Positions 1 to 64,000 of a stretch of DNA of 64,000 nucleotides are shown one piece after another. The stretch is from positions 6,308 through 70,307 of the IMG/VR virus record IMGVR_UViG_3300027763_000047. One strand, 5' to 3'. A program made the position numbers and the translations under genes. Within the stretch, counting starts at the first letter, position 1; every line of letters starts with the position of its first letter. Below the pieces are notes generated by a model that worked only from the letters and a program-made list of their open reading frames with translations, was not told the origin of the DNA and did no database searches. The stretch comes from a virus (lineage: Duplodnaviria > Heunggongvirae > Uroviricota > Caudoviricetes).

Positions 1-111
1 AACTGGGCGTTGATATTACCCCTTGGATAATTGACCAGCATGAAGTTTCAGATATCCCATTACAGGATATTATTACGGCCCGCCATACCATGGCCATGTT
101 AAAGCGTTAAT

Positions 112-348
112 ATGTCTGTTACTGTTGACGTTTCCGAGCAGGTAATTTATAATGTTGGGAGAGAATTACGTAGCCCAATAGATAGATTTAACAATAGGTA
201 CGTATTGGACCGTATAGAACAACGGTATAATGTGGTAATTAATCCAATTTTTATTCGCGCAAAGGACGGTAGGCATGTTGCTTTTAAATATTCAATTGAA
301 TTTAAATCCCCAAAAGCCGCCACATTCTTTTTATTAAAGTGGTCATAA
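112..348 (+). CDS. small paralog-array protein, member 1 (LRWS family)
   Basis: 78 aa; C-term ...KAATFFLLKWS; stop overlaps next start. Confidence 0.6.
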   Translation: MSVTVDVSEQVIYNVGRELRSPIDRFNNRYVLDRIEQRYNVVINPIFIRAKDGRHVAFKYSIEFKSPKAATFFLLKWS

Positions 349-569
349 TGTCATATACATGTGAAGTCTCGGGTTTTGTAATGTTTAATGCTACATTACC
401 GCTCACTCATTATATACTTGATGAAAATTATAACTTTATTCGCCATCTGGAAGAATCATATTCATTTAAAGTTATTCGGCGGGAAATAGTTGATAGCGTT
501 CGTTGGCGATATTTAATTGAATTTAATTCCGAGGCTGAAGCTACAATGTTTTTATTGAGGTTTTCGTAA
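339..569 (+). CDS. small paralog-array protein, member 2
   Basis: C-term EAEATMFLLRFS; coupled to neighbours. Confidence 0.6.
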   Translation: MVIMSYTCEVSGFVMFNATLPLTHYILDENYNFIRHLEESYSFKVIRREIVDSVRWRYLIEFNSEAEATMFLLRFS

Positions 570-763
570 TGAAAGTTGATGTATCCCATGAGACATTTAT
601 GCTGGCCATTGAATCACTGAATGACCCTGAGCATGGTAATCCTAGTAAGTCAGAATTCCTTGCTGCCTATAATATAACCAGTGTACAAAACCACGTTCAT
701 GGGTTTACTCTTGAATTTACACCTGAGACTGCTGCCACTCTATTTTTACTGAGATTTTCGTGA
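569..763 (+). CDS. small paralog-array protein, member 3
   Basis: C-term ETAATLFLLRFS; TAATG overlap. Confidence 0.6.
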   Translation: MKVDVSHETFMLAIESLNDPEHGNPSKSEFLAAYNITSVQNHVHGFTLEFTPETAATLFLLRFS

Positions 764-978
764 TGACGCCAGTTGTAATTACGTTTACCGACACGGGTAA
801 TTATGTACCTAAACTAACGGCTATGACGGAATGGTGCGAAGATAATGCTGGGATTCAGTACACCGACTGGCAATGGGATTGGTCTCCTTCTCATTCTCTT
901 GACTATACTTGCTTGGCCGCTAAATTTAAGTTTAAGCGTCACCAGGTGGCCAGTATGTTTGCCCTAAAGTTTTCGTAA
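760..978 (+). CDS. small paralog-array protein, member 4
   Basis: C-term HQVASMFALKFS. Confidence 0.55.
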   Translation: MMTPVVITFTDTGNYVPKLTAMTEWCEDNAGIQYTDWQWDWSPSHSLDYTCLAAKFKFKRHQVASMFALKFS

Positions 979-979
979 T

Positions 980-1183
980 ATGAAAGTTAAAGTAACTGAT
1001 AAAGCATATATCAGGGCCGCTACGGCATTATTAGAGCCTGGTGAAGAATTACCCATAGATTTTAACAGATTCAAATCCTCATACAATGTAATTAGTAACC
1101 AATATGCGTGGAGGGAACCGGGAGGTATGACTGAGTTTGTATCTGAGGCTGATGCTATAATGTTTTTATTGAGGTTTAGCTGA
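980..1183 (+). CDS. small paralog-array protein, member 5
   Basis: C-term EADAIMFLLRFS. Confidence 0.6.
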   Translation: MKVKVTDKAYIRAATALLEPGEELPIDFNRFKSSYNVISNQYAWREPGGMTEFVSEADAIMFLLRFS

Positions 1184-1184
1184 T

Positions 1185-1421
1185 ATGAATTATCGAGAAA
1201 AAATGCATTATTTAATGACCCAGCATCTATTTGAACCCTGGGACGAAACGACACGAAATGATATTGAAGAGAAATTTCGAGAGCATGTTCCGGGTAATTA
1301 CCGTCTATGTTGGGACAAGAATGCTGAATCAGTATATCTCACAGACGTGCAAAGAGATTATTTCCATTTGACATTTGATGATCCCGAGGAAGAAATCATC
1401 TGGAGATTACGCAATGAGTAA
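1185..1421 (+). CDS. small paralog-array protein, member 6 (divergent C-terminus)
   Basis: C-term EEEIIWRLRNE; ATGA overlap with next gene. Confidence 0.5.
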   Translation: MNYREKMHYLMTQHLFEPWDETTRNDIEEKFREHVPGNYRLCWDKNAESVYLTDVQRDYFHLTFDDPEEEIIWRLRNE

Positions 1422-1647
1422 GATAACATTTACCGATGCAAATCGTGCTACAGATTGCATATTATGGACAATAGCTAATATAGGACCAAAGATAAGTGTT
1501 CCTGGATCTAGTATTCGCGGAGAAGGCTGGCATTTTTGGACTAATATTCCGCATGATATTTCTGAAAAATCAATAACTTTTTCTATCGAATTGAACGAGC
1601 ATGTTGATGTAGACACAAAATTACTTTTTATGTTAAAATGGTCATGA
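1414..1647 (+). CDS. small paralog-array protein, member 7
   Basis: Internal ATG at 1414 overlaps previous stop (track ORF 1375-1647); C-term KLLFMLKWS. Confidence 0.55.
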   Translation: MSKITFTDANRATDCILWTIANIGPKISVPGSSIRGEGWHFWTNIPHDISEKSITFSIELNEHVDVDTKLLFMLKWS

Positions 1648-1886
1648 TAGCAGCAGAAGTTAAGACCTCACAGTTTTTTAAATTACCCAATGGCAAATGG
1701 CCAGAACCGGATTATGAACAAATGATGGATTGGTGCCGACAAATGATTGGACCCAAAGCTGAGTTCCGTGATCAAGTGTCAGAAGAATATCCCTGGACTT
1801 ACAGTCGTAGTAACGGTAATAGCTGGAGTACATGGCATTTCGCACGAGAAGAATATGCCACAATGTTTAGATTGAAATGGTTATGA
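1638..1886 (+). CDS. small paralog-array protein, member 8
   Basis: W-C-R-Q-M-I-G-P core, C-term EEYATMFRLKWL; true start may be ATG 1644 (ATGA overlap). Confidence 0.6.
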   Translation: MVMIAAEVKTSQFFKLPNGKWPEPDYEQMMDWCRQMIGPKAEFRDQVSEEYPWTYSRSNGNSWSTWHFAREEYATMFRLKWL

Positions 1887-2158
1887 TAATTGACATAACG
1901 AAACGATTGTGGCTCCCATTACGTCATAAAGACAAACAAAGTATTAAAAGCCAAATGATATCTTGGTTTGAACAAAATGTGGGCCCTGTAGTCAACTGTG
2001 ATCTAGATAACAGCATATACACCGGAGATGAGTGGAAATGGTTTAAGCATGTGATATATGATACAGGATCACAGGGACAACAAGTAACTTATACGTCATA
2101 CTTTGTTGATATCGCAGATGAAAGAGTAGCTACTATGTTTAGGTTAAAATTTTTATGA
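1877..2158 (+). CDS. small paralog-array protein, member 9
   Basis: C-term DERVATMFRLKFL. Confidence 0.6.
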   Translation: MVMIIDITKRLWLPLRHKDKQSIKSQMISWFEQNVGPVVNCDLDNSIYTGDEWKWFKHVIYDTGSQGQQVTYTSYFVDIADERVATMFRLKFL

Positions 2159-2385
2159 GAATGTCAATTTATAATGAACGTAATGAATGTCAAGTATGGT
2201 GGAGAAACTTCCGTAAAGTGGTACTACCAGGATCTCCTAACGGCCTAGGCTATCACGAATATATGGATCTTTATGCAAAAGCTCGCGCAGCTAAGTTAGC
2301 GGAATATGGGGCTACGTATCATTCACAGCATATTACCTTTATGAATCCTGCTATGGGTACTGTATTTTTATTGAGGTGGGCATAA
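2155..2385 (+). CDS. small paralog-array protein, member 10
   Basis: C-term AMGTVFLLRWA. Confidence 0.55.
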   Translation: MRMSIYNERNECQVWWRNFRKVVLPGSPNGLGYHEYMDLYAKARAAKLAEYGATYHSQHITFMNPAMGTVFLLRWA

Positions 2386-2564
2386 TGCTAAAATTCAATG
2401 ATTATCAATATAAGATAATGTGGCATGTGTTTACCCAAAAAGGTACATGTAACATACAAGGAGTTGATGCTTGCATTCGCTCGTATGGCGGAACTGTTGA
2501 AAATGGAAATATTTCATTCCGTATTCCTGAACAAGAAACATTATTTGTATTGAGGTGGTCATGA
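2376..2564 (+). CDS. small paralog-array protein, member 11
   Basis: C-term EQETLFVLRWS; gaggtggtcATGA junction. Confidence 0.6.
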   Translation: MGIMLKFNDYQYKIMWHVFTQKGTCNIQGVDACIRSYGGTVENGNISFRIPEQETLFVLRWS

Positions 2565-2761
2565 GTATTTTGAGAGATATGCCAAAAGATGTTATCATAA
2601 TTAAAATGAATGGATTTAGAGACGCTGATAAAGCCTGCGATTGGTGTCGTAAACAATTTGGTATACGTTCAGTACCAGAAGGTATGTGGGATTATTCGGG
2701 TAGAGAATTTCTGTTTAAACGAGAAGAAGATGCGGTGTTATTCGTATTGAGGTGGTCATGA
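2555..2761 (+). CDS. small paralog-array protein, member 12
   Basis: D-W-C-R-K-Q-F-G core; C-term EEDAVLFVLRWS; likely ATG 2561. Confidence 0.65.
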   Translation: MVMSILRDMPKDVIIIKMNGFRDADKACDWCRKQFGIRSVPEGMWDYSGREFLFKREEDAVLFVLRWS

Positions 2762-3006
2762 TTGGGGTAAACCAACTAAAGGCGATGATTCGTAAGCAAT
2801 GGATGGCTGAATTCCGTGGTAAACCTGTTGTGCTGCCGGGCGAGGCAAAGTTTATTACTGGAATACCGATGAAAGATGCGCACCTACATTATTTGGCGAC
2901 AGAGGCGGGAATAGAAGTAAGACTGTCAGACGATTACAAATCCATGGAAGGATTTTATATTCTTGATGAAGCGAAACTCATGTGGTTTGCCATGAGGTGG
3001 TCATGA
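2752..3006 (+). CDS. small paralog-array protein, member 13
   Basis: C-term EAKLMWFAMRWS; likely ATG 2758. Confidence 0.6.
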   Translation: MVMIGVNQLKAMIRKQWMAEFRGKPVVLPGEAKFITGIPMKDAHLHYLATEAGIEVRLSDDYKSMEGFYILDEAKLMWFAMRWS

Positions 3007-3197
3007 AAAAATACCCCTATTCCCTGGTAATAAGATATCGTGAAGCTGCTGAAAGACTTAAATGGATGGAGAAGTTACTTCCAGGTGAGGGGATAGATCG
3101 TTGGTGTTGGGCGGATAGTGCCGAGTTTGGCGAAGGATATGAAATTTTTTTTAGAGAAGAAGCTGATTATGTGTTATACTGTCTGAGGTGGACATGA
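3003..3197 (+). CDS. small paralog-array protein, member 14
   Basis: Start at ATGA overlap 3003 (track ORF from 2982); C-term EEADYVLYCLRWT. Confidence 0.6.
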   Translation: MKKYPYSLVIRYREAAERLKWMEKLLPGEGIDRWCWADSAEFGEGYEIFFREEADYVLYCLRWT

Positions 3198-3415
3198 TTT
3201 TTCCAGCAAGAATACCCAAGATGATTGCACAAGGTGAGATAGTGGCAATGGAACATGACTGGATTAAGACATTTATTCTATTGCCACATCGTACTATTGG
3301 GCATCGCTGGGTATGGTTAAAACGCATATATGTACGCAAAGTATGGATCTGCACAGGTTTTCATATCGAGCCAGAGACGCAGTATGGTGAATTATTTGAT
3401 ATCTTAAAAACATAA
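3194..3415 (+). CDS. hypothetical small protein embedded in the array (lacks the family C-terminus)
   Basis: ATGA overlap start 3194; ends ...LFDILKT. Confidence 0.5.
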   Translation: MIFPARIPKMIAQGEIVAMEHDWIKTFILLPHRTIGHRWVWLKRIYVRKVWICTGFHIEPETQYGELFDILKT

Positions 3416-3687
3416 TGATTACCGTTGATAAACAACCCAGATTAACACATGAAGTTAGGATAGGTGACAGATCTAACCTTGAGGTTGAACGGTTATGTAC
3501 ATGGTGCCACGAACAATTTGGAATAAGATTCAGTATTGTTGATCGTCCTGATAAGCAACCAACGTTTGGCCGCGATGGAGTATGGCAATGTATATACGAT
3601 GGATTTCAAAGGGATAGAGTTCCTGCGTATAAATTCTCATTTGATCATGAACAAGATGCTATACTTTTTGCCCTGAGGTGGTCATGA
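3415..3687 (+). CDS. small paralog-array protein, member 15
   Basis: W-C-H-E-Q-F-G-I-R core; C-term EQDAILFALRWS. Confidence 0.65.
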   Translation: MITVDKQPRLTHEVRIGDRSNLEVERLCTWCHEQFGIRFSIVDRPDKQPTFGRDGVWQCIYDGFQRDRVPAYKFSFDHEQDAILFALRWS

Positions 3688-3890
3688 TAATTATCAATGG
3701 AATCTCTCCGTGTATTTATAAAGCGGCAGGATGGTTAAGAAAACGGGCGTCGACACCGCCTGGCGAGCGATTGGATGATGAGTTTGCACAATATTTTAAT
3801 TGCCGTGTGGTCAGGAACGATGTTCTTAGTTTCCATATTGAATTCGATGATGACGCAGCCGCAACAATGTTTAAGTTGAGGTGGTCATGA
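3678..3890 (+). CDS. small paralog-array protein, member 16
   Basis: C-term DDAAATMFKLRWS. Confidence 0.6.
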   Translation: MVMIIINGISPCIYKAAGWLRKRASTPPGERLDDEFAQYFNCRVVRNDVLSFHIEFDDDAAATMFKLRWS

Positions 3891-4141
3891 CTGAAATTGT
3901 GCTGGAAGATTTGCTGGATTTTAATTTTACACAATTGGTTGAAATGCAGGATTGGTTAATTGAACACTTTGGAGAAAGCCGAATAGACGATATTGGAAGA
4001 TGGACTGGCGGTAGCTGGTTTTTACATCGAGTCTGGCGACCAGTTGACGGTTATCAGCGAGTACCCAGACACTACGGGCGTTGGATAGTGCAATTTGCAA
4101 ACGAACAAGATGCTACATTATTTAGATTGAGGTGGGCATGA
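3881..4141 (+). CDS. small paralog-array protein, member 17
   Basis: D-W-L-I-E-H-F-G core; C-term EQDATLFRLRWA. Confidence 0.6.
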   Translation: MVMTEIVLEDLLDFNFTQLVEMQDWLIEHFGESRIDDIGRWTGGSWFLHRVWRPVDGYQRVPRHYGRWIVQFANEQDATLFRLRWA

Positions 4142-4383
4142 TAATGATGGGGCGAGTAGTAGAAATAAGAAATAAGAGTCCAGACGAATGGTCTGAGATT
4201 ATGGCATGGTGTACAGAACAATTCGGGCTGCGAGCACTACACATAAATGAAGTTGCTGAATTTTCTCCACGAGGGGTGCTGGGTGGAAAATGGCTGGGAT
4301 CTTACTATGCATTTATTGGATGGGGTGATGTATATTTTCGACATGAGGAAGATGCTACACTTTTTATGTTAAGGTGGCTATAA
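4132..4383 (+). CDS. small paralog-array protein, member 18
   Basis: A-W-C-T-E-Q-F-G-L core; C-term EEDATLFMLRWL. Confidence 0.65.
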   Translation: MGMIMMGRVVEIRNKSPDEWSEIMAWCTEQFGLRALHINEVAEFSPRGVLGGKWLGSYYAFIGWGDVYFRHEEDATLFMLRWL

Positions 4384-4655
4384 TGACGGAATACGAATCA
4401 CAACATGCTTACTGGCAGAAAGACCATGATGCGGTTATGAAAGAAATGCAAGCGGAAAAAGCACAGATGGAAAAATACCCTCATCAAATTAAGGTGCAGA
4501 GTGTTGTAATTGATACTGGAAATAAAGAATGGTTTGTACGATGGCACTGGTGCGGTGAGAATTTTACCAAGGAAACTTATCGGTATAGCGGTGGATATTT
4601 TCAATTCCAGCATGAACAAGATGCAATATTTTTTGCGTTAAGGTGGAGCTCATGA
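4374..4655 (+). CDS. small paralog-array protein, member 19
   Basis: C-term EQDAIFFALRWSS; probable ATG 4383. Confidence 0.6.
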   Translation: MAIMTEYESQHAYWQKDHDAVMKEMQAEKAQMEKYPHQIKVQSVVIDTGNKEWFVRWHWCGENFTKETYRYSGGYFQFQHEQDAIFFALRWSS

Positions 4656-4834
4656 AAGTTACTTTACCCTATGATCCGTTATGGAAACCTTTGGAATGGG
4701 CCATGAAATATTGCCCAAGCTATATTACCAATGATGTGCATTGTGACGGATACAACACTTATGATAATACTAAGATTGATTATTTTTTTGGAAAAGAAAA
4801 AGATGCGACATTTTTTGCGTTAAGGTGGGCATAA
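4643..4834 (+). CDS. small paralog-array protein, member 20
   Basis: C-term EKDATFFALRWA; probable ATG 4652. Confidence 0.6.
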   Translation: MELMKVTLPYDPLWKPLEWAMKYCPSYITNDVHCDGYNTYDNTKIDYFFGKEKDATFFALRWA

Positions 4835-5037
4835 TGGACAATACAGAAAAACATTACATAAAAGTTTATTTGGTTAATGATGCACCCGGGTATAATTTAA
4901 AAAGAAAACAAATGGTCAATTGGATTAAGACATGCTGTAATGATTATAAATTGATAGATTCAGCTATTGATGGATTAGCGTATTCTGTATTTTTAACGGA
5001 GCAGGATTATATTATGTTTACACTGAAATGGGAATGA
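4825..5037 (+). CDS. small paralog-array protein, member 21
   Basis: C-term EQDYIMFTLKWE. Confidence 0.6.
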   Translation: MGIMDNTEKHYIKVYLVNDAPGYNLKRKQMVNWIKTCCNDYKLIDSAIDGLAYSVFLTEQDYIMFTLKWE

Positions 5038-5213
5038 CTGAAAGGGGAATGAGCCAAGAACCATGGACTTTTGTGTCTGTATCTAACATTGATGAGCCGG
5101 CCTGGATATGGTTACGCGAACAGCTAGACTTACGAACCTGGGATCATACGTATGACGGATTTTGGTTTATGCACGAACAGGATGCCATAATGTTTACATT
5201 AAAGTGGATATAA
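5028..5213 (+). CDS. small paralog-array protein, member 22
   Basis: C-term EQDAIMFTLKWI. Confidence 0.6.
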   Translation: MGMTERGMSQEPWTFVSVSNIDEPAWIWLREQLDLRTWDHTYDGFWFMHEQDAIMFTLKWI

Positions 5214-5464
5214 TGTATAATAACACTAAACCTAAGTATCAGTTTCATCGTGCTAAATGGTTCGAGTACGAAATGTGGGAGCCGTTTCCTGCAGGAAGGC
5301 CCGTCAATCAAGATAGAGTAAAGGCAATGCTTGAATGGTGTAAGGAACAATTTGGACCTGCACCCCCCATTACTGATGCATGGACACGATGGAGTGTATC
5401 CTACAGTATCATACGATTTAGGGACGAGAAGGATTATATATTTTTTATGTTGAAATGGGCATGA
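5213..5464 (+). CDS. small paralog-array protein, member 23
   Basis: TAATG overlap start 5213 (track ORF 5162); E-W-C-K-E-Q-F-G core; C-term EKDYIFFMLKWA. Confidence 0.65.
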   Translation: MYNNTKPKYQFHRAKWFEYEMWEPFPAGRPVNQDRVKAMLEWCKEQFGPAPPITDAWTRWSVSYSIIRFRDEKDYIFFMLKWA

Positions 5465-5652
5465 TTAAACACAAATATTCTGAACTAATACACGCATGGG
5501 CAGACGGTGCGACCATACAAGTGTATTGGACTGGAAGTGGCAAAACACAGTTTGAGTGGATGGATGTAGAATTTCCAGACTGGAATATAGATAACTGTAC
5601 AACCATGGATGGTCAAGTGATTACATGGCGTCTTAGAATTAAACCAAAATAA
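5461..5652 (+). CDS. small array protein (divergent; ends WRLRIKPK)
   Basis: ATGA overlap start; weak similarity to member 6 tail. Confidence 0.45.
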   Translation: MIKHKYSELIHAWADGATIQVYWTGSGKTQFEWMDVEFPDWNIDNCTTMDGQVITWRLRIKPK

Positions 5653-5662
5653 GAGAGAAGAA

Positions 5663-5893
5663 ATGTATAAAGTATATTGGTCTTCAGAAGATGGAGCCGC
5701 CCGTAGTAAAGATTATTTAGAAATGACTGATGCCCTAACCGAGGCTAACCGTATGCGTACCATTGGTATGTCATATGTTGCCATGGTAGGTGAGAACCCT
5801 AACCAAGTGGGCAAGATGGGATGTGATAGTGTGGAAGATGGTAAACTACCAAACGGTGAAGAGTATACTTGGAAAATGCGCGGGAATCTATAA
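5663..5893 (+). CDS. hypothetical small protein
   Basis: 76-aa ORF after a short gap with GAGAAG RBS. Confidence 0.5.
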   Translation: MYKVYWSSEDGAARSKDYLEMTDALTEANRMRTIGMSYVAMVGENPNQVGKMGCDSVEDGKLPNGEEYTWKMRGNL

Positions 5894-5894
5894 C

Positions 5895-6161
5895 ATGACA
5901 ACAATGTGGATTGGTGATTTAAATCAGTATCGTGCGATACGTGAAATGTTTGACATTTATTGTACCGATATTAATAGCGAAGATTGTGCCAGCCCATTCG
6001 AAGACTATTGGAATCGCAGAATTAATTCCCCTACCATGTGTTACGTTATTGGGGTTACTAAAATAAAGGTAATGTCAGATGACGGGTCATATTATATACC
6101 ACTGCAATTATCATTTAATAGCGAAGAAGAACGAACATTTTGGTTGTTACAGAACTCATGA
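5895..6161 (+). CDS. small paralog-array protein, terminal divergent member
   Basis: ATG 5895 just after previous stop; C-term EEERTFWLLQNS. Confidence 0.5.
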   Translation: MTTMWIGDLNQYRAIREMFDIYCTDINSEDCASPFEDYWNRRINSPTMCYVIGVTKIKVMSDDGSYYIPLQLSFNSEEERTFWLLQNS

Positions 6162-7222
6162 AGATTAGATTACTGGGGCAGGCGAACGACAGCGGGATCG
6201 GTACACATTACGATAGATACACCCGAGCTTTACAATCGGTCAATGGATTGAACTCCATACTGGAGTTGTTGGATTTTACCGACGCCGATGCTGTAACGCA
6301 ATCCGCAAAATTAAGCACCGCAGGTGATATTAATATATCATTTGTCTGTGCCAATCTCAACGGATATTTTCGTGGACACAATATTAACTGGGCAGTATTT
6401 GAATCCACCCGCATACCCGATACTTTATATCAGGTAATGAATCAGCATATGCTTTGGTTACCGACAGAATGGGCACGCAAGATAGCCATAGCCCAGGGAA
6501 TTAAACCGGAACAGATAGCTGTGGTACCCGAGGGTGTGGACACTGACCTGTTCCATCCTTACGGCATACCGCAACACGAAGTCTTTAGGTTCCTAACCAT
6601 AGGCAAATACGAACAGCGTAAATCAATTGATGAAACGATTGATGCCTTTGCCCAGGTATATGGCGACAACCCTGAGGTGGAACTGGTGATTAAGTCAGAC
6701 TTTTTTCGTGAGCCCGAAGTTAAATATTACCAGTTGCTGGATAAGATTGCCAGTACCGGGGTCGACAACATACACTTGGTCTGGGGTTATCAGACACACG
6801 ACCAATTGGCCAACCTATATAGATCTGCTGATGTATTCCTAATGCCCACCAAGGCCGAGGGTTGGGGCTTGCCTTTAATTGAAGCTGCTGCCATTGGCTT
6901 ACCCATAGTGACAACGTTCCATGCGGGGCAGACAGAGTTCCTACAGCATATAAGATCCAGTTGTGTGTTTGTTGACTATCAACTGACACCCATAGCCTGT
7001 CCCGAGTACCAGGGATTTTACCCTGCTGCTGACGGTGACTACGGCAAGTGGGCAGTTTCTACTGTGCCGGCTATTGCTAAAGCTATTGAACAAGCGTATA
7101 ATAACTATGCAGCATTAAAGTCACAAGCAGTCAAGAACAGTGATGTTATCCGCACTAAATTCTCCTGGGCCAACAGCGTGACTGCATCATTGAGTACGCT
7201 CAAGCAGTGGGGTATGTTGTAA
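6158..7222 (+). CDS. glycosyltransferase, GT4 / Glycos_transf_1-like
   Basis: PTKAEGWGLPLIEAAAIGLPIVTT (E-x7-E motif); ATGA-coupled start at 6158. Confidence 0.8.
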   Translation: MKIRLLGQANDSGIGTHYDRYTRALQSVNGLNSILELLDFTDADAVTQSAKLSTAGDINISFVCANLNGYFRGHNINWAVFESTRIPDTLYQVMNQHMLWLPTEWARKIAIAQGIKPEQIAVVPEGVDTDLFHPYGIPQHEVFRFLTIGKYEQRKSIDETIDAFAQVYGDNPEVELVIKSDFFREPEVKYYQLLDKIASTGVDNIHLVWGYQTHDQLANLYRSADVFLMPTKAEGWGLPLIEAAAIGLPIVTTFHAGQTEFLQHIRSSCVFVDYQLTPIACPEYQGFYPAADGDYGKWAVSTVPAIAKAIEQAYNNYAALKSQAVKNSDVIRTKFSWANSVTASLSTLKQWGML

Positions 7223-7238
7223 ATACGCAACACACTGG

Positions 7239-7267
7239 TTGACAGTTATATGGGTATCGGCTATAAT
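7239..7267 (+). promoter_or_regulatory. consensus sigma70-type promoter (TTGACA-17-TATAAT)
   Basis: ttgacagttatatgggtatcggctataat. Confidence 0.7.
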
Positions 7268-7298
7268 AGTTATACATTAACAACACGGAGTTTACAAC

Positions 7299-7466
7299 AT
7301 GAAAACATTTAACGTATTTTACACAGCGTACGAGGAAGGCAGTTCAAGCATTATCAGTGAAGGTGTTATGCCCGTCAGCACTGACTCCAGCTACCAAGCT
7401 GAAGCAGCAGTACAAGCTATGTTCCGCGGTTGCGAAGTTATTATTCGTTACACCAACGAGGCGTAA
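7299..7466 (+). CDS. small hypothetical protein (55 aa), not in ORF track
   Basis: ATG 24 nt after -10 with GGAG RBS; MKTFNVFYTAYEEG... Confidence 0.5.
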   Translation: MKTFNVFYTAYEEGSSSIISEGVMPVSTDSSYQAEAAVQAMFRGCEVIIRYTNEA

Positions 7467-7468
7467 TA

Positions 7469-7666
7469 ATGAAAAGCCGAACCCTTGCAAAGAAGTATCA
7501 TTTTTGGTTTATCCAAGTAAATGATGTCCGCACACGATTTAATCAATACCAGGATGCAAAAGCAGCCTGGGATACTACAACAAAAGGTGTGCTGTGCAGG
7601 GGTGACGGTGCAGTATACGATTGGAAACCTTTTTGTCCTGCGTTGTATGCAGGTGTTGACAATTAA
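7469..7666 (+). CDS. small hypothetical protein
   Basis: MKSRTLAKKYHFWFIQ...; the track extension from 7430 overlaps the upstream gene. Confidence 0.5.
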   Translation: MKSRTLAKKYHFWFIQVNDVRTRFNQYQDAKAAWDTTTKGVLCRGDGAVYDWKPFCPALYAGVDN

Positions 7667-7684
7667 TTAGCTGGACCTTATAAT
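7656..7684 (+). promoter_or_regulatory. consensus sigma70-type promoter of the TTGACAATTAA family
   Basis: ttgacaattaattagctggaccttataat overlapping the 3' end of the upstream ORF. Confidence 0.7.
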
Positions 7685-7713
7685 AGTATTTTACAATTAA
7701 ATAGGAGCGAAGC

Positions 7714-8715
7714 ATGTCAAATGTGCTGATTAAGAACGGTGTTTATCGCAATACCCCGGTAGTTAACGTTTCTTTCACGCTTGTAAAAGATTTGCAAACA
7801 GGTGCCAACGGCAATTATGTGACTGTAAAGTCCAATGGTTACTTTGGCCCCGACCACGACACAGTTCGTATTCGAGTAAACGGCATGGAGGATATTGAGT
7901 TTGAAGGTAACCCAGATCCTGTTGTACCAGCTGTTGCCGAAACGGACGAAGAAGTCATGGAGCGTATTGCTGAACGTTTCGAAATCCTACATCAAATGAC
8001 TCGTGCTACCATTGCTGGTGATGTACGTGCCATGATTGTTGTTGGCCCTCCTGGTGTGGGTAAGAGCTATGGTGTTGAGTATGAGCTGGAGAAATCTGGT
8101 TTGTTTGACAAGATCAGCAGCCGCAAGATCAAGTATGAAATTATCAAGGGTGCTATCAGCCCTATTGGTCTGTACTGCACATTATACAAACACTCAGATG
8201 CTAACAACGTTCTGGTGTTTGATGACTGTGACTCTGTATTCCAAGATGAGCTGGCGCTAAACATTCTTAAGGCGGCCCTGGATTCAGGCAAGAAGCGCAG
8301 GATCCACTGGAACTCGGACTCAAGTATGTTACGTCGTGAAGGTGTGCCAGACTGTTTTGATTTTAAGGGTGGTGCTATTTTTATCACTAACCTTAAGTTT
8401 GACAACTTAAAGTCCAAGCGTATGCAGGATCACCTGGAAGCATTGCAATCACGCTGTCACTTCCTGGACTTAACTCTGGATACAATGCGTGATAAGTTTT
8501 TGCGTATCAAACAGATTTTCCGTCAGGGTCAGCTGTTTAATGACTATGATCTTAGCCCCGAAGTTGGGGAAGAGATTTTAGCATTTATGGATGCTAACAA
8601 GAATCGCCTGCGGGAAATGAGCCTGCGTATGGCGTTGAAGTTAGCTGATCTTACCAAGGTAAGTGAGACTAATTGGAAGGCGTTAGCAGTATCGACTTGT
8701 ATGAAGGGTGCCTAA
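7714..8715 (+). CDS. AAA-type P-loop ATPase
   Basis: Walker A VVGPPGVGKSYG, Walker B VLVFDDCD, sensor FITN. Confidence 0.65.
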   Translation: MSNVLIKNGVYRNTPVVNVSFTLVKDLQTGANGNYVTVKSNGYFGPDHDTVRIRVNGMEDIEFEGNPDPVVPAVAETDEEVMERIAERFEILHQMTRATIAGDVRAMIVVGPPGVGKSYGVEYELEKSGLFDKISSRKIKYEIIKGAISPIGLYCTLYKHSDANNVLVFDDCDSVFQDELALNILKAALDSGKKRRIHWNSDSSMLRREGVPDCFDFKGGAIFITNLKFDNLKSKRMQDHLEALQSRCHFLDLTLDTMRDKFLRIKQIFRQGQLFNDYDLSPEVGEEILAFMDANKNRLREMSLRMALKLADLTKVSETNWKALAVSTCMKGA

Positions 8716-8856
8716 CGTGCCCTGGTTTGTGGTAATGCTGCTGGTGTTGATGAGCTATCCACACGCAGCAGTTTGGTTAGCGTTTATTATAGTATTGATG
8801 GACGTTATGAAAATTTAACTGTACGCTAATTAGCGTATAAGTAAAAGGTAGCTCCT

Positions 8857-8917
8857 GTATCGTTTTAACAGCGATACATTTTATCAGGTGTCCCTAAAAA
8901 GACACCTGCTTTTTTTT
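8857..8917. terminator. tandem hairpins plus T-run (likely bidirectional terminator between convergent operons)
   Basis: gtatcg...cgatac and caggtgtc-cctaaaaa-gacacctg followed by ctttttttttgg. Confidence 0.6.
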
Positions 8918-9027
8918 GGATTATCGTGATGCGGCAACACCCTGCTACTAAGTTAAATGATTACGCAACACTGGCAATTATGTCAGTGTGCGAGTTTTTA
9001 CCTATAGCTTTTATAGTTTATATTCTA

Positions 9028-9348
9028 TTATAGAAAATACCAGTTTCCGGGTGCATTGGCCAGGTCTCCAGGTAAGCCATAAGGAACGGTTCTACCGGCG
9101 TCAGTAAAAAACTCTACATCAATTGCTGTATACTGATGAGTGTATAAACGAACATTATCTGCGGCGGTGCCAGTGTTGCGCCACTCCCCATAACTGTCGC
9201 CAATTCCTGGGTTAGCATGCCATTCGGCTTGACTACCGGCAACAAAAAACGGTGTCCCGGGTCCAATAGTCCCTGGTAGTTCGCCTATATTAATGCCACC
9301 ACCTATTTCAATACCGTTGCCTACTTTAATTCCTAATGGGGGTGCCAT
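9028..9348 (-). CDS. putative tail-fiber tip/adhesin paralog C
   Basis: N-term MAPPLGIKVGNGIEIGGGINIG shared with two upstream genes. Confidence 0.55.
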   Translation of the reverse strand: MAPPLGIKVGNGIEIGGGINIGELPGTIGPGTPFFVAGSQAEWHANPGIGDSYGEWRNTGTAADNVRLYTHQYTAIDVEFFTDAGRTVPYGLPGDLANAPGNWYFL

Positions 9349-9357
9349 AATAATTCC

Positions 9358-10107
9358 TTAATATCCAAATCTTGTTTTGTAAGTGTTGTATTGTGCCTGT
9401 ATTGCGCTCAAACTTAACACACCGTCCCATACCTTTACCAAGCCCACATCAGCAGTGGGAACCTCTGAACTGGTGGTGGAATTAACATATCTACCAAACA
9501 ATCTTAGGCCGTTGAATCCACCGTTGGATGTGTTGGTATCATAAGTTGTTGTTGGCACAGTTGAGTTAGCAACATAGCTTTGTGAAAATGGAGATCCGGC
9601 GTCACCGTTATATGTTGCCCATATAAATTGCCAATTGCTGTCTGCAGGAATAGAATTACCTACAAAGGCATTGTTATAAAAAACATTTTGTACGTAACTA
9701 CTACCGTTAAACCATAAGCCCGCTAGCCAGTCTGGACTGGCGCTGTTGGCGTTTAACAATCTACCTGCCGCAATTGGTTGCGATCTGTACACCATCATCA
9801 CTGTGTAAGGTTGTGATGTTACGGAGTAATCTGGTCCAAATACCAAAAAGTCTGTGTCGGCGGCTGTAGTTTTGCGGAATATTCCGCCATCAGCAGGATC
9901 CCAAGACATACTGCCACTAGGATTAAGTGTTGTTATAGTGTAAGCGCCTGATCCCGCTATAGTTGTTCCATCCGCAGGCATGGTACTATAATTGGCCGCG
10001 TCAAGATCAAGAACTAAAACAGGTGGTATAGGTATTCGAACATCTGGACCAGCATTAATGCCGCCACCAAATGTAATGCCACCGCCAATTTGTAATGGTG
10101 CTACCAT
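9358..10107 (-). CDS. putative tail-fiber tip protein with concanavalin/LamG-like lectin fold
   Basis: N-term MVAPLQIGGGITFGGGINAG; W-x-F-I-W-A-T-Y-N-G ... V-K-V-W-D-G-V-L-S pattern. Confidence 0.5.
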   Translation of the reverse strand: MVAPLQIGGGITFGGGINAGPDVRIPIPPVLVLDLDAANYSTMPADGTTIAGSGAYTITTLNPSGSMSWDPADGGIFRKTTAADTDFLVFGPDYSVTSQPYTVMMVYRSQPIAAGRLLNANSASPDWLAGLWFNGSSYVQNVFYNNAFVGNSIPADSNWQFIWATYNGDAGSPFSQSYVANSTVPTTTYDTNTSNGGFNGLRLFGRYVNSTTSSEVPTADVGLVKVWDGVLSLSAIQAQYNTYKTRFGY

Positions 10108-10110
10108 AAT

Positions 10111-10434
10111 TTAATTTCCAGTAAATGTATAAAATAACCCACTGGTAAAGATTCCCCCAGTGATAGTAATTGTTTGTGCTCCTGGATCGGTACTGACCAC
10201 AGTTGCTCCTGGAATTTGATCCACTAACCAACCTGGCCCAACATTGTTTAAATTTGGTACACCAGTTAAAGAGTTCCAATTGCCAACAAAAAAGAATCCA
10301 ACGGCATCATTGCTGCCGGCTACATTTTGTACGCTGGGCGTTGTAGTCATTCCTTGGTAAATTTCGTGATTGCCAAGTTTAATACCACCGCCTATTTCAA
10401 TACCGTTGCCTATTTTAATTCCTGGAGCTACCAT
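10111..10434 (-). CDS. putative tail-fiber tip/adhesin paralog A
   Basis: N-term MVAPGIKIGNGIEIGGGIKLG. Confidence 0.55.
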   Translation of the reverse strand: MVAPGIKIGNGIEIGGGIKLGNHEIYQGMTTTPSVQNVAGSNDAVGFFFVGNWNSLTGVPNLNNVGPGWLVDQIPGATVVSTDPGAQTITITGGIFTSGLFYTFTGN

Positions 10435-10462
10435 AATAATTCCTTTTTAATATTTAGTTTAA

Positions 10463-13400
10463 TTAATAAAGTTTTGTATAACCATAATTAACTACCACAG
10501 AGTTGCCGCTGGTGTTGTTAATGCTAAAGTCAAATCTATTAGTAGTACTACTTGGAGCAACATTGCTTCTAACTATGGCGTTGGCTGTGCCTATAAATTG
10601 ATTGGGTATGCTGACAAAATCCAACGGTGTACCGCCACCGTTGTAAACCCAAGCATATTGTGTACCCACCACTGGAACATTGGTATTAGTAATGGTAGCT
10701 AGGGCATTCCACGCAATGATGCCGTTGGGTATATTGCCAGTGACCCACATATTATATGTGCCGCTACTTACAGTAAAGCTGTAAGTGTTGGTGCCAGCGG
10801 TTACTGACCAAGAGCCGGTTGTTTGTTGGGCCACATTGGTCAAGCCTGATCCATTACCAACAAAGGTATTAGCAGTAACATTGCCGGCAGCACTGATATT
10901 TGCACCAGAGATGTTGCCAGAAGAGGGTTCAACGGTAGCATAGTTATTATACTTTATATTACCATCATAGAGCATTATACTCATATAACCATTGGAGGTA
11001 ATATCTTGTGTGACTGCTGGAGCTGGTAAACTAGTTAATTGACTACCATTACCTAAAATATAATTGCCAGTAATATTACCGTAGGCACTTAGTGATCCGC
11101 CTGACATACTTGATGGTATCGTAATATCGCCACCACTTACTGTTAATCCTTGTACTCCGGTAATGTTGGCACTGACAACTGTTAGTTCTGACCCAGATGT
11201 TATGTTGCCCGAAACGCTAATATTGCCTTGTTGTATATTAAGATTACTTAGTACATTGCCACTTAAACTTAAATTACCACCATTGATATTTTGTCCATTT
11301 ACATTGGCACCTATTATATTGCCTTCCGCGCTAATGCTACCACCCATGCCGGTATTGGAAGACATTGTAAGATTTCCACCTTCCATTGTAAGGCCATTAA
11401 CACTATAAATGTTAGCGCCATATGCAAAGATGTTGCCACTCAAACTAATATTGCCTGCGGATATATTAGCAGCATTTACATTGCCGCTTATGTTGGCATT
11501 ACTAATAATATTACCTGATAAACTTAGGTTAGCGGCATTAATATCGCCTGAGAAGTTAGCACCAAAAGCATTAAGATATCCGCCGAGGCCAGTAATTTGA
11601 TTAATATTAATATTACCAGCATTGGAAGTAATGCCTGTTACTGTGTCAATTAATAATCCAGAGGCTGTAATGTTACCTGAAGTTGATATTACGTTACTAC
11701 CAAAGTCGCCTAAGAAGTTAGCCACGTTAGCGTTGCCATAATCGCTACCACCAATTGATACCGGGGTACCATTAGCGTAGTTAACTGCAAAAGTATTAGC
11801 TGGTAGAGTCAAGTTGCCTGTGTTACCAAATAACCATTGGTTAATGTTTGGGCCAGCGTTAGTAAAAATACCAACAGAGAAGTCGCTAGTAATACCAAAG
11901 ACGCCTTCGCCTCCGCTTATTGAAGAGTTGTCAGGAAACCTTAAACCACCATTTACACCAAATGTCCATTGTGCTGAGTTACCTACATTGTCATTAGTAT
12001 TAATAACAACGTTACCTGTGTTGGCTAGCTTGACGTACAAGTCATCACTGCCGAAGAACAATTCTGTAGAGTAAAGATTACCCGAAGTCAAGTGCAGATG
12101 ATTGGCATCATTAGTGGTTGGATAAATTAATAACTGTTGATCAGCATTTGTTCCACCTGTTGGCTTTAAAGCAATGGCACTGCCGCTAAGTCCGCCGTCC
12201 GGAATGTTGGTTTCATAGACAACACTATTCAATGGCAAGGTCAAGTTACCAGTAGTGTCAAAGTTCCAAGTCTTTGTGCCACTGACATTACCAGCCTGTA
12301 TGGCCACATTGCCATCCTGTAAAACAGCAACATTGGCTTGTTCATCTGTGCCCAAAATCACATTACCAACGCCACCACCAGCTGCTACATGTATATCCGC
12401 GTTCCCAGTCAAGTAAATATTTAAATACTCATTGCTGGCACCGTTTGGTTGTAGGTTTAAGTTTCCTGTGCCAATGATGTTGACATCATCAAATGTAACA
12501 TTACCTGTATTACCACCTCCGCCACTGAATGTAACAGGATCACCATTGGCATAGTTTACAGCGAATGTATTGGCTGGTAATGTTAAGTTACCAAGGCTAT
12601 CAAATATCCAAGTATTACCAGTTGAAGTGTACCCGTTCCAAGACTGTATGGAAACATTGCCGATTGGAGAAACTCCAACCATCACATTGGCACCAGCATC
12701 TTCACCTAATATAAGACTTCCATCATTGTTGGTAACATGAAGGTCTGGTCCAGAGGTTAGGAAGATGTCCAAATATGAAGCAGCATTGGTAGGATCTGGT
12801 TGTAAGTGTAAGTTACCTGTACCAATGACATTAATATCATTGAATGTTACATTGCCTGTGTTACCACCGCCACCGCCGTATGGACTACCGTTAGCATAGT
12901 TAATACTTGAGTAATTATTTGGTAATGTTATGTTACCGTCAACGCCGAATGTCCAATCAGTCGGAGCAGTATTATTATTACCGGCATTGGCAGCAGTATT
13001 ATATTTGGTTATTACAAATGTTGCCCCACCATTACCAGCAGTCATAGTCAATACATCACCTTCGGAATAACCTGTGCCCGGATCAGTTACACCAACGTTA
13101 ACAACCTGACCACTTAAACCATAACCGTAACCTACTATCATACCTGTACCTGTGCCTCCGGAAATAGCAGAAGAACTTCCGCCACCACCGTAACCACTGC
13201 CACCAGTTAGTAATGTACAGATATTATATTGACCTGTTACTCGTAGTGTCAAGTCGTTTACATTCGGTGCAATGATAGTAGCACTGTTGGGTAGTGTTAA
13301 GTTACCATTTACACCAAAGGCCCATGTATTGGCATTGGCTGTGATATTAACGCTAGTATTACTAGTTTCACTTATTTGGCTACCTTGAGGCAATGTCAAT

Positions 13401-16400
13401 GCACCACTAGCATTAAAATCCCATAGATTAGGACCAGGGCTACCATTTTGTCCTACTGCTATTCTAACAATACCTGATCCTGGAGTAGGGTTAGCATATA
13501 CTGCCGCTATGTTGCTGATGCCAACGTTCGCATAATCTTCTATCCATATGGATACTGCCGCACCATTGGCTCCAGTTGACAATATGGACAGTGGATGATC
13601 CGTAGATGCAATAGAAGCAATATTACCAGCAGGGTCATCAGGTGTGATAACTAAATTACCTGTTGGGAATGTTAAGTTACCAGTAGTGTCAAAGTTCCAC
13701 TGTGCTGAGTTTCCGGTGGCATCATCACTGCCGATCACAACATTGCCGGCGGCTTCTAATTTTACATACTTGATATCGGAGCCAAAGTATTGATCAAAAT
13801 AAGCATTGTTGCCTGTGTCAAGGTGTATGTGTGTGGCAACATCGCCACCACGCACTCGAATATATTGTAAATTGCCCACGCTTTCGGTGCCTGGAGCCAG
13901 GTACAGGCCACTGCTGCCAACTTGATCTCCAGTGCCCACAACAGCTTGATCGTCGAATGTAACGTTGCCTGTGTTGCCGCCGCCACCAGCCGTGTCATAT
14001 GTGATCTCACCAGTAGATGCATCATAATACATGGCATTTGCTGTGTTGGCTTGTCGCACTGGTTTCACTGTGAATGTGTTGACAGTGGTTTGCTCCAGGA
14101 CTGATCCTGTGGCGTTCAATATGATTGAGTTGTTGGCTTGATTGGAGTTGCCGGCTCCGTAGCCAATGGCCACTGCGTATTGGCCCTGTGTGTCTCGCCC
14201 GGCTCCATCACCAACGGCCACGGCCGAGATGCCTTGTGTGTTGTAACCAGCATTTTCGCCAATGGCCACTGCTGAGTTGCCTTGTGTGGTTTGACCAGCT
14301 TCAAAACCAATAGCCACGCCATAGATGCCTTGTGTGGTTTGACCAGCAAGTCTTCCAAATGCTATTGCCGAGGTTCCTTGTGTGGTTGCGCCAGCCCCAA
14401 AACCAATTGCTATTGCCGAGCCACCTTGTGTGGTTTGTCCAGCTCCTTGGCCCACAGCCACCGACGATTCACCTTGTGTGGTTTTACCAGCACTATCACC
14501 GATTGCTACTGATTGGTCACCTTGACTGGTATTACCAGCTTGATAACCAATGGCCACTGATATATTACCTTGATTGACATTACCAGCCGAGTTGCCAATG
14601 GCTACTGCAACCAGGCCTTGATTGGTTAGTCCAGCACCCGAACCAAATGCCACTGCGTCACCCACAGTGTCTTGAATTGTTGCACCGTTTGTGAGTGTGA
14701 TCACGCCTGTGCTGATATTGCCTGCTGTGATATTGCCCGTGGTGCTGATTGGGTTTGATCCTAATGCAGCCAAGTTAGCAACAACATTGGCGTTGCCATA
14801 ACTTGCGGAAATACCAGTCAGTTGACTACCGTTGCCCAGAATATAACTACCAGTGATGTTGCCAACAGCACTGATGTTGCCAGGCACAGTCAAGTTACCA
14901 TCTGTGCCAAAGGTCCATGCATTACCGGCAGTTCTATCCGTGATACTATAATTGTTGCTACCATTGCCAAGAATACCAAAGTCCCATTGCTGAGTTGCGG
15001 TGGCCTGATCCTGCACTGACATATAAGCACTACGCGGAGTATTGTAGTTGTCATCGTAGCCAACCACAGTAATGCCAGGGCCAGCCACAATGCCAAAGTC
15101 TGTGCTTTCTACTCTTGGAGTATTGACCGTTATGTATGGAGTATAATCAACTCGGGGCTGGTAAGCCGTGTTACCGTTAATATCCAATAGACCATCGCCA
15201 TCGAACTGCATGGTGGTGTAGGTATCACCAGGCGTACCGCCTTGATTGGAAAAATCTCCCAACCAATTTATCTGCACCGCTCCAGAGTTGCCGCTAGGAT
15301 AACCACCGTAAGGATCGCCATTGGCATAGTTGATTGATATTTCGCTGTTACCTGGCAGTGTTAAGTTACCATCAGTGTCAAAAGCCCAGTTATAGGTGTT
15401 TGTTCCAATTGATATGTTACCACCGGATTCTAACTTGACATATTTGCTATCATCACCAAAGTATTGATCAAAATAACCATTATCGCCAGTGTCAAGATGT
15501 ATGTGTGTGGCAACATCACCACCACGCACTCTCAAGTATTGTAAATTGCCCGAGCTGTTAGCGCCAGGAGCCAAATACAAGCCACTGCCGCCGATTTCAT
15601 CGCCTGTGCCTACTACAATGTTATTATCAAATGTAACATTACCCGTATTACCGCTACCAGATGGCAGACCAGTTAATTGACTTCCATTGCCTAGGATGTA
15701 ACTTCCGGTAATATTACCAGTTGTTGAAATTACTACGTTACTGTTTGCCAAATATGTAGAAACATCAGCATTTGAGTAACTGGCTGGAAGATTAGTTAAT
15801 TGACTTCCATTACCAACGAAATAATTAGCAGTAATATTGCCGGTAGCAGATACCGTACCTACTGTAAGAACTTCTGTTCCGGAATTATACTTGAATAAAT
15901 TAGAAGTAGTAATATAACCGGTAGAATTAGCAAACGCTACAGCATTAGCATAATAATTAGGAGAGTACAGATTATTTAAAGTAACATCGCCGGCGTTGAT
16001 TGATCCTGTCGTACTAATTGTGTTGGAACCAAAGTTTGCTAAGAAACCAGCAGTATTTGCATTTCCATAATTAGAAGCAATACCAGTTAGCTGACTGCCA
16101 TTGCCAAAGAAATAACTAGCGGTGATATTGCCAGTAGTTGATATATTTGATGTTAATGCTTGTAAGTAAGATGAAACATTGCCATTAGCATATACTTGGC
16201 CTTGTAATGTAGTTATATTACTTGAATTGTTTGAAACATTAGATTGAATACTAATTATAGTATTGTCAGTTGGCAAGTATACGGCTACATTACTGTTACC
16301 ATAACTAGTAGTAACTACAATATTTGATATCAGACCGCCATCACCAATAAAATAGCCACTTGTTGTAATATTACCTACAATAGATAAATTGGCGGTTGAT

Positions 16401-17437
16401 GCTAATTGATATGCCATTCCGGCTACAACAGCTGAGTTGGCATTGTCCGCTTGAACAGCATAAGTTGCTGCGTTAGCTGTTTGTGCTATAGTGGCTGTGT
16501 TAGCAAATGATGCTAAGTTGGCATTGATTGCGAATAAAGCAGTATCAGCATTGATCGCCTGAGTAGCCAATGCTGCTAGATTAGCTACATATGCTGTGTT
16601 AGCAACAAGAGCAAACGGCACATTACCTACAATAGCATTGGCTGTAATGTTAGTGATATTGCTGCCATTGCCATACAGATAATTAGCAGTAACTCTATTA
16701 CCAACAATAGCATTGGCATATACATTCCCGGTTGTTGATACATTACCAGTGATAGATAAGGCAGATATTTGTCCAAAACTAGTTAAGTTTGAATAATTTA
16801 TGCTATTGCTGAATGTATTTCCAAGTAAAGCATTGGCCTGTACATTGGCAATAACATTGGTTAAATTGGCACCATCACCGATGAAAGTAGGTGCTGTAAT
16901 AGCAATTGTGCTATTCCAGCTGTTAGCTGAGTAATTATATGTAAAGTTAGCTCCTGCTATAGGAATTAACAGTCCGCCGCCATTAGCCTGTGCTGCATTG
17001 GCAGCACCGGTTGCTAGTGTAACATTTGAATTAGCAACAGATAAATTAGAATAGTTAACAGTAATAACATTGCCTGTTACCTGCAGGTTACCAGCTACAT
17101 AGACATTACCGGAGAACGTACCGGTGGCAGCGTTTATATATTGAGCGTAAACTGTACTGAAACGATTGGTACCCAACCCAATTGACCGGACATTGGGCAC
17201 ATCTGGTACAAAGTTGGCTGCTGGCACAACAACACCAATGCCATTTGTGGCTAATTGTAAATTGCCATTGTTATTGGTAACCTGTATGGTATTGTTGGCA
17301 ATTGTGATATTGCTGCCCACCGGGCCCGCTGCAAAAAGCTGTGTAAAATTGTAATTGGTGTCGGTAAAAGCTGTACGAAGTGGCGCACCTGTGCCATCGT
17401 TAGCGATATTGCCGGTATTGATAATTATTTGTCCCAT
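10463..17437 (-). CDS. giant tail fiber protein (2324 aa)
   Basis: N-term MGQIIINTGNIANDGTGAPLRTAFTDTNYNFTQLF fiber motif; about 13 S-A-V-A-I-G-x-x-A-G-x-T-T-Q-G repeats; multiple W-x-F-x-x-x-G-N-L-T-L-P and GNGSQLTG modules. Confidence 0.85.
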   Translation of the reverse strand: MGQIIINTGNIANDGTGAPLRTAFTDTNYNFTQLFAAGPVGSNITIANNTIQVTNNNGNLQLATNGIGVVVPAANFVPDVPNVRSIGLGTNRFSTVYAQYINAATGTFSGNVYVAGNLQVTGNVITVNYSNLSVANSNVTLATGAANAAQANGGGLLIPIAGANFTYNYSANSWNSTIAITAPTFIGDGANLTNVIANVQANALLGNTFSNSINYSNLTSFGQISALSITGNVSTTGNVYANAIVGNRVTANYLYGNGSNITNITANAIVGNVPFALVANTAYVANLAALATQAINADTALFAINANLASFANTATIAQTANAATYAVQADNANSAVVAGMAYQLASTANLSIVGNITTSGYFIGDGGLISNIVVTTSYGNSNVAVYLPTDNTIISIQSNVSNNSSNITTLQGQVYANGNVSSYLQALTSNISTTGNITASYFFGNGSQLTGIASNYGNANTAGFLANFGSNTISTTGSINAGDVTLNNLYSPNYYANAVAFANSTGYITTSNLFKYNSGTEVLTVGTVSATGNITANYFVGNGSQLTNLPASYSNADVSTYLANSNVVISTTGNITGSYILGNGSQLTGLPSGSGNTGNVTFDNNIVVGTGDEIGGSGLYLAPGANSSGNLQYLRVRGGDVATHIHLDTGDNGYFDQYFGDDSKYVKLESGGNISIGTNTYNWAFDTDGNLTLPGNSEISINYANGDPYGGYPSGNSGAVQINWLGDFSNQGGTPGDTYTTMQFDGDGLLDINGNTAYQPRVDYTPYITVNTPRVESTDFGIVAGPGITVVGYDDNYNTPRSAYMSVQDQATATQQWDFGILGNGSNNYSITDRTAGNAWTFGTDGNLTVPGNISAVGNITGSYILGNGSQLTGISASYGNANVVANLAALGSNPISTTGNITAGNISTGVITLTNGATIQDTVGDAVAFGSGAGLTNQGLVAVAIGNSAGNVNQGNISVAIGYQAGNTSQGDQSVAIGDSAGKTTQGESSVAVGQGAGQTTQGGSAIAIGFGAGATTQGTSAIAFGRLAGQTTQGIYGVAIGFEAGQTTQGNSAVAIGENAGYNTQGISAVAVGDGAGRDTQGQYAVAIGYGAGNSNQANNSIILNATGSVLEQTTVNTFTVKPVRQANTANAMYYDASTGEITYDTAGGGGNTGNVTFDDQAVVGTGDQVGSSGLYLAPGTESVGNLQYIRVRGGDVATHIHLDTGNNAYFDQYFGSDIKYVKLEAAGNVVIGSDDATGNSAQWNFDTTGNLTFPTGNLVITPDDPAGNIASIASTDHPLSILSTGANGAAVSIWIEDYANVGISNIAAVYANPTPGSGIVRIAVGQNGSPGPNLWDFNASGALTLPQGSQISETSNTSVNITANANTWAFGVNGNLTLPNSATIIAPNVNDLTLRVTGQYNICTLLTGGSGYGGGGSSSAISGGTGTGMIVGYGYGLSGQVVNVGVTDPGTGYSEGDVLTMTAGNGGATFVITKYNTAANAGNNNTAPTDWTFGVDGNITLPNNYSSINYANGSPYGGGGGNTGNVTFNDINVIGTGNLHLQPDPTNAASYLDIFLTSGPDLHVTNNDGSLILGEDAGANVMVGVSPIGNVSIQSWNGYTSTGNTWIFDSLGNLTLPANTFAVNYANGDPVTFSGGGGNTGNVTFDDVNIIGTGNLNLQPNGASNEYLNIYLTGNADIHVAAGGGVGNVILGTDEQANVAVLQDGNVAIQAGNVSGTKTWNFDTTGNLTLPLNSVVYETNIPDGGLSGSAIALKPTGGTNADQQLLIYPTTNDANHLHLTSGNLYSTELFFGSDDLYVKLANTGNVVINTNDNVGNSAQWTFGVNGGLRFPDNSSISGGEGVFGITSDFSVGIFTNAGPNINQWLFGNTGNLTLPANTFAVNYANGTPVSIGGSDYGNANVANFLGDFGSNVISTSGNITASGLLIDTVTGITSNAGNININQITGLGGYLNAFGANFSGDINAANLSLSGNIISNANISGNVNAANISAGNISLSGNIFAYGANIYSVNGLTMEGGNLTMSSNTGMGGSISAEGNIIGANVNGQNINGGNLSLSGNVLSNLNIQQGNISVSGNITSGSELTVVSANITGVQGLTVSGGDITIPSSMSGGSLSAYGNITGNYILGNGSQLTSLPAPAVTQDITSNGYMSIMLYDGNIKYNNYATVEPSSGNISGANISAAGNVTANTFVGNGSGLTNVAQQTTGSWSVTAGTNTYSFTVSSGTYNMWVTGNIPNGIIAWNALATITNTNVPVVGTQYAWVYNGGGTPLDFVSIPNQFIGTANAIVRSNVAPSSTTNRFDFSINNTSGNSVVVNYGYTKLY

Positions 17438-17584
17438 TGGCCAATCCTTGATTGTTTCAAGTATTTAGTTAAAATAGGATATCATAGTTTTTGGGCGAAT
17501 CTAGCCAAAATATTTGTTTCTGTTGTCGTTTGCGCTATAATAACGCATAGGCTTAAAAACCTAACTACTTAAAAGGAAATCGTT

Positions 17585-17854
17585 ATGATTAAGAAATTAA
17601 ACAAAGGTACCAAGTCGCACCAGTTGTTCAAGCACCTACAGACCGGCGCTCAGATTACTGCCGCAGAAGCAGCTCGTATGTTCGGTATCAAGAATATTCG
17701 TGCTGAGGTTTCACGTGTACGTCACGCAGGTTTCGCAGTATACAGTAAGTCATATACTGCTGGTAACCATGTTAAAGTTACATACTACGTTATGGGAACC
17801 CCAAGTCAAGAGATCGTAGCTGCTGGCTATCGTGCGCTCGCATTAGGTCTGTAA
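17585..17854 (+). CDS. small hypothetical protein, possible HTH DNA-binding
   Basis: 89 aa; ITAAEAARMFGIKNIRAEVSRVR helix-turn-helix-like segment. Confidence 0.45.
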   Translation: MIKKLNKGTKSHQLFKHLQTGAQITAAEAARMFGIKNIRAEVSRVRHAGFAVYSKSYTAGNHVKVTYYVMGTPSQEIVAAGYRALALGL

Positions 17855-17881
17855 TACTCCGTTCGGTGTGTTATAAGTAAA

Positions 17882-17906
17882 AGCCCCAGCAATTGGGGCT
17901 TTTTTG
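17882..17906. terminator. bidirectional rho-independent terminator
   Basis: agcccca-gcaat-tggggct followed by tttttg; lies between convergent genes. Confidence 0.7.
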
Positions 17907-17912
17907 TGACAA

Positions 17913-18425
17913 TTACAGGAAGAACTTTTCATTCTCATAGAATATTCTACCGGAGATACTGAATCTTATCTTCCCAGGTTCAATACCACGTACTGCGTGA
18001 GGCTCGCTAACCTGTAGTATATGCCATCTATGTGGCTCGATATTCATTGATTGAACTTTTTCATGCGTCTTACCATCGTAAAATTCCGTAAGAACATTGT
18101 CGCCGCCTGTTTCAAAAATATAAGATATTTTTACAAGGGTAAGGTCTGTATGTGGAGCTAGGTCTCCATCTATAAATTGAAATCCCCAGGTTGTATCTGG
18201 TATTACGTTTTCATCACACCATTTGGCTATGGGACTTCCCATAATATTGGTACGTTTATAATTATCCCATTGATATAGATCTTCACCATGATATGTAGTA
18301 TAATCTCGACTGAGATTTGCTATTAGTTCTTCTGGAATTTTTGGGAGATTTATATATCTAATTGGTGAATTTTTCATGGTGCGCCTACTGTTTGAATATT
18401 TACTATAATTATTCACACTTGACAA
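17913..18425 (-). CDS. 2OG-Fe(II) oxygenase/cupin-like protein
   Basis: APHTDL (HxD) and distal EPHAV histidine. Confidence 0.45.
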   Translation of the reverse strand: MSSVNNYSKYSNSRRTMKNSPIRYINLPKIPEELIANLSRDYTTYHGEDLYQWDNYKRTNIMGSPIAKWCDENVIPDTTWGFQFIDGDLAPHTDLTLVKISYIFETGGDNVLTEFYDGKTHEKVQSMNIEPHRWHILQVSEPHAVRGIEPGKIRFSISGRIFYENEKFFL

Positions 18426-18447
18426 TTAAATAGACCCAGCATACAAT
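18419..18447 (+). promoter_or_regulatory. sigma70-type promoter of the TTGACAATTAA family
   Basis: ttgacaattaaatagacccagcatacaat. Confidence 0.6.
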
Positions 18448-18475
18448 AACTATAATTAAACAACGAGGAATTAGC

Positions 18476-18796
18476 ATGACAGATTTTTGGTTGGGATTGG
18501 TAATTGGGTTTGTGGTCGCACTGGTGCTGGCTTACCTGATAACGGATTATTTAGGCACACGACTGTTACGTAGACTGCAACAGGAGATGGCGGCAGAAGA
18601 TTCTGTACAAGAAGAAGTTGTTGTCAGAGTCGAACGTGTGGGTGATGTCATCTATTGTTACGATGAGGCCAACCAGTTTGTTTGTCAGGGTAGAGATGTA
18701 AAAGAAATCGAACAGGCATTTAGAGACCGTTATCCCAATAGATACTGCGTACTGATACTACGTGGTGAGCAAGACGTATTGGGGGAAATGAAATAA
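18476..18796 (+). CDS. small membrane protein
   Basis: N-terminal TM FWLGLVIGFVVALVLAYLI. Confidence 0.55.
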   Translation: MTDFWLGLVIGFVVALVLAYLITDYLGTRLLRRLQQEMAAEDSVQEEVVVRVERVGDVIYCYDEANQFVCQGRDVKEIEQAFRDRYPNRYCVLILRGEQDVLGEMK

Positions 18797-18815
18797 TATC
18801 ATAACTTAGATTTTG

Positions 18816-18844
18816 GTTGACAATTAATTCAGTTAATTGTAAAC
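18816..18844 (+). promoter_or_regulatory. sigma70-type promoter of the TTGACAATTAA family
   Basis: ttgacaattaattcagttaattgtaaact. Confidence 0.6.
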
Positions 18845-18862
18845 TAGTGGTATTATAAATTA

Positions 18863-19999
18863 ATGGAGAATGTAGTGGACGAGCTTAAAATACGTGAGGA
18901 CGAGGGCAAGCATTATGTGTACTTTAACGGACCTTTTGGATCATGTGCCTACCAGTCAGATGCATTTGATACCTTAGCCGAAGCAGAGGCCTTTCGTCAA
19001 GAGCAACTGGATTCAGCAGATTACTCCGAAAATAATACGGAAAAGATGTATTGCTATTTGTGGCACGAAAAGACCGACATTGACGAATGTAAGTTTGGTG
19101 AACGTTGGGTCAAAGAAGGCCAAGATCCTAAGAAAGAAGTACTCAAGCGTATTAAAGACTCTGTTGGTGTTCGCAAGGACAAGATCAACGACGGCACCAT
19201 TGAACTGGTAGCTATCTGGGACGTTACCGAATTAGCAAAAGAGGTTGGTCGTTTCAAGATACACGGCCGGGTTGACGACTATATCCGTGAACACGTAGGG
19301 TTTCGTAAAGGTACAACAGGCGAAGTTCACACCCTGTCAGCAGTAGATATGGCTTTTAAAGTCAACGAGTTCCTTAAGAAACAGAATCAGCCGTTGATTG
19401 AAGCAGGATTGAGCCAGAATCAGTATAGTGCCGCAGAGAATGTTCTTGCTGCTATTGCAGACGGCAAACGTACTATTGTTGCTGAATTGTGCGCTCGCTT
19501 TGGTAAGACTATTTGGTCAGGTGTGTTGGCAAAAGAAACTAATCGTCCGTTGACTATTGTTGCGTCCTATGTGCTGACAAGTTTTGCATCTTTTAAGAAA
19601 GACCTGAGCGCCTTTGAACAGTTCCGTGACTTTGAATTAATCGATGCCGGTGAAAACGAATGGGAACTTAAGATTGAACAGGCCATTGGCGAAGGTAAAC
19701 AGGCTGTGGTGTTCTTGTCAATGTGTGCTGGTGGCCGCCGACAAGATAAGATCGATTTTCTATTTGGGCAACCTGTGAACAAGTTAGTGATCATTGACGA
19801 AGCTGACTTTGGTGTTCACCAAATTAAACAGAGCACACCACTGATTGAAGCACGTGGTGACGATGACATTGTGGTGCTTATGACTGGTACAAACGGTGAC
19901 AAAGCCGCAAGCATTTGGCCTGTAGATCACTACCTCAGCGTAACCTACCCAGAATTGCTTATGGAGAAACACGCAGATCGCCTGGTTGACACAGTGTGA
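18863..19999 (+). CDS. SF2 helicase N-terminal (ATP-binding) core with a unique N-terminal domain
   Basis: motif I ELCARFGKT, Ia PLTIVAS, II IIDEADF. Confidence 0.65.
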   Translation: MENVVDELKIREDEGKHYVYFNGPFGSCAYQSDAFDTLAEAEAFRQEQLDSADYSENNTEKMYCYLWHEKTDIDECKFGERWVKEGQDPKKEVLKRIKDSVGVRKDKINDGTIELVAIWDVTELAKEVGRFKIHGRVDDYIREHVGFRKGTTGEVHTLSAVDMAFKVNEFLKKQNQPLIEAGLSQNQYSAAENVLAAIADGKRTIVAELCARFGKTIWSGVLAKETNRPLTIVASYVLTSFASFKKDLSAFEQFRDFELIDAGENEWELKIEQAIGEGKQAVVFLSMCAGGRRQDKIDFLFGQPVNKLVIIDEADFGVHQIKQSTPLIEARGDDDIVVLMTGTNGDKAASIWPVDHYLSVTYPELLMEKHADRLVDTV

Positions 20000-20014
20000 T
20001 TTTGGTGCTATAAT
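19986..20014 (+). promoter_or_regulatory. perfect consensus sigma70 promoter
   Basis: ttgacacagtgtgattttggtgctataat. Confidence 0.7.
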
Positions 20015-20045
20015 ATACACATACACTAAGCAAATAGGAACAATT

Positions 20046-21302
20046 ATGTTGAAACACTTTAAGGTAGATGTTAGTAGGCACCTACTTGTAGTAGATGTAG
20101 AGTTCTATCAAATGAACTTAGCATCTGTGGTTGAGATTGCTCGCACAGCAGAACCTGATGCATTCGTAGAGGATGGAGTGTTCCTGCCAGCGTGGAGTAA
20201 GTTTGCCGCTAATCCTGTAAAGGCCAAGGGATTCTTTACCAATATGCTTCAGGCATTATTTGAAGGCAAAGGCGGCGATGACAGTCTCAACGTAGACTAT
20301 CAAACTGGTCGCAAGGCCAAAGAAGGCATGAAGGTTGCTATGATGTTCCTGCCTGGTAGCACAACTAATGCTAACCTACAAGAGATCAAACCCATCGCTG
20401 AACAAGCCCTGCGTGGTTTCCGTGTTGTATTGGTTAGTGGTGCTGAAGATATCAGCAATGCCACAGCAGAGAAGTCTGTTAAGGAAGAGATTGAGAAAGC
20501 AGAGAAAACAGGACAGCACGTTCTGATTCTATCAGCAGGTATGGCACAGCGTAGCTTCAGTATCCCAGAAATCACTGAACTGTACCTTGCCTACGACACG
20601 GGTGACAATGGTGCTACTATACAAAAGATGAGCCGCACACTTACACCACACAAAGCAGGCAAGATAGGCCGTGTAGTTAGCCTGAGTTTTGATCCTAACC
20701 GTGATGACAAGTTCGATGCCATGATGATCGAAACAGCTCAAAACTACAAAAAGAATCACGGCATCAAAGACCTTAAGCAGGCCCTGCGTGATGTGTTACG
20801 CACAGTAGATATCTTTAAGTGCCAACAAGACGGCGCAGTTAAGATTGAGATTGATGAGTATCTAGAGCAGGCATTGTCACGCAAGAGTATTGATCGAGTG
20901 ATTGGTAAGATTGCTCCTGTGAATGATCTGTCTGCTGACGAAGTTCGTGCCCTTGCTGGCGGCAATGTTGATGTGTTTCGTGCCGCACGTAAGGAAGCGG
21001 CTGCACGTGGCAAGACACGCCTAAATGTTGCCAAGAAAAAGTCTGGTGCTAACAAGACTGATGCCAGCGAGAAAGAGTTGAAGTTGGCACGTGAGATGAT
21101 TGTTACAATTAGTCAGAACATTGACATCATTAGGTTCTACGGCGGTAGCACTATTGAAGAAGCCTTTGCCCTAATGGATGCTGATGGTCAGTCTATACAA
21201 GATGACGTCTCGGAACAGTTTGGAGTCCCTTATACCATGGTTAAAGAGTTAGTGCTCACTAACTTTATTAACCGTGATCTGCTTGATCTCAAGTTTGCTT
21301 GA
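20046..21302 (+). CDS. SF2 helicase C-terminal domain-like protein
   Basis: Start moved to ATG 20046 downstream of the promoter; HVLILSAG...ITELYLAYDTG...QKMSRTLTP resembles helicase motifs IV-VI. Confidence 0.55.
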   Translation: MLKHFKVDVSRHLLVVDVEFYQMNLASVVEIARTAEPDAFVEDGVFLPAWSKFAANPVKAKGFFTNMLQALFEGKGGDDSLNVDYQTGRKAKEGMKVAMMFLPGSTTNANLQEIKPIAEQALRGFRVVLVSGAEDISNATAEKSVKEEIEKAEKTGQHVLILSAGMAQRSFSIPEITELYLAYDTGDNGATIQKMSRTLTPHKAGKIGRVVSLSFDPNRDDKFDAMMIETAQNYKKNHGIKDLKQALRDVLRTVDIFKCQQDGAVKIEIDEYLEQALSRKSIDRVIGKIAPVNDLSADEVRALAGGNVDVFRAARKEAAARGKTRLNVAKKKSGANKTDASEKELKLAREMIVTISQNIDIIRFYGGSTIEEAFALMDADGQSIQDDVSEQFGVPYTMVKELVLTNFINRDLLDLKFA

Positions 21303-21331
21303 GTGTAGTTAAAATACAACAGCCTTAGTGG

Positions 21332-21360
21332 TTGACATGGTACCATTTTGGCAGTATAAT
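21332..21360 (+). promoter_or_regulatory. perfect consensus sigma70 promoter
   Basis: ttgacatggtaccattttggcagtataat; leader nearly identical to the 19986 cassette. Confidence 0.7.
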
Positions 21361-21391
21361 TAACACATACACACAAACAGTTGGAACGATT

Positions 21392-22429
21392 ATGTTAAGC
21401 AGAATGAAGTTTGAGATTGAACCACTGGTTGTAGAAATACTTGATCAGTTGCCCGACTCTGTTTGGTCTAGCAAGACCTCAACATTCTTTGATCCTGCAA
21501 TTGGTGGCGGTCAGTTTGTTCGTGCCATTGAACAACGGCTCCGTAATACCGGTCACAGTGATGCTAATATTCGCAGTCGAGTTTTTGGCTTCGAAGAAAG
21601 CGATTTACATATTCGCTTCGCAGTAAATAAGTACAAGCTCGTAGGCCAGTATATTCGTAAGCCCTACGACAAGTTCTTTGAATTGGACAATAGTATGAAA
21701 TTCGATGTAGTCATAGGCAACCCACCCTTTCAAAAATCAGGAGGTACCGCCAAACGTTGGACTCTGTGGGAACAGTTCCTGCAGAAATGTTTGACCCTAG
21801 ATGCAGGGATTGTAACCCTAGTGGTGCCACAAAGCCTGACTAGCCCAGGAGCAGCATTCGATAGTATTAAATCAAGATGCAGGGTATTAAATCTTGCAGT
21901 TAAGCGACATTTTAAGGTAGGATCAACCTTTTGTTATTTCATTGTTGACCTAACACAAGAAGTAACCGAAACATTGTTGATCACCGAAGATGGACAACGT
22001 ATGCTAGATATCAGAAATCTACCATTTGTTCCGGGCGAGGTGACAGACCAATCATTGGCGTTACTTGATAAACTATTATCTAGACAAAAACGGTCATGGT
22101 GGCGCGGTGAACTACACACAAGCAGACAGGATCTTTTCAGCGACACCGGTGAATATTCGGTAATTCACACTAATGCACAAACATTGAAAACAGATACTAT
22201 TCATTCAAATTTGAATAAGATTCGTGTGGTGGTGACTCTTAGTGGTTACCCCAAGTTTCAGGTGATCACCAATGCGTATGCATCACAGGCCACATTCTGG
22301 TGTGAGTTTGAGAGTATTGGGGCCGCGGAGGAATTTGCAGCAGAATGTAATGGAGATGAAATACAAAATATGCTAAATTTATTCAAATGGTCAGGTTGGA
22401 ATAGTCGTGAGGTAATTAGTTTATTGTAA
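21392..22429 (+). CDS. DNA N6-adenine methyltransferase (gamma-like order of motif I then IV)
   Basis: FFDPAIGGGQF (motif I) and VIGNPPFQ (motif IV). Confidence 0.8.
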   Translation: MLSRMKFEIEPLVVEILDQLPDSVWSSKTSTFFDPAIGGGQFVRAIEQRLRNTGHSDANIRSRVFGFEESDLHIRFAVNKYKLVGQYIRKPYDKFFELDNSMKFDVVIGNPPFQKSGGTAKRWTLWEQFLQKCLTLDAGIVTLVVPQSLTSPGAAFDSIKSRCRVLNLAVKRHFKVGSTFCYFIVDLTQEVTETLLITEDGQRMLDIRNLPFVPGEVTDQSLALLDKLLSRQKRSWWRGELHTSRQDLFSDTGEYSVIHTNAQTLKTDTIHSNLNKIRVVVTLSGYPKFQVITNAYASQATFWCEFESIGAAEEFAAECNGDEIQNMLNLFKWSGWNSREVISLL

Positions 22430-22442
22430 ACAAAAATATTGG

Positions 22443-22471
22443 TTGACAATTAAATCACGATAGTCTATAAT
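22443..22471 (+). promoter_or_regulatory. perfect consensus sigma70 promoter
   Basis: ttgacaattaaatcacgatagtctataat. Confidence 0.7.
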
Positions 22472-22555
22472 AGCTGTAACAATTGGAGCAAATATGTACA
22501 TGGACAGACAAAGAATTGTTTGATCACTTTGGTTTAACAGAAGAGGAGGTAAACC

Positions 22556-23020
22556 TTGTTACAGGATCTATCTAATATAATCGATCACATCCGAAATCGT
22601 ACTTACATGGGCGGAGTAGAGCGTGATAAGTTAAGAGTAAAGTCCACAGGTGAAGTATTCACTCCCACTGAACTGGTGCGTGAGATGCTGGAGCAGATTC
22701 CTATCGAACAATTTACGGATCCTACTAAAACTTTTCTAGATCCCAGTTGCGGAGATGGCCAGTTCTTAGGAGAAGTCCTAATCCGTAAGATGGAAAATGG
22801 TAGTACCTTTGAACAAGCGTTATCTACTACATACGGTGTTGATCTAATGCAAGACAACGTAGACTTATGCCGTAAGCGATTGTTATGCGGCAGAGAAGAT
22901 CTGCGACACATTGTTGAACGCAACATAGTCTGTCACGATGCACTGACCTATGACTATAGCTTTAACGGAACCAACATGAACCAGAATGATCTAACCTGGA
23001 ATCAACTATTTGAAATATGA
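22556..23020 (+). CDS. truncated methyltransferase-like protein (AdoMet-binding N-half only)
   Basis: TTG start with GAGGAGG RBS; motif X EVFTPTELV and motif I FLDPSCGDGQF; no NPPY/F motif. Confidence 0.5.
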   Translation: MLQDLSNIIDHIRNRTYMGGVERDKLRVKSTGEVFTPTELVREMLEQIPIEQFTDPTKTFLDPSCGDGQFLGEVLIRKMENGSTFEQALSTTYGVDLMQDNVDLCRKRLLCGREDLRHIVERNIVCHDALTYDYSFNGTNMNQNDLTWNQLFEI

Positions 23021-23065
23021 AATTTGGTGGTGTAATTGGCAATGCGCGGACTACATCTATATCTC

Positions 23066-23094
23066 TTGACATTCAATTGTTGGTTAGTTAAAAT
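23066..23094 (+). promoter_or_regulatory. sigma70-type promoter
   Basis: ttgacattcaattgttggttagttaaaat. Confidence 0.65.
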
Positions 23095-23119
23095 ATAAGA
23101 ATAACCTAACGGAAATAAA

Positions 23120-23896
23120 ATGAGAGTAAACGTAATTTCGGATTTGCATTTAGAGTTCAGTACGGACTTCACACTACCCGGCGGTGAGGTCTTGATCTTG
23201 GCTGGTGATTTATGCGAGGCCAAGAACTTAAAACATGCCAATTATCAAGATTGGATTTTTGAGAACCTTACCAAGTATCGTGATGTGTTGTATGTCTTGG
23301 GTAACCATGAAAGTTATGGTATGCGGATCGATAGAACAAAGGAACTGGTTGAAGAATACATGCCGGACAATGTTCGCGTGATGGAAAACCAAACACACAT
23401 CATTGATGATGTTGTGTTTGTGGGTGGGACACTCTGGACAGATATGAATAAAGGTGACCCCATGACTTCCCTACGTTGCCGTGAAGGTATGTCGGACTAT
23501 AAACATATCACCATGCACAACCGAGCAAAGGATGTGTATCATAAGCTCACGCCCGAGCATACCACTGTGCTGCATCGTGCCACAAGGGATCACATCATTG
23601 AGACCGCGCAGGCTAATAAGGACCGAAAGGTGGTAATGATCACGCATATGCTACCCAGTATGGCAGCTATCTCGGAACAATATCGAGAAGACTACCATTT
23701 GAATGGTGCATTTGCATCGGACCTGGATTACATCTTTATGGAGAATCCCAACATCAAGGTGGCCGTATTCGGGCATACACATGACTTTAAAGACTTTGTA
23801 GTGGGCGAAACTCGCTTGTTGTGTAATCCGCGTGGGTACGCTGGTTATGAACAACGAGTACAGGAGTTTGATCCAGCCTTTGGATTTGACATTTAA
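23120..23896 (+). CDS. calcineurin-like metallophosphoesterase
   Basis: ISDLHLE, LAGDL, VLGNHE motifs. Confidence 0.75.
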   Translation: MRVNVISDLHLEFSTDFTLPGGEVLILAGDLCEAKNLKHANYQDWIFENLTKYRDVLYVLGNHESYGMRIDRTKELVEEYMPDNVRVMENQTHIIDDVVFVGGTLWTDMNKGDPMTSLRCREGMSDYKHITMHNRAKDVYHKLTPEHTTVLHRATRDHIIETAQANKDRKVVMITHMLPSMAAISEQYREDYHLNGAFASDLDYIFMENPNIKVAVFGHTHDFKDFVVGETRLLCNPRGYAGYEQRVQEFDPAFGFDI

Positions 23897-23943
23897 ATCA
23901 TCTTCGCTTACAATAGTTATAACTTAACAAAACGGATTAAAAA

Positions 23944-24633
23944 ATGAACAAGTATGAAGAAGCCATTCGCCTAGTGGATGCGTGTCGTGTATGCGATCCT
24001 AAAGATCAAGAGCTGTGGGATCAAATTATTAGTTATGATGACAATCCATTTTGTTGGTACACTACAATGTCGCAACATCCAGATTTTAAAAGAGTGACTG
24101 ACGAGGCCACACAAAGATTGGATGTGTTGATGGAACACCTTCGTCAGACTTTTGGTACACCATCCACCAAGCCCTATATTAGAAAGGTAAAGTATAACTC
24201 AGCCGCCAAGAAAAAAGTCGTGTCTCCTGAAACGGTTGAAGCTTGTAGGAAAATCTTAGGAACTCGGAAATCAACCAACCCAGAGCTTGTGGCGGAAATT
24301 GTAGCGGGAATTCGTGGGAATCCACCCAGTGTATCAGATGAAATCTATCCAATTGCTGTGATTAAATTAGTAATGGGTCATTATCGTGTTCCAGAAAGGA
24401 CATATAAGCTGGCAAATTTTGATTGGTTTTATGATACATATGGCCATATTATTATGGCAGCGAGTGCCAATGACGAGGTCACTACTCCAGAAAAAGAAGC
24501 AGAGGAAAATGAACGGATAGACAAAATCCGGGCAAGATATGCTCTTGAACAAGAGTACAGGAAAAGACATGAAGCCGGCGATAAGAACGCTGCGGCAGAT
24601 TGGAGACAGTACATTTCTGAATTCAAAATTTAA
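23944..24633 (+). CDS. hypothetical protein
   Basis: 229-aa ORF. Confidence 0.5.
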   Translation: MNKYEEAIRLVDACRVCDPKDQELWDQIISYDDNPFCWYTTMSQHPDFKRVTDEATQRLDVLMEHLRQTFGTPSTKPYIRKVKYNSAAKKKVVSPETVEACRKILGTRKSTNPELVAEIVAGIRGNPPSVSDEIYPIAVIKLVMGHYRVPERTYKLANFDWFYDTYGHIIMAASANDEVTTPEKEAEENERIDKIRARYALEQEYRKRHEAGDKNAAADWRQYISEFKI

Positions 24634-24639
24634 GGTTAT

Positions 24640-24835
24640 CATGGGACAAGCTATTGTAATTTACGAAAGTCCAGAGTTGTTGGTAACTATTGACAGTGAT
24701 GCGCTTGAAACAAAGACTCAGGAAGAGATTGATGAAATTATTCGTCAAGCTAAAATAGCCGCTGACACTGGTGAAAGTGATTTCTTTGGTGAAGTCACAC
24801 ACGGTGTTAACCCTGAACCTGTGCGTAGGAGTTAA
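24640..24835 (+). CDS. small hypothetical protein
   Basis: ATG after previous stop (MGQAIVIYESPELL...). Confidence 0.45.
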
Positions 24836-24941
24836 ACATGGTGTTTAGGACAATTATGTGGTTTACCGTATACCTATTGTTGTTGGGTACCTGTTCAGTT
24901 CGTGCTGAATATTCAGATGGACTGGTAATTAAATTTAAAGG

Positions 24942-25373
24942 ATGGCTGGTAAAATGAAAATAGGCTTGAGTTATAGTCGTTGTGTTAGAGAGATCATTGA
25001 AGGCAAGGTCGATATCAATGATGTGTTGATTATTATTGCACGGACTAATTTTGATCCACATGATGATGCACAGTGGACAGGCATTTGGCGTGGATACAGT
25101 AATGATGCTTTCTTCAGTTATCCAGAATGGGGCAATTATGAAGATACAGATGAACAAAGATTTAGAGATGTAACCATTGAGTTATATGATTCTGGTCGTT
25201 TACATCAGCCACGCAAGTTTGGAGCACATCCGGTACGCCGTAATGAGGTTTGGCTTGAGGCTGTATTACCCAGTAGTGAACTTGAACGAAATACTGCGGC
25301 CAAAACAGCATGGGATCATTTCCAAACTGTGGCTGGCCTTACCAACGTAACCCTGGATAGGAATTACCGATGA
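24942..25373 (+). CDS. hypothetical protein
   Basis: 143-aa ORF; alternative ATG at 24954. Confidence 0.5.
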   Translation: MAGKMKIGLSYSRCVREIIEGKVDINDVLIIIARTNFDPHDDAQWTGIWRGYSNDAFFSYPEWGNYEDTDEQRFRDVTIELYDSGRLHQPRKFGAHPVRRNEVWLEAVLPSSELERNTAAKTAWDHFQTVAGLTNVTLDRNYR

Positions 25374-25570
25374 AATCAAAATACATTGAGCAGTATAAGG
25401 CGGACTGGGGGCCAGAGTTCGCTGAACTGGCTGGAGTTGAATATCGTCCCGAACATGACGAGATAGCAGCCATGGGTTGTTATACTCTAATGAATTATAT
25501 TGCCTATAACTTTCTCAACGGTGAGTGTAGAGCGGAAATCTTAAAAATGTGTGGAGTTGAAGAATGTTAA
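25370..25570 (+). CDS. small hypothetical protein
   Basis: ATGA coupling. Confidence 0.45.
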   Translation: MKSKYIEQYKADWGPEFAELAGVEYRPEHDEIAAMGCYTLMNYIAYNFLNGECRAEILKMCGVEEC

Positions 25571-25764
25571 AAGATAGAATTGTATTACTAGACGAAGAAA
25601 TTAAAAAACACACGGCCTACTGTGGTATGTTGTACAAGGAATTGGCCATTGTTAATTGGATTGTAGAAGGTCGCACAGAATATGATGCAGCACTAGCACG
25701 ATTGAATACAATGCTGGCAGAACGGCATGTGATTGAAGAGATGATTCGGTTGGGCCATCCATAA
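25564..25764 (+). CDS. small hypothetical protein
   Basis: coupled ORF. Confidence 0.45.
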   Translation: MLKDRIVLLDEEIKKHTAYCGMLYKELAIVNWIVEGRTEYDAALARLNTMLAERHVIEEMIRLGHP

Positions 25765-25766
25765 AA

Positions 25767-25961
25767 ATGTCAAGACTAACTAAGTGGTTGCGCAATTCAG
25801 GAATTAATGTTACACTAATGTTTAATCCTTGCCATTGGCATTGGGTACCAAAAGCATACAAGGACAACACCCAAGAGTGGCCTGATGGCTGGTTACATTC
25901 GTGGCATGCTAGCTGGTTATTTGTACGTATTAATATTTGGATCGATAACGGAGAATGGTAA
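25767..25961 (+). CDS. small hypothetical Trp-rich protein
   Basis: 64-aa ORF. Confidence 0.4.
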   Translation: MSRLTKWLRNSGINVTLMFNPCHWHWVPKAYKDNTQEWPDGWLHSWHASWLFVRINIWIDNGEW

Positions 25962-25962
25962 A

Positions 25963-26664
25963 TTGAAAGTTTATATTGGACCCTACAAAAATTGGTTTGG
26001 CCCCTACCAAATAGCCGAGAAGTTATGTTTCTGGGCTAAGAAAGAAAAGGATGAATATGGCATTATGCGGCATCCTGAGTGGGTTCACAACTTTGGTGAA
26101 TGGTTAGGTGGCAAAGATGACCATGACACTTGGCTAACCAAAGCGTGTCAGTGGATCGGATCGAAACGTAAGCAAACCATCAAGGTAAAGATCGATCGCT
26201 GGGATACCTGGAGCATGGACCATACCCTGTCACATATCGTCCTGCCCATGCTTAAACAGTTGAATGAGTCAAAGCATGGCGCACCTTTCGTTGATGACGA
26301 AGATGTACCCGAAGGTGTCGGTCTCCGCAGTACAGAAGCCGGCCCAAAAGAAAATGAGTATGATACCGATGATAATCACTTCAAACGCTGGGACTGGGTC
26401 ATGGGGGAAATGATCTTTGCCTTTGAATGTAAGGTCGATGATTCCTGGGAAGATGCATTCCGCTCGGGTGATTTCGATACTGTTTGGCTTCCCGTGGACC
26501 GAGAGGGTAATCCTGTCCCCGAGAAAGAAGCTAAACTTTTTCAAATGGCTGATGGTCCCAACCATACATACAAGTGTGACTATGAAGGTATGCGGGTAGT
26601 TGAAACTCGCATCCAGAATGGCTTCCGTTTATTCGGCAAGTACTATCAGGGACTGTGGGATTAA
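25963..26664 (+). CDS. hypothetical protein
   Basis: Proposed TTG start with GGAG 8 nt upstream, directly after previous stop; track ORF extends to 25885 and overlaps the upstream gene. Confidence 0.45.
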   Translation: MKVYIGPYKNWFGPYQIAEKLCFWAKKEKDEYGIMRHPEWVHNFGEWLGGKDDHDTWLTKACQWIGSKRKQTIKVKIDRWDTWSMDHTLSHIVLPMLKQLNESKHGAPFVDDEDVPEGVGLRSTEAGPKENEYDTDDNHFKRWDWVMGEMIFAFECKVDDSWEDAFRSGDFDTVWLPVDREGNPVPEKEAKLFQMADGPNHTYKCDYEGMRVVETRIQNGFRLFGKYYQGLWD

Positions 26665-26903
26665 TGAGCGCCTGGGCAAACATCGTGAATCAATTAAGCA
26701 ATTCAGAAAACAGAATGGGACCAAAACATATTAGTCAGGAACAATATGAAATTTGGAAAAAGGATGCGGTCTTTGACGGTCTTCGTGGATTACGATATGG
26801 CCAGAGTTTTTGTAACAGCTTTGGTATAACAGATAATATTCTGTTCTTTACCCTGAATCATGTAGATGCAGACGAGTATATTAGGCGGCTCTACATTGCA
26901 TGA
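26655..26903 (+). CDS. small hypothetical protein
   Basis: 82-aa ORF. Confidence 0.45.
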   Translation: MGLMSAWANIVNQLSNSENRMGPKHISQEQYEIWKKDAVFDGLRGLRYGQSFCNSFGITDNILFFTLNHVDADEYIRRLYIA

Positions 26904-26934
26904 TCCTGCATTTACACACACAGTTACGGTGTGC

Positions 26935-27147
26935 ATGGCACTTGATGATCAAGACATTCAACACTGGAATGAAATGTGTTCACGTGCGGTGGATCTATTC
27001 GGTTTACCGGGTGATCGTTTTATAACTAATGTTACTGTAGTAGATGACAAATATTCATTCGCTGGTGTTACTGCCATGGAATGGATCTTCCGCGAAGAAC
27101 ATGACGCTATTCTGTTTAAATTAAAATTTGGTGAGGTTTGTGTTTGA
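26935..27147 (+). CDS. dispersed member of the LRWS paralog family
   Basis: H-W-N-E-M-C-S-R-A-V-D-L-F-G core; C-term EHDAILFKLKF. Confidence 0.5.
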   Translation: MALDDQDIQHWNEMCSRAVDLFGLPGDRFITNVTVVDDKYSFAGVTAMEWIFREEHDAILFKLKFGEVCV

Positions 27148-27353
27148 TCATTGACTCAGGCTTCCAGTACGTCAAAACGATTCACAAACCCAAGGGGAGT
27201 CTGGATCGAATAATCGATTGGTGCAAACAGGAGACCCAGGGCGAGTGGCGATGGCAGTTAATTGCTGTTAGCAGCGAACATACCCCGGGCGAGTACATCT
27301 TTTATTTCGATTCCGAACGCGATTACCTTTCATTCCTAATGAAATGGTCTTGA
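27138..27353 (+). CDS. dispersed member of the LRWS paralog family
   Basis: I-D-W-C-K-Q-E core; C-term ERDYLSFLMKWS. Confidence 0.55.
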   Translation: MCLIIDSGFQYVKTIHKPKGSLDRIIDWCKQETQGEWRWQLIAVSSEHTPGEYIFYFDSERDYLSFLMKWS

Positions 27354-27378
27354 CAATTAATTCACCATAAACTATAAT
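27350..27378 (+). promoter_or_regulatory. perfect consensus sigma70 promoter
   Basis: ttgacaattaattcaccataaactataat. Confidence 0.7.
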
Positions 27379-27406
27379 AGTTGTACATTAACAAATGGAG
27401 TGCAGC

Positions 27407-27574
27407 ATGAGTTTTATGCAAGAAGCAGTTCGTGAGTGGGCGTGGATTGTGGGTCAAGATCGAGAAGATCAACAATGGATTCTTTCCGATTATGATACTT
27501 GGGAACGTAATCCACATTACCGTGGCCCGGATCTGGGTCATCCTGAAGATTGCTATTACGGAGATGAAGAATGA
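27407..27574 (+). CDS. small hypothetical protein (55 aa), not in ORF track
   Basis: GGAG RBS 7 nt upstream; stop overlaps next ATG. Confidence 0.5.
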   Translation: MSFMQEAVREWAWIVGQDREDQQWILSDYDTWERNPHYRGPDLGHPEDCYYGDEE

Positions 27575-27912
27575 AAATGAAAAGCTATCGTTATCTTGGT
27601 GATAACATTGAAATTTTAGGTCAACGATTAGATGGTGCTCGTAAAGCACTGGCTAATTCTAAAACTGACTGGGCAAAGGGTTACTGGAATAATGTTATTG
27701 AATGTCTAGTGGCACAATGGCACTTGTTGCCGGTGTTGCATGACTGTGATGCCGTTTTCACGGATAAGCCACGCTGGACTGTTAAGTATGATTTCATTGA
27801 AGGTGATCTTGACGAGCGTGGTGGTTGGATCAGTAATCTTTATCAGCGTGATGTTAACTTCAACTGGAGCTGGGACAATGTTCGTGCTCAGCGATTAGCT
27901 AAATCTCAATAA
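27571..27912 (+). CDS. hypothetical protein
   Basis: ATGA-coupled. Confidence 0.5.
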   Translation: MKMKSYRYLGDNIEILGQRLDGARKALANSKTDWAKGYWNNVIECLVAQWHLLPVLHDCDAVFTDKPRWTVKYDFIEGDLDERGGWISNLYQRDVNFNWSWDNVRAQRLAKSQ

Positions 27913-28124
27913 TGGAAATTGATATGACAGAATTTGTTCTTACCCGTAAACAAGTGTTACAATTATCGGAAATTGCTAGCAAGTTTCCACATGTACAACA
28001 TTACACCATCTCCTTTAGTAATGAATCTGGAATTGGCACTAGTGTAACAGCTAAGTTTGTATTATTTGACGATGCCAAAGACTTTGATGCAACAGTGGAT
28101 CTCACGGATTTAGGTTCATGGTGA
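27912..28124 (+). CDS. small hypothetical protein
   Basis: 70 aa. Confidence 0.45.
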   Translation: MEIDMTEFVLTRKQVLQLSEIASKFPHVQHYTISFSNESGIGTSVTAKFVLFDDAKDFDATVDLTDLGSW

Positions 28125-28181
28125 TAAGGAGATATAAATGCCAATACGAACTAGAACTATATTTAATTAATAGGACAAAAA

Positions 28182-28598
28182 ATGCTTGATTGTTTGATTG
28201 TAGGCGATTCAATCGCCGTTGGTACTAAGATGTTTATGCCCCACTGCCAGTTACAGGGCAAAGGTGGTATTAATACCTGGCAGTTTAATAAGATGTACAA
28301 GGGCAGTTTTTATGCTGATACAGTTATTATCAGTCTAGGTTCAAACGACCATAAAGGTGTAAAGACCTATGATGAACTGTTTGAAATGCGTCAGCGTGTA
28401 GGTGCTAAGAATGTATTTTGGGTATTGCCAGCAGGCAATAATCCTGCAGGTGGTGTATCAATTGAAAAAATTCAAAGTATCGTGAAAGAAATCGCCAGTA
28501 GTTATGGTGATACAGTATTGCCTATTACACGATTACAACCTGATGGAATTCATCCATCATGGGCAGGTTACAAAAATATTGCAGAGAAAGCAAAATGA
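28182..28598 (+). CDS. SGNH/GDSL-type hydrolase
   Basis: LIVGDSIAVG, SLGSNDH, C-terminal DGIHP. Confidence 0.6.
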   Translation: MLDCLIVGDSIAVGTKMFMPHCQLQGKGGINTWQFNKMYKGSFYADTVIISLGSNDHKGVKTYDELFEMRQRVGAKNVFWVLPAGNNPAGGVSIEKIQSIVKEIASSYGDTVLPITRLQPDGIHPSWAGYKNIAEKAK

Positions 28599-28825
28599 AC
28601 GAACAGAAGATTAAAGAATTGGTGCTAGCCGCAGGTGCTGAGTATCATTTTGGAGGGGATATTTTGGTAAACAATGTGCATATATTTGCTGAAAAGTTGA
28701 TTGAGTTGACTGTTAAGGAATGTATTTCTGTCTTAGAAGAAGAAGTTGTGGGGTCGATTGACCGGCATGGCGATAACGTCTACCTGGACCTTATATTAAA
28801 CAAACATTTTGGAGTTGACAAATGA
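28595..28825 (+). CDS. small protein of the HFGVEE paralog family
   Basis: FAEKLIELTVKECI ... LNKHFGVDK; ATGA coupled. Confidence 0.5.
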   Translation: MNEQKIKELVLAAGAEYHFGGDILVNNVHIFAEKLIELTVKECISVLEEEVVGSIDRHGDNVYLDLILNKHFGVDK

Positions 28826-29013
28826 ATTTTTTAATTACCTTATACAATAATACTTTGGATTGGCTGGAACGTCATGAAAAAATAGTATTGGGATTTATCT
28901 TGGGAGTAATCTCATTCACTGTGCTGATGTTATTACTAAACGCACATTGGGTCGCAGCAGGTATTTTTGCTGTGCTTACATTTCTTAATTTTTACCTCAA
29001 CAGAAACAAATAA
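28822..29013 (+). CDS. small membrane protein
   Basis: two hydrophobic segments. Confidence 0.45.
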   Translation: MNFLITLYNNTLDWLERHEKIVLGFILGVISFTVLMLLLNAHWVAAGIFAVLTFLNFYLNRNK

Positions 29014-29018
29014 GTAAT

Positions 29019-29171
29019 ATGAAAACTTTAATTCACTCCGGATGGGTTATAACTTGGCTATTTGGAATAGTATTAGCTAAAGGTTTTTGGAGTACATTAG
29101 TTGCAGTAATCTTCCCACTATGGGGATACTACTTGGTAGCTGAATACGTAGTACTGAAGTACTTACAATAG
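29019..29171 (+). CDS. small membrane protein (50 aa), not in track
   Basis: MKTLIHSGWVITWLFGIVLAKGFW... Confidence 0.35.
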   Translation: MKTLIHSGWVITWLFGIVLAKGFWSTLVAVIFPLWGYYLVAEYVVLKYLQ

Positions 29172-29179
29172 GAGTTATT

Positions 29180-29371
29180 ATGAATGCAGATCGCAGAATG
29201 GTAGCAGAAGCTGTAGTACAAGGTCTAGTTAGTGAAGAACATTTGACCTTATCAGAGTTAAATGAGATGATTGAAATATTAAGCGATGTATCAATTCATC
29301 AAGGACTTGAAGACGCTCGTCTTCGTGGATGTATTGTATTTTATGGATTTGACATAGAAACAATACATTAA
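29180..29371 (+). CDS. small hypothetical protein
   Basis: 63 aa. Confidence 0.4.
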   Translation: MNADRRMVAEAVVQGLVSEEHLTLSELNEMIEILSDVSIHQGLEDARLRGCIVFYGFDIETIH

Positions 29372-29503
29372 GTACCGCTATAACTACCATTATATGCGTA
29401 GTTATAGCAGTTAAGTACAAGGTTATTCAAAAGATTTGTTAGTTAAATAATCTTGCTATATAATATGTTACTCAATGTAGTTCAATTTAAAAAAGGAAAA
29501 GTA

Positions 29504-30673
29504 ATGAAATTTACTCAAAAAATGCTGGCAGCAGCTTTACTGGCACTAGGTCTTGGATCTAGCGCAGCTCACGCCGCAGACTCGTCTGTGACACTATACG
29601 GTATCTTAGATGCCGGTCTCCAAGGCTCTTCACAAAGTTTGTCCAACGGTTACTCATCAAGTAATGTTGGATTGGCCTCTGGTGTGCAGTCAGGCAATCG
29701 CTTTGGTATCAAAGGTTCGGAAGATTTAGGTTCAGGTCTTCGTGCTACTTTTGCTCTTGAAGCAGGCTTCAACTTAGGTAGTGGTGTTAGTCAGCAAAAT
29801 GGCACCTTGTTTGGTCGTCAATCATGGGTTGGTGTTGAAAGCAGCTCGTTAGGTTACGCTCGTGTAGGTAAGCAATATAACTTTGCAACAGACTATGTTG
29901 GCGCAATTGATCCATTCCTCTTGGGATTTGGTCAGGCTAATATGGGTACCACATTCGGTGCTGCTAATACTACCCGTTATAACAACATGGTTAAGTATCA
30001 GACACCAACATGGAATGGCTTAACAGCTGGTGTTGGTTATTCGTTTGCTAACGGCTTGGCTAGTTTGTATGCTGATCCAGCTAACTACGGTGGATATGTT
30101 GCTGCTAACACATACAACTATGCCACAGCTAACAACGCTCGTACATTAACAGCTGGTATTAAGTATGCGTCTGGTCCCGTGACTGTTGTTGGTTCATATG
30201 ATGTTATGTATGGTCCTGAAAACATTGTTGGTTCAAATGCTGCTAATCCATCACAGTGGATTGTGGGCGGTGCGTATGACTTCTCAGTTGCTAAAATTGC
30301 TGCTGCGTACAGTCAGTCACGTAACGGTTGGATCAATGGACAAGCTAGTGTAGACCCAACATTCACAGCCAACACTTATAACAGTGGTGCCGGTGCCGTG
30401 TTGTATAGTCCTTCGTTTGGTGCTAACAGCTATCTAGTAGGTGCTACTGTTCCTGTAACAGGCGCACAGAAAGTATTTGCCAGCTATCAATATGCTACTC
30501 CGGTCGCATCAATGGCTGCTGCTGCTAATCTGAGCATTTATTCAGTTGGTTATCAATATGACTTGTCAAAGCGTACCAATGCGTATGCCTATGCTAGTCA
30601 GGCTCAAAACTATGCGTTCTTAGACGGTGCCAAGAGCACAGTTTATGGACTTGGTTTACGGCATCAGTTCTAG
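29504..30673 (+). CDS. Gram-negative outer-membrane porin (betaproteobacterial porin_4-like)
   Basis: signal peptide ending AHA-AD; VTLYGILDAG; C-terminal ...GLRHQF; start at ATG 29504 after AAGGAAAAG. Confidence 0.75.
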   Translation: MKFTQKMLAAALLALGLGSSAAHAADSSVTLYGILDAGLQGSSQSLSNGYSSSNVGLASGVQSGNRFGIKGSEDLGSGLRATFALEAGFNLGSGVSQQNGTLFGRQSWVGVESSSLGYARVGKQYNFATDYVGAIDPFLLGFGQANMGTTFGAANTTRYNNMVKYQTPTWNGLTAGVGYSFANGLASLYADPANYGGYVAANTYNYATANNARTLTAGIKYASGPVTVVGSYDVMYGPENIVGSNAANPSQWIVGGAYDFSVAKIAAAYSQSRNGWINGQASVDPTFTANTYNSGAGAVLYSPSFGANSYLVGATVPVTGAQKVFASYQYATPVASMAAAANLSIYSVGYQYDLSKRTNAYAYASQAQNYAFLDGAKSTVYGLGLRHQF

Positions 30674-30688
30674 AAGTAAAAGGATAAC

Positions 30689-31228
30689 ATGAACAAGTTT
30701 TTATCAATCGTTATCCTAGCACTGGCTTCCGCTTCAGCGGTTGCTGGTGGCTATGTAACAGCAACCGACGGCAGCATCGTTAAGACTGGTAGTGATTTGT
30801 GTTTACACACAGGTTATTACACAGCTACTGATGCAGTTAAAGGTTGTGACGCAGTTCCAGTTACCCCAGCTAAGCCAGCATCAATCACGCTTGACTCAGA
30901 TGTATTGTTTAAGTTTGATTCGGCAACGCTAACCGCAGACGGTGTGAAAGCACTGGACGTGGTTGCAGCCAAAGCCGGTGGCGTTGTAATCATCGTAGGA
31001 CACACTGATCGTATTGGATCTAGTCGATACAATCAATCTTTAAGTGTTGCTCGTGCTGACACCGTTGCAAAATATGTAGGTGCAAAGGCAAAAGCAGATT
31101 ACTCAGTAACTGGAGTTGGATCCACACAACCAAGTGGCAAAACAAAACAATGTATTGGCCCTATGAGCCCGCAACTTATTGCTTGTTTAGCACCTGATCG
31201 TCGTGTAGTTATTACTATCGTTAAGTAA
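30689..31228 (+). CDS. OmpA-family C-terminal domain protein (signal peptide)
   Basis: VIIVGHTDRIGSSRYNQSLSVARADTV OmpA-like motif. Confidence 0.75.
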   Translation: MNKFLSIVILALASASAVAGGYVTATDGSIVKTGSDLCLHTGYYTATDAVKGCDAVPVTPAKPASITLDSDVLFKFDSATLTADGVKALDVVAAKAGGVVIIVGHTDRIGSSRYNQSLSVARADTVAKYVGAKAKADYSVTGVGSTQPSGKTKQCIGPMSPQLIACLAPDRRVVITIVK

Positions 31229-31331
31229 CATGGCTTGGGCCTCTGCGGTTTAACCGTACGCCTGAGTTTTCTAAATATAGCAACAAAACCCTACCCTGCC
31301 TCTCGCAGAAGCACACTTTGGAGGGTTACTC

Positions 31332-31362
31332 GGGACACAGTAATGTGTCCCATTTCTTTCTC
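31332..31362 (+). terminator. rho-independent terminator
   Basis: gggacaca-gtaa-tgtgtccc followed by atttctttctc. Confidence 0.65.
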
Positions 31363-31391
31363 TTGACATTTAATTCATCAACAACTATACT
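31363..31391 (+). promoter_or_regulatory. sigma70-type promoter
   Basis: ttgacatttaattcatcaacaactatact. Confidence 0.6.
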
Positions 31392-31451
31392 GTTATTATA
31401 GCAGTAAGAAGAATTTTATGCAGGTAACTCTCAAGATTAGGAACTATTATA

Positions 31452-31628
31452 ATGATTAGACTTTGGTTAATATTTGTTGTACTTTCAATATTAATTCATT
31501 TGGGTATCTCCACCTGGAGAAATATGAAAGGTAAGGATCGATGGGCATTGACTAAGTCCATTGGTTATAGTATAATTGTTGCATTACTAGTTGTTCTATT
31601 CTTAACTTCAATCGTTATTTTATTCTAA
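31452..31628 (+). CDS. small two-TM membrane protein (58 aa), not in track
   Basis: MIRLWLIFVVLSILIHLG... Confidence 0.4.
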   Translation: MIRLWLIFVVLSILIHLGISTWRNMKGKDRWALTKSIGYSIIVALLVVLFLTSIVILF

Positions 31629-31636
31629 GGAATTAT

Positions 31637-32434
31637 ATGAAACAAATTTTTAAATTGGCAGTTGTAGCAGGTCTTATCGCAACCACAGTTGGTTGTCAGC
31701 GTATTGAAACCGGCGAAGTAGGTGTACGAGTTGGCTTTGATAAACAAGTAAAACCAGGCGAGTTGCAACCAGGTTCTTTTAATCAAACACTAATTGGTGA
31801 TGTACTTACATTCCCTGTTCGTGATGTATCAGTTAAGATTGATGACATGACTCCGCTTGCCAAAGACAACAGCACTATGAAAGACATGGATGTTACTGTT
31901 ATCTATAACATCAATCCAACGCAAGTTAGCGAATTGTATGTTAGCAAGAACCGTAGCTTTCACGTTAAGCACAATGGTGACACTTACTTGATGTACAACT
32001 ACATTTTCAATGCCGCACGAAATGCTGCTTACAAAGCTGCTCGTAAGTATGACGCATTGACTATGAACGACAGTCGTGCGTTAATGGAACAGGATATGAA
32101 AGACATCATTGCCAAGACCTTGGCAGATGAAAATCTTGCTGGTTCAATTACAGTAAGCCAAGTTCTTATTCGTGCGCTAACTCCAGCAGACTCAGTGGTT
32201 GCGTCAGCCAATGAATTGGTACGTTCTAAGAACGAGCTGTTGCAAAAGGAGGTTGAAGTCAAAACAGCCGAAGCAGAATCTCGTCGTATGGCAGCACTTA
32301 CCAATCAAAGCTCGGCCAGTATTGCTTACATGAATGCTCAGGCTGCGTTAAACATCTCCGAAGGTGTCAAGAACGGTAAGGTGCAGACCATTATTGTTCC
32401 CAGCAACATGACCGGCTTGATGATTGGCAAGTAA
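31637..32434 (+). CDS. SPFH/band-7 domain lipoprotein
   Basis: lipobox LIATTVGC; ETGEVGVRVGF...DVTVIYNINP SPFH-like core. Confidence 0.55.
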   Translation: MKQIFKLAVVAGLIATTVGCQRIETGEVGVRVGFDKQVKPGELQPGSFNQTLIGDVLTFPVRDVSVKIDDMTPLAKDNSTMKDMDVTVIYNINPTQVSELYVSKNRSFHVKHNGDTYLMYNYIFNAARNAAYKAARKYDALTMNDSRALMEQDMKDIIAKTLADENLAGSITVSQVLIRALTPADSVVASANELVRSKNELLQKEVEVKTAEAESRRMAALTNQSSASIAYMNAQAALNISEGVKNGKVQTIIVPSNMTGLMIGK

Positions 32435-32684
32435 TATGAACGAACGATTTCAGCAACTATTGAAACAGAGTACCAATCCTCCCTGGGATGGTGAGCAGGG
32501 CCCAATGAACGAATTTAATTTGGAACGGTTCGCTGAGTCGATTGTAAGAGAATGTGCCAAGTATATCAATGAACGCACTCAAGACTGGGATGCCGATTTG
32601 CGGTGGATCTTCAATGACGGTTCTGGTGATATGGCAGTCAATGTTGACGAATTATTAAATAGACATTTCGGAGTTGAAGAATGA
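32424..32684 (+). CDS. small protein of the HFGVEE family
   Basis: FAESIVRECAKYI ... LNRHFGVEE. Confidence 0.55.
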   Translation: MASNMNERFQQLLKQSTNPPWDGEQGPMNEFNLERFAESIVRECAKYINERTQDWDADLRWIFNDGSGDMAVNVDELLNRHFGVEE

Positions 32685-32878
32685 ACGAACGAATTAGAGA
32701 GCTTGCTGATGATGCTGGATTTATGGATTCTTGGTTTTCCGAATCCGGTGATGATTGTGAACGAGAACTTAAAAAGTTCGCCGAGTTGATTGTCGAAGAA
32801 TGTATTAATATTTGTATTTCCAATAGAAACGATGACTCTGCCCAGTACATCGAAAAACATTTCGGAGTTGAAGAATGA
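32681..32878 (+). CDS. small protein of the HFGVEE family
   Basis: FAELIVEECINICI ... IEKHFGVEE. Confidence 0.55.
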   Translation: MNERIRELADDAGFMDSWFSESGDDCERELKKFAELIVEECINICISNRNDDSAQYIEKHFGVEE

Positions 32879-33138
32879 ACTTAGAACTGGTAGCCAAGCT
32901 ATACGAGCAATCATATAAGACAGTACCACATAACCCCACCAGCGGCTTTGATGCTAAATTGGAGGATCGTGTGTTTGTACCAGAGTTGTTCGCCGAGTTA
33001 CTGGTCATGGAATGCTATGAAAGTTGCAGAAGTCAGGTACTTGATAAAGAAACTGCTGACACAAACGAACTAACATATAATGATGCTGTTGGTGATTGTG
33101 CAATTGGGTTATTACAACATTTTGGGATGATGGAATGA
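32875..33138 (+). CDS. small protein of the HFGVEE family
   Basis: FAELLVMECYESC ... LLQHFGMME. Confidence 0.5.
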   Translation: MNLELVAKLYEQSYKTVPHNPTSGFDAKLEDRVFVPELFAELLVMECYESCRSQVLDKETADTNELTYNDAVGDCAIGLLQHFGMME

Positions 33139-33281
33139 AGAAAACATTGGCTGTGCTACTTACAATTACTTTCCCAATTTGGTGTATCCCTGCTGTGCTG
33201 GGGTCACTAGCTTACTTGGCAGTGGCTACACTATATAAAGAAATGTTGGCATTTTTAGAATGGCTTGGAGTTAAAGAATGA
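33135..33281 (+). CDS. small membrane peptide
   Basis: ATGA-coupled; ends LEWLGVKE using the same junction cassette. Confidence 0.4.
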   Translation: MKKTLAVLLTITFPIWCIPAVLGSLAYLAVATLYKEMLAFLEWLGVKE

Positions 33282-33733
33282 CAAATCGTAGAGGATTTTT
33301 ACAATCAGTATCGGCAGCATTGGGGTCAACCCTGTTGTCTGGTAGTACAGTTGCATCAGTATTGACAGCCGCACCTGTAGCATCAGGAGTAGCCACAGTG
33401 GCCGCAGTTGCGGCAGTGGCCAGACAGTTTAAGTCGAGTGGTGTTGTTCTTGATGCTGCCACGCTTGAACCAATATCTCGGGTGGTGATATTTAATGGAG
33501 ACGAGTCAGTAATTAAAGAAGACGTGAAGTATTCTGAGATATTTGACGATCCGGCAAGACTAGCAGAAATTGAAGAATTGGATAAATTATATCCTAATTC
33601 CAATGTGCATAGTAAATGGACCTTGGCGGCGACACGTTTGGTACTGGAAAAGAAAGGCATGCCACCACTTACTGCCGAGGAAGAAATTATGATTATTGAA
33701 GGTCGAAAGCCCGTGGTTGGAGTCGAGGGATGA
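33278..33733 (+). CDS. Tat-signal (twin-arginine) secreted protein
   Basis: MTNRRGFLQSVSAALGSTLLSG... Confidence 0.5.
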   Translation: MTNRRGFLQSVSAALGSTLLSGSTVASVLTAAPVASGVATVAAVAAVARQFKSSGVVLDAATLEPISRVVIFNGDESVIKEDVKYSEIFDDPARLAEIEELDKLYPNSNVHSKWTLAATRLVLEKKGMPPLTAEEEIMIIEGRKPVVGVEG

Positions 33734-34302
33734 CGTGGCCATTGGCTTCTCCATTGAAAGAAAATACCAACTGGATCGTTAGGGATAACGTCTTTAGTAA
33801 TATTGAGCTTGATCAAATAATTAAATTAGGCAACAGTATTACCTCCAGTACCGGTACGATAGGTTCTGAAATAACTAACGAATATCGTAAATCCAGTATA
33901 GCCTGGCTGGATACTGAAGATCCAGAATTCGATTGGATATATGCCACGCTTGCACCAGTGATTACTGAAATCAATGATGCATATTATCGATTTGATCTGA
34001 AGTCCCTCCAGACTTTACAGTTTACCCGGTATACCACCGCTGGCGTATATAAACCGCATACCGATCTGGGTAGGCAAAAGCCCACTAGAAAGTTGAGTTT
34101 TACTGTACAATTATCTGATACGACAAATTACGAAGGTGGAGATTTGCGTTTTTTAAATTTAAAGACAACCCCCGAGTCAGCCCCCAGGGCTCGAGGAAAA
34201 ATTATTTTCTTCCCCAGCTGGATGACTCACGAGATAACTCCCGTGACCCAGGGTACACGATATAGTCTAGTTGGGTGGGTAGAAGGACCGTTATTCAGAT
34301 GA
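33730..34302 (+). CDS. 2OG-Fe(II) oxygenase (prolyl-4-hydroxylase-like)
   Basis: YKPHTDL (HxD), WMTHEI (His), RYSLVGW (Arg). Confidence 0.7.
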   Translation: MTWPLASPLKENTNWIVRDNVFSNIELDQIIKLGNSITSSTGTIGSEITNEYRKSSIAWLDTEDPEFDWIYATLAPVITEINDAYYRFDLKSLQTLQFTRYTTAGVYKPHTDLGRQKPTRKLSFTVQLSDTTNYEGGDLRFLNLKTTPESAPRARGKIIFFPSWMTHEITPVTQGTRYSLVGWVEGPLFR

Positions 34303-34417
34303 CGTCGGTAACGGCATCTGTATCGTTTTTGGCTAACCAGGTCAAGATGAATACTAAATTCAGATGAAATCTGCATGATGTGGATCAGTACGCTGTATCG
34401 GTATAAATACTATTATC

Positions 34418-36358
34418 ATGAAAATACACGAAATTACCTTGTTATTCGAGGGTTATCCCCAAGCTCAAGATGCTTTTATTCAGCAATCGGGCGGTGATAC
34501 TGCATCAGTACAAAAAACTATCGCCGACTTTCGTCAGTTGGTGAATAGAAATCAGATCAAAGACACAAACCAAAAGAATATCGATTGGTGGGCCAAACAG
34601 GGCTGGGATAAGTTCAATGCTTTTGTCAATCAGGCATCAGCAATACCCAGCAAGACGCAAATGACCAGAAAGAAAATACCTGGGCAAAGCATCAACTTGG
34701 TGGATGATGCTCAGTGGCTCATCGTTGTGCCACTGGACAAGGAAGCCAGCTGTTTTCATGGAAGAAACAGCAGTTGGTGTACTACTAAAGTTCATCAGGA
34801 ACATTTTGAAAATTACTTCTACAACAATGAAGTAACCTTGATATATTGCTTTAATAAAGCCACTGGTGGTATGTGGGCTATAGCGGCACATAAAAGAACA
34901 GATCGCATGGAAATGTTTACACAACAAGATGCATCAATATCGGCAGAACAATTTACACAACTGACTGGTCTAGATCCTCAACAGTTACGATCCATGGCTC
35001 TGGGTGACGTTCATCAACCTGCAGTACAGGCATCCAGAGATCAATGGAAGGAATCTGTAGCATTGACAAAACAATTGATGGCTACAATGCCACGCGGCAC
35101 CAGATCGGCAGAAATAGAAAAGCAATTGGAGTATAATAAAGTAGGGGGATTATGCTTTGATTATATCTACCGATTTCAGTCAATTGAATCCAAAGACTTT
35201 CCGTTGTCGATACAGATATCGGCAATTAACAAAAATGGTGCCGTATTGGACCGAATCAATAATCCTGTTCAAGCTGTGCAACTGGCAGCAGTCAAGAAGG
35301 AAAATCTTGGGTTGAAAACCATCATTGCTCATGGAGCCAAGCCCAATGAAGCCGTACAACTGGCAGCAGTCACACAACACGGTCCTGCTATAGGTTTCCT
35401 GAAAGCCGCCGGCATCACTCCCAGCGAGGCTGTTCAAATGGCAGCAGTAAATCAGAGCGGTACTGCTATACATTCCATCATATCGAATGGTATCGTGCCC
35501 AGTGATGAGGTGCAAATAGCAGCAGTAACTCAGAATCCAGAAGCAATAAAATTCATAATCACAGATTTGGGCACTGAGCCAAGTCATGCTGTGCAAATGG
35601 CAGCAGTCAAACGTTACGGCGGAACGTTTCGAATGTTGATGAATCATGGAATTGTTCCCAGCAAAGACGTTCAAGAAGAAGCAATAGCCAGGGACGGCCT
35701 TAGTATACAATATTTGAAAAATCCCAATGAGAGATTACAATTGGCCGCAGTTAGCAATGTTGGCAGGGCTATATTGTTTATTCTCCGGGCCGGCATCAGA
35801 CCAAGTCACGCGGTGCAATTGGCAGCAGTGACGCAGGATGGGCTGGCACTCGATTATATCTTACAGGATAAAATTAAACCAGAGTATGATGTGCTATTAG
35901 CAGCAGTGACCCAGGATGGCCGTGCCATTGAATATATCCAAAATCCCGACGAGCGATTACAGATAGCCGCAGCCAAGAGAAATAGTGGTGCATTAAAACT
36001 TTTAATGAAAGCTGGAATAACCCCCAGTTATGCCGTACAGATGGCGTCAGTTACTCATGATCCCTGGTCTATAAAATATTTGAAAAATCCCGATGAGAGA
36101 TTACAATTGGCCGCAGTCAACAATCATGGTGGTGCATTACATGAAATAATCAAATCTGGAATTCTTCCCAGCGAGGCGGTACAATTGGCCGCGGTCAAAT
36201 CAAGCCCCATAGTATTACGTATGATCCAAAATCCCAGCATGGCGGTTCGCGACGCTGCACACATAGCAGCACAAGAGAAAAAAGCTCAAGAGGATGCTGC
36301 TATAAACGCTGCCAGAGCTGCCAGAGCTGCTCAAGGTGCCCAAGCAGCACCGGCCTAA
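34418..36358 (+). CDS. repeat protein with about 14 tandem ~37-aa repeats (DUF4116-like)
   Basis: repeats P-S-x-A-V-Q-[LM]-A-A-V-x-Q-x-G-x-A-[IL]-x-[YF]-[IL]; TATAAATA 10 nt upstream. Confidence 0.55.
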   Translation: MKIHEITLLFEGYPQAQDAFIQQSGGDTASVQKTIADFRQLVNRNQIKDTNQKNIDWWAKQGWDKFNAFVNQASAIPSKTQMTRKKIPGQSINLVDDAQWLIVVPLDKEASCFHGRNSSWCTTKVHQEHFENYFYNNEVTLIYCFNKATGGMWAIAAHKRTDRMEMFTQQDASISAEQFTQLTGLDPQQLRSMALGDVHQPAVQASRDQWKESVALTKQLMATMPRGTRSAEIEKQLEYNKVGGLCFDYIYRFQSIESKDFPLSIQISAINKNGAVLDRINNPVQAVQLAAVKKENLGLKTIIAHGAKPNEAVQLAAVTQHGPAIGFLKAAGITPSEAVQMAAVNQSGTAIHSIISNGIVPSDEVQIAAVTQNPEAIKFIITDLGTEPSHAVQMAAVKRYGGTFRMLMNHGIVPSKDVQEEAIARDGLSIQYLKNPNERLQLAAVSNVGRAILFILRAGIRPSHAVQLAAVTQDGLALDYILQDKIKPEYDVLLAAVTQDGRAIEYIQNPDERLQIAAAKRNSGALKLLMKAGITPSYAVQMASVTHDPWSIKYLKNPDERLQLAAVNNHGGALHEIIKSGILPSEAVQLAAVKSSPIVLRMIQNPSMAVRDAAHIAAQEKKAQEDAAINAARAARAAQGAQAAPA

Positions 36359-36441
36359 AAGGCAGCATAATTTAAATGAGGACCTTGGCGCTCTATGTAT
36401 CAGTTTTGGCTAACTAGGTCAAGAAAAATAATAAATTATGG

Positions 36442-36470
36442 TTGACATTTAATCAAAGGTCAGCTATAAT
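36442..36470 (+). promoter_or_regulatory. perfect consensus sigma70 promoter
   Basis: ttgacatttaatcaaaggtcagctataat. Confidence 0.7.
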
Positions 36471-36542
36471 GTAGTTGTAGTATGTAGTTAAGTTTAACTT
36501 TTATTTTAATCAACTTTGAAAGGCATCTTAGAAAGGCATCTT

Positions 36543-36866
36543 ATGAAACAAGAAAATTTATTTAAAGTAGCAGGTACCTCCAACCATAATGGAGAAATTA
36601 AAGTACGTTTTGCCAATGACTTGGTATCGCGTATTAAGGCCCTGCATCGCGCAGGTCACACTGATGTTAACCTCGTTGAGCTACCCAAGCCAATGACCAA
36701 ACTGGAAGCAGTTCAGTATCTGCAGTCAGTTGGATACAATCAAGGTGACGTTGGTTATATCGTATCAGCTAAATTGGCTGAGAAAACCAAAATCGCCAAG
36801 AAAGGCGAAGTTAAGGTTAAGTCTGCAAAGGTTAGTAAACCAGCTAAAGTCGCTGAAACAGTTTAA
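36543..36866 (+). CDS. small protein with lysine-rich C-terminal tail (possible DNA-binding)
   Basis: KTKIAKKGEVKVKSAKVSKPAKV tail; alternative ATG 36516. Confidence 0.45.
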   Translation: MKQENLFKVAGTSNHNGEIKVRFANDLVSRIKALHRAGHTDVNLVELPKPMTKLEAVQYLQSVGYNQGDVGYIVSAKLAEKTKIAKKGEVKVKSAKVSKPAKVAETV

Positions 36867-36878
36867 TTTTTCAGCAAA

Positions 36879-36904
36879 AAGGCGGCTAACAAGCCGCTTT
36901 TCCA
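36879..36904 (+). terminator. rho-independent terminator
   Basis: ggcggct-aaca-agccgc followed by ttttcc. Confidence 0.55.
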
Positions 36905-36925
36905 CGAACTCGAATAATTAAATAT

Positions 36926-37168
36926 ATGAGTGAACAGGAAGTAGTGGAACCATTTCGGTTAGCCATCATGGAGATCATGATGATTTTACATAAACATGGT
37001 ATTAGGGAAGTACACATAGGTGCTATGATGCGCCTAGTCGGCGTGGAAGAAGAAGATGCAAAAATCTGTGATGATGAGCGTATTATGTTAACCGAAGACT
37101 TTACCGAATATGTAAATCAAGTGTTGGCGTTATCATCTGTCAGCAGTGAAAATCAAACTTTACATTAA
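36926..37168 (+). CDS. small hypothetical protein
   Basis: 80 aa. Confidence 0.45.
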   Translation: MSEQEVVEPFRLAIMEIMMILHKHGIREVHIGAMMRLVGVEEEDAKICDDERIMLTEDFTEYVNQVLALSSVSSENQTLH

Positions 37169-37410
37169 TGTCCGTCCCAGTATTTAAGAATATCGAATCA
37201 GTATATATTGTTATCTTACGGACGCAGGACGCAAAAAGTCTACTTCAAAAATGGCTATCATCAAATCGTTACGCATCGGCTCGTGTTGATGACAATCGAC
37301 TGTATATAAACGATCATAATACTTACAATTTGTTCCTGGTCACATGGTCACATGGTTGGGATAACATCTTAGTATGGGATTGTTATATGAAGCGACACAT
37401 TTACATTTAA
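37168..37410 (+). CDS. small hypothetical protein
   Basis: 80 aa. Confidence 0.45.
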   Translation: MSVPVFKNIESVYIVILRTQDAKSLLQKWLSSNRYASARVDDNRLYINDHNTYNLFLVTWSHGWDNILVWDCYMKRHIYI

Positions 37411-37471
37411 CCAAAAAATTTGTAGTATATGTCGTATAGTGTATAATTAACAATACTATAAAGGAAATACT

Positions 37472-37660
37472 ATGTCAACACATGAACAAATCGTAGCAGC
37501 TTACGAAAACTACTTGGCTGAAAATGCTAAGTTCAGCGACAAAGGTGTTAAAGCCGCCGCCGCCCGTGCCAGAAAATCTCTACAGGAAATCGCCAAGGCT
37601 GTCAAAGTACGCCGTGCTGAGATCACCACAGAAAAAGAAGCACTGACTCCAGCGAAGTAA
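37472..37660 (+). CDS. small basic protein
   Basis: KAAAARARKSLQEIAKAVKVRRAEI. Confidence 0.4.
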   Translation: MSTHEQIVAAYENYLAENAKFSDKGVKAAAARARKSLQEIAKAVKVRRAEITTEKEALTPAK

Positions 37661-37851
37661 TGACTACGCACACACGTATCGTTATGGAAAACCCAGAAAA
37701 TCCAGAGGAATTAATTCTGGACCTGGGTGAAGAAATTTGTGGTCCCCTCGGTTGGAAAGAGGGTGACACAATAGTATGGACAGATATGGGAAATGGATCA
37801 TGGCAGCTAACAAAGCAACAAACGACCCTAACAACACCACAGCAACAGTAG
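37660..37851 (+). CDS. small hypothetical protein
   Basis: 63 aa. Confidence 0.4.
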   Translation: MTTHTRIVMENPENPEELILDLGEEICGPLGWKEGDTIVWTDMGNGSWQLTKQQTTLTTPQQQ

Positions 37852-38264
37852 CCCCCTCACTGACCTCTGTAATTAACGGCGGGTATGTTACCACCAGTAC
37901 CACTGGTCCGGTGTACTACACTGGTGGTGGCATTGTCGGCGGCGGCGGCTATGCCGGTGGTGCTGGATTTGGCGGTGGTAATACTGCTATAGGCATTGGG
38001 TCATGGTCCAGTCAGCCAGCACCAGCCACAATCACTGCCGGCACACTAGAGCTATCGGGCGATAAAGCTGATATTAAAATCAATGGTGTCAGTCTAAATG
38101 ACACTTTAACAGCTATACAAAAAAAATTAGATGTATTAACCGTCAATCCTAAATTAGAAAATGAATGGGACAAGCTCAAGGAATTGGGTGAACAATATCG
38201 CAAGCTGGAAGCCGAACTTGCAGAAAAATCTCGTATGTGGGCAGCTTTAAAAAAGACTGAGTGA
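37776..38264 (+). CDS. glycine-rich protein with C-terminal coiled coil
   Basis: GGGIVGGGGYAGGAGFGGG; start uncertain (overlaps previous ORF). Confidence 0.4.
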   Translation: MDRYGKWIMAANKATNDPNNTTATVAPSLTSVINGGYVTTSTTGPVYYTGGGIVGGGGYAGGAGFGGGNTAIGIGSWSSQPAPATITAGTLELSGDKADIKINGVSLNDTLTAIQKKLDVLTVNPKLENEWDKLKELGEQYRKLEAELAEKSRMWAALKKTE

Positions 38265-38830
38265 TGAAAATTAAATATTTTTCATTACTGGTCTTGTTGG
38301 GATTGGGCGGGTGTTTAACTACACCCGTTCTAGACTCTACACTAACATCGGTTGACTATGAATTAATGGATGCATTGATCTATGAAAGAACACCAACTCC
38401 ATTGGTTAAAACTCCACTATTTTCTCCCAAGGACATTGAATGTCTGGCCCGGAATATATATTACGAATCAGGAGCAGAGCCACTTGAAGGCAAAGTTGCT
38501 GTGGCTGTGGTAACCATCAATCGCTCGAAAGATGAGAGATTTGGTTCAAAAACGCTATGCGGCATTATATACACAAGAACAAATATAGGCAAGGGTGTGA
38601 TAGTTTGCCAGTTTAGCTGGACCTGTGGTACTAAAATTCCAATTAAAAAAGATAGTGAGCATTGGCGGTTATCCAAGGAAGTTGCTGAGAACATAGCTCG
38701 TGGCGATTACAGTGAGTACTCGTACAAATATCGAAAAGCCCTATTCTTTCACGCTGTATCAGTCAAGCCATCATGGGCTTATGTCAAGCGTGTAGTAGCC
38801 CGTATCGGCGGCCATGTATTTTATGAATAG
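38261..38830 (+). CDS. SleB-like cell-wall hydrolase (Hydrolase_2), lipoprotein
   Basis: lipobox LLGLGGC; ECLARNIYYESGAEPLEGKVAVAVVTINR...QFSW. Confidence 0.65.
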   Translation: MMKIKYFSLLVLLGLGGCLTTPVLDSTLTSVDYELMDALIYERTPTPLVKTPLFSPKDIECLARNIYYESGAEPLEGKVAVAVVTINRSKDERFGSKTLCGIIYTRTNIGKGVIVCQFSWTCGTKIPIKKDSEHWRLSKEVAENIARGDYSEYSYKYRKALFFHAVSVKPSWAYVKRVVARIGGHVFYE

Positions 38831-38831
38831 C

Positions 38832-38860
38832 TTGACAATTAAATCCGCTGTTACTATAAT
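38832..38860 (+). promoter_or_regulatory. perfect consensus sigma70 promoter
   Basis: ttgacaattaaatccgctgttactataat; ATG 38867 only about 6 nt after the -10. Confidence 0.65.
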
Positions 38861-38866
38861 AGCTTT

Positions 38867-39259
38867 ATGACAATGCATCTACTCCCCCCGCTGTATTCGA
38901 CCACAGGCAAAAAGAAAGGTCGCTATAAATTCGCATCTGCTGAGCAAAAACAGCAAGCTGAAGCTAATAAGGAAGAGTGGCAGCGTAAACTAAATGAATT
39001 TAATCGACTATCACCCTCTGTAAGGACGTCAAAGAGCCCTATGCCCACACTAAGCAAATCGCTACCCCGTATTCCCACCAGCCGTCAAACAGCTCACATT
39101 GAGTCCCTAGTAACCACCTGGGGTCCTTGCCTTAAGGTAGAAGATATGCAGTACACTGGCAACAAAATTAAGGGCATTGGCACAATGCATAAATCAAATG
39201 CGGTGCCGGTATTCAGTGACGAAGAAGCTGTTGAAATTTCACAAATGCGGAGAGGCTAA
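38867..39259 (+). CDS. hypothetical basic protein
   Basis: 130 aa. Confidence 0.45.
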   Translation: MTMHLLPPLYSTTGKKKGRYKFASAEQKQQAEANKEEWQRKLNEFNRLSPSVRTSKSPMPTLSKSLPRIPTSRQTAHIESLVTTWGPCLKVEDMQYTGNKIKGIGTMHKSNAVPVFSDEEAVEISQMRRG

Positions 39260-39260
39260 G

Positions 39261-39710
39261 ATGAGCGTAACAGATAATACAACCGATTTATTTACAACTT
39301 TATTTGATTTTGATTCGACCAGTGAGCTTTTGAAGACTAAACCAACTGCACCTCGCCCAACATGTGTAAATCATGGATGTAGTAAGCCAGTTGCATCGGA
39401 TGGTAAGCGTTGGCGTATTCATTGCGGACATTGCCAAGGTGCAAGTTACGGAAGAAACCCTCACGCAGCCGGAGTTACCCCATTAAAAACAGGTATTTGT
39501 TCAAATATTGATGGACATTTAGGATTTCCCTGTGTGATAGACTGGAAAAAAGTTCCAGAATTTGCTAAAGGCATGACTGAAATTGACCATATTGACGGCA
39601 ATCATTTGAATAATTCTATTAGCAACCTTAAAGAACTATGTCCCATTTGTCATAAACTTAAAGGACAACGAGCCGGCGATTTTAAACGCGGTAGATACAC
39701 ACATAAATAA
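39261..39710 (+). CDS. HNH endonuclease
   Basis: Cys-rich; IDHIDGNHLNN...LCPICH motif. Confidence 0.7.
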   Translation: MSVTDNTTDLFTTLFDFDSTSELLKTKPTAPRPTCVNHGCSKPVASDGKRWRIHCGHCQGASYGRNPHAAGVTPLKTGICSNIDGHLGFPCVIDWKKVPEFAKGMTEIDHIDGNHLNNSISNLKELCPICHKLKGQRAGDFKRGRYTHK

Positions 39711-39739
39711 CTGCTCATAACAGGAGATAATAAAACAAA

Positions 39740-39961
39740 TTGAGTAAATCAGATGATGTAATTAAAATGGAGGGTGTAATCACCGAAGTATTACGAAACA
39801 CGAATTATCGTGTTAAAATTGAAAACATTGAAAATCACATTCTCGCTACACTAAGCGGGAGAATACGCCAAAATAATATCAAAGTACTTACAGGCGACAG
39901 AGTACAGTTAGATATATCACCCTACGACCTATCTCGTGGTAGAATTACACGTAGGCTATGA
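39740..39961 (+). CDS. infA: translation initiation factor IF-1 homolog
   Basis: EGVITEVLRNTNYRVKIEN...LSGRIRQNNIKVLTGDRVQLDISPYDLSRGRI aligns with bacterial IF-1; TTG start. Confidence 0.85.
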   Translation: MSKSDDVIKMEGVITEVLRNTNYRVKIENIENHILATLSGRIRQNNIKVLTGDRVQLDISPYDLSRGRITRRL

Positions 39962-40521
39962 TTTTAATAAATACCTACATGAGAGATTTATTAAACTTAG
40001 TGGAAGCAGCAACCGTTTCAGCTAAACTGGAAACTACCCCACTACCCTACGCACATAAAGATCTGGCTCCCATAATGAGCGCAGACACAATAGAATACCA
40101 CTACGAGCACCTGGCTAAAGGCTACGCTAAAAAGTACAATGCCGGCGAAGGTGATGCCGATTTCAACCGTGCTGGCAGCTTCTTACACAACAAATTCTTT
40201 CCCCAATTGCAAGCACCAAAAGGTGCCAACCGTCCCAAGGGTGCGGTGCTAGAACTCATTGAAGCTAACTTCAAAACTTACGAAGATTTCAAGGTAGCGT
40301 TCAAAGAAGCTGCCATGAAGATTCAGGGATCGGGTTGGGTTTATCTCAGCACAGGTGGAACTATTAAAACCATACGAAATCATCAGGTTCGTACCGATAT
40401 TTGTGTACTGGTTGACTGGTGGGAACATTCATGGTCGACGGATTACAAGTGGGATAAAGAAAAGTATCTAGATAATATCTGGAAAATTATCAACTGGAAC
40501 GTATGTTCGGAGAGAATATGA
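39958..40521 (+). CDS. divergent Fe/Mn superoxide dismutase-like protein
   Basis: [37 protein letters not shown] resemble SOD N- and C-domain signatures. Confidence 0.65.
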
Positions 40522-40844
40522 TCACACTAACTGAAAACGCCGCGATTAAAATTAAAGATTTATTAGCAGAAGAAAACAATCCCAAGCTAAAACTTCGTGT
40601 ATTCGTTCAGGGCGGCGGATGCAGTGGAATGCAGACAGGCTTTACCATGGATGAAGAACAAGCTGACGATGACTGGGAGGTCGAAGTCAATGGCGTTCAT
40701 TTGTTAGTAGATAGTATGAGTAGTAATTATTTAAAAGGTTCAACCGTGGATTATCGCGATGATATCAATGGATCTGCCTTTGTTATCACTGGCATGGAAG
40801 CCACAACGACATGTGGCTGTGGTAGTAGTTTTTCACCATATTAA
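40518..40844 (+). CDS. Fe-S cluster insertion protein, ErpA/IscA/HesB family
   Basis: [14 protein letters not shown]...CGCGSSF conserved cysteines. Confidence 0.8.
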
Positions 40845-40901
40845 GCCCCGAATGACATAGACATTACTTTAGCTAAATAATAAGAGCTAAAGAGGACGGA
40901 T

Positions 40902-42323
40902 ATGTCGCAACAAATTATTAATGTAGGTACGGCGCCCAACGATGGTTTGGGAACTCCAATACGTACTGCTTTTCAGTACACAAATAATAACTTCACGCAA
41001 CTGTTTTCGTTGCCGAATCCTACACCCCCAACTACCCTAGTGGGCAAAGCGGGCGATGTCCCGGGTATGTATGCATACAGCGCGGCATATTTTTACTACT
41101 GTTTTGGAACTTATGATGGTTCCACTGTTATTTGGGCACAGATTGCCCAGGGTAATACCTCAATCTCAAATATCGTTAATGGCACTAGTAATGTAAGAAT
41201 CGGTAGTGCCAATGCCAATGTAACCGTGGGAGTAAACGGTACAGCAAATATTGCAGTTTTCAGTAATACTGGAGTATCAGTAACTGGTAATATTAGAACC
41301 TCTGGACAAATAACAGCCACTGGTAATGTATATGGTAATGCCATTGTCGGCACTTACTTGTACGGAGATGGCAGCAATATTAGTAACATATCAGGTGGCG
41401 GGAATTACAGTAATACCAATGCAGCAGCATATCTACAGGTACTAACTTCAAATGTATCAACAACTGGCAACATAACCGGAAGTTATATTTTAGGCAATGG
41501 TAGAAATTTAACTGGATTACCGTTAACCTATGGCAATGCTAACGTTGCTAACTTTTTACCAGTATTTACTGGTAACATATTATCAAGTAATATGACCGCT
41601 ACTGGAAACGTGCATGCCGGAAATATTAAAACGGTGGGAATAGTTTCAGCAACAGGAAACATCACTACTGACGGATATTTTATTGGCAATTTCGTTGGGA
41701 ACATATCAGGTAACTTAGTAGTGCCTGGATCGAATACTCAAGTACTTTATAATGATAATGGAAATGCTGGAGCAAGCGCCGGGTTAATATTTAACTCTGC
41801 ATCAAACATTTTATCAGTAACGGGAAATGTGTATGGCAATTATTTTCTTGGTAACGGTAGTCAATTAACAGGGTTACCAGTTACGTATGGCAATGCCAAT
41901 GTGGCTGCTTATCTACCAACTTATACCGGCAACATAACAGCAGGTAATATCAGTACCACTGGAAATATAACAGCTAGCTATATTTTAGGTAATGGTAGTC
42001 AATTAACTGGCATCGCCGCCACCGGCATAAATGCAAACGCACTAACTGGATCTACCTTATCAAGCAATGTTACTACCAGCAGCTTGACTTCTGTTGGTAC
42101 TTTGGCAAATTTAAGTGTAACCGGCAATGTAGTGGCATCTGGGGTAGTGACTTCTACCGGCACATTTAGATTGCCTAGTTATACTACCGCACAAATTGCC
42201 AACATATCAGCGGTAGAAGGAGATATGGTTTATAATTCAACTGTACAACAAATACAAGCATATCAAGCAAATGCCACAGGTAACGTAACATGGGTAAGTT
42301 TAAGTGTGTCTACTTACCAGTAA
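40902..42323 (+). CDS. tail fiber protein
   Basis: N-term MSQQIINVGTAPNDGLGTPIRTAFQYTNNNFTQLF; ILGNGSQLTG modules shared with the giant fiber. Confidence 0.8.
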   Translation: MSQQIINVGTAPNDGLGTPIRTAFQYTNNNFTQLFSLPNPTPPTTLVGKAGDVPGMYAYSAAYFYYCFGTYDGSTVIWAQIAQGNTSISNIVNGTSNVRIGSANANVTVGVNGTANIAVFSNTGVSVTGNIRTSGQITATGNVYGNAIVGTYLYGDGSNISNISGGGNYSNTNAAAYLQVLTSNVSTTGNITGSYILGNGRNLTGLPLTYGNANVANFLPVFTGNILSSNMTATGNVHAGNIKTVGIVSATGNITTDGYFIGNFVGNISGNLVVPGSNTQVLYNDNGNAGASAGLIFNSASNILSVTGNVYGNYFLGNGSQLTGLPVTYGNANVAAYLPTYTGNITAGNISTTGNITASYILGNGSQLTGIAATGINANALTGSTLSSNVTTSSLTSVGTLANLSVTGNVVASGVVTSTGTFRLPSYTTAQIANISAVEGDMVYNSTVQQIQAYQANATGNVTWVSLSVSTYQ

Positions 42324-42334
42324 TGGAGTAACTT

Positions 42335-45076
42335 ATGACAGCACAGCCTATTTGGATTACTCCCCCTGGTAGTTTAGGTACTGTACCAGAAGGTGCTTAC
42401 TACGAAGTACCACTGCGTGTTACCGATACGTTTACCACTGACCTCATAGGTATCGTGGGTAGTGGATCTTCAGTCACAGCTACATTTTATACTCAGACAG
42501 TATCCATGTTCCAACCTGGTGATACTGTTGTGGTCACTGGAGTTAACCCGTCATCTTATAACGGTAGCTTTATAGTAACCAAATGTACCACTACACAAAT
42601 TACATATACGAGTTCGGCTACCGGTACTTGGATCGGTGGCGGTACTATCACTTCCGTGCCATCGACTGTATATTTTGAATCTATTGCTGGCGCATTACCC
42701 GATGGTATTGAATGCACGACATCTGGCGTACTACAGGGTACTCCTACCAATGTGGTTACAGTGGCAGATGAAGCATTGGTAGTGGGAGTCAATGTTACCA
42801 GTAAATTTGCTATTAGGGCCTATACAACCAAAACAGTTGGTGGCATTACTGTCATTAATAGATTAGCCGATAGAACATTTACTATAACGGTCGCTGGGCA
42901 AAATCTACCCAGTTGGATCACACCTGCGGGCGAACTTAGTCAGCTATGGGTAGGTGAATTGTTGTCCCCAGGTATACAATTAGATTATACTACTGATAAT
43001 ACAACTGGAATTCCGCCGGCTATCAGCTTGTATTCGGGGAGTTTGCCCCCGGGAATTACAGTTAGTGATACTGGCTTAATTTCTGGATTTGTTGGCTTAA
43101 ATCCAACAACATCTGCTCAACCTGGATTCAGTGTTAACGGTCAAGGATTTAGTACATACCCATTTGATTTTGATATAGAAGCACAAAATTCCACATATAC
43201 ATTTACACTACAGGTTACTGATGGTCGAATATCTGCATTACGAGAATTTAGCCTATTCGTATGGAGTACTGAGGCATTTACTGCTGACACTACCTTGATC
43301 ACAGCTGATAACACCTATCTAACAGCCAGCATATCCAGTGTTAATACCCCAGTGATAACAAACCCTCAGGGATCTATTGGCACCACATACAGCAATACAT
43401 ATTTTGCTTACCAATTTGTGGGGAAGAATATTACCGGAGACACTATAGGGTATACTGGTGCTTCGTTACCCACAGGGTTAACACTTAATTCAACAACTGG
43501 ATGGTTAACCGGATACTTACCTACAATTGGGCTATTCGAATCTACTTTTGATTTTACAGTAACCGCATACCTAACCAACTCGCCATCAGTGACTAGTGAT
43601 CCATATGATTTTAGCCTGACAGTTGAAGGACCTATATTCTCCAATGTGACCTGGCTCACACCCTCCAACTTGGGCACCATTGCCAATGGGTCCACCAGTA
43701 TATTTTATGTTGAGGCGACCAATACTACTAACACAAATTTACAGTATCAATTAGTATCAGGATCAGATTCAAAATTACCGCAGGGATTAACTCTATTGCC
43801 ATCAGGTAATATTGCTGGGCGTGTAAGTTTTAATGCATACCCCACCCCCGCTCAGTATGGTAGCACAGTATACACCTTTACAGTAAACGCTTACAGTACT
43901 AATGGATTTATCAGTGTTAATAAAACGTTCTCCATCACGGTGGAGCGTGTCTACGAGACACCTTATCAAAACTTGTATATCCAATGTATGCCGCCGGTTG
44001 ATGATCGAGAATTGATTGCTAGTTTACTGCAAAATTCTACTATCTTTACTCCGTCACTACTATATCGTCCCGATGATACTAACTTTGGATTGAGTCGCAA
44101 TGTCGTGTATCATCATGCATATGGATTAAATGCTGCCAGCGTGGATACCTATGTATCCTCACTTCAACTTAACCACTACTGGAAGAATTTACTCTTGGGA
44201 GAAATTAAAACAGCACAAGCTGTCGACCCTTTAACAGGTAATGTAGTGTACGAAGTAGTATATTCGGAAATCATAGATAGCTTAGTCAACAATGACAATC
44301 TAAGTGTTGGCAAAGAAGTGGTGCTGGCCTATCCAATAGAAGAGCAAACAATTGATGTAGTGTACCCTAATTCGCTTGATAACATGAGAGATCAGGTAAT
44401 TGACGTAGTGGGACAGGAGAGTGACCTGTTACCGTTATGGATGCAGAGTTCCCAAGCAGATGGTAAAGTTTTAGGGTTTATCCCAGCATGGGTAATTGCA
44501 TATACAATACCAGGGGCGTCGGGGCAGATACAATACAATATACAGACACAGTTTGGAATCCAATTAAATCTAGTGGATTTTGTAGCCGATCGGTATGAGC
44601 TTGATAACGCTCTTACAGTTAACTGGGATGGCAACACACAAAGTTGGGTACCAAGCCCACCGGAGACGACATCATTTGACATCAATTACCACTATAATGT
44701 CACTATAGGCACAGCAGGCAATGTATACCTAGCGGGTGATCAAATTAAGATCTTAGGCTCGTCACTGGGCGGGGTAACTCCTGCTAATGATTTACTCATA
44801 ACGGTCAATACTGTAAATACCAATGGTGCCATCCTTGATGCATTCTATTATGGTACTGCCAATAGCGCAGCGGCTGGTAATTCCTATGATAACTTAGCCG
44901 GGGTAAATGTAGTTGGTCCAGGCACTGGGGCCACTTGGGATATTACTGTAGTACCAGGAGTCGAAACTGTATTTGACGGGGGAAGCGTTACCTTTATTGC
45001 TCCAGCAGATACAGATACCAGCTCCACTGCTAACGACAAATACTTGTTGTATCCCAAATACAATATATTAGTTTAA
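42335..45076 (+). CDS. tail fiber/structural protein (913 aa)
   Basis: Ser/Thr/Gly/Asn-rich beta-rich composition; directly downstream of fiber gene. Confidence 0.55.
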   Translation: MTAQPIWITPPGSLGTVPEGAYYEVPLRVTDTFTTDLIGIVGSGSSVTATFYTQTVSMFQPGDTVVVTGVNPSSYNGSFIVTKCTTTQITYTSSATGTWIGGGTITSVPSTVYFESIAGALPDGIECTTSGVLQGTPTNVVTVADEALVVGVNVTSKFAIRAYTTKTVGGITVINRLADRTFTITVAGQNLPSWITPAGELSQLWVGELLSPGIQLDYTTDNTTGIPPAISLYSGSLPPGITVSDTGLISGFVGLNPTTSAQPGFSVNGQGFSTYPFDFDIEAQNSTYTFTLQVTDGRISALREFSLFVWSTEAFTADTTLITADNTYLTASISSVNTPVITNPQGSIGTTYSNTYFAYQFVGKNITGDTIGYTGASLPTGLTLNSTTGWLTGYLPTIGLFESTFDFTVTAYLTNSPSVTSDPYDFSLTVEGPIFSNVTWLTPSNLGTIANGSTSIFYVEATNTTNTNLQYQLVSGSDSKLPQGLTLLPSGNIAGRVSFNAYPTPAQYGSTVYTFTVNAYSTNGFISVNKTFSITVERVYETPYQNLYIQCMPPVDDRELIASLLQNSTIFTPSLLYRPDDTNFGLSRNVVYHHAYGLNAASVDTYVSSLQLNHYWKNLLLGEIKTAQAVDPLTGNVVYEVVYSEIIDSLVNNDNLSVGKEVVLAYPIEEQTIDVVYPNSLDNMRDQVIDVVGQESDLLPLWMQSSQADGKVLGFIPAWVIAYTIPGASGQIQYNIQTQFGIQLNLVDFVADRYELDNALTVNWDGNTQSWVPSPPETTSFDINYHYNVTIGTAGNVYLAGDQIKILGSSLGGVTPANDLLITVNTVNTNGAILDAFYYGTANSAAAGNSYDNLAGVNVVGPGTGATWDITVVPGVETVFDGGSVTFIAPADTDTSSTANDKYLLYPKYNILV

Positions 45077-45121
45077 CAATCAAATACGCTAAATAATAGA
45101 AACAATTAAGGAATACAGAAC

Positions 45122-46024
45122 ATGACCAGTGCAATAAATCCAAACAACATCAATGGCGCTTACCCAGTAGCGGGCCAAGATAATAATTCACAGGGGTTTC
45201 GTACTAATTTTACAAATACTTCGACCAACTTCCAGTATGCAGCACAAGAAATCACAGACTTACAGGGCAAAGTCGTGGTAAATGCACAGTTATCTGGCGG
45301 CGCGAACTTGTCAGTTCAAAACAACATGTTAAACTCTCCACTAACCAATGCGTTGGTAGCTGATTTTGCCTACACCACCGTTGGCCTTGGTAGTGTAAGC
45401 GGATCGTTTACTGTAAATTATGCAGTGGGTCATTATCAAACAGCCACACTAGCTGGCAGTGCAAGTGTAGCATTTACCAACTGGCCTATCTCCGGACAGA
45501 CAGGTGTGGTAACTTTGCAGGTTACCGTACCAAATACAGCATATACCCTGACACTACCCACGGCAGTCAGTCAAAATATTAACGGGATACAGGGTCTTGT
45601 GTATCCAGCAGGTGCTAGCCCAGTGATTCAATTTGCCGCGACCGGAGTTTATACTTTTGTATTCTCTACTAGCACAAATGGATCTACTATTATCATTAAT
45701 CAAAACAATGAAATACTGACCCCACTAAACAGCTCTAAAGAATCTGTAACAAGTGCCGCTGCTGCTAGCCTAGCAACAACTACCTCATTCTTTACCACAG
45801 CAGGAACCGCCACGCTGGCCAACGGAGTCGAGGGTCAGATCAAAGTGTTCACGCAAACTGCATCAGCCTCCATGGTTATTACGGTGGCCAGTGCCGGTTG
45901 GAACTCAGCAACATCGGGAACTTCTGGTACTATTACGCTGGCAGCTAGAGGTGCTGGATGCACCCTACAGTATACCAATTCGGTTTGGTACTGTATTGGT
46001 AATAACGGCGCTACGTTTGGTTAA
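45122..46024 (+). CDS. structural (fiber-like) protein
   Basis: Ser/Thr/Ala-rich 300 aa; CTAAATAATA late-promoter-like motif upstream. Confidence 0.5.
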   Translation: MTSAINPNNINGAYPVAGQDNNSQGFRTNFTNTSTNFQYAAQEITDLQGKVVVNAQLSGGANLSVQNNMLNSPLTNALVADFAYTTVGLGSVSGSFTVNYAVGHYQTATLAGSASVAFTNWPISGQTGVVTLQVTVPNTAYTLTLPTAVSQNINGIQGLVYPAGASPVIQFAATGVYTFVFSTSTNGSTIIINQNNEILTPLNSSKESVTSAAAASLATTTSFFTTAGTATLANGVEGQIKVFTQTASASMVITVASAGWNSATSGTSGTITLAARGAGCTLQYTNSVWYCIGNNGATFG

Positions 46025-46069
46025 TCAAAACTGTTGATTTACTACCGTCATTCCTGTACAATTTAATGT

Positions 46070-46294
46070 ATGGAACATCCACTTATCCCCAGCATCGATA
46101 ACCTTACCACTGAAGAACTATTGGATAAGGTTAACGAACTAAACAAAAAACTTGGCATAGCGCATCGTTTGGGTAATTACCATTTATGCACCCAAATTCG
46201 CATGGCCATAGAAACTTACCAAAACAAATATACAGACAAACTACGTGCTAGTCAGTCTGGTAAAGACACCGATGGAATCATTGATATATCATGA
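46070..46294 (+). CDS. small hypothetical protein
   Basis: 74 aa. Confidence 0.45.
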   Translation: MEHPLIPSIDNLTTEELLDKVNELNKKLGIAHRLGNYHLCTQIRMAIETYQNKYTDKLRASQSGKDTDGIIDIS

Positions 46295-46896
46295 ACGTTA
46301 GAATAGTTTGCCCCTTGAGTTTTATCGCCGGTATACACTATAACGGTGAATTACAAATGAATAGTTATACTGTTAAGTTATTCATTTTAACCAATAGTTT
46401 AGATGGAACTATCAATAACATTGCACTTGATAGAATAAAATACTTTGTCTATCGAGAAATGGATAGTACTATTTTTATCAACAGCAAAGAAGAAGATCAG
46501 TGTCGATTATATCTTGACGCTAACATCAAAATTACCACCATACCCGAAGAACCTATTGATCAACTGGTGGGTATAATGCTGTTTAATAAACTGACTGCCA
46601 TTGTTGAAGATAGACTTATTATTGATGAAATAGAAATAAGTTCTGGTCTTGGCGACGGTATAATTTACATGCATAGTCAAGAAGAAAATGTAGATGATTT
46701 ACCCATACCCGATTGGTGGGCAACTTCTGACCTAGCACATTGTGATGCTAAATTCCTTGACGCTGATGAATATATTACTCTAGCCAATGTAACTATATGG
46801 CGAGATTTAGAGTTGCAATGGCCCGACGAAGCTGAACCCGAAGTTGGAAATACTGTTGTATTTGCGGATTTTAAATTACTAGATGAAAAAGAATAA
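46291..46896 (+). CDS. hypothetical protein
   Basis: 201 aa. Confidence 0.5.
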   Translation: MNVRIVCPLSFIAGIHYNGELQMNSYTVKLFILTNSLDGTINNIALDRIKYFVYREMDSTIFINSKEEDQCRLYLDANIKITTIPEEPIDQLVGIMLFNKLTAIVEDRLIIDEIEISSGLGDGIIYMHSQEENVDDLPIPDWWATSDLAHCDAKFLDADEYITLANVTIWRDLELQWPDEAEPEVGNTVVFADFKLLDEKE

Positions 46897-47407
46897 TTAC
46901 GGGGAAATGATTTTTAATGAGAATGATGTCCTTGATCAATTGATGAAGGGGCGTGCCGTTGATTCATTGAAAGGTATGCTGGTGGATGAAACTGTTGATA
47001 TCGAACAGATAGTATATTTTGTGGATCACTTTCCAACTACGTTTATGCCATACAAATTTACTCCTGATCAAGTTGTCTCGGTGCCCGCATGGGATGCCGC
47101 TCAACAGAAGACCTGGCATATGCCCCAGCAGTATCAGGATATGGACATAGCAGAATACGTGTTAAGTTTATGTGTTGATGATGCCGAACTACAAAGGTGT
47201 GGGGAAGAGCTATTGCTGTACCAACAGCACAACCTATTTAATCTACTGAAATATTTAAAATATTTGGTGGATGTAATGAAAGAGAACCACGTAATTTGGG
47301 GTGTCGGGCGAGGCAGTAGTGTGGCCAGCTTTGTACTGTATAAATTAGGCGTACACCGTATAAACAGTATGTACTATAATTTATCCATCACCGAATTTTT
47401 ACGTTAA
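46883..47407 (+). CDS. hypothetical protein
   Basis: 174 aa. Confidence 0.5.
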   Translation: MKKNNYGEMIFNENDVLDQLMKGRAVDSLKGMLVDETVDIEQIVYFVDHFPTTFMPYKFTPDQVVSVPAWDAAQQKTWHMPQQYQDMDIAEYVLSLCVDDAELQRCGEELLLYQQHNLFNLLKYLKYLVDVMKENHVIWGVGRGSSVASFVLYKLGVHRINSMYYNLSITEFLR

Positions 47408-47431
47408 ATATAATGAATTCAGGAGAATATC

Positions 47432-47899
47432 ATGACAACAAAAGTCTATAAAACCGCAAAAGGTAAACCAGTAGACCTTGGAGCATTACGTTTACAAAAC
47501 GAAAATGTTCGAGCAGTTGGTAATATGAATGTAAATGCCCGTGGGGATAGGATCGACGCTGATGGCAACGTAATTGACCCTCGTAATCAACAGATTCAAC
47601 GACGAATACAACGACAAACTAATGTGGCCAGCGGACCGGTACACTCAAGCTCACGTGCTCAACAAGCGGAACAGGTAGCAGCAGAAAATCCAGTGATGCC
47701 CACACGACCAGTAGCACCGGCTGCGGATCCACTCCCTATTCCAGCGGCTCCTCCGGTTGCAACTAGGGAAACAATCGTTACCCAAGATAATGCATTTGCC
47801 GCGGCAATGGGACGTACCAAGACAGTTACACAGACGTTAGAATTAACCGAACGTCAGAAATTAGAAAATCAAATAGCGCAAGCAAAAAAGGGAAAATGA
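47432..47899 (+). CDS. hypothetical protein
   Basis: 155 aa; Pro/Ala-rich middle. Confidence 0.5.
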   Translation: MTTKVYKTAKGKPVDLGALRLQNENVRAVGNMNVNARGDRIDADGNVIDPRNQQIQRRIQRQTNVASGPVHSSSRAQQAEQVAAENPVMPTRPVAPAADPLPIPAAPPVATRETIVTQDNAFAAAMGRTKTVTQTLELTERQKLENQIAQAKKGK

Positions 47900-48291
47900 A
47901 AGCACAGTACGCACCACATAAAGTAGAAAAGCAGAAACTTAAAGTATTACAAAACAATGTTCTGGTATCGGATATGGTGTTTGATGAACGTATCAGTACA
48001 GGCGGTATCTTACTGTTAAATGACAATGGCAAAGGCAATGGTATTCGCCCACGCTGGGGTCGTGTATACGCAGTAGGTCCAGAACAAAAAGATGTTAACG
48101 TAGGTGATTGGGTATTGGTAGCACATGGTCGTTGGACTAGGGGTTTAGATCTCGAAGACGAAAATGGCAAATTAACCGTTCGTAAGATTGATCCTAAAGA
48201 TATCCTACTAGTATCAGATGACGAAGAGTGCCCCACAGTCGAAGGCATTAGTTCTGCCGTGCATGTAGATCGTAAGGAAATGCCTAATTAA
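47896..48291 (+). CDS. co-chaperonin GroES-like (Cpn10)
   Basis: TGGILL, RVYAVGPE...VNVGDWVLV, KDILLV match GroES core. Confidence 0.6.
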   Translation: MKAQYAPHKVEKQKLKVLQNNVLVSDMVFDERISTGGILLLNDNGKGNGIRPRWGRVYAVGPEQKDVNVGDWVLVAHGRWTRGLDLEDENGKLTVRKIDPKDILLVSDDEECPTVEGISSAVHVDRKEMPN

Positions 48292-48364
48292 ACCAAAGTG
48301 TTTGCTTTTATCATCTGCTCCATGTATAATTGTATTATGAATTTTAAAAAGCATGGAGCATTAA

Positions 48365-49291
48365 ATGAATGATTTATGGACAGAAAAGTACAGACCCAAT
48401 ACAGTCGATGGATATGTTTTTACAGACGATGCACAACGACAGCAAGTACAACATTGGATTAAGCAAGGCAGTATCCCACACTTATTACTAAGTGGTAGTC
48501 CCGGCACTGGTAAAACTACCCTGGCTAAATTACTGATCAATGAGCTTGGGGTAGATGAATTTGATGTGCTATACTCAAATGGATCTAAAGATGCCCGTAA
48601 ACTAGATTGGGTGGACAAACTGATTGGCTTTTGTAGTACTATGCCTTTTGGTAAATTTAAAGTGGTATTGGTTGATGAAGCGGATTTTATGAATCCAAAT
48701 TCTGTACAACCAGCACTTAGAAACCTAATGGAAGACTACAGTGAAAGCGTCAGATTTATCCTGACCTGTAACTATCCCAATAAGATACTGCCAGCATTGC
48801 ACAGTCGGTGTCAAGGGTTTCACATGCAAAAGACAGATCTTGTGGAATTTACAGCTCGTCTAGCAACTGTATTGATCAGCGAAGAAATAGATTTTGACTT
48901 GCCCACACTTGATTTATTTGTAACAGCCACATATCCAGATCTACGTAAATCGTTAAATTTGCTACAGGCTAATTCAACAACAGGAAAACTTGTTGAGCCC
49001 AGTTCAACTGAACAGTCAGTTGATAATTGGAGACTGCAAGCAGTATCGTTATTCAAAGCTGGTAATATCAATGAAGCACGTAAGGTTATCTGCAATCAAG
49101 CAAACATTGAAGATATGGATAGCATGTATCGATGGATGTATGATAACCTTTCGCTATGGAGTGACACACAGGAAGGACAAGACCGAGCGATTATTATTAT
49201 TAGAAACTCGCTGGCTAACGTTCATTTGATGTCAGATCAAGAAATCAACTTATCAGCAACGCTTTGCGAATTAACTCAAATAGGAAATTAA
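48365..49291 (+). CDS. clamp-loader ATPase (RFC/gp44-like)
   Basis: WTEKYRP, Walker A SGSPGTGKTT, VLVDEADF. Confidence 0.75.
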   Translation: MNDLWTEKYRPNTVDGYVFTDDAQRQQVQHWIKQGSIPHLLLSGSPGTGKTTLAKLLINELGVDEFDVLYSNGSKDARKLDWVDKLIGFCSTMPFGKFKVVLVDEADFMNPNSVQPALRNLMEDYSESVRFILTCNYPNKILPALHSRCQGFHMQKTDLVEFTARLATVLISEEIDFDLPTLDLFVTATYPDLRKSLNLLQANSTTGKLVEPSSTEQSVDNWRLQAVSLFKAGNINEARKVICNQANIEDMDSMYRWMYDNLSLWSDTQEGQDRAIIIIRNSLANVHLMSDQEINLSATLCELTQIGN

Positions 49292-49594
49292 ATGCGATAC
49301 TTAGTTATCATGTATATTAAAAAGCCCGATGGGCAAGTAGATGAAGCAACAACTGTTACAAAATCACTTAAATCAAAAGACTTGTCTATGGGTAGTGTAA
49401 TCCTTGACTTTAAAGAAAAGAAAATTGTTAAAGCCAGCTTTAGTGGCACACTGGCTGAGAAACGCTGGGATAAGATTCGAGATTTTTATTACGAGTTTTA
49501 CCCAAAGTACATTGACCTGCTGGAAGCAGCCTATCAAACTATAGAAGAGATTCAAAATGAAGTATCTACCGAAACAGAAAATAATCCTAACTGA
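49292..49594 (+). CDS. small hypothetical protein (possible clamp-loader partner)
   Basis: 100 aa directly downstream. Confidence 0.4.
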   Translation: MRYLVIMYIKKPDGQVDEATTVTKSLKSKDLSMGSVILDFKEKKIVKASFSGTLAEKRWDKIRDFYYEFYPKYIDLLEAAYQTIEEIQNEVSTETENNPN

Positions 49595-50162
49595 TTGTGA
49601 CGGAGTATGTTTAGATTGGGAATGGGCATTTAATATCTGGATGTATCAACACGGATTTGAAGAAATTCCTGGTGCCAAACTAAACTATGACATGTCTGTA
49701 CGTTATGGCATTCCGCGTGAACAAGTAGTTAAACTGATCCGCATTTTTAATGAAAGTGCGTCTATCGGATTCTTGCCGCCCATGCGTGATGCCATGTATT
49801 ATATCAAAAGATTGCATGAAGAATTTGGTTATAAGTTTCATGCCATTACTTCATTGAGTTTAGATCCTAATGCTCAGAAGCTAAGGGAAATGAATCTTCA
49901 TAAGTTATTTGGTCCTACCGCATTTGAGCGTATTGTATGTTTAGATACTGGTGCTGATAAAGATGAGGCGTTGGCAGAATATAAAGACTCCGGATATTAT
50001 TGGATTGAAGATAAGTGGGCCAATGCTGAAGCCGGCTATAAAGCCGGCCTCAGGTGTATCGTGTTAGAACATGGTCATAATATGTACGAGTATCATCCAG
50101 AAATTACTATCTTAAAAAACTGGAAAACAATATTTGACCATATTACCGATCAGTCGGAATAA
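49557..50162 (+). CDS. HAD-superfamily phosphatase (5'-deoxynucleotidase-like)
   Basis: IILTDCDGVCLDW (DxDG motif). Confidence 0.5.
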   Translation: MKYLPKQKIILTDCDGVCLDWEWAFNIWMYQHGFEEIPGAKLNYDMSVRYGIPREQVVKLIRIFNESASIGFLPPMRDAMYYIKRLHEEFGYKFHAITSLSLDPNAQKLREMNLHKLFGPTAFERIVCLDTGADKDEALAEYKDSGYYWIEDKWANAEAGYKAGLRCIVLEHGHNMYEYHPEITILKNWKTIFDHITDQSE

Positions 50163-50935
50163 AGGCGAAGCACGGAATCAATGATTCTGTGCCGCTGTAT
50201 GTCGCGACTATCTAGCTCGCACACAGCTATTCCATTTACACCTCCTTTCAACAATCTTTGGCATAAATCTGCGAGGCCGTTGTTACCTTTAGTGCGGTCA
50301 GCTTGTTCAATATCTCCCGTAATGACGATTTTACTGCCTTCGCCGATACGTGTCATTAGCATCTTACATTGTGCCGGAGTAGCATTCTGCATCTCATCAG
50401 CTATAATGTATGCGTTTTTAAAGGTTCTACCCCTCATAAACGCAAGTGGTGCTATCTCTATTTTTTGATCCTCTAACATACCAGCAATATCCTGCTGACG
50501 ATAATATTCACGAAGAATATCAGTTAAGGGCCTTACCCATGGATCCATCTTTTGGTTTAAATCTCCTGGTAAAAATCCATGTTTTTCATCTTCTACGCCA
50601 ACTGCTGGTCGTGTTAGGATTATACGATCAACTTCTCCTTCGCGGAATGCCTTAACAGCGGCTAGCATAGCAAGGTAAGTTTTACCTGTACCAGCTGGAC
50701 CTGCTGTGATTACAATATGTTGACTTTCATCTTGCAATGCCAATACCAATCGCTCTTGATTTCGTGTACGGGGCACGATATCAATGGGACGTTGTTTTAA
50801 GGGTTTTGCTTGATTGAAGTTTATTGTATTTTCTTGAAATACCGTATCACGGCGTTGTGATTTTACTGCTTTGTGTCTACTCATTAAAGCCTCATGTAGA
50901 AGTAAGTTACTGCTATCAGCACCTTGCTGACCCAA
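50150..50935 (-). CDS. phoH: PhoH-like ATPase
   Basis: ITAGPAGTGKTYLAM and YIIADEMQN. Confidence 0.85.
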   Translation of the reverse strand: MGQQGADSSNLLLHEALMSRHKAVKSQRRDTVFQENTINFNQAKPLKQRPIDIVPRTRNQERLVLALQDESQHIVITAGPAGTGKTYLAMLAAVKAFREGEVDRIILTRPAVGVEDEKHGFLPGDLNQKMDPWVRPLTDILREYYRQQDIAGMLEDQKIEIAPLAFMRGRTFKNAYIIADEMQNATPAQCKMLMTRIGEGSKIVITGDIEQADRTKGNNGLADLCQRLLKGGVNGIAVCELDSRDIQRHRIIDSVLRLYSD

Positions 50936-51063
50936 GTATTTACATCAGTGTATTTTTATATTCTATGAGTAGTAAAAAGGTGTTATAAGTTGATAAGTAT
51001 TAGGCTATACTGTAAATTCTTACATTCCCAATATTATGCCATATTCGCAACTACACTAAATAC

Positions 51064-51684
51064 TTGACTATGGCAAACAAAGCATTCGATTCAGAAATAT
51101 TCAAAGATCACCAAGATTATTGGCAAGTGGCCCAAAACATCAAGGACATATACCTATCCGAGGGTACGCTATTGACCCTGTTAGACTTCGAGCGTGTATT
51201 AGATTCCATGGATCTATACGCATTTAAAAACTGGGATATCGGTGAGCTGGTACAAGGCCCAACAGTGGGAAAATATCACGTTAGTTGTATATTTCTCTGG
51301 CCCGAAAACTTAATGCCCGATCCACGTGGTGGACGTAGATTATTACCGTTTGATTGTACTGTAAAGTACAAGAAAACTGACATGAAGATTCCCATTAAAA
51401 TTGATGATCCTAGCGATTATCGCCCGGGAACAAAAATAGCAAGAATCATTGAGAAAAAGGTATGGTTGGTGGAAATCACCATGCCCAAAACTTTGATGAG
51501 CGATATACGTACAGGCAGTATTGATCTTGAAGAACAGGAACTTGATCTACAAGAATTAGATAACGCTTATTCGGTTGATGAACGTGGTACTGCACCTAGC
51601 GCACCGCCTGGAGCAGCACCGGCCCCAGCGGCACCTGCTGCTGCCGCAGCAGCCGCACCGGCCGCACCCCCCACTGGCGCATAA
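51064..51684 (+). CDS. hypothetical protein with Pro/Ala-rich C-terminus
   Basis: 206 aa; CTAAATACTTGA motif just upstream. Confidence 0.5.
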   Translation: MTMANKAFDSEIFKDHQDYWQVAQNIKDIYLSEGTLLTLLDFERVLDSMDLYAFKNWDIGELVQGPTVGKYHVSCIFLWPENLMPDPRGGRRLLPFDCTVKYKKTDMKIPIKIDDPSDYRPGTKIARIIEKKVWLVEITMPKTLMSDIRTGSIDLEEQELDLQELDNAYSVDERGTAPSAPPGAAPAPAAPAAAAAAAPAAPPTGA

Positions 51685-51686
51685 AA

Positions 51687-52244
51687 ATGACTAATAAACC
51701 ATCAAATTTTAACTTTGTTTTCGAAGGATTAGGATATAAGGATATGGATGGCTTGATCAAGCCTATTGTCCATGTTGATGAATTTACCAGTAAAATGGGT
51801 GACGATGATGATGTCATTGTATTATCTTTTTTCCTACGTGATCCTACCGCAGCCAAGGACCTAATGAATTGGTTTGAACGTGGCTATGATTTTATTATTG
51901 ATGCTGATCGTAGCCCAGGTGAAATCAAAACAAATAGATACCTAGTATTTGTTGAAATACGTCGACGCAGTACAGCCGGCGCACATGTCAACCGATTATT
52001 AGAAGACCTGAGTACACTAACAGAACATGATGTAGAAGATTGGAAAATGGTGTACGATGGTAAGGAATTTCCCTTTAGCCAGGAAGAGTTTGAAAAAATA
52101 GTTCCACTATCGCCAAAAGCATATCGCGAGGCACACGATGGTGAATTAAATGAAATGCGTACCGCAGCTGGATTACCAGTAAAAACATATTATGAGCAGG
52201 ATAACGATATTAAATCAATACAATCTGCTGCGGGGATACTGTAA
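51687..52244 (+). CDS. hypothetical protein
   Basis: 185 aa. Confidence 0.5.
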   Translation: MTNKPSNFNFVFEGLGYKDMDGLIKPIVHVDEFTSKMGDDDDVIVLSFFLRDPTAAKDLMNWFERGYDFIIDADRSPGEIKTNRYLVFVEIRRRSTAGAHVNRLLEDLSTLTEHDVEDWKMVYDGKEFPFSQEEFEKIVPLSPKAYREAHDGELNEMRTAAGLPVKTYYEQDNDIKSIQSAAGIL

Positions 52245-52474
52245 TGAAAATGTCAGAAATATTAAGAATAATAGCGGACACCATTGAGCCACTAGAAGAG
52301 TACGATCCTGCAGAAGTTACTCCTGACAATCCTGTAGAAGACCCTGCTCCTGGGATCGCATTGATCGTTCACCATGAACCGGAAATGGAACCTGAAATGC
52401 AGCAGGCCCCCGAACAAGAACTTCCTGCTGGACTAAGTGATATACTTAGGCTCGCCGGTGGCCCTGGTTGCTAG
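52244..52474 (+). CDS. small acidic protein
   Basis: 76 aa. Confidence 0.4.
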   Translation: MKMSEILRIIADTIEPLEEYDPAEVTPDNPVEDPAPGIALIVHHEPEMEPEMQQAPEQELPAGLSDILRLAGGPGC

Positions 52475-52492
52475 AATCTGGTGTCTATAAAT

Positions 52493-52753
52493 TTATTTTA
52501 CTGAATCAAATATCTTTTTTTGTTCTATATACCAGTTATTCCACGCATCAACTTTGTAACTACATTCATGATATTTTCCATAGTTTGTAGTTACATTAGA
52601 TATTAAAACACTTAGTTTATTAGTTATAGGAGCAGCAGTAAGCTGTTCACATGCTGTGGTCAATGATGGCGGAACAGATGGAAAATTTCTTTCAACCGGC
52701 GTTGCGACACAGCCTGTTAAAAATAATAAAGATAAAATTATAACTGATTTCAT
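52493..52753 (-). CDS. o-spanin-like outer-membrane lipoprotein
   Basis: lipobox LFLTGC; ATGA overlap with upstream gene. Confidence 0.5.
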   Translation of the reverse strand: MKSVIILSLLFLTGCVATPVERNFPSVPPSLTTACEQLTAAPITNKLSVLISNVTTNYGKYHECSYKVDAWNNWYIEQKKIFDSVK

Positions 52754-53196
52754 TTCTTAACTCCTACTAATGCTGATTGATTTAGTATGTCAATAGCCAA
52801 TGGATCAACTTTACAAGTTAAGTCAAGTTTAGCAGCATTTTTGGCAATGCGATTTTTAACTACATACTGAACTTCTTTCACAATTTTAACACGATCAACA
52901 TACACCGTTTCAATTTTGCCATTAGCTTCAGCGGCCTCCTTCTCTGCCTTAGCAACCTTTATTTCAAGTTCGGCAACTCTTGCTGCCCATTTGGCTTCAT
53001 TTGCAATTCCGCCTTCTATCCACACACAAAATACAATAAGCACGGCACTAGCAATACGAATTACAAATGCATTGGTTGTGATAAAAGGAATCATTTTAAG
53101 AATGTAGCTGGCCCCAAATGCTAGTATAGCAAATATTAACAATAGATGATATACAAAATCAGGTAATAAAGATAACAGCCACATTATTTGCCACAT
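52750..53196 (-). CDS. i-spanin-like membrane protein with coiled coil
   Basis: N-terminal TM(s) then AARVAELEIKVAKAEKEAAEANGKIE coiled coil; directly downstream of endolysin. Confidence 0.45.
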   Translation of the reverse strand: MWQIMWLLSLLPDFVYHLLLIFAILAFGASYILKMIPFITTNAFVIRIASAVLIVFCVWIEGGIANEAKWAARVAELEIKVAKAEKEAAEANGKIETVYVDRVKIVKEVQYVVKNRIAKNAAKLDLTCKVDPLAIDILNQSALVGVKK

Positions 53197-53197
53197 A

Positions 53198-53827
53198 TCA
53201 TGCCCCTAGTACGTGACAAGCATGTTGATAGTGTTTTTCTCTGTCAGCAAGGCCAATGGTGCCACCATTGATTCGTTTAGTTAATGTTAAAATATCACCT
53301 GCGTCAGCAAATTGATTTAGTCCATTAGTTTCCCAGAACCAACATGCGCTCTGAACAGCGCCTTCAAATGTACCTAGGTACTCTGGCAATTGTTCAACAG
53401 GAGTTTCTATACTTTCCGCAAAGCGTGTATAATTATCTTTGCCTGTTAACTGGATAAGACCCTTGCCTGCGTAACGCCATCCATCACCACTTTCTTCTGG
53501 ACCATTGCCCATGCGGTCACAATAAGCACGATTGGCTATCATTTCTTGATTGTGTGCGTATTGCTCTGCAATAGCAGGCGGAAAACGACTAGGCCAGACA
53601 CGGCTTAATGATGCTGCTGTGTAGTTTAAGTTTTCTTTTAATGCTGTAAAATTAGCACTCTCGTGGGCACATTGAGCTAAAAAAGCAGCTACCCTAGGTA
53701 CTGTGTTAATTTCGTAATCAGGTAATATACGTGATATAGCATCATACCACTCTGCCACATACGGATTGTTAGGTATAATTTGTGCCAGTTGTTCTGGTGT
53801 AAAGTTGAATGCGAATCCTTGACTCAT
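53198..53827 (-). CDS. GH19 (chitinase-like) endolysin
   Basis: AAFLAQCAHESANF and YAGKGLIQLTGKDNY signatures. Confidence 0.8.
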   Translation of the reverse strand: MSQGFAFNFTPEQLAQIIPNNPYVAEWYDAISRILPDYEINTVPRVAAFLAQCAHESANFTALKENLNYTAASLSRVWPSRFPPAIAEQYAHNQEMIANRAYCDRMGNGPEESGDGWRYAGKGLIQLTGKDNYTRFAESIETPVEQLPEYLGTFEGAVQSACWFWETNGLNQFADAGDILTLTKRINGGTIGLADREKHYQHACHVLGA

Positions 53828-53838
53828 TTAATTTTCCT

Positions 53839-54195
53839 TTATTTTTTAGGTACTAGGTGACCAAACTGAGCTTCAGCACGGCGTGTGCCTGGACCAGTAA
53901 TTCCATCTGCTGTGATCTTAGCTCCGGCAGCAATTAGTTCTTTTTGACGTTTCTGAACAGCAGCATCAAAACCAGGTGGTTTAGCAGCTGGCTTGGCAGG
54001 TGCCTTAGCTGGTACTGCTGTGCCTTCGTATTTCTTGTGTACCTTAATAGTACGGCAAGTTTGCTTAGTTGTCCCATCTTTATTTAATACAACATGACCA
54101 GCTTTGTCTTTAACTGGATTACATACTTGTTTAGTTTCGGCGGCATTAGCAGAAGATGCTATGCCTAATATGATTATTGCAAATAGAGTTTTCAT
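53839..54195 (-). CDS. secreted protein with PG_binding_1-like domain
   Basis: signal peptide; DGITGPGTRRAEAQFG. Confidence 0.5.
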   Translation of the reverse strand: MKTLFAIIILGIASSANAAETKQVCNPVKDKAGHVVLNKDGTTKQTCRTIKVHKKYEGTAVPAKAPAKPAAKPPGFDAAVQKRQKELIAAGAKITADGITGPGTRRAEAQFGHLVPKK

Positions 54196-54204
54196 TATTA
54201 TTCC

Positions 54205-54729
54205 TTATAAGGGTTGATCTACTTGTGCTGCTGGACCTGGTTTGCCAGCATACATAGTTTTTGTTGGTGCGCTGTTAAACCCGGGAGATGGACTGTTAAA
54301 TCCATTTGAGGGACTATTGAATCCAGGTGATGGGCTACCAAATCCAGATGATGGACTGTTAAGCCCGGTTGACGGACTGTTAAATCCTGACGATGGGCTA
54401 CCATATCCATTTGATGGATTATTACCATACCCTGTATTCATGCCATTGTTGACCCCGGCTAATTTTTCTTGGGTACGCCCAAATGCCGCTACTCCTATTA
54501 TGGCACCCATTGCCATATGAAATAGTCCTGCTCCTTGAAGAGTGATTGGTTGCCATTGTGTTTCAACACGGCCACCATGTGCTGCTTGTATTAAACTCCA
54601 TAGTATAGGAAATACCACAAAATCACACATACAGACAAACATATACATCCACCCCATCATAGGGCGCCATTTGCTGTTCATCCAATCTTCTTTTTTCTTT
54701 TCGCTTTCAGATTGTACTGTTTCTGACAT
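54205..54729 (-). CDS. holin-like membrane protein with C-terminal SPSxGFN heptad repeats
   Basis: two TM segments; 7 tandem S-P-S-x-G-F-N repeats; first gene of lysis cluster. Confidence 0.4.
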   Translation of the reverse strand: MSETVQSESEKKKEDWMNSKWRPMMGWMYMFVCMCDFVVFPILWSLIQAAHGGRVETQWQPITLQGAGLFHMAMGAIIGVAAFGRTQEKLAGVNNGMNTGYGNNPSNGYGSPSSGFNSPSTGLNSPSSGFGSPSPGFNSPSNGFNSPSPGFNSAPTKTMYAGKPGPAAQVDQPL

Positions 54730-54779
54730 ACTAAATCCTCGAATTGTACAGATATTTATCTAGATTCACCAAAGCTAGA

Positions 54780-54808
54780 TTGACATAAATATCGTTTTAC
54801 TATACAAT
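54780..54808 (+). promoter_or_regulatory. sigma70-type promoter
   Basis: ttgacataaatatcgttttactatacaat. Confidence 0.6.
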
Positions 54809-54840
54809 ACACCCATGACTATCTTATACCCTGTTACCAT

Positions 54841-55638
54841 ATGAGTAATCCTTACGATACACTGGGCGTGCCTAAAAACGCCACTACTGACGAAATTAAA
54901 AAGGCTTACCGCAAGTTGGCTAGTCAACATCATCCTGACAAAGGTGGCGATACCAAAAAATTCCAAGACATACAAACAGCTTACGAGACACTGGGTGACG
55001 AACAAAAACGTGCTCAGTATGATAGACCACAGCCGCAAGGTGTGCATTTTGAATTTGGTGGACCGGGAGGATTCGATCTCGGTAGTATATTCAATATGTT
55101 CGGGGCGAAGGGATTTCAAAATCATCCTCCTGGTCAGCCACCAAGACAACAGCACACACGCATGAGCTTGTGGATTACCTTATCAGACATTGCATCGGGC
55201 GGAAAACGTACAGTAGCCATTGGCGGTAGCCACGGTAGTATGAACATTGAAATCGAAATCCCCATGGGTATCAATGATGGAGACAATGTTCAGTATGGAG
55301 GAATTGGTCCGGGAAATACGGATCTAATTATTAACTTCCGTATTCATCCTCACCCCAAATGGCAACGTAATGGATTGACACTAATTGCCGAACAAACGGT
55401 ATCCATCTGGGACTGTTTAGTAGGCGGTGAAACAATTGTAAAAGATTTACTGAATAATCAATATACTATTAGTGTTCCCCCATTAACTCAACCAGGGAGT
55501 TTATTAAGATTAAAAGACAAAGGGTTGCGTAACAGGCAAGGTCAGTCCGGAGATCTACTGATTAGGATTCAGGCTAAAATGCCAGAATCTATCAGCCAAG
55601 AGCTATCGGAACTGATTAAAGAGCAGCAGGAAAAATAG
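54841..55638 (+). CDS. J-domain protein (DnaJ/CbpA-like, no zinc finger)
   Basis: YDTLGV...AYRKLASQHHPDKGG (HPD motif) plus DnaJ C-terminal-like domain. Confidence 0.8.
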   Translation: MSNPYDTLGVPKNATTDEIKKAYRKLASQHHPDKGGDTKKFQDIQTAYETLGDEQKRAQYDRPQPQGVHFEFGGPGGFDLGSIFNMFGAKGFQNHPPGQPPRQQHTRMSLWITLSDIASGGKRTVAIGGSHGSMNIEIEIPMGINDGDNVQYGGIGPGNTDLIINFRIHPHPKWQRNGLTLIAEQTVSIWDCLVGGETIVKDLLNNQYTISVPPLTQPGSLLRLKDKGLRNRQGQSGDLLIRIQAKMPESISQELSELIKEQQEK

Positions 55639-55701
55639 TCTTATCACTTGTATTTAAAATATTTTTACTATATACTATAACGGTACTGGATAAAGGATAC
55701 C

Positions 55702-57981
55702 ATGCAAAACAACAAAGAAATTGAAGCAATTGTAGGGCAGGCGGTTTCGATTGCTCGGATTAAACATCACGAGTATGTGCTAACCGAACATATATTATTG
55801 GCCTTAATACGCCACATTCCTTTCCGCAAAGTACTGGAAGGATTCGGTACAAGTATTGCACTCATGGACGAGGAATTAGATGTCTATTTGGACAGTTTAA
55901 CCAGTATAGTTACATCTAAGTCAGAATTTCAACCACGTAAAACTAACGCCCTTGAACGTTGTTTTAATCGGGCTATGACACAGGTGTTATTTACTGGCCG
56001 CCGTTCAGTAACCACATTTGATTTGTATCTTGCTATGATGAGTGAGACAAACAGTCACGCACATTACTTCCTGATGAAGTATGGAGTTAAGAAAGCCGAG
56101 TTTATGGAATACTGGCAGCAAAATTATAAAGCTGAAGATGCCGAGGTTAGTGCTTCTGAAGCTGATGCCATCTTAACTGAATTTTGTACAAACCTAACCA
56201 AAATGGCTACTGAAGATAAGTTAGAGCCAATGATTGGCCGCTCAGCTGAACTAGACGAAATCATTACTGTACTGGCTCGAAAGTTTAAAGCTAACGTACT
56301 AATGGTGGGCGATCCGGGTGTAGGCAAAACTGCCATCGCAGAAGGGCTTGCCCAGGAAATTGTAAACAACCGTGTACCCGCATTCCTTAACGGACATGAA
56401 GTATGGAGTTTGGAAATCGGCTCATTGTTAGCCGGCAGTAAGTATCGTGGCGAATTTGAGGAAAAGTTTAAACAGGTCATTGGTGCATTAGAAGCCAAGA
56501 AAAATTGTATCTTATTTGTTGATGAAGCACATACAATGAAAGGCGCTGGCGCAAGTTCACAATCATCACTAGACTTTGCTAATATGCTAAAGCCAGCTAT
56601 TACCAAGGGTTATCTTAAGGTAATTGCGTCAACTACCTGGGAAGAATTCTATGAGTCATTTGAAAAGGATCGTGCGCTAATGCGTCGATTCCATCGTGTG
56701 TCCATTGACGAACCCACGCCAGAAGTAACGGAGCAAATCTTAATCGGCTTATCACCTCGCTTGGAAAAATTCCACGATGTGTTGATTGATACTGATGCTA
56801 TTAAAGCAGCAGTAGACTTGTCGGGTCGTTACATACATGATCGCAAGAATCCAGATAAGTCAATTGACTTGCTAGACGGTGCATGTGCCAAGGAACGTGT
56901 TAAAGATATAGGCACTACTACTGTGACTAAAGACATGATCATGGCACAGTTGAGTCGTATTACTGAGGTTCCCATGGATCGTTTACAAAACGAACGTTCG
57001 GCTAATATTGTGGAACTGGAAGGTAATATTAAACAGAAGTTGTATGGCCAAGACGAAGCTGTTAATTCGGTACTTGAGCGGGTATACATTAACTTCTCGG
57101 GTATTGGTAACGAAAACAAACCAATTGCCAGCTTCTTATTCTTGGGACCAACTGGCACAGGTAAGACAGAATTGGCCAAGTTATTGGCTGAGCATTTAGA
57201 TATGCAGTTGTTGAAATATGACATGAGTGAGTTCCAGGAGAAGCATACTGTTAGCTCATTGATTGGTGCTCCCCCAGGATACGTTGGGTTTGAAGATGGT
57301 AATGTGGGTGGTGGAAAACTTATTAGTGATGTCAGTAAGAACCCTTATTCAATCTTGTTGTTTGATGAAATTGAAAAGGCACATCCGGATGTAGTTAACC
57401 TTATGTTGCAAATGTTGGATGAAGCTCGCATCACCAGTGCCAATGGTAAAACTGTTAACCTGAAGAACTGCATCATTATTATGACCAGTAACTTAGGTGC
57501 TCGCGACAATGAGAATAACAACATTGGCTTTGGGCAGACACTGGAAAAGACAGGATCAGAACACAAGGCAATGAAGGATTTCTTTAAACCTGAATTACGT
57601 AATCGTATTGATCAAATCTGTCGCTTTAAGAAACTAGATACACTGGCTGTTAAGAAAATTGTTGTTAAATTTGTTGATCAACTACAAACCAGTTTAAGCA
57701 CAAAGAATATTCGTCTTAACTTATCCGAGCCAGTAATCGACATGCTGGTTGAAAAAGGCTATGATAACAAGATGGGTGCTCGACCATTAAATCGTAAGAT
57801 TGATGAACTTATTCGCGTACCATTGAGTAAGAAAATTCTCTTTGAACGATTAAGTGACTGTGTAATTACAGCGGACATGGTTAATGATCAAATTGACTTT
57901 ATCATCATACCTAATCCCGCATTAGCTATTGTCGACAACTCAGGAATTATTTTACTTGATGGCGAATCTTCCACCGTTTAA
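55702..57981 (+). CDS. ClpA-like AAA+ unfoldase (two AAA domains)
   Basis: Clp-N LTEHILLALI; D1 GDPGVGKTAIAEGLA; D2 GPTGTGKTELAKLLAE, LLFDEIEKAHPDV; 759 aa. Confidence 0.85.
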   Translation: MQNNKEIEAIVGQAVSIARIKHHEYVLTEHILLALIRHIPFRKVLEGFGTSIALMDEELDVYLDSLTSIVTSKSEFQPRKTNALERCFNRAMTQVLFTGRRSVTTFDLYLAMMSETNSHAHYFLMKYGVKKAEFMEYWQQNYKAEDAEVSASEADAILTEFCTNLTKMATEDKLEPMIGRSAELDEIITVLARKFKANVLMVGDPGVGKTAIAEGLAQEIVNNRVPAFLNGHEVWSLEIGSLLAGSKYRGEFEEKFKQVIGALEAKKNCILFVDEAHTMKGAGASSQSSLDFANMLKPAITKGYLKVIASTTWEEFYESFEKDRALMRRFHRVSIDEPTPEVTEQILIGLSPRLEKFHDVLIDTDAIKAAVDLSGRYIHDRKNPDKSIDLLDGACAKERVKDIGTTTVTKDMIMAQLSRITEVPMDRLQNERSANIVELEGNIKQKLYGQDEAVNSVLERVYINFSGIGNENKPIASFLFLGPTGTGKTELAKLLAEHLDMQLLKYDMSEFQEKHTVSSLIGAPPGYVGFEDGNVGGGKLISDVSKNPYSILLFDEIEKAHPDVVNLMLQMLDEARITSANGKTVNLKNCIIIMTSNLGARDNENNNIGFGQTLEKTGSEHKAMKDFFKPELRNRIDQICRFKKLDTLAVKKIVVKFVDQLQTSLSTKNIRLNLSEPVIDMLVEKGYDNKMGARPLNRKIDELIRVPLSKKILFERLSDCVITADMVNDQIDFIIIPNPALAIVDNSGIILLDGESSTV

Positions 57982-58003
57982 TCACTTTGAACACAGGAGT
58001 ACT

Positions 58004-58654
58004 GTGCTCAAAGATCGATTATTTTATGATAAATTCAAATACTGTATCTCCTTCGTAATGGATGAGATTACAATATTAATTAAACCCGTTACTCATTATG
58101 ATATTGATCGCTTGATTGATATTCGTAATGAGTATCGAAGACAGTATTCAAGGAATAGCCGACCATACAAAGTTCCGGATATTGCCTTGGATATACGACA
58201 ACAGATTCACGAAATAGCCGATATATTGATCAAGACAACGGAAGATTACAAATTCAATACATCATATAGAACAATGTGGTTGTATACCAACAGCGAAGAT
58301 CTTATTAACAAGTTGGATAAATTAGAATTTATTAGTAACATAAAAGTAAGCGAAGCTATTGTAAACCGACCCAGAGGTACTGTTAAACTAAAGAATCCCG
58401 AACACACGCATCGCAGCTATTTTCGTTTTCTTAGGCCCACTGTTGATGATCGCAGGAGAATTGTTAATTTCCTAGACACTCACTCCTCCCATATTAAGCC
58501 CAGTCCGGCATTGTCACGATATCTGCTCAACGACGGCTTTCCTTTTATTCTGGAATATTTTTTTATAGATTATACAGGTGAGAGTTGGGTAACTGTTTTG
58601 ACCTTGTTGTATCCGGGATTAATTAGGAAGACCCTACCAATTATCCCAGCATAA
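58004..58654 (+). CDS. hypothetical protein
   Basis: GTG start with GGAG RBS; track extension from 57929 overlaps clpA-like 3' end. Confidence 0.45.
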   Translation: MLKDRLFYDKFKYCISFVMDEITILIKPVTHYDIDRLIDIRNEYRRQYSRNSRPYKVPDIALDIRQQIHEIADILIKTTEDYKFNTSYRTMWLYTNSEDLINKLDKLEFISNIKVSEAIVNRPRGTVKLKNPEHTHRSYFRFLRPTVDDRRRIVNFLDTHSSHIKPSPALSRYLLNDGFPFILEYFFIDYTGESWVTVLTLLYPGLIRKTLPIIPA

Positions 58655-58664
58655 ATAATAGACT

Positions 58665-59033
58665 ATGACAACCTTCACAAATCAACAATTACTGCCGCCC
58701 ACTACATTTGGTACACCATCGGGAAATTACGATGGTTCAAGTTCCAGTTTCACGGGTAACGCTATTCCGGCAGCAAACTATTACGGTGGGCAAGGGTCTG
58801 CGCAAACAAACATTATACAAACAACCGGATTTCAGGGTGTCATTACTATTGAAGCATCACTAAATGACCTAACTCAACAGGCACTTTGGTTTGAAGTTGC
58901 CGCTTATGGCAATGCCAGCACACCCACTACCGACACGCAGGCACTCAATGTCATCGGTAACTTTGTTTGGATACGAGCCCATGTTACAGATTTTACTGCT
59001 GGCACGGTAAATTCAGCTAACGTGGTTTATTAA
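58665..59033 (+). CDS. hypothetical protein
   Basis: 122 aa; ATAAATAATA motif upstream. Confidence 0.45.
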   Translation: MTTFTNQQLLPPTTFGTPSGNYDGSSSSFTGNAIPAANYYGGQGSAQTNIIQTTGFQGVITIEASLNDLTQQALWFEVAAYGNASTPTTDTQALNVIGNFVWIRAHVTDFTAGTVNSANVVY

Positions 59034-59034
59034 T

Positions 59035-59871
59035 ATGAACGTCATCGTAGTATATCCAGGGCGTTTTGAACCACCACATCGTGGACATAAATCCAGCTAT
59101 AATGAGCTGCAAAAAGCATTTCCCGGGGCTAAGATACTAATTGCATCCAGTGGCATCACTGCGCCTATAACTCATCCTTTTAAGTTTGAAGACAAGGTAG
59201 CACTATTTACCAAACTGGGTGTTCCTGCTACCAACATAATTTTGTCCAAGAGCCCGTACCAAATGCCTGAATTACGTGCAGATGTAAGTGAAGAAGAACA
59301 GGCTAATATTGTATTGATATTTGCTGTTAGCAAGAAAGACCAACAAAACAATCCCGAAGCAGGCAAGAAGCCGCGTTTTGCATACGGTCTTAAAAAGAAT
59401 GGGGAAAAGAGTTATATGCAACCCTACCCAGGCAGTATCAAACAATGTCTGCCTATGACAAAACATGCGTATGTTTACGAAACAGAAACCAAGACATTTA
59501 AAGTACTGGGCAAAGACGCTGAAGGCGCTACCGCTATACGCGATGCATATACCAACGGCAATGAAAATGAACGCGAGCATATCATACATGATTTGTATGG
59601 TAAAGACGACCACGCAATTAAAGACCTATTCGATCAGAGATTGGGCGTTGCCAAAAAGCTCAAGGATATCGTAATACAAGAACCTAACATAGACGGAGAT
59701 GTTATTGAACAACCCATGCCCGTAGTACGCACAGAAAGCAAAGCTAAACTGGCTAAACTATTGGAATCAGCATTATCAGCCGAACGTGCAGCAAACCGCA
59801 GTTATACCACCATCAAAGAAGACTTAGCCCCCAACTATGTAGACGAAAAAACAGGCAGAAAATTTTACTAG
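59035..59871 (+). CDS. HxGH-motif nucleotidyltransferase (cytidylyltransferase-like; possible NMN or pantetheine adenylyltransferase)
   Basis: VVYPGRFEPPHRGH resembles (T/H)xGH nucleotidyltransferase signature. Confidence 0.55.
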   Translation: MNVIVVYPGRFEPPHRGHKSSYNELQKAFPGAKILIASSGITAPITHPFKFEDKVALFTKLGVPATNIILSKSPYQMPELRADVSEEEQANIVLIFAVSKKDQQNNPEAGKKPRFAYGLKKNGEKSYMQPYPGSIKQCLPMTKHAYVYETETKTFKVLGKDAEGATAIRDAYTNGNENEREHIIHDLYGKDDHAIKDLFDQRLGVAKKLKDIVIQEPNIDGDVIEQPMPVVRTESKAKLAKLLESALSAERAANRSYTTIKEDLAPNYVDEKTGRKFY

Positions 59872-59916
59872 CCCTGACAAGTAGTGTAAATAGTTTACAC
59901 TTTATAAGAGGAAACC

Positions 59917-60843
59917 ATGGCATCAACCCAAGCAGCATCACCCGAAGTTCAAGCTACACCAACCGCACCAGCAGCACCCGTAGACCAAGCACCACAACAA
60001 GGACAAGTACAGGTCAACGTTGATTTTCTTAAGACCACCCGTGTTCACATCTGCATGCCCTGCTACGGTGGTATGCTTACTGAATCTACTTTCATGAGTT
60101 ATATTAAATGGGCCAATACAGCTCGTCAATTAGGCATTGACTGGACTATGGAAACAATGACAAACGAATCATTGATTTCTCGTGCTCGTAACACACTTAC
60201 AGCTAAGTTCCTTTCAAATCCAGACTCAACGCACTTAATGTTTATCGATGCTGATATTGGCTGGGAGCCATGGCATTTGTTAGTCCTGTTGAATCGTGAC
60301 GTGGACGTTATCGGAGGATTATATCCTATGAAATCACTGCCGGTCAAATGGTGTGTCAACGGATTTGACGGTGCAGAAGAAGGCCCAGATGGCTTACAAG
60401 AAGTTACCAAAACTGGCACTGGCTTCTTGCTAATGAAGCGTGGTGTATTTGAGAAATTAAATGCTCACCCTGCGGTTAAGCCATTCAATAGTGATATCGG
60501 CCTTCCCCCAGAGTTAAACGTTTACATGAAAACCTACTTTGATACAGCAGTTCGTGAGAACCGTTACTACTCAGAAGATTGGACATTCTGCGAAAATTGG
60601 CGTGATTTAGGTGGTAAAGTATGGGTTGACAAACGTATATTATTACGTCACACTGGTACATACGTGTTTGACTTTGCTACACAAGATCAGTTATACAAAG
60701 ATCTACATGCGTTAGCCATGCAGAATCAATCTCAATCGGTGGTACAAGCCGCTCCTGTTGTAGCAGATACATCAGCCCCCCAGGCTCCTGTTGACCCAAT
60801 AGCAAAAGTAGTGGCAACCAGTAAAGGTAAAAAGAAAAAGTAA
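59917..60843 (+). CDS. hypothetical protein with low-complexity termini, possible DxD glycosyltransferase
   Basis: LMFIDADIGW DxD-like motif; weak. Confidence 0.35.
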   Translation: MASTQAASPEVQATPTAPAAPVDQAPQQGQVQVNVDFLKTTRVHICMPCYGGMLTESTFMSYIKWANTARQLGIDWTMETMTNESLISRARNTLTAKFLSNPDSTHLMFIDADIGWEPWHLLVLLNRDVDVIGGLYPMKSLPVKWCVNGFDGAEEGPDGLQEVTKTGTGFLLMKRGVFEKLNAHPAVKPFNSDIGLPPELNVYMKTYFDTAVRENRYYSEDWTFCENWRDLGGKVWVDKRILLRHTGTYVFDFATQDQLYKDLHALAMQNQSQSVVQAAPVVADTSAPQAPVDPIAKVVATSKGKKKK

Positions 60844-60867
60844 AACTACTCGCATAGTTTTATAAAG

Positions 60868-60908
60868 AAACCGCTATAGTTGATTCTGTAGCGGTTTCTG
60901 CTTTTTGG
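60868..60908 (+). terminator. rho-independent terminator
   Basis: gaaaccgcta...tagcggtttc followed by tgctttttgg. Confidence 0.7.
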
Positions 60909-60919
60909 TAAATATTACT

Positions 60920-63379
60920 ATGAATATTGAACAACTTGAATCTTATAACTTAGCAGATGCTGTTAAGTTTCATGACCGTCTGAACCCATTACTATGGGAT
61001 AGTCGTGAGAATCTGCACCCTGAAATACACAGTAAGTTGTTGAAAATTGCTGATGATTTTCGTGATTCGCTGGGCGTAAATGATTTAGAGCTTAAAGATA
61101 TCACTATATCAGGTAGTAATGCTGCTTATTCCTATACTCCACATTCAGACATAGATTTACATTTAATTGTTGATTTATCCGGGGTAGATCACCCAGAAAT
61201 CTACAGAGAATTATTTGATGCTAAAAAAGCCATTTACAACAATGAGCATACAATTACAATCAAGGGAATTCCAGTGGAATTGTATGTGCAGGATGCTGCT
61301 CAAGATCATCATAGTCAGGGCATTTATAGTATAATAAACAATGACTGGATACAGATCCCACGTAGAGTACAAGCTGATATCGACGATATGAGTGTGCGTA
61401 GCAAATACGAAGATTTAAGTAACCGTATTGACAAAGTTGTCAAAACTGAAAATCTTACTAAGATGGATGAACTTGCAGCAAAAATTAAAAAAATGCGACA
61501 AGAGGGATTAGCGGAACACGGTGAGTTTGGTCCCGAGAATTTAGTATTTAAAATGTTACGCAATCAGGGTCACATTGAAGAATTACGAACAGCACGCCAT
61601 GAAGCAAAAAGTAAAGAACTAAGTCTAAAAGAACGTGTCGGCAAACCTAAAACAATATATGGATACGGTCGAGACTTTGTGGATGAGGTTGCACTAACAC
61701 CCGGTGGTGTGTCAGATCATACTAAAATGTTTGTGGAAAAAGAAGAAGCTCCGGTTAACTCACAACAGGAAATTATTGAAGATTTCATTGATTTTTGTTC
61801 GGCACAGTTATCATTAGCAAAAGAAATCAACTTACGAATTCGACGTGACCCCGAGTGGTCTGTACGCAACAAGACATTTGGTAGATATGACCAACAGACC
61901 AATGAGTTAAATGTTGGGGTCAGTGGTCGTCATACCATGGACATACTGCGTACCGTAGCACATGAGCTGGTGCATCAACGACAAAATGAAACTCAGGAAA
62001 TGCCGCCGGATGCTGGAGCGGATGGTAGCGAATATGAAAATGAAGCCAATGCGCGGGCCGCTGTATTGATGCGTAAGTATGGTAAGCTACATCCTGAATT
62101 ATTCGTACCATCTGAATTGAATGAAGAATTAGAAAAGCCAGTTACTGCTCATGGTTATATGTACAATCGACAAGATCAGCGTATAGCATGGACCAAAGAA
62201 TTTGCTAGTGAGGCGGCGGCCAAGGAATGGGCACGCCGTCGTAATGCTACTTTATTAAGTATTGTTTCCAAACAATTGGAAGCAGTGGGTAATTTCACTG
62301 CCGACCCCCAACAGCAGGCTAGGATGTATCTGCAATACCATACTGGTACGTTTGATCCAGCAACAATGCCCAAATTTTTGGCAATTAAACCTGGCGTTTC
62401 TTTATCCGTACAGCCTCCACCTCCTGGATCTTCTGGCTCGCATGAAGAAACATTGGCATATTTGTCAGCAGCTAATAAAAAGTTGCCCAAAGAGCTACAA
62501 GTTGGGTGGGATGAATTAAAGAATATCGGCGGCGTTAGTAACACAATTAAATTGACCGGTGAACCACATCCTGACAAATACAATCCAGCCACTGATCCTA
62601 CCGTTGCCAATCCAGTTGCTACACCGTTCAAGGTACAGGAAAATGGGTTAGGTGGCTTGGCGGAAGGCTTAAATGAAGCATCCGGCTACATTCCAACCGA
62701 AGCAGAAAGCGCAAAACAAATAAACTGGATTAAGCCCAACTTTGATTTTGAATGGCACGAAGTTGAAGAACAATCTAAGATGAAGCAAGTACCGCCCGAA
62801 GTAAGAAAATATTATCAAAAACATTTTCCCAACAAAGCCGCATGGCTTGCCGCAGTTCAAAATGGTAGAGCAGTTGTTGTGCCGCCTGATCATTCGTATG
62901 AGATTAGAAATGCCCCCCATGATAAGAAATCACTACTGCAAGTCTTGGCTCCTACTTCTCATGAAGGCGCTATTGGACCTGCCAAACAGAAAAGGGTCAA
63001 CGCACTATTTTCTAAAGGTGGTCCGATAGAAATGCCTATCATACTAAAAACAAGTAAAGGTTTGTGGTTAATTGGCGGTAAGACCAGACTAGGAACCGCA
63101 AATTACATCAAAGGAATTCCTGCTAAAGTATGGATGATTGACGGTGACCAAGATGTGACGAAAGGTTTAAAAGAATCATCCGGTTATATTCCAACCGCAG
63201 CAGAAGCCAATGATCCACGTTTTGAGATGGCATTGACAGTTGATGTCAGACCAGGCGCATTAGGCAAGGCTGCTAACAGTTTCCTATTGAATACAGATAG
63301 GCAGGGTCATCCTCAAGAACTACGTCCTGATGGATTGGTCAATCGTATGATGGTGGAATATTTAGAGTTTAAACAATGA
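60920..63379 (+). CDS. large multidomain protein: N-terminal nucleotidyltransferase-fold motif and HExxH motif
   Basis: GSNAAYSYTPHSDIDLHLIVD (GS-x10-DxD); VAHELVHQRQ; duplicated SGYIPT(E/A)AE repeats. Confidence 0.5.
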   Translation: MNIEQLESYNLADAVKFHDRLNPLLWDSRENLHPEIHSKLLKIADDFRDSLGVNDLELKDITISGSNAAYSYTPHSDIDLHLIVDLSGVDHPEIYRELFDAKKAIYNNEHTITIKGIPVELYVQDAAQDHHSQGIYSIINNDWIQIPRRVQADIDDMSVRSKYEDLSNRIDKVVKTENLTKMDELAAKIKKMRQEGLAEHGEFGPENLVFKMLRNQGHIEELRTARHEAKSKELSLKERVGKPKTIYGYGRDFVDEVALTPGGVSDHTKMFVEKEEAPVNSQQEIIEDFIDFCSAQLSLAKEINLRIRRDPEWSVRNKTFGRYDQQTNELNVGVSGRHTMDILRTVAHELVHQRQNETQEMPPDAGADGSEYENEANARAAVLMRKYGKLHPELFVPSELNEELEKPVTAHGYMYNRQDQRIAWTKEFASEAAAKEWARRRNATLLSIVSKQLEAVGNFTADPQQQARMYLQYHTGTFDPATMPKFLAIKPGVSLSVQPPPPGSSGSHEETLAYLSAANKKLPKELQVGWDELKNIGGVSNTIKLTGEPHPDKYNPATDPTVANPVATPFKVQENGLGGLAEGLNEASGYIPTEAESAKQINWIKPNFDFEWHEVEEQSKMKQVPPEVRKYYQKHFPNKAAWLAAVQNGRAVVVPPDHSYEIRNAPHDKKSLLQVLAPTSHEGAIGPAKQKRVNALFSKGGPIEMPIILKTSKGLWLIGGKTRLGTANYIKGIPAKVWMIDGDQDVTKGLKESSGYIPTAAEANDPRFEMALTVDVRPGALGKAANSFLLNTDRQGHPQELRPDGLVNRMMVEYLEFKQ

Positions 63380-64000
63380 TACTCAGTGACTTTACCCCCG
63401 CCCGAAGAGCACGATTTAGCCGTGAACAACTAGACGGATTACTAGCCGACCTTTGCGGAATGATTATTGATGGTCAAAAAGATAATTCGGATTTCTATGG
63501 CATGGTAGCAGCAGCAGTAATAGATCCCATGGGTCGAGTAGCAACAGGCGTAAACTATCTATATGGCAATGAACGCATACATGCCGAACGAGCTGCCGTA
63601 GACAACTATGAAAGAGAATACGGTGAGCTACCAGCGGGGTCTGTAGTGGTCACTACACTAAGCCCCTGTAATCAAGATACAGGTGACGTTAAAGAAACAA
63701 CCTGTACCAGCGAATTAAATGAAAAACATGTTAAGATGGCCTATTGCGGATATCGTGATCCCACGCAGCATGATGAACACAACGACTTCGCTATTGTCAT
63801 CACAGAAAATAACAAGCTACGGCATTTATGCAAAAAGTTTGCTGATACATTTTTGAAAAAAGATGTAGATGAAGCAGGTATCGGTATCAACGTATACGAA
63901 AACTTTGCTGATGGTAAAGGTCCAGGCCGCCCCGGTGACAGCGTTAGACACGGTATACCCAAACATGCTACAAAAGCAGAATTAACTAAAGCAAGCCACG
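63376..64000 (+). CDS. partial ORF (runs off window), CDA-fold deaminase-like
   Basis: ATGA-coupled start, no stop before window end; HAERAAV ... SPC. Confidence 0.4.
   Translation, partial: MILSDFTPARRARFSREQLDGLLADLCGMIIDGQKDNSDFYGMVAAAVIDPMGRVATGVNYLYGNERIHAERAAVDNYEREYGELPAGSVVVTTLSPCNQDTGDVKETTCTSELNEKHVKMAYCGYRDPTQHDEHNDFAIVITENNKLRHLCKKFADTFLKKDVDEAGIGINVYENFADGKGPGRPGDSVRHGIPKHATKAELTKASH

Follow-up and report, generated by a model that had tools for sequence, protein, structure and literature searches.

The 64-kb stretch of viral DNA analysed here (the window) contains a family of host-type promoters that recurs along its plus strand. The family is real and of an ordinary phage kind, as expected in phages relying on host RNA polymerase. 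The sites as a whole are rather likely to be host sigma70-type -35/-10 promoters heading short non-structural transcription units of a PA5oct-like phage. The window is marked as phage DNA by genes for a T4-type clamp loader, PhoH, virion proteins, an endolysin and a holin, and among cultured phages the PA5oct-like jumbo phages are nearest to it (the PA5oct clamp loader is 54% identical); the source is an uncultured PA5oct-like large phage. The one hint at the host, a Burkholderiales-like porin match (~31% identity), points to a probably betaproteobacterial one.

Distribution of the promoters and the genes they precede

A scan by hexamers only, with a perfect -35 (TTGACA), a 17-nt spacer and a -10 matching at least 4/6 of TATAAT, yielded 14 plus-strand sites in the window, each upstream of a plus-strand gene (Table 1). 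The -35 is 6/6 and the spacer exactly 17 bp at all 14, and the -10 is 6/6 at eight sites, 5/6 at five and 4/6 at one, with A2 and T6 invariant. Five minus-strand sites pass the same scan, all with a -10 of just 4/6. The original prediction of recurring perfect or near-perfect TTGACA-17nt-TATAAT promoters was confirmed: eight 12/12 matches are present, all on the plus strand, where dinucleotide-preserving shuffles give 0.04, and TTGACAWTTAA occurs nine times, exclusively on the plus strand, against 0.33 expected. Matches of at least 9/12 are barely above expectation (74 against 60 and 57 against 52); enrichment is confined to the near-perfect class, and weak matches show none. A repeat search of the window found the family independently (as D10 and D16), and the weight-matrix scan proposed with the prediction, run over the window with a 49-column matrix built from the 14 sites, left the minus strand without any site of at least 12 bits.

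The earlier estimate of at least 13 near-identical promoters holds in number, with 14 sites, but not in the term near-identical, since identity outside the conserved blocks is 0.26-0.29 against 0.258 for random sequence. Its list of starts stands except for 18816, where the true start is 18817, and for the omission of 23886. As had been noted, several -35 elements (7656, 19986, 23886 and 27350) do fall within the final codons of the gene before them.

The genes downstream of the promoters are non-structural, and include DNA methyltransferases, a phosphoesterase, DnaJ/Clp chaperones, ORFans and membrane "moron" genes. No family promoter was found upstream of the fibre-like, virion, endolysin and holin genes of the window, which are often preceded by CTAAATA. 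A separate signal, with CTAAATA as the candidate, would serve the structural genes; the window makes no use of the T4 late motif TATAAATA. The family can serve as a ready transcription map of the 64-kb stretch: it outlines putative early units, picks out a gene predicted to be leaderless, and sets apart a candidate late signal.

Table 1. Promoters of the window (-35 to predicted +1), their sequence features and the genes they serve
Promoter	Strand	-35/-10	Extension	Other features	Gene served
125..160 (possible additional promoter)	+	11/12, TTGACG-N17-TATAAT			heads array of small paralogous ORFs
7239..7274	+	12/12	without WTTAA (GTTAT)	start region AGTTATA	55-aa ORF 7299-7466
7656..7691	+	12/12	ATTAATTA	hairpin directly upstream; -35 within end of upstream ORF	phrog_1250 gene 7714-8715
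18419..18454	+	TTGACA/TACAAT	ATTAAATA		106-aa ORF 18476-18796
18817..18852	+	weak -10 TAAACT	ATTAATTC		ORF 18875-19999
19986..20021	+	12/12	none	ACACATACAC start-region subtype; -35 within last codons of ORF ending 19999	ORF 20046-21302
21332..21367	+	12/12	none	ACACATACAC subtype	DNA methyltransferase gene 21392-22429
22443..22478	+	12/12	ATTAAATC	78-nt leader	methyltransferase-like gene 22556-23020
23066..23101	+	TTGACA/TAAAAT	near-extension TTCAATTG		metallophosphoesterase gene 23120-23896
23886..23921	+	TTGACA/TACAAT	TTTAAATC	starts TTGACATTTAA; new relative to first list; -35 within last codons of phosphoesterase gene	ORF 23944-24633
27350..27385	+	12/12	ATTAATTC	closest to family consensus; -35 overlaps stop codon of upstream ORF	55-aa ORF 27407-27574
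31363..31398	+	TTGACA/TATACT	TTTAATTC	terminator-like hairpin 31332-31351 upstream	ORF 31452-31628, then lipoprotein gene
31548..31583 (probable additional promoter)	+	11/12, TTGACT-N17-TATAAT			lipoprotein gene 31637-32434 downstream
36442..36477	+	12/12	TTTAATCA	66-nt leader	ORF 36543-36866
38832..38867	+	12/12	ATTAAATC	-35 begins 2 nt past upstream stop	gene with ATG at 38867; phrog_27048 aligns from residue 1
54780..54815	+	TTGACA/TACAAT	without WTTAA (TAAAT)	near-identical orthologous promoter in related locus L001	DnaJ-like gene 54841-55638, then ClpA/B-like gene 55702-57981

The conserved unit and its relatives

The conserved unit, which is longer than first noted, reads G-TTGACA-WTTAAWTCA-N8-TATAAT-AGT..TAT; the predicted +1 is an A lying 7 nt past the -10, and after it there usually come a short A-rich leader, a Shine-Dalgarno (SD) sequence and ATG. 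An A occupies the predicted +1 at 12/14 sites, and the leader measures 19-26 nt at ten of the 14. At 38832 the predicted +1 is itself the A of the ATG, and the transcript is therefore predicted to be leaderless. The WTTAAWTCA block spans -29 to -21. The claim that most sites share the TTGACA(A/T)TTAA extension was borne out, and the extension is not an artefact of site choice, because nine of the 14 sites, defined by hexamers alone, have it. Since the remaining five look equally good, it is not needed for promoter identity. Among the nine WTTAA sites, mean pairwise identity is 0.78 in the extension, 0.27 in the 3' spacer and 0.28 in the upstream flank (random, 0.258). Random-level identity in flank and 3' spacer shows that the sites did not arise by recent duplication and that selection maintains the conserved blocks. 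Positions -20 to -13 show no conservation among the 14 sites, and TG at -15/-14 (the TGn of an extended -10) occurs at one of them. Mean A+T content from -40 to -60 is 0.68 against a background of 0.585, with clear A-tracts at few sites.

Related metagenomic loci, 94 in number, contain 140 distinct hexamer-defined sites, nearly all co-oriented with the gene used for fetching. They show a Y-A-T preference exactly 7 nt past the -10, at the predicted +1. The first ATG of a long ORF follows the -10 at a bimodal distance, peaking at 6-7 nt (20 sites) and again at 25-34 nt. Because the Y-A-T preference and an ATG peak both fall about 7 nt past the -10, the start site is placed where sigma70 promoters predict it; in one locus (L045) a tRNA-Lys gene begins 2 nt past the predicted +1. 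Relatives are also A-rich at -45 to -40. The same extended promoter precedes orthologous genes in related contigs. The 7656 promoter, for example, has kept orthologues in L036, L077 and L092, and mean identity between the window and each of these is 0.79 in the extension, 0.41 in the 3' spacer and 0.29 in the flank. In other lineages of the clade the extensions differ from WTTAAWTCA. The reading of the sites as phage sigma70-type promoters is supported wherever sequence analysis can test it, including gene context, orientation, start-site position and the conserved extension.

Proposed mode of action and its alternatives

The promoters are very probably read by the host housekeeping holoenzyme, and they are likely to act early. 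The very high affinity for the holoenzyme proposed in the original prediction is putative, as is a recognition or regulatory role of the extension. Sigma region 4 would bind TTGACA and region 2 TATAAT across the optimal 17-bp spacer, and transcription would begin at the conserved A 7 nt past the -10, giving an A-rich 19-26-nt leader with an SD sequence, or no leader at all in some mRNAs. It is proposed that the promoters would fire upon DNA entry, and hence early, because no phage factor would be needed. WTTAAWTCA would belong to the core promoter as a lineage-specific block kept by selection. Rather than forming a separate operator, it would most likely act by way of upstream-spacer shape or flexibility to tune how polymerase binds or isomerises. 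Such a DNA-shape role is put at slightly under even chances, and its mechanism is conjecture. It seems unlikely that WTTAAWTCA is a discrete, undescribed recognition element, either a basal element for host polymerase or a site at which a phage factor governs the whole early regulon; if so, the extensions of sister lineages would mark co-evolved specificities. Extensions varying with lineage would also fit a co-evolving phage factor.

A related and comparably improbable explanation is that the -29 to -21 block is an operator at which a phage DNA-binding protein, such as a virion-delivered factor or the small winged-helix protein encoded at 17585-17854, would repress or boost the early promoters as a set, since the site overlaps the promoter. 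Conservation of the block does not depend on the hexamers; it varies by sister lineage as a co-evolving protein-site pair would, and fits no known RNA polymerase contact (PMC3173786); the winged-helix gene (PF14090) adjoins the promoter cluster, and its homologues were found in two loci retrieved through the promoter pattern alone. The five promoters lacking the block could then form a second regulatory class. Against an operator, symmetry in the block, whether dyad or direct-repeat, is limited to the 6-bp ATTAAT, its motif shows no enrichment outside the TTGACA context, no regulator is linked to it, and no such factor is needed for the 12-mer that includes its first bases to work in the trp and tac promoters of E. 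coli. Less likely still is a mobile promoter cassette spread by recombination or gene conversion, as has been proposed for the PeSLs of T4-like phages; its promoters would be functional, and their extra conservation would be historical and not due to selection on polymerase contacts. The PeSLs of RB49 and phi1 have near-perfect TTGACA-N17-TATAAT (PMC4122927), the homology of a promoter plus phrog_1250 gene unit starts exactly at the promoter in four contigs with unrelated upstream flanks, L060 holds two promoter-plus-leader copies identical from -35 to about +21, and L205, L211 and L213 each contain several homogenised promoters. In the window, however, folding energies of the 60 nt upstream equal background (Mann-Whitney p = 0.44), so that there is no general stem-loop, hairpins being present at 4/14 sites (7656, 27350, 31363 and 54780); the random-level 3' spacer between conserved blocks argues for position-specific selection rather than recent copying; and genes 20046 and 21392 have similar promoters yet are not paralogs.

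Recognition by a phage-encoded sigma70-family factor with extended -35 specificity is very improbable. Some large phages do have sigma factors of their own, an altered region 4 could lie behind an extended -35-proximal motif, and the visible genome amounts to 64 kb. Both hexamers, however, are exact host consensus at optimal spacing, no sigma-like domain was detected among 39 proteins in a Pfam scan that left most small ORFs aside, the relative PA5oct is rifampicin-sensitive and described as a user of host polymerase (PMC7318152), and a phage-made factor could not act immediately on entry. Chance, or the base composition of an A+T-rich genome, would account for weak (at least 9/12) matches being no commoner than in shuffled sequence, but it is refuted by the excess of perfect sites, by the position of all 14 on one strand and before genes, and by conservation in relatives, and its probability is negligible.

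Lineage-specific sequence at -29 to -21 is retained across a broad clade of freshwater phages, in a part of the promoter where no polymerase contact has been described. If the block affects activity, the family would provide a cheap natural data set on sigma70 spacer effects, as well as strong, compact promoters.

Comparison with known systems

None of the known basal promoter elements maps to -29 to -21. The nearest is the Z-element, a spacer sequence at -22 to -18 that is sensed by the beta' zipper and aids promoter use by core enzyme (PMC3173786). It reads AACCT or AACAT, overlaps the window block by two positions and shares no sequence with it. The 12-mer TTGACAATTAAT, comprising the -35 and the first six spacer bases, is identical in the E. 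coli trp promoter and its tac and trc derivatives; it stands upstream of trpL in 5421 of 5426 E. coli genomes, and the string is frequent in papers using tac/trc constructs. ATTAAT is not known to have a function in the trp promoter. The -10 region and operator of trp differ from the window family, and the resemblance does not imply homology.

The PeSLs (promoter-early stem-loops) of RB49, phi1 and other T4-like phages combine near-perfect TTGACA-N17-TATAAT promoters with repetition through ORFan-rich regions (PMC4122927). The window family resembles them in its near-perfect promoters and in promoter-plus-gene units occurring in differing genome contexts, but lacks the defining upstream stem-loop at most sites, as the background folding energies and the few hairpins show. 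At many window promoters there is no room for a terminator, because they overlap the end of the upstream gene.

T4 early promoters (Pe) are excellent sigma70 recognition sequences that precede prereplicative genes and carry extra consensus regions (PMC2988021). The two families share a logic, in that they would outcompete host promoters and make a phage factor unnecessary. T4 Pe are described as UP/-35/TGn/-10, whereas the window family has an exact TTGACA, an extra block in the upstream part of the spacer and a modest upstream A+T enrichment, and TGn is nearly absent from it (1/14).

PA5oct (Wroclawvirus, Arenbergviridae) depends on host RNA polymerase and is rifampicin-sensitive; 32 putative promoters have been reported for it, with TTGAC and TATAATA motifs around transcription start sites (PMC7318152). 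Its layout is likewise a long array of small plus-strand genes followed by minus-strand virion genes, and an A following the -10 is common to its motif and the window family. In the first 50 kb of PA5oct, the part scanned, there are only two perfect-consensus sites, both without WTTAA; compared with this part, the window family is denser, nearer to consensus, and distinguished by the added block at -29 to -21.

Promoter family in the window

The exact string TTGACA-N17-TATAAT occurs eight times in the window against 0.04 expected from dinucleotide-preserving shuffles, and TTGACAWTTAA nine times against 0.33 expected, in both cases exclusively on the plus strand. A scan of the window with the hexamers alone (perfect -35, 17-nt spacer, at least 4/6 in the -10) identified exactly 14 plus-strand sites (see the table) and five minus-strand sites, each with only 4/6 in the -10, while a 49-column position weight matrix built from the 14 sites detected no minus-strand site in the window at 12 bits or more. 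The family was independently picked up by a repeat search of the window as D10 and D16. Weak promoter-like matches in the window were not enriched over shuffles, the near-perfect class alone being enriched. The site list of the original prediction thus stands overall, with one start moved from 18816 to 18817 and the omitted site 23886 added by the hexamer-only scan; its observation that -35 elements lie within the final codons of the upstream gene was borne out at 7656, 19986, 23886 and 27350.

The consensus of the 14 sites, 12 of which have an A 7 nt downstream of the -10, is G-TTGACA-WTTAAWTCA-N8-TATAAT-AGT..TAT, and the core is followed by an A-rich stretch (often TTAACAA), a Shine-Dalgarno sequence and the ATG. 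The extended motif first proposed is therefore present, as part of a conserved unit longer than had been described. WTTAA is found at 9/14 sites, which is not a selection artefact because the hexamers alone define the set. Among these nine sites the mean pairwise identity was 1.0 for the -35 hexamer and 0.78 for the extension (-29 to -22), against 0.27 for the 3' half of the spacer and 0.28 for the 40-nt upstream flank (random expectation, 0.258). Since the latter two are close to random and the other blocks are conserved, the promoters are not recent copies of each other; only specific blocks are alike, so that "near-identical" was too strong, and these blocks are maintained.

The extension is absent from five of the 14 sites, two of which (19986 and 21332) have a common ACACATACAC start region that recurs in relatives. 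They represent a second subtype, with the start region TATAAT-(A/T)(A/C)ACACAT, which precedes unrelated genes and recurs in L149, L185, L213 and other loci of related uncultured viruses. Tandem gene duplication was rejected as the origin of this pair, their two proteins being unrelated.

Features of the window and of related loci (site positions mark the start of TTGACA)
Feature	Position	Strand	Remarks
Promoter sites, hexamer-only scan	7239, 7656, 18419, 18817, 19986, 21332, 22443, 23066, 23886, 27350, 31363, 36442, 38832, 54780	+	
CTAAATA	40873, 45089, 51056	+	upstream of structural-type/virion genes
CTAAATA	17468, 10457	-	upstream of structural-type/virion genes
Tandem array	112-5650	+	~25 small (60-100 aa) paralogous ORFs; overlapping stop/start codons (...TTGAGGTGGTCATGA...); repeat families D2, D11, D13, D20
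2324-aa repeat-rich ORF	10463-17437	-	ten 48-nt tandem repeats at 14163-14653; many dispersed repeats
Perfect TTGACA-N18-TATAAT	13252	-	within the 2324-aa ORF
Small winged-helix protein (PF14090)	17585-17854		own weak TTGTTT-N16-TATAAT promoter
Strong hairpin-plus-T-run terminator	~17880-17906		after the winged-helix gene, between convergent genes
Envelope "moron" cluster	29453-32434	+	Porin_4-family porin, OmpA-like protein, lipoprotein
Uncommon auxiliary gene set	39958-40844, 47896-48291, 54841-57981, 33730-34302		Fe/Mn superoxide dismutase, IscA-like Fe-S assembly, Cpn10-like co-chaperonin, DnaJ-like + ClpA/B-like ATPase, 2OG-Fe(II) oxygenase
646-aa protein	34418-36358	+	~11 repeats of 78 nt (DUF4116)
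Holin-like 174-aa protein	54205-54729	-	21-nt (7-aa) tandem repeat
Extended-type promoter, L045 (90%-identical relative)	8301-8727		between tRNA-His and tRNA-Lys in a four-tRNA cluster
Two promoter-plus-leader copies, L060	854, 1444	-	identical from -35 to ~+21; 590 nt apart on one contig; different genes downstream

Related loci, start sites and leaders

In three related loci (L036, L077 and L092) the orthologue of gene 7714-8715 is preceded by TTGACA-ATTAAWTC...TATAAT-AGTAYTATTAACAA. The mean identity between the window and each of them was 0.79 in the extension, the 3' half of the spacer (0.41) and the upstream flank (0.29) having diverged. The same promoter type occurs in the 177-kb relative L083 and in L045, L100, L060 and L134, and the extended pattern was found in IMG/VR at no fewer than 119 loci; among those 119 listed, 25 have proteins in common with the window, each locus spanning just a few kb. 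Other extensions exist within the clade, namely ATAAAT...TTTGGGTA in L205, L211 and L213 and ATTCA in L210. The first 50 kb of PA5oct, the closest cultured relative, contain two perfect sites only, neither with WTTAA, and no extended family.

The start site was analyzed in 94 loci from viral contigs in which a relative of the phosphoesterase or the 824-aa protein is encoded, the related phages being sampled as contig fragments; the related loci collected earlier were confined to the right end of the window, which looks late, and yielded few sites. With a perfect -35, a 17-nt spacer and at least 5/6 in the -10, the 94 loci gave 140 distinct sites, nearly all co-oriented with the gene used for retrieval. 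Y-A-T is preferred at these sites, with its centre exactly 7 nt downstream of the -10. The spacing between their -10 and the first ATG to open an ORF of at least 50 aa is distributed bimodally, with a sharp peak at 6-7 nt (20 sites, would-be leaderless) and a broad one at 25-34 nt, and in L045 the tRNA-Lys gene begins 2 nt downstream of the predicted +1. All three features, which are independent, put the start site at the position expected for a sigma70-type promoter.

All 14 window sites lie upstream of a plus-strand ORF, with predicted leaders of 19-26 nt at ten sites, 54-78 nt at three and 0 nt at 38832, where transcription is predicted to begin at the A of the ATG at 38867; the PHROG 27048 alignment to this protein starts at residue 1. 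Leaderless mRNAs, with the ATG at the predicted +1, are also predicted in L086 and L127, and the layout recurs in the phage clade (20/140 sites in related loci); in L034, the orthologue of the 38867 gene departs from it, having a leader of 27 nt. The window contains neither a tRNA nor an Rfam match, and thus the long-leader promoters 36442 and 22443 are linked to no known RNA.

Gene content and a candidate late signal

Genes downstream of the family encode two DNA methyltransferase-like proteins, a metallophosphoesterase, a DnaJ-like protein followed by a ClpA/B-like ATPase, a phrog_1250 protein and several ORFans; none of the 14 sites precedes genes for fibre-like, virion, endolysin or holin-like proteins. 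The heptamer CTAAATA precedes the start codons of four structural-type genes by 16-26 nt (the fibre-like ORF of 2324 aa and ORFs of 473, 300 and 107 aa), and a virion-protein gene by ~8 nt. Of its ten occurrences, four fall 8-32 nt before a long ORF, compared with roughly 6% for permuted heptamers, and it is kept at two orthologous genes in L134; CTAAATA is a candidate late promoter. The T4 late motif TATAAATA is depleted in the window (two occurrences, seven expected).

Megablast of 6 kb of the window against cultured phages gave no match at the DNA level, and the 913-aa and 824-aa proteins had remote or partial matches only. Among the gene products of the window are a T4-type clamp loader, PhoH, part of a DNA polymerase, virion proteins and a lysis module; auxiliary genes are numerous and encode a porin, an OmpA-like protein, a lipoprotein, SOD, IscA-like and Cpn10-like proteins and a 2OG-oxygenase. 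For the clamp loader, the PA5oct group of Pseudomonas jumbo phages is the best cultured match (54% identity), and the genome layout is common to PA5oct and the window. The closest bacterial relatives of the porin are from Burkholderiales (~31% identity), a weak hint at such a host, too weak for a comparison with host promoters. A promoter at 125, matching 11/12, may stand at the head of the tandem array, the 2324-aa ORF probably encodes a fibre or adhesin, and the TTGACA-N18-TATAAT within it is most likely a chance match.

Recognition of the family and known systems

The best-supported reading of these sequence patterns is that the family would be recognised by the host housekeeping holoenzyme in a factor-independent manner: the holoenzyme would bind the promoters without a phage factor, expression would start at DNA entry, and selection would act on the -29..-21 block as a core-promoter part specific to the lineage. 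PA5oct is rifampicin-sensitive and reliant on the host polymerase, with 32 putative promoters having TTGAC and TATAATA motifs around transcription start sites (PMC7318152). TTGACAATTAAT also forms the -35 region in the E. coli trp promoter and in the tac/trc promoters derived from it, which makes the sequence compatible with sigma70 promoters that are strong and factor-independent.

For the block, an intrinsic influence of DNA shape on how the polymerase binds or isomerises is favoured, because the block occurs only in fixed register with the -35 and lacks operator-like symmetry (none beyond ATTAAT), and because trp and tac function with the identical 12-mer. A possible alternative is an operator for a phage regulator, for which the winged-helix-turn-helix protein encoded at 17585-17854 is a candidate and which the lineage specificity of the extension fits equally well. 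Stand-alone extension copies acting as operators were rejected, the motif showing no enrichment away from TTGACA. Identity with the Z-element (-22..-18; PMC3173786) was rejected on position and sequence. Winged-helix (PF14090) homologues occur in L055 and L129, loci retrieved through the promoter pattern alone.

The similarity among promoters could also reflect a mobile cassette resembling PeSLs, the promoter-early stem-loop cassettes of T4-like phages, which would account for promoter-plus-gene units and for homogenised copies in some relatives (cf. PMC4122927); however, the stem-loop was rejected as a general feature of the window promoters, and the unconserved 3' spacer would be left unexplained. 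The L060 copies suggest that promoter cassettes are locally homogenised or duplicated in some relatives.

Unlike T4 early promoters, the family largely lacks TGn, its upstream A+T enrichment is only modest and no use is made of the T4 late box; in contrast to PeSLs it has no general stem-loop. Apart from the conserved -29..-21 block, the one element that it leaves unexplained, the logic is that of PA5oct and T4: strong host-type promoters serving prereplicative genes, with additional consensus beyond the hexamers (PMC7318152, PMC2988021).

Follow-up and report, generated by a model that had tools for sequence, protein, structure and literature searches.

Three small genes follow a giant tail-fibre gene

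The window, which is the whole stretch of 64,000 nucleotides that was analysed, comes from an uncultivated freshwater jumbo phage in which three small genes, designated A, B and C, lie downstream of a giant tail-fibre gene. The features of the locus are as follows.

10463-17437, minus strand: giant fibre gene, 2324 aa, the ORF directly upstream of the cassette.
10111-10434, minus strand: gene A, 107 aa, consisting of an N-terminal tag and a beta domain of ~85 aa.
10372-10419, minus strand: tag of A (residues 6-21), IKIGNG-IEIGGG-IKLG, three Phi-x-Phi-G-x-G hexapeptides.
9358-10107, minus strand: gene B, 249 aa, consisting of a tag, the Pro-rich linker PDVRIPIPP and a divergent LamG/concanavalin A-like lectin jelly roll (residues ~30-249).
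10048-10095, minus strand: tag of B (residues 5-20), LQIGGG-ITFGGG-INAG.
9028-9348, minus strand: gene C, 106 aa, consisting of a tag and a domain of ~80 aa whose fold has no assignment.
9283-9330, minus strand: tag of C (residues 7-22), IKVGNG-IEIGGG-INIG.
8885-8908, no strand assigned: G+C-rich hairpin in the convergent intergenic region, with a T-run on the plus strand.
17585-17854, plus strand: winged-helix HTH_39 gene (Pfam match 5.5e-8), divergent from the fibre gene.

The gaps, as read from the sequence, are 28 nt from the fibre stop codon to A, 3 nt from A to B and 9 nt from B to C, in agreement with a preliminary description that had placed three tightly packed minus-strand ORFs at these coordinates after the fibre gene. 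AAGGA-type ribosome-binding sites precede A and C. The hairpin probably marks the end of the fibre-A-B-C transcription unit; since its T-run sits on the plus strand, it would be bidirectional at best. The HTH_39 gene is a syntenic marker of the fibre locus, which has the same neighbour in the related contigs L008 and L014. The T4 late promoter sequence TATAAATA was not enriched and none was found near the cassette, and an Rfam search returned no family in the window. A readthrough signal, suggested by the single frame that A, B and C share, was rejected because the cassette of contig L010 spans more than one frame.

A, B and C share an N-terminal tag

The N-termini of the three proteins are MVAPGIKIGNGIEIGGGIKLG (A), MVAPLQIGGGITFGGGINAG (B) and MAPPLGIKVGNGIEIGGGINIG (C), in each of which three Phi-x-Phi-G-x-G hexapeptides begin 4-6 residues past the Met. 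When a six-frame translation of the 64-kb window was searched with the pattern G.G[ILV].[ILVF]GGG[ILV], exactly three matches were obtained, corresponding to the N-termini of A, B and C. Tandem Repeats Finder reported an 18-nt period at 10381-10419 in A and at 10056-10097 in B. Past residue ~22 the A/B/C protein alignment was essentially noise, so that the C-termini differ as had been described. A, B and C thus share a module and are not full-length paralogs: the earlier term "paralogous" applies to the first ~20 codons and the ribosome-binding site and fails beyond them. Similarly, the N-terminal string that had been given for all three proteins was only partly accurate, as GNGIEIGGGI is exact in A and C whereas B fits the hexapeptide pattern with other residues. 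The idea of one common N-terminal peptide fused to different globular domains was borne out, the tag being shared and the remainder unrelated.

Of 213 full-length metagenomic homologs of A, B and C, 205 retain the tag, indicating that it is under selection rather than a product of chance. The consensus of these homologs is [ILV]-x-[IFV]-G-x-G-[IW]-x-[IV]-G-x-G-[IW]-x-Phi-G, with an onset 2-7 residues past the Met. The Gly positions are 82-96% conserved, the inward (flanking) positions are hydrophobic and the outward (middle) position is polar. All 158 distinct 12-mers of the tag fit one Phi/Gly pattern. Moreover, the Gly and Ile codons of the tag vary among genomes while the residues stay constant, which argues that the tag is selected at the protein level. 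In both AlphaFold (AF2) monomer models the tag had a pLDDT below 50 and no secondary structure, although the domains behind it were confidently modelled. Such disorder in a monomer is expected for a peptide that becomes ordered only on a partner.

A profile of 30 tag residues was also searched against 1.84 billion representative proteins. This query contains too little information, and the search returned three true fragments together with ORFs that run through CRISPR arrays and unrelated bacterial GxGIxA-repeat proteins. Some bacterial proteins carry ~17 tandem GxGIxA hexapeptides and have no Pfam match. The Pfam Hexapep model did not match the tag at E <= 1, three hexapeptides being one turn. 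An RHIM-like amyloid motif, (I/V)-Q-(I/V)-G, was considered on account of LQIG in B and was rejected because the Q position is free. We conclude that the tag module is real and widespread, yet without annotation in Pfam, PHROGs, NCBIfam or PADLOC.

B is a divergent lectin, and A and C carry other small domains

Searches of Pfam, PHROGs, NCBIfam and PADLOC with A, B and C returned nothing. Homologs of A, B and C fell into 67, 583 and 7 clusters, respectively, all of them metagenomic hypothetical proteins without Pfam domains; all seven clusters of C carry the tag. A LamG/concanavalin-like pattern had been noted in B from its sequence, and this assignment held: a full-length homolog of B (L005:4731-5456; 29% identity, E = 2e-14) matches Pfam Laminin_G_3 at 1.1e-16, scoring 61.8 bits where the cutoff is 27.6. 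The sequence of B has diverged too far for the Laminin_G_3 model and gave no match, and 3 of 37 members of the B family gave matches below the threshold, the best at 2.8e-4. A concanavalin-type beta-sandwich jelly-roll fold was found in B. Taken together, B is a divergent LamG/concanavalin-type lectin. The matches of B to PDB profiles were designed "Bagel" propellers, which we dismissed as spurious and driven by repeats.

The domain of A was modelled with confidence as a small beta domain, for which no fold stood out as a match; against PDB sequence profiles it gave only a weak CBM-like match (E = 0.03), and C gave none.

The tag heads many unrelated domains in related jumbo phages

The lineage is made up of uncultivated jumbo phages of the T4 type, whose contigs reach 362 kb; those of L006, L008 and L013 span 278-362 kb. 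In the major capsid protein (MCP) they share ~65% identity with Vibrio phage 2.275.O, Sinorhizobium phage Phosso and PA5oct, and the nrdC.10-like gene of the window is ~40% identical to its PA5oct counterpart. Tagged cassettes contain one to five genes, and their content differs from contig to contig, as listed here by the order of the tagged genes.

Window: A-B-C.
L010: A-C-B-D-E.
L011: C-B-D-E'.
L003: D-B.
L004: B-D.
L005: D-B'-E.
L002: B-F-E-A'.
L008/L009: B-H.
L014/L015: B-I.
L019: D-K-(one untagged gene)-H-H'-(one more tagged gene, cut by the contig end).
L021: A-F-(one more tagged gene, 234 aa).
L025: A-LamG.
L006: A and G, with two untagged genes in between.
L013: J and A, several untagged genes apart.

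This comparison of related contigs confirmed the suspicion that the genes form a cassette with rapid turnover. As in the window, two to five proteins per phage share the tag but not their C-termini in L002-L005, L010, L019, L021 and L025. Counted over the related jumbo phages from metagenomes, at least 11 C-terminal types with no relation to one another follow the tag. The recognisable ones are LamG, a He_PIG Ig domain with Kelch-like repeats (L006), Gly_rich_2 (L008) and, as a weak match, SPRY (L002). Every C-terminal domain that could be recognised is of a binding type, and none is a beta-helix depolymerase. The tagged cargo proteins are small, ranging from 49 to 600 aa.

The cassette lies directly behind a giant fibre gene in at least eight distinct contigs (the window, L003, L008/L009, L014/L015, L019, L021, L022 and L025). 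It follows the major capsid gene gp23 in L001 (B), L006 (A), L010-L012 (A-C-B-D-E in L010) and L013 (A), usually with a homing endonuclease separating gp23 from the cassette. In L004 and L026 it occupies neither position. The MCP-downstream region contains fibre-like and Pel9A-like beta-helix genes in L013 and L006, and tail-fibre and tail-collar genes in cultured relatives. Tagged genes were absent from the MCP-downstream regions of Vibrio phage 2.275.O and PA5oct. In INPHARED (50,697 phage records) the region had no blastn match, B had no tblastn match and A had none even at E <= 1. B also had no relatives in 185,579 GTDB genomes, which therefore provided no clue to the host.

Tags match within genomes and fall into I and W classes

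Neighbouring unrelated genes have nearly the same tag, whereas orthologs in other genomes have a different one. In the window, ~44 nt of tag-coding DNA are ~93% identical between A and C, which also have an identical AGGAATTATT stretch, the ribosome-binding region, right before the ATG. In L010 the first 47 nt of A and C are identical. Tags also match between B and D of L004 and between B and E of both L005 and L002. The rare variant QAGWEVGPGW is common to B and a neighbour of 364 aa in L014/L015, and S[IV]GAGWSIGPGVALGG is common to A and the LamG_3 gene in L025. A permutation test of within-genome matching on hand-aligned tags gave p ~0.003. The effect is modest, mean tag identity being 0.60 within a genome, 0.55 between orthologs and 0.50 between unrelated pairs.

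Tag positions 7 and 13 were strictly coupled: 141 homologs have I,I and 30 have W,W, with no I/W mixtures. Both I-type and W-type tags occur in each of families A, B and C. The matching and the coupling of positions 7 and 13 together point to gene conversion or recombination acting on the 5' module, along with a constraint that keeps the tags of any one phage to a single kind. The I and W classes form the pattern expected of compatibility classes that co-evolve with an acceptor. The within-genome matching could also be a neutral by-product of gene conversion.

The giant fibre is a candidate acceptor of the tag

The giant fibre has SVAIG repeats like those of YadA heads and, at its C-terminus, a globular region that is conserved; its gene carries 48/96-nt repeats. 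The last 200 aa of the protein are conserved among IMG/VR contigs, in which genes with the motif again come next downstream. Searches with the 2324-aa protein gave no Pfam, PHROG or NCBIfam match, and a T4gp10-like branching domain was not detectable by sequence. We consider the giant fibre a candidate acceptor of the tag, and the tagged proteins possibly cap the C-terminus of the fibre in the window. Adjacency to the fibre is not obligatory, since cassettes also occur after the capsid gene and elsewhere (L004 and L026).

A model for attachment of the tagged proteins

The reading that we tentatively prefer, at somewhat less than an even chance, is that A, B and C are plug-in adhesin modules docked on the particle via their common N-terminal peptide. 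The architecture of the genes, the conservation and the I and W classes of the tag, its matching within genomes, the nature of the domains and the turnover of cassettes are shown by the sequences; we infer attachment to the virion, a docking role for the tag and the choice of acceptor from fold assignment and comparative genomics. According to this model, A, B and C would be late-expressed accessory adhesins of the virion, each composed of a different small globular binding domain, a short linker and the same 16-18-residue tag. A and C would contribute small beta-type domains and B a LamG/ConA-type lectin. The tag, unstructured alone, would become ordered by adding short beta strands, with Gly turns between them, to an acceptor on the particle. 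Within a phage, all proteins with the tag would either vie for sites of one kind or occupy them side by side, such that different binding domains are displayed and the set is multi-specific. The acceptor would most likely reside in the fibre apparatus and may be the giant fibre encoded just upstream. Finally, the conserved 5' module, consisting of the ribosome-binding site and the tag codons, may double as a recombination handle through which cassettes are swapped, duplicated and homogenised, which would account for their rapid turnover. Several points count in favour of the model, among them the binding-type domains, the disorder of the tag, its selection at the protein level, the within-genome matching and the I and W classes described above. 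The genomic context is late and structural, with cassettes after giant fibres or in the MCP-downstream region that is the tail-fibre region of cultured relatives. The tag is the sole shared element and is strictly N-terminal. In addition, short N-terminal docking peptides are established for secondary receptor-binding proteins.

Where the tagged proteins would sit on the particle bears on a rather unlikely alternative, a Hoc-type decoration of the capsid in which the tag anchors lectin and Ig domains to the capsid lattice, so that the head adheres to glycans and tail-mediated host recognition is not involved. Exposed Ig-like or lectin domains are typical of head decoration proteins such as T4 Hoc and T5 pb10, and the He_PIG Ig-like and lectin domains of the tagged set are of this kind. 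The tag has a pseudo-threefold character (3 x 6 residues), and the tagged genes are directly downstream of a T4-type gp23 in L010-L012, L006, L013 and L001. However, cassettes adjacent to giant fibres were found in more contigs, and the MCP-downstream position is not specific to capsid genes, given the tail-fibre and tail-collar genes of cultured phages and the beta-helix genes of L013 and L006. The homing endonucleases between the MCP gene and the cassette further suggest that this junction is a recombination hot spot. We consider it quite unlikely that the tag is instead a self-assembly element whose copies stack into homo- or hetero-oligomeric mini-fibres or a bottle-brush attached by other means. 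Eighteen residues make up one turn of a left-handed beta-helix (LbH), and the hexapeptide period, the inward Phi-x-Phi and the Gly corners are compatible with the LbH consensus [LIV]-G-x-x-[STAV]-x. The strict I,I/W,W coupling in successive hexapeptides fits packing in one core, within-genome matching would be a requirement of co-assembling partners, and the bacterial proteins with long runs of GxGIxA hexapeptides also point in this direction. Against self-assembly, Pfam Hexapep failed to match even at the permissive threshold given above, cassette sizes of one to five genes follow no stoichiometric rule and a single beta-solenoid rung per chain is not known to be a stable unit outside amyloids. 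The AF2 monomers also leave the tag unstructured, although this would be expected under either hypothesis. A single-rung stacking tag, an 18-residue triangular beta-solenoid turn templated onto a beta-helical acceptor or onto other cassette tags, is decidedly unlikely. If it were true, any mix of small binding domains could form a hetero-polymeric bottle-brush adhesin, the I-type and W-type cores would be mutually incompatible specificity classes, and the tag would represent a new amyloid-like principle of modular virion assembly as well as a compact plug-and-play handle for phage engineering.

It is very unlikely that the 5' segment is mainly a nucleic-acid element, either a translation-initiation or regulatory site or, in the manner of the PeSL cassettes of T4-type phages, a linker for recombination, with a peptide that is functionless or acts as a head-targeting signal resembling the T4 CTS. 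The ribosome-binding site does lie within the DNA shared by A and C, and the identical 5' ends of A and C in L010 show that recombination or gene conversion takes place there. Nonetheless, the amino-acid pattern is constant across genomes while codons vary, with 158 distinct 12-mers obeying it, and no Rfam family matched. T4 internal proteins, which are unrelated proteins with a shared N-terminal targeting peptide encoded at hyperplastic loci, provide a precedent for the targeting variant. The T4 CTS is an N-terminal amphipathic peptide of ~10 residues that ends in an L/I-x-E prohead-protease site, whereas the tag consensus has neither a conserved Glu nor such a site, and lectin and Kelch domains would be implausible in injected internal proteins. 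Highly improbable, in our judgement, is a role as fibre assembly chaperones or maturation factors that bind the nascent fibre via the tag and are absent from the mature virion. The site immediately downstream of a fibre gene is the classical position of tail-fibre assembly genes (T4 gp38/gp57A, lambda Tfa and Mu U), and the A, B and C proteins are small. The preliminary description had offered chaperones as one possibility. That proposal found no support: the recognisable C-terminal domains (LamG, Ig, Kelch-like and SPRY-like) are binding folds rather than chaperone folds, and Pfam, PHROG and NCBIfam gave no Caudo_TAP, gp38/gp57A-like or other chaperone-family match. Furthermore, up to five different genes per locus turn over quickly next to a conserved fibre C-terminus, and the same genes are also found far from any fibre gene.

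Should the tag serve in docking, as the preferred model proposes, it would be among the shortest and most promiscuous virion-attachment handles described, with ~18 residues carrying at least 11 kinds of binding domain in a widespread lineage of uncultivated freshwater jumbo phages. Host or particle adhesion would then diversify through swaps of small cassettes rather than by rebuilding fibres of 2000 residues. Docking would also make the tag a sequence signature for adhesins in metagenomic phage genomes without annotation, and a minimal handle by which foreign domains could be displayed on phage particles. The I and W classes, together with matching within genomes, lead to a concrete and testable prediction of co-evolution between tag and acceptor.

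Comparison with known systems

The hexapeptide repeats of LbH proteins (Hexapep, PF00132) resemble the tag in their 6-residue period, in the order of an aliphatic residue followed by Gly and in that three repeats make one turn. Unlike Hexapep proteins, the tag has one turn only and two Gly per repeat (Phi-x-Phi-G-x-G). B differs from members of the Laminin_G_3/ConA-like lectin-glucanase superfamily in having the N-terminal tag and in not matching the family model. T4 Hoc and T5 pb10 share with the tagged set adhesion-type domains, non-essential surface display and, in some of the relatives examined here, genes near the capsid gene. However, Hoc and pb10 bind the capsid by a folded domain rather than by an 18-residue Gly-rich tag, and the tagged set has no match to these families and mostly follows fibres.

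T-even gp38 binds the tip of the long tail fibre, gp37, via an N-terminal attachment domain. Like A-C, gp38 of T2, T6 and S16 is encoded by a small adhesin gene directly after the fibre gene and has Gly-rich motifs and hypervariable specificity. In gp38, the Gly-rich motifs belong to the C-terminal receptor-binding domain, where they form a polyglycine-II sandwich; the attachment domain spans at least ~60 aa. Each T-even phage has one gp38 as opposed to the multi-gene tagged set, and A, B and C gave no sequence or family match to gp38 in Pfam or PHROG.

In branched (anchor-branch) receptor-binding protein systems, short conserved N-terminal peptides dock secondary receptor-binding proteins on a T4gp10-like branching domain of the primary one (PMC6872550). 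Such peptides occur in K1-5/K1E/SP6 (7 and 11 residues), in Klebsiella phages KP32, KP34 and Menlow, in PhiK64-1/RaK2 and in the G7C gp63.1-gp66 pair (PMC6872550), and docking by a conserved peptide has been validated experimentally (PMC13352976). The tag described here is a glycine-rich triple hexapeptide without sequence similarity to these peptides. Its cargo is small and mostly non-enzymatic (lectin, Ig, Kelch or beta domains), in contrast to the trimeric beta-helix depolymerases of ~600-1200 aa that make up branched receptor-binding proteins. The branching domain on which those systems rely was not detected by sequence in the neighbouring fibre, and, unlike theirs, the tagged cassette is also found after the capsid gene. 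In both cases one phage has several unrelated C-terminal specificity domains headed by one short N-terminal peptide, the peptide differs among phage groups, and the genes cluster by a large primary fibre or spike gene and are horizontally exchanged. PhiK64-1 and RaK2, both myoviruses with many receptor-binding proteins, are jumbo phages like those of the present lineage. The branched receptor-binding protein systems are the closest known counterpart of the tagged set.

Tag classes and reading frame

A, B and C, the three genes behind the giant fibre gene, encode proteins with a common N-terminal tag of three hexapeptides. Among their homologs (P0001-P0216), tag positions 7 and 13 were both isoleucine in 141 cases and both tryptophan in 30, and no mixture of the two residues was found in this set. 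Each class was represented in families A, B and C, and adjoining genes carried tags of the same class (L014/L015; L025:6001-7048; contigs of related phages).

A, B and C share a single reading frame (window 9028-10434), their separators each consisting of one stop codon and 1-3 codons. Because the genes of the L010 cassette are not all in one frame, readthrough across A, B and C is disfavoured and their common frame is probably a coincidence.

Proteins of relatives and matches to the tag profile

The following proteins of relatives were noted:

L002:2161-2469, A-type protein lacking the N-terminal tag, with the tag-like C-terminal extension GKGGVTFGQGVSITAT
L015:3091-4185, also L014 from ~8752, 364-aa tagged protein with the Hint-like motif 'CLAQGTLITMADG'
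L013:3314-3463 and L022:8721-8870, 49-aa tagged proteins in which the tag is followed only by a short 'LVTLxGDxLVTL' or 'FIITENGADRLITEN' tail

Since the L002 protein ends in its tag-like element, the hexapeptide element may also function C-terminally. The Hint-like motif could represent an autoprocessing or intein-like element within an adhesin-type gene; the match of the 364-aa protein to Pfam Hom_end_hint was weak (E = 0.0056). The 49-aa proteins, the smallest of the tagged family, could serve as caps or as competitors for the putative acceptor site.

Outside the window, the tag profile matched two groups of library entries, P0217-P0222 with P0227, and P0224 with P0226 and P0229. Matches to the profile included ORFs that run across the 'VAPGLRVGRGLE' repeats of CRISPR arrays, as well as ~200-aa proteins containing ~17 tandem GxGIxA hexapeptides. 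The latter matched no Pfam family and may constitute an undescribed beta-helix repeat family.

Genomic neighbourhood

In several relatives, SegE-type GIY-YIG or HNH homing endonuclease genes separate the cassette of tagged genes from the major capsid gene:

L001:3497-4357
L010:8663-9454
L011:9101-9841
L013:2495-3268

Their presence suggests a hot spot for mobile DNA at this junction. Within the window, the cassette is flanked by the first two of these features:

7714-8715, nrdC.10-like gene (phrog_1250), ~40% identical to PA5oct
6140-7222, GT4 glycosyltransferase gene
1-5900, plus strand, ~25 mostly overlapping ORFs of 60-95 aa

Counterparts of the nrdC.10-like gene in T4-type phage records are labelled nrdC.10, thioredoxin or hypothetical protein, and in L003, L008, L009 and L014 the glycosyltransferase gene and the fibre locus are syntenic. 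Positions 1-5900 contained no ORF of at least 120 aa and showed a strong GC skew (~0.25); this stretch resembles a region of early genes in a T4-type jumbo phage.

Apparent modular structure of the giant fibre

Repeats were found in the fibre gene (10463-17437):

14162-14607, minus strand, tandem array of ~16-residue 'SVAIGxxAGxxTQG' units
11900-15700, long repeats within the gene, with the pattern 'GNTGNVTFD...LYLAPG...LQYLRVRGGDVATHIHLDTG'

The long repeat occurs as two full-length copies and two shorter variants without the HIHLDTG end, and 'GNITGSYILGNGSQLTG' units are numerous in the same region. Duplicated modules appear to be the building blocks of the fibre, whose homologs range from ~730 to >2700 aa. 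The window fibre matched no family, unlike a related 345-aa fibre-like protein of L013, which matched Pfam YadA_head (1.3e-7). The ~16-residue units of the window fibre, with a DNA period of 48/96 nt, are similar to the repeats of the YadA head in trimeric autotransporter adhesins.

Follow-up and report, generated by a model that had tools for sequence, protein, structure and literature searches.

Within the 64,000-nucleotide stretch of phage DNA analysed here (the window), a single ORF on the minus strand encodes a giant fibre protein in an uninterrupted frame of 6975 nt (Table 1). The frame opens with an ATG that has an AGGA 7 nt upstream, and its start and stop match the ends of homologues, in agreement with the one giant gene read from the letters before any database search. 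Other window genes include a clamp loader, a GroES-like protein, an endolysin-like protein and further PHROG-matching genes. PHROG scans of 30 other window ORFs revealed no gene for a baseplate, sheath or tube protein, and the fibre gene sits among non-structural genes and genes of no assigned role, outside any recognisable tail module. Neither the fibre gene nor 25 kb of window sequence had a megablast match among 50,697 phage records, the whole protein gave no useful match among Pfam, PHROG or PDB sequences, nine segments of it gave none in NCBIfam, and a promoter and terminator scan gave no signal above shuffles.

Table 1. Features of the fibre gene and of the ORFs downstream of it (window coordinates).
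Feature	Residues (aa)	Coordinates	Strand	Basis or remark
Complete CDS, giant fibre protein	1-2324	10463..17437	-	ORF, homologue ends, AGGA
gp9/gp10-type N-terminal motif (INTGNIANDGTGAPLRTAF..N.NF.QLF), presumed baseplate-docking element	1-38	17324..17437	-	Profile matches
Conserved proximal shaft	39-390	16268..17323	-	~70% identity in many homologues
Shaft of ~40-aa units (YGNANV..FL..GSN.ISTTGNITA.YF.GNGSQLTG)	391-593	15659..16267	-	Sequence repeats; sub-threshold Chlorovi_GP_rpt (PF06598)
Module A copy 1, HxH at 645-647, W-motif at 684	594-700	15338..15658	-	
Unique insert, W-motif at its end	701-852	14882..15337	-	Without family match
GNGSQLTG unit and lead-in to repeat block	853-926	14660..14881	-	
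11 tandem 16-aa repeats (xSAVAIGxxAGxTTQG), predicted YadA-like head beta-roll	927-1102	14132..14659	-	
'Neck' after head (NNSIILNATG...FTVKPVR...YYD..TGEITY)	1103-1150	13988..14131	-	Conserved with repeat block in homologues
Module A copy 2, HxH at 1203-1205, duplicate of copy 1	1152-1263	13649..13984	-	
Short segments each ending in W-motif (W at 1339, 1372)	1264-1383	13289..13648	-	
Gly-rich segment with GxGY motifs	1384-1506	12920..13288	-	Lowest conservation across homologues
Module A copies 3, 4 (single His) and 5 (HxH at 1780-1782)	1523-1840	11918..12871	-	
GN(I/V)S-rich region	1900-2125	11063..11740	-	~80-aa internal repeat, 1921-2040 vs 2001-2121, 44%
Two terminal GNGS.LT units	2126-2203	10829..11062	-	
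C-terminal 8-strand beta-sandwich	2204-2324	10466..10828	-	Predicted; always extreme C-terminus of homologues
107-aa ORF, Gly-rich N-terminal tag, 28 nt downstream of fibre gene		10111..10434	-	Candidate tip partner or assembly factor
249-aa ORF, same Gly-rich N-terminal tag		9358..10107	-	Conserved at homologous loci
106-aa ORF, same Gly-rich N-terminal tag		9028..9348	-	

Comparison of 120-aa fragments with the rest of the protein yielded 74 off-diagonal HSPs of at least 40 bits, 19 of them of at least 60 bits, and the top score of 149 bits, set against a best of 41 bits in 20 composition-preserving shuffles, bears out the internal repetition described in the sequence-only reading. The duplicated block named there was recovered at 64% identity (aa 601-715 vs 1159-1275, E 8e-47) and is also visible in the DNA (13743-13985 vs 15417-15659, 243 nt at 78%), and the GNGSQLTG units are present as five copies of GNGSQLT and one of GNGSGLT. 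The SAVAIG repeats are likewise tandem, but the count of about 13 copies of 14 aa needs correction, the DNA repeat at 14126-14655 having a period of 48 nt (16 aa) with 11 full copies and a degenerate 12th. A longer module had been put at about 10 copies; its tryptophan motif (WxFxxxGxLxxP) does occur 10 times, whereas NYANG and GNTGNVTF occur four times each and the composite W...NYANG...GNTGNVTF is complete just twice, around aa 1495-1532 and 1610-1649. The true repeating unit is a module of ~105-115 aa, here called module A, present in five copies.

Three of the five module A copies carry an HxH motif, each at the same module column, and six of the ten histidines of the protein lie in these three motifs, where chance would give 0.04. 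Iron is held at HxH sites along the trimer axis of T4 gp37 (PMC11705849), and by analogy the motifs of module A may bind metal on the axis of a fibre trimer. A module A profile (A2) gave no match in the PDB that we relied upon and short fragments only in a word-indexed sequence database. Across the PDB profile searches with A2 and with a profile of the C-terminal domain (A3), the single match was a weak ricin-type QxW-like resemblance (E 0.18), which was set aside.

The segment aa 927-1150 is predicted to form a YadA-like adhesin head and neck. In the predicted structure the repeats adopt the left-handed parallel beta-roll of YadA-like heads, and the prediction for aa 850-1290 contains one short helix only; the Pfam YadA_head score is below threshold. 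Structure prediction on segments, an approach proposed alongside the earlier claims, thus recasts as a YadA-like head what had been taken for classical phage tail-fibre repeats. The heads used for comparison were those of YadA (1p9h), BpaC (7o23), UspA1 (3pr7), CbpF (9u93) and BoaA (3s6l). Unlike in trimeric autotransporter adhesins (TAAs), the head sits mid-fibre in the phage protein. Neither Pfam nor NCBIfam matched a YadA-type membrane anchor, whether in the full-length protein or in its segments, and no coiled-coil stalk or further family linked to secretion was detected there; because a C-terminal anchor is missing, classification as a TAA was rejected.

A YadA-like block within a phage fibre-like protein is shared with a pelagiphage tail fibre (PMC3909814), with phiEco32, P-HM2 and My1, in which YadA homologues have been reported (PMC3728262), and with PTm1 ORF-006. 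These earlier YadA-containing phage fibres are smaller, their N-termini are of other kinds (that of the pelagiphage is T7-type, and PTm1 has no recognisable one), and both module A and the C-terminal domain of the present fibre are absent from them.

The N-terminus shares a ~35-aa motif (I.xGxxxxDGTGDxLRxxxxKxNxNFxxLY), at the same position, with T4 gp10, gp9 and cyanophage connectors. Searched against the PDB, an N-terminal profile (A1) matched T4 gp10 aa 2-34 (E 8.4e-5), the gp9-like connector 9f4a_LN (E 6.8e-3) and T4 gp9 (E 0.25), always N-terminus on N-terminus, and hhalign of the motif gave a probability of 81% for gp10 and 36% in a second gp9/gp10-group comparison. The N-terminus also matched phrog_677, 'baseplate wedge tail fiber protein connector' (E 5.6e-4), and is ~51% identical over 35 aa to cyanophage gp9-like connectors and to the fibre of the cultured cyanophage S-SCSM2R. 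The relationship holds at the level of a motif of ~35 aa, with modest individual E-values; XD1-XD3 of gp10 and the middle and C-terminal domains of gp9 were not detected in PDB or Pfam searches, where alignments end at residue ~35-40, and the fibre protein, itself fibrous, is 4-8 times longer than either. The gp9/gp10-type N-terminus is present in the fibre protein and 54 homologues. Beyond it, aa ~60-105 bear a weak resemblance to parts of the stalk in cyanophage P-SCSP1u fibre gp28, a tailspike and an endosialidase (E 0.09-0.85), and an End_tail_spike family match falls near the same residues (E 0.007).

At the opposite end, AF2 predicts the C-terminal domain as a soluble 8-strand sandwich, for which no convincing structural or sequence relative was found, the A3 profile search of the PDB included; Pfam places no Peptidase_S74 chaperone (PF13884) there. 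A receptor-binding tip would be expected to vary, yet this domain is conserved at 50-75% in 33 homologues. It is also carried by a second fibre in related phages, whose 913-aa neighbour has no PDB relative. Both its conservation and its presence on the second fibre count against a receptor-binding-tip role. The three small downstream proteins with a common Gly-rich N-terminus may be tip partners or assembly factors.

Hundreds of homologues match the protein at start and end. Contigs of 278-352 kb carry homologues in a conserved gene order (divergent small HTH gene, fibre, ~240-aa protein, GT4 gene). Those at the same locus keep both ends, with the N-terminal 390 aa ~70% identical in many homologues, while the middle modules vary in number, content and order, a pattern of conserved N-terminal anchor and exchangeable modules to which the conserved extreme C-terminal domain is added. 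Residues 1643-1840 are 81-82% identical in homologues P0008, P0012 and P0019, at differing positions, and aa 974-1133 are 95-100% identical to P0005 with flanks at 30-50%. The nucleotide block shared with P0005 aligns gap-free over 801 nt at 90.8% identity, and its codon differences comprise 41 synonymous and 17 non-synonymous changes. Module shuffling between related phages, as had been proposed, is therefore supported by these sequence comparisons, and the suggested link to host range is plausible: recombination at module boundaries would alter binding specificity.

We consider it most likely, with a probability of roughly 0.6, that the protein forms a very long fibre on the virions of an uncultured jumbo phage, probably as a trimer, and that this fibre is anchored at the baseplate and serves host adsorption. 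YadA heads, gp9 and gp10 are trimers. That it is a phage fibre built of modules, as the sequence-only reading held, is well supported; that it belongs to the tail is suggested by the N-terminal ~35 aa, because these match the N-termini of T4 gp10 and gp9 and of cyanophage connectors. Weighing against the baseplate-anchored reading are the shortness of that match, the lack of any baseplate, sheath or tube gene in the PHROG scans, the placing of the gene outside a tail module, the conservation of the C-terminal domain and the PTm1 ORF-006 match described below. The gp9 N-terminal domain binds gp7, and N-terminal parts are common to gp9 and gp10 (PMC3004832). By analogy, the N-terminal motif would dock a trimer on a baseplate wedge protein, and the shaft would project the YadA-like head and the C-terminal domain toward the host surface as adhesive modules.

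A fibre attached instead to the capsid, neck or tail sheath of a 'hairy' jumbo phage, making reversible first contact rather than triggering the baseplate, has perhaps one chance in four in our judgement. Such appendages exist, as capsid fibres in the jumbo phages PTm1 and PTm5 and as sheath hairs in Erwinia phage Y3 (PMC13282480), and the one GenBank-phage match of the whole protein, also the sole cultured-phage match of its repeat block, is to the repeat block of PTm1 ORF-006, which adjoins head-completion and neck genes; the position of the fibre gene outside a tail module points the same way. Against this placement, PTm1 ORF-006 lacks the gp9/gp10-type N-terminus that the fibre and 54 homologues possess, and the sub-threshold N-terminal family matches are all to baseplate, tail-fibre or tailspike proteins.

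It is highly improbable that the protein is a non-virion adhesin, TAA- or FhaB-like, which the infected cell displays or releases. The predicted head fold would suit such a role, some homologues are labelled 'filamentous hemagglutinin' or 'trimeric autotransporter adhesin' by metagenome annotators, and for Salmonella phages a possible virulence role of YadA homologues outside tail modules has been discussed (PMC3728262). That no anchor, stalk or secretion-related family was detected argues against it, as does the N-terminus (MGQIIINTGNIANDG), which matches baseplate proteins and is, judged by eye, polar rather than hydrophobic and unlike a signal peptide; moreover, some relatives carry the phage-fibre domains Peptidase_S74 (P0070, P0073) and Mtd_N. 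A low-complexity artefact or decayed gene with merely compositional repeats, for which the strong bias (G+N+T+A+S = 57%) and whole-length shuffles that still align at up to 92 bits with composition correction off might speak, is effectively refuted by the open frame, the homologues sharing both ends, repeat scores well above fragment-wise shuffles, the synonymous excess in the P0005 block and the ordered domains in the AF2 prediction.

A fuller scheme can be drawn, although we hold it unlikely as a whole: module A, with its W-motif and an HxH in about half of the copies, would be an undescribed shaft-domain family specific to uncultured aquatic jumbo phages, with metal on the trimer axis, and the C-terminal sandwich a universal socket in which the small downstream proteins, interchangeable with one another, dock by their Gly-rich tags as the real receptor-binding adhesins. 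If the socket reading were true, specificity would be altered by swaps of shaft modules, the YadA-like head among them, and of tip proteins.

Large uncultured phages recognise their hosts with giant mosaic fibres, and the present fibre illustrates how one is put together from parts: a docking motif of T4 type, an adhesin head that was taken from bacterial autotransporters or is common to both, and at least two abundant domain families, module A and the C-terminal sandwich, which lie outside curated libraries and solved structures. With these families defined, thousands of phage proteins from metagenomes would be better annotated. Jumbo phages would also, through the repeated HxH, come under the concept of fibres that carry iron; the current view of tail-fibre function is left unchanged.

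T4 gp34, gp37 and other HxH-containing fibres are long, repetitive and trimeric, as the present fibre probably is, but in module A the motif recurs once per ~110 aa and is not stacked in a needle tip. A relationship to gp34/gp37 was rejected because no sequence or Pfam similarity to them was found. The N-terminal motif and the '..TA..F.G(N/D)GS.L..(V/I)' units recur in the 'FhaB' protein of the Synechococcus phage S-SCSM2R, as does the ~40-aa unit of aa 391-593; that protein differs in its length of 971 aa, its collagen-like repeats and its lack of module A, a YadA head or a matching C-terminus. The Chlorovirus glycoprotein repeat (Chlorovi_GP_rpt, PF06598) scores at best 22.1 bits in the fibre protein, below the Pfam gathering cutoff of 27, and finds full matches in homologues P0025, P0055 and P0091.

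The 2324-residue protein is a real, giant mosaic phage fibre of a kind already known, and is without a close cultured relative. It is encoded by a single ORF with AGGA 7 nt 5' of the ATG, and 57% of its residues are Gly, Asn, Thr, Ala or Ser. Biased composition alone can yield spurious self-matches, so 120-aa fragments were compared with the remainder of the protein, with 20 shuffled versions as control. This gave 74 off-diagonal HSPs of at least 40 bits, the top one reaching 149 bits versus a best of 41 bits in the shuffles; because the scores so far exceed the control, the internal repeats reported in the sequence-only reading are real. An artefact as explanation of the ORF is excluded. The duplicated block noted there aligns residues 601–715 with 1159–1275 (64% identity, E 8e-47; 243 nt at 78% in the DNA). 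Further repeats pair residues 1486–1599 with 1602–1715 (53% identity) and 1921–2040 with 2001–2121 (44%), and a tandem array at residues 927–1102 is among the strongest. A perfect 12/12 sigma-70 consensus (TTGACA, 18 nt, TATAAT) on the coding strand within the ORF (13223–13252, minus) may be a chance occurrence, the scan overall being no better than shuffles.

The tandem array (14126–14655; xSAVAIGxxAGxTTQG) repeats every 48 nt (16 aa) and comprises 11 full copies and a degenerate twelfth, rather than the approximately 13 copies of 14 residues first counted. It matches Pfam YadA_head at 22.2 bits, below the cutoff of 25, and a PHROG tailspike family at E 2e-5. In the structure predicted for residues 850–1290 from an alignment of 30 homologous fragments, the repeats fold into a regular solenoid to which every 16 residues contribute one short strand (pLDDT 80–89), and a conserved 'neck' follows (NNSIILNATG...FTVKPVR...YYD..TGEITY). 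Because of this solenoid, the repeat block and neck are assigned as a predicted YadA-like adhesin head, which displaces the earlier label of classical phage tail-fibre repeats. YadA-like blocks have been reported previously in phage fibres (PMC3909814, PMC3728262). ORF-006 of jumbo phage PTm1, the sole GenBank-phage match of the whole protein, carries one as well. Identity as a trimeric autotransporter was rejected, since family searches of the whole protein and its segments found no membrane anchor or stalk.

The W-motif WxFxxxGxLxxP does occur 10 times as claimed, but NYANG and GNTGNVTF are each limited to four occurrences, and the proposed composite is complete in only two places. The real recurring unit is instead module A, of ~105–115 aa (GNTGNVTF...LYLAPG...RVRGGD..THIHLDTG...YVKL...W.F...GNLTLP). 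No match to it was found in Pfam, PHROGs, NCBIfam or PDB sequences, nor in GenBank phages by tblastn. Among 120 listed homologues it is present in 166 copies in 82 proteins, and when 1.84 billion representative proteins were searched exhaustively with its profile, 2,811 clusters matched at E ≤ 1e-3 (457 of them at E ≤ 1e-30), whose proteins typically carry several copies. The best-conserved positions of the module include W.F (163/166 copies) and HxH (86/166). Six of the ten histidines of the giant fibre lie within three HxH motifs (residues 645, 1203 and 1780; 0.04 HxH expected by chance), and two more align with the second His position. In T4 gp37, HxH coordinates iron on the trimer axis, a role also proposed for it in marine phage fibres (PMC11705849); by analogy, we hypothesize that the module A motifs could bind metal.

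Comparison with homologues bears out the suggested module shuffling. Many share residues 1–390 (~70% identity) and the last ~160 residues, while their middles differ in content and order. Residues 1643–1840 are 81–82% identical in three proteins that are elsewhere 30–50% identical, and are placed differently in each. In P0005, the product of a syntenic gene on a 347-kb contig, residues 974–1133 are 95–100% identical with flanks at 30–50%; the corresponding 801 nt align gap-free at 90.8% identity (41 synonymous and 17 non-synonymous codon differences), versus 69–82% for the other aligned pieces of the gene and 67–77% for neighbouring genes of related loci. These blocks therefore support exchange of whole modules between lineages, and it is plausible that such exchange alters host range. 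Two abundant unannotated domain families and these clear examples of module exchange are the most useful by-products of the analysis.

Residues 1–35 (MGQIIINTGNIANDGTGAPLRTAFTDTNYNFTQLF) are near-invariant across 54 homologues. Searched against PDB sequences, a profile built from residues 1 to ~110 matches T4 baseplate wedge protein gp10 (residues 2–34, E 8.4e-5), the gp9-like 'baseplate wedge tail fiber connector' 9f4a (E 6.8e-3) and T4 gp9 (E 0.25). The N-terminus also matches gp10 by hhalign (81% probability), the connector family phrog_677 over residues 1–75 (E 5.6e-4) and, by tblastn at ~51% identity over 35 aa, both cyanophage connector N-termini and a 971-aa fibre of the cultured Synechococcus phage S-SCSM2R. 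Individually modest, these matches all pair N-terminus with N-terminus and all involve baseplate or fibre proteins; no gp9/gp10 resemblance was found past residue ~40. The N-terminal domain of T4 gp9 binds gp7, and N-terminal parts are common to gp9 and gp10 (PMC3004832). From these matches and the T4 precedent we infer that the motif would dock the fibre onto the baseplate. The 'tail fibre' label depends mainly on this docking. Of the original description the giant modular fibre stands; its placement on the tail is likely, at a probability of roughly 0.6. Attachment to the capsid, neck or sheath is less likely, with about one chance in four: 'hairy' jumbo phages provide a precedent (PMC13282480), no tail genes were found near the fibre gene, and PTm1 ORF-006 matches the protein, but ORF-006 is without the docking motif. 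A non-virion adhesin is very improbable given the missing anchor, the polar N-terminus and the phage-fibre domains in relatives. A 473-aa ORF starts with the same docking motif, so at least two proteins of the phage carry it, in the manner of T4 with gp9 and gp10. For the 913-aa ORF that follows it, no PDB relative was found.

The last ~120 residues are predicted to form an eight-strand β-sandwich (block-mean pLDDT 66–93), except for one low-confidence loop (model residues 159–173). No convincing structural or sequence relative of the sandwich was found; it lies at the extreme C-terminus in all 33 homologues carrying it (50–75% identity). At related jumbo-phage loci it also terminates a second fibre, which is shorter and encoded immediately downstream; the window has just a 107-aa ORF at that position. 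The products of this and two further co-oriented ORFs all start with one common Gly-rich tag (M(VA)P..I.IG.GI.IGGGI..G), and their position suggests possible roles as tip partners or in assembly. The 249-aa protein has no Pfam, NCBIfam or PHROG match, and it ends in a motif that we take to be reminiscent of LamG-type jelly rolls. At the related locus L004, a 303-aa, extremely Gly-rich ORF (19110–20021; GGGGAGG runs) follows the ~240-aa conserved protein, and its N-terminus (MGVSIGAGVAFGIG) loosely resembles the tag.

Features of the giant fibre, the window and related jumbo-phage loci
Feature	Position	Strand	Remarks
Giant fibre CDS, 2324 aa	10463–17437	-	single ORF
Module A, copies 1–5	aa 594–700, 1152–1263, 1523–1621, 1640–1735, 1737–1840		
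107-aa ORF	10111–10434	-	28-nt gap after giant gene
249-aa ORF	9358–10107	-	3-nt gap; conserved at related loci
106-aa ORF	9028–9348	-	9-nt gap
GT4-type glycosyltransferase	6140–7222	+	near fibre locus in window and both related contigs
Porin-like ORF	29453–30673	+	Porin_4, E 2e-41 (Gram-negative porin families)
Endolysin-like protein	38261–38830	+	
Second fibre-like ORF, 473 aa	40902–42323	+	gp9/gp10-type motif (MSQQIINVGTAPNDGLGTPIRTAFQYTNNNFTQLF); GNGSQLTG units
913-aa ORF	42335–45076	+	next after 473-aa ORF; He_PIG Ig-like domain
GroES-like co-chaperonin	47896–48291	+	
ClpA/ClpB-type double AAA+ ATPase	55702–57981	+	~40% identity to Pseudomonas jumbo phage PA5oct and other large phages
Second fibre ending in β-sandwich (371 or 798 aa)	L001 8021–9136; L003 15930–18326		just downstream of giant fibre gene

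Megablast of the fibre gene and of 25 kb of the window against 50,697 GenBank phage records found no nucleotide relative. An identical protein is encoded on an 84.8-kb JGI metagenome contig, and there are at least 538 relatives, many exceeding 1300 aa and the longest 3327 aa. Two (1666 and 1971 aa) lie on 278–352-kb contigs in the gene neighbourhood of the window: a small, divergently oriented HTH-like gene lies upstream, the downstream gene encodes a conserved protein of ~240 aa, and a GT4 glycosyltransferase gene is found a few kb off. The fibre-like gene, whose length differs among relatives, thus occupies a locus conserved within a lineage of uncultured jumbo phages. N-x-S/T sequons number 86 versus 58 ± 6 in shuffles, mostly from GNIT, GNVT and NIS motifs, and together with the nearby GT4 gene this raises the possibility that the fibre is glycosylated. 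Phage-type genes in the window encode a clamp loader and GroES-like, endolysin-like and ClpA-like proteins, and several others match PHROG families of unknown function. The porin-like ORF, an unusual phage cargo, hints at a Gram-negative host. The related contigs additionally encode ClpP, rubrerythrin, TerC and radical SAM genes.
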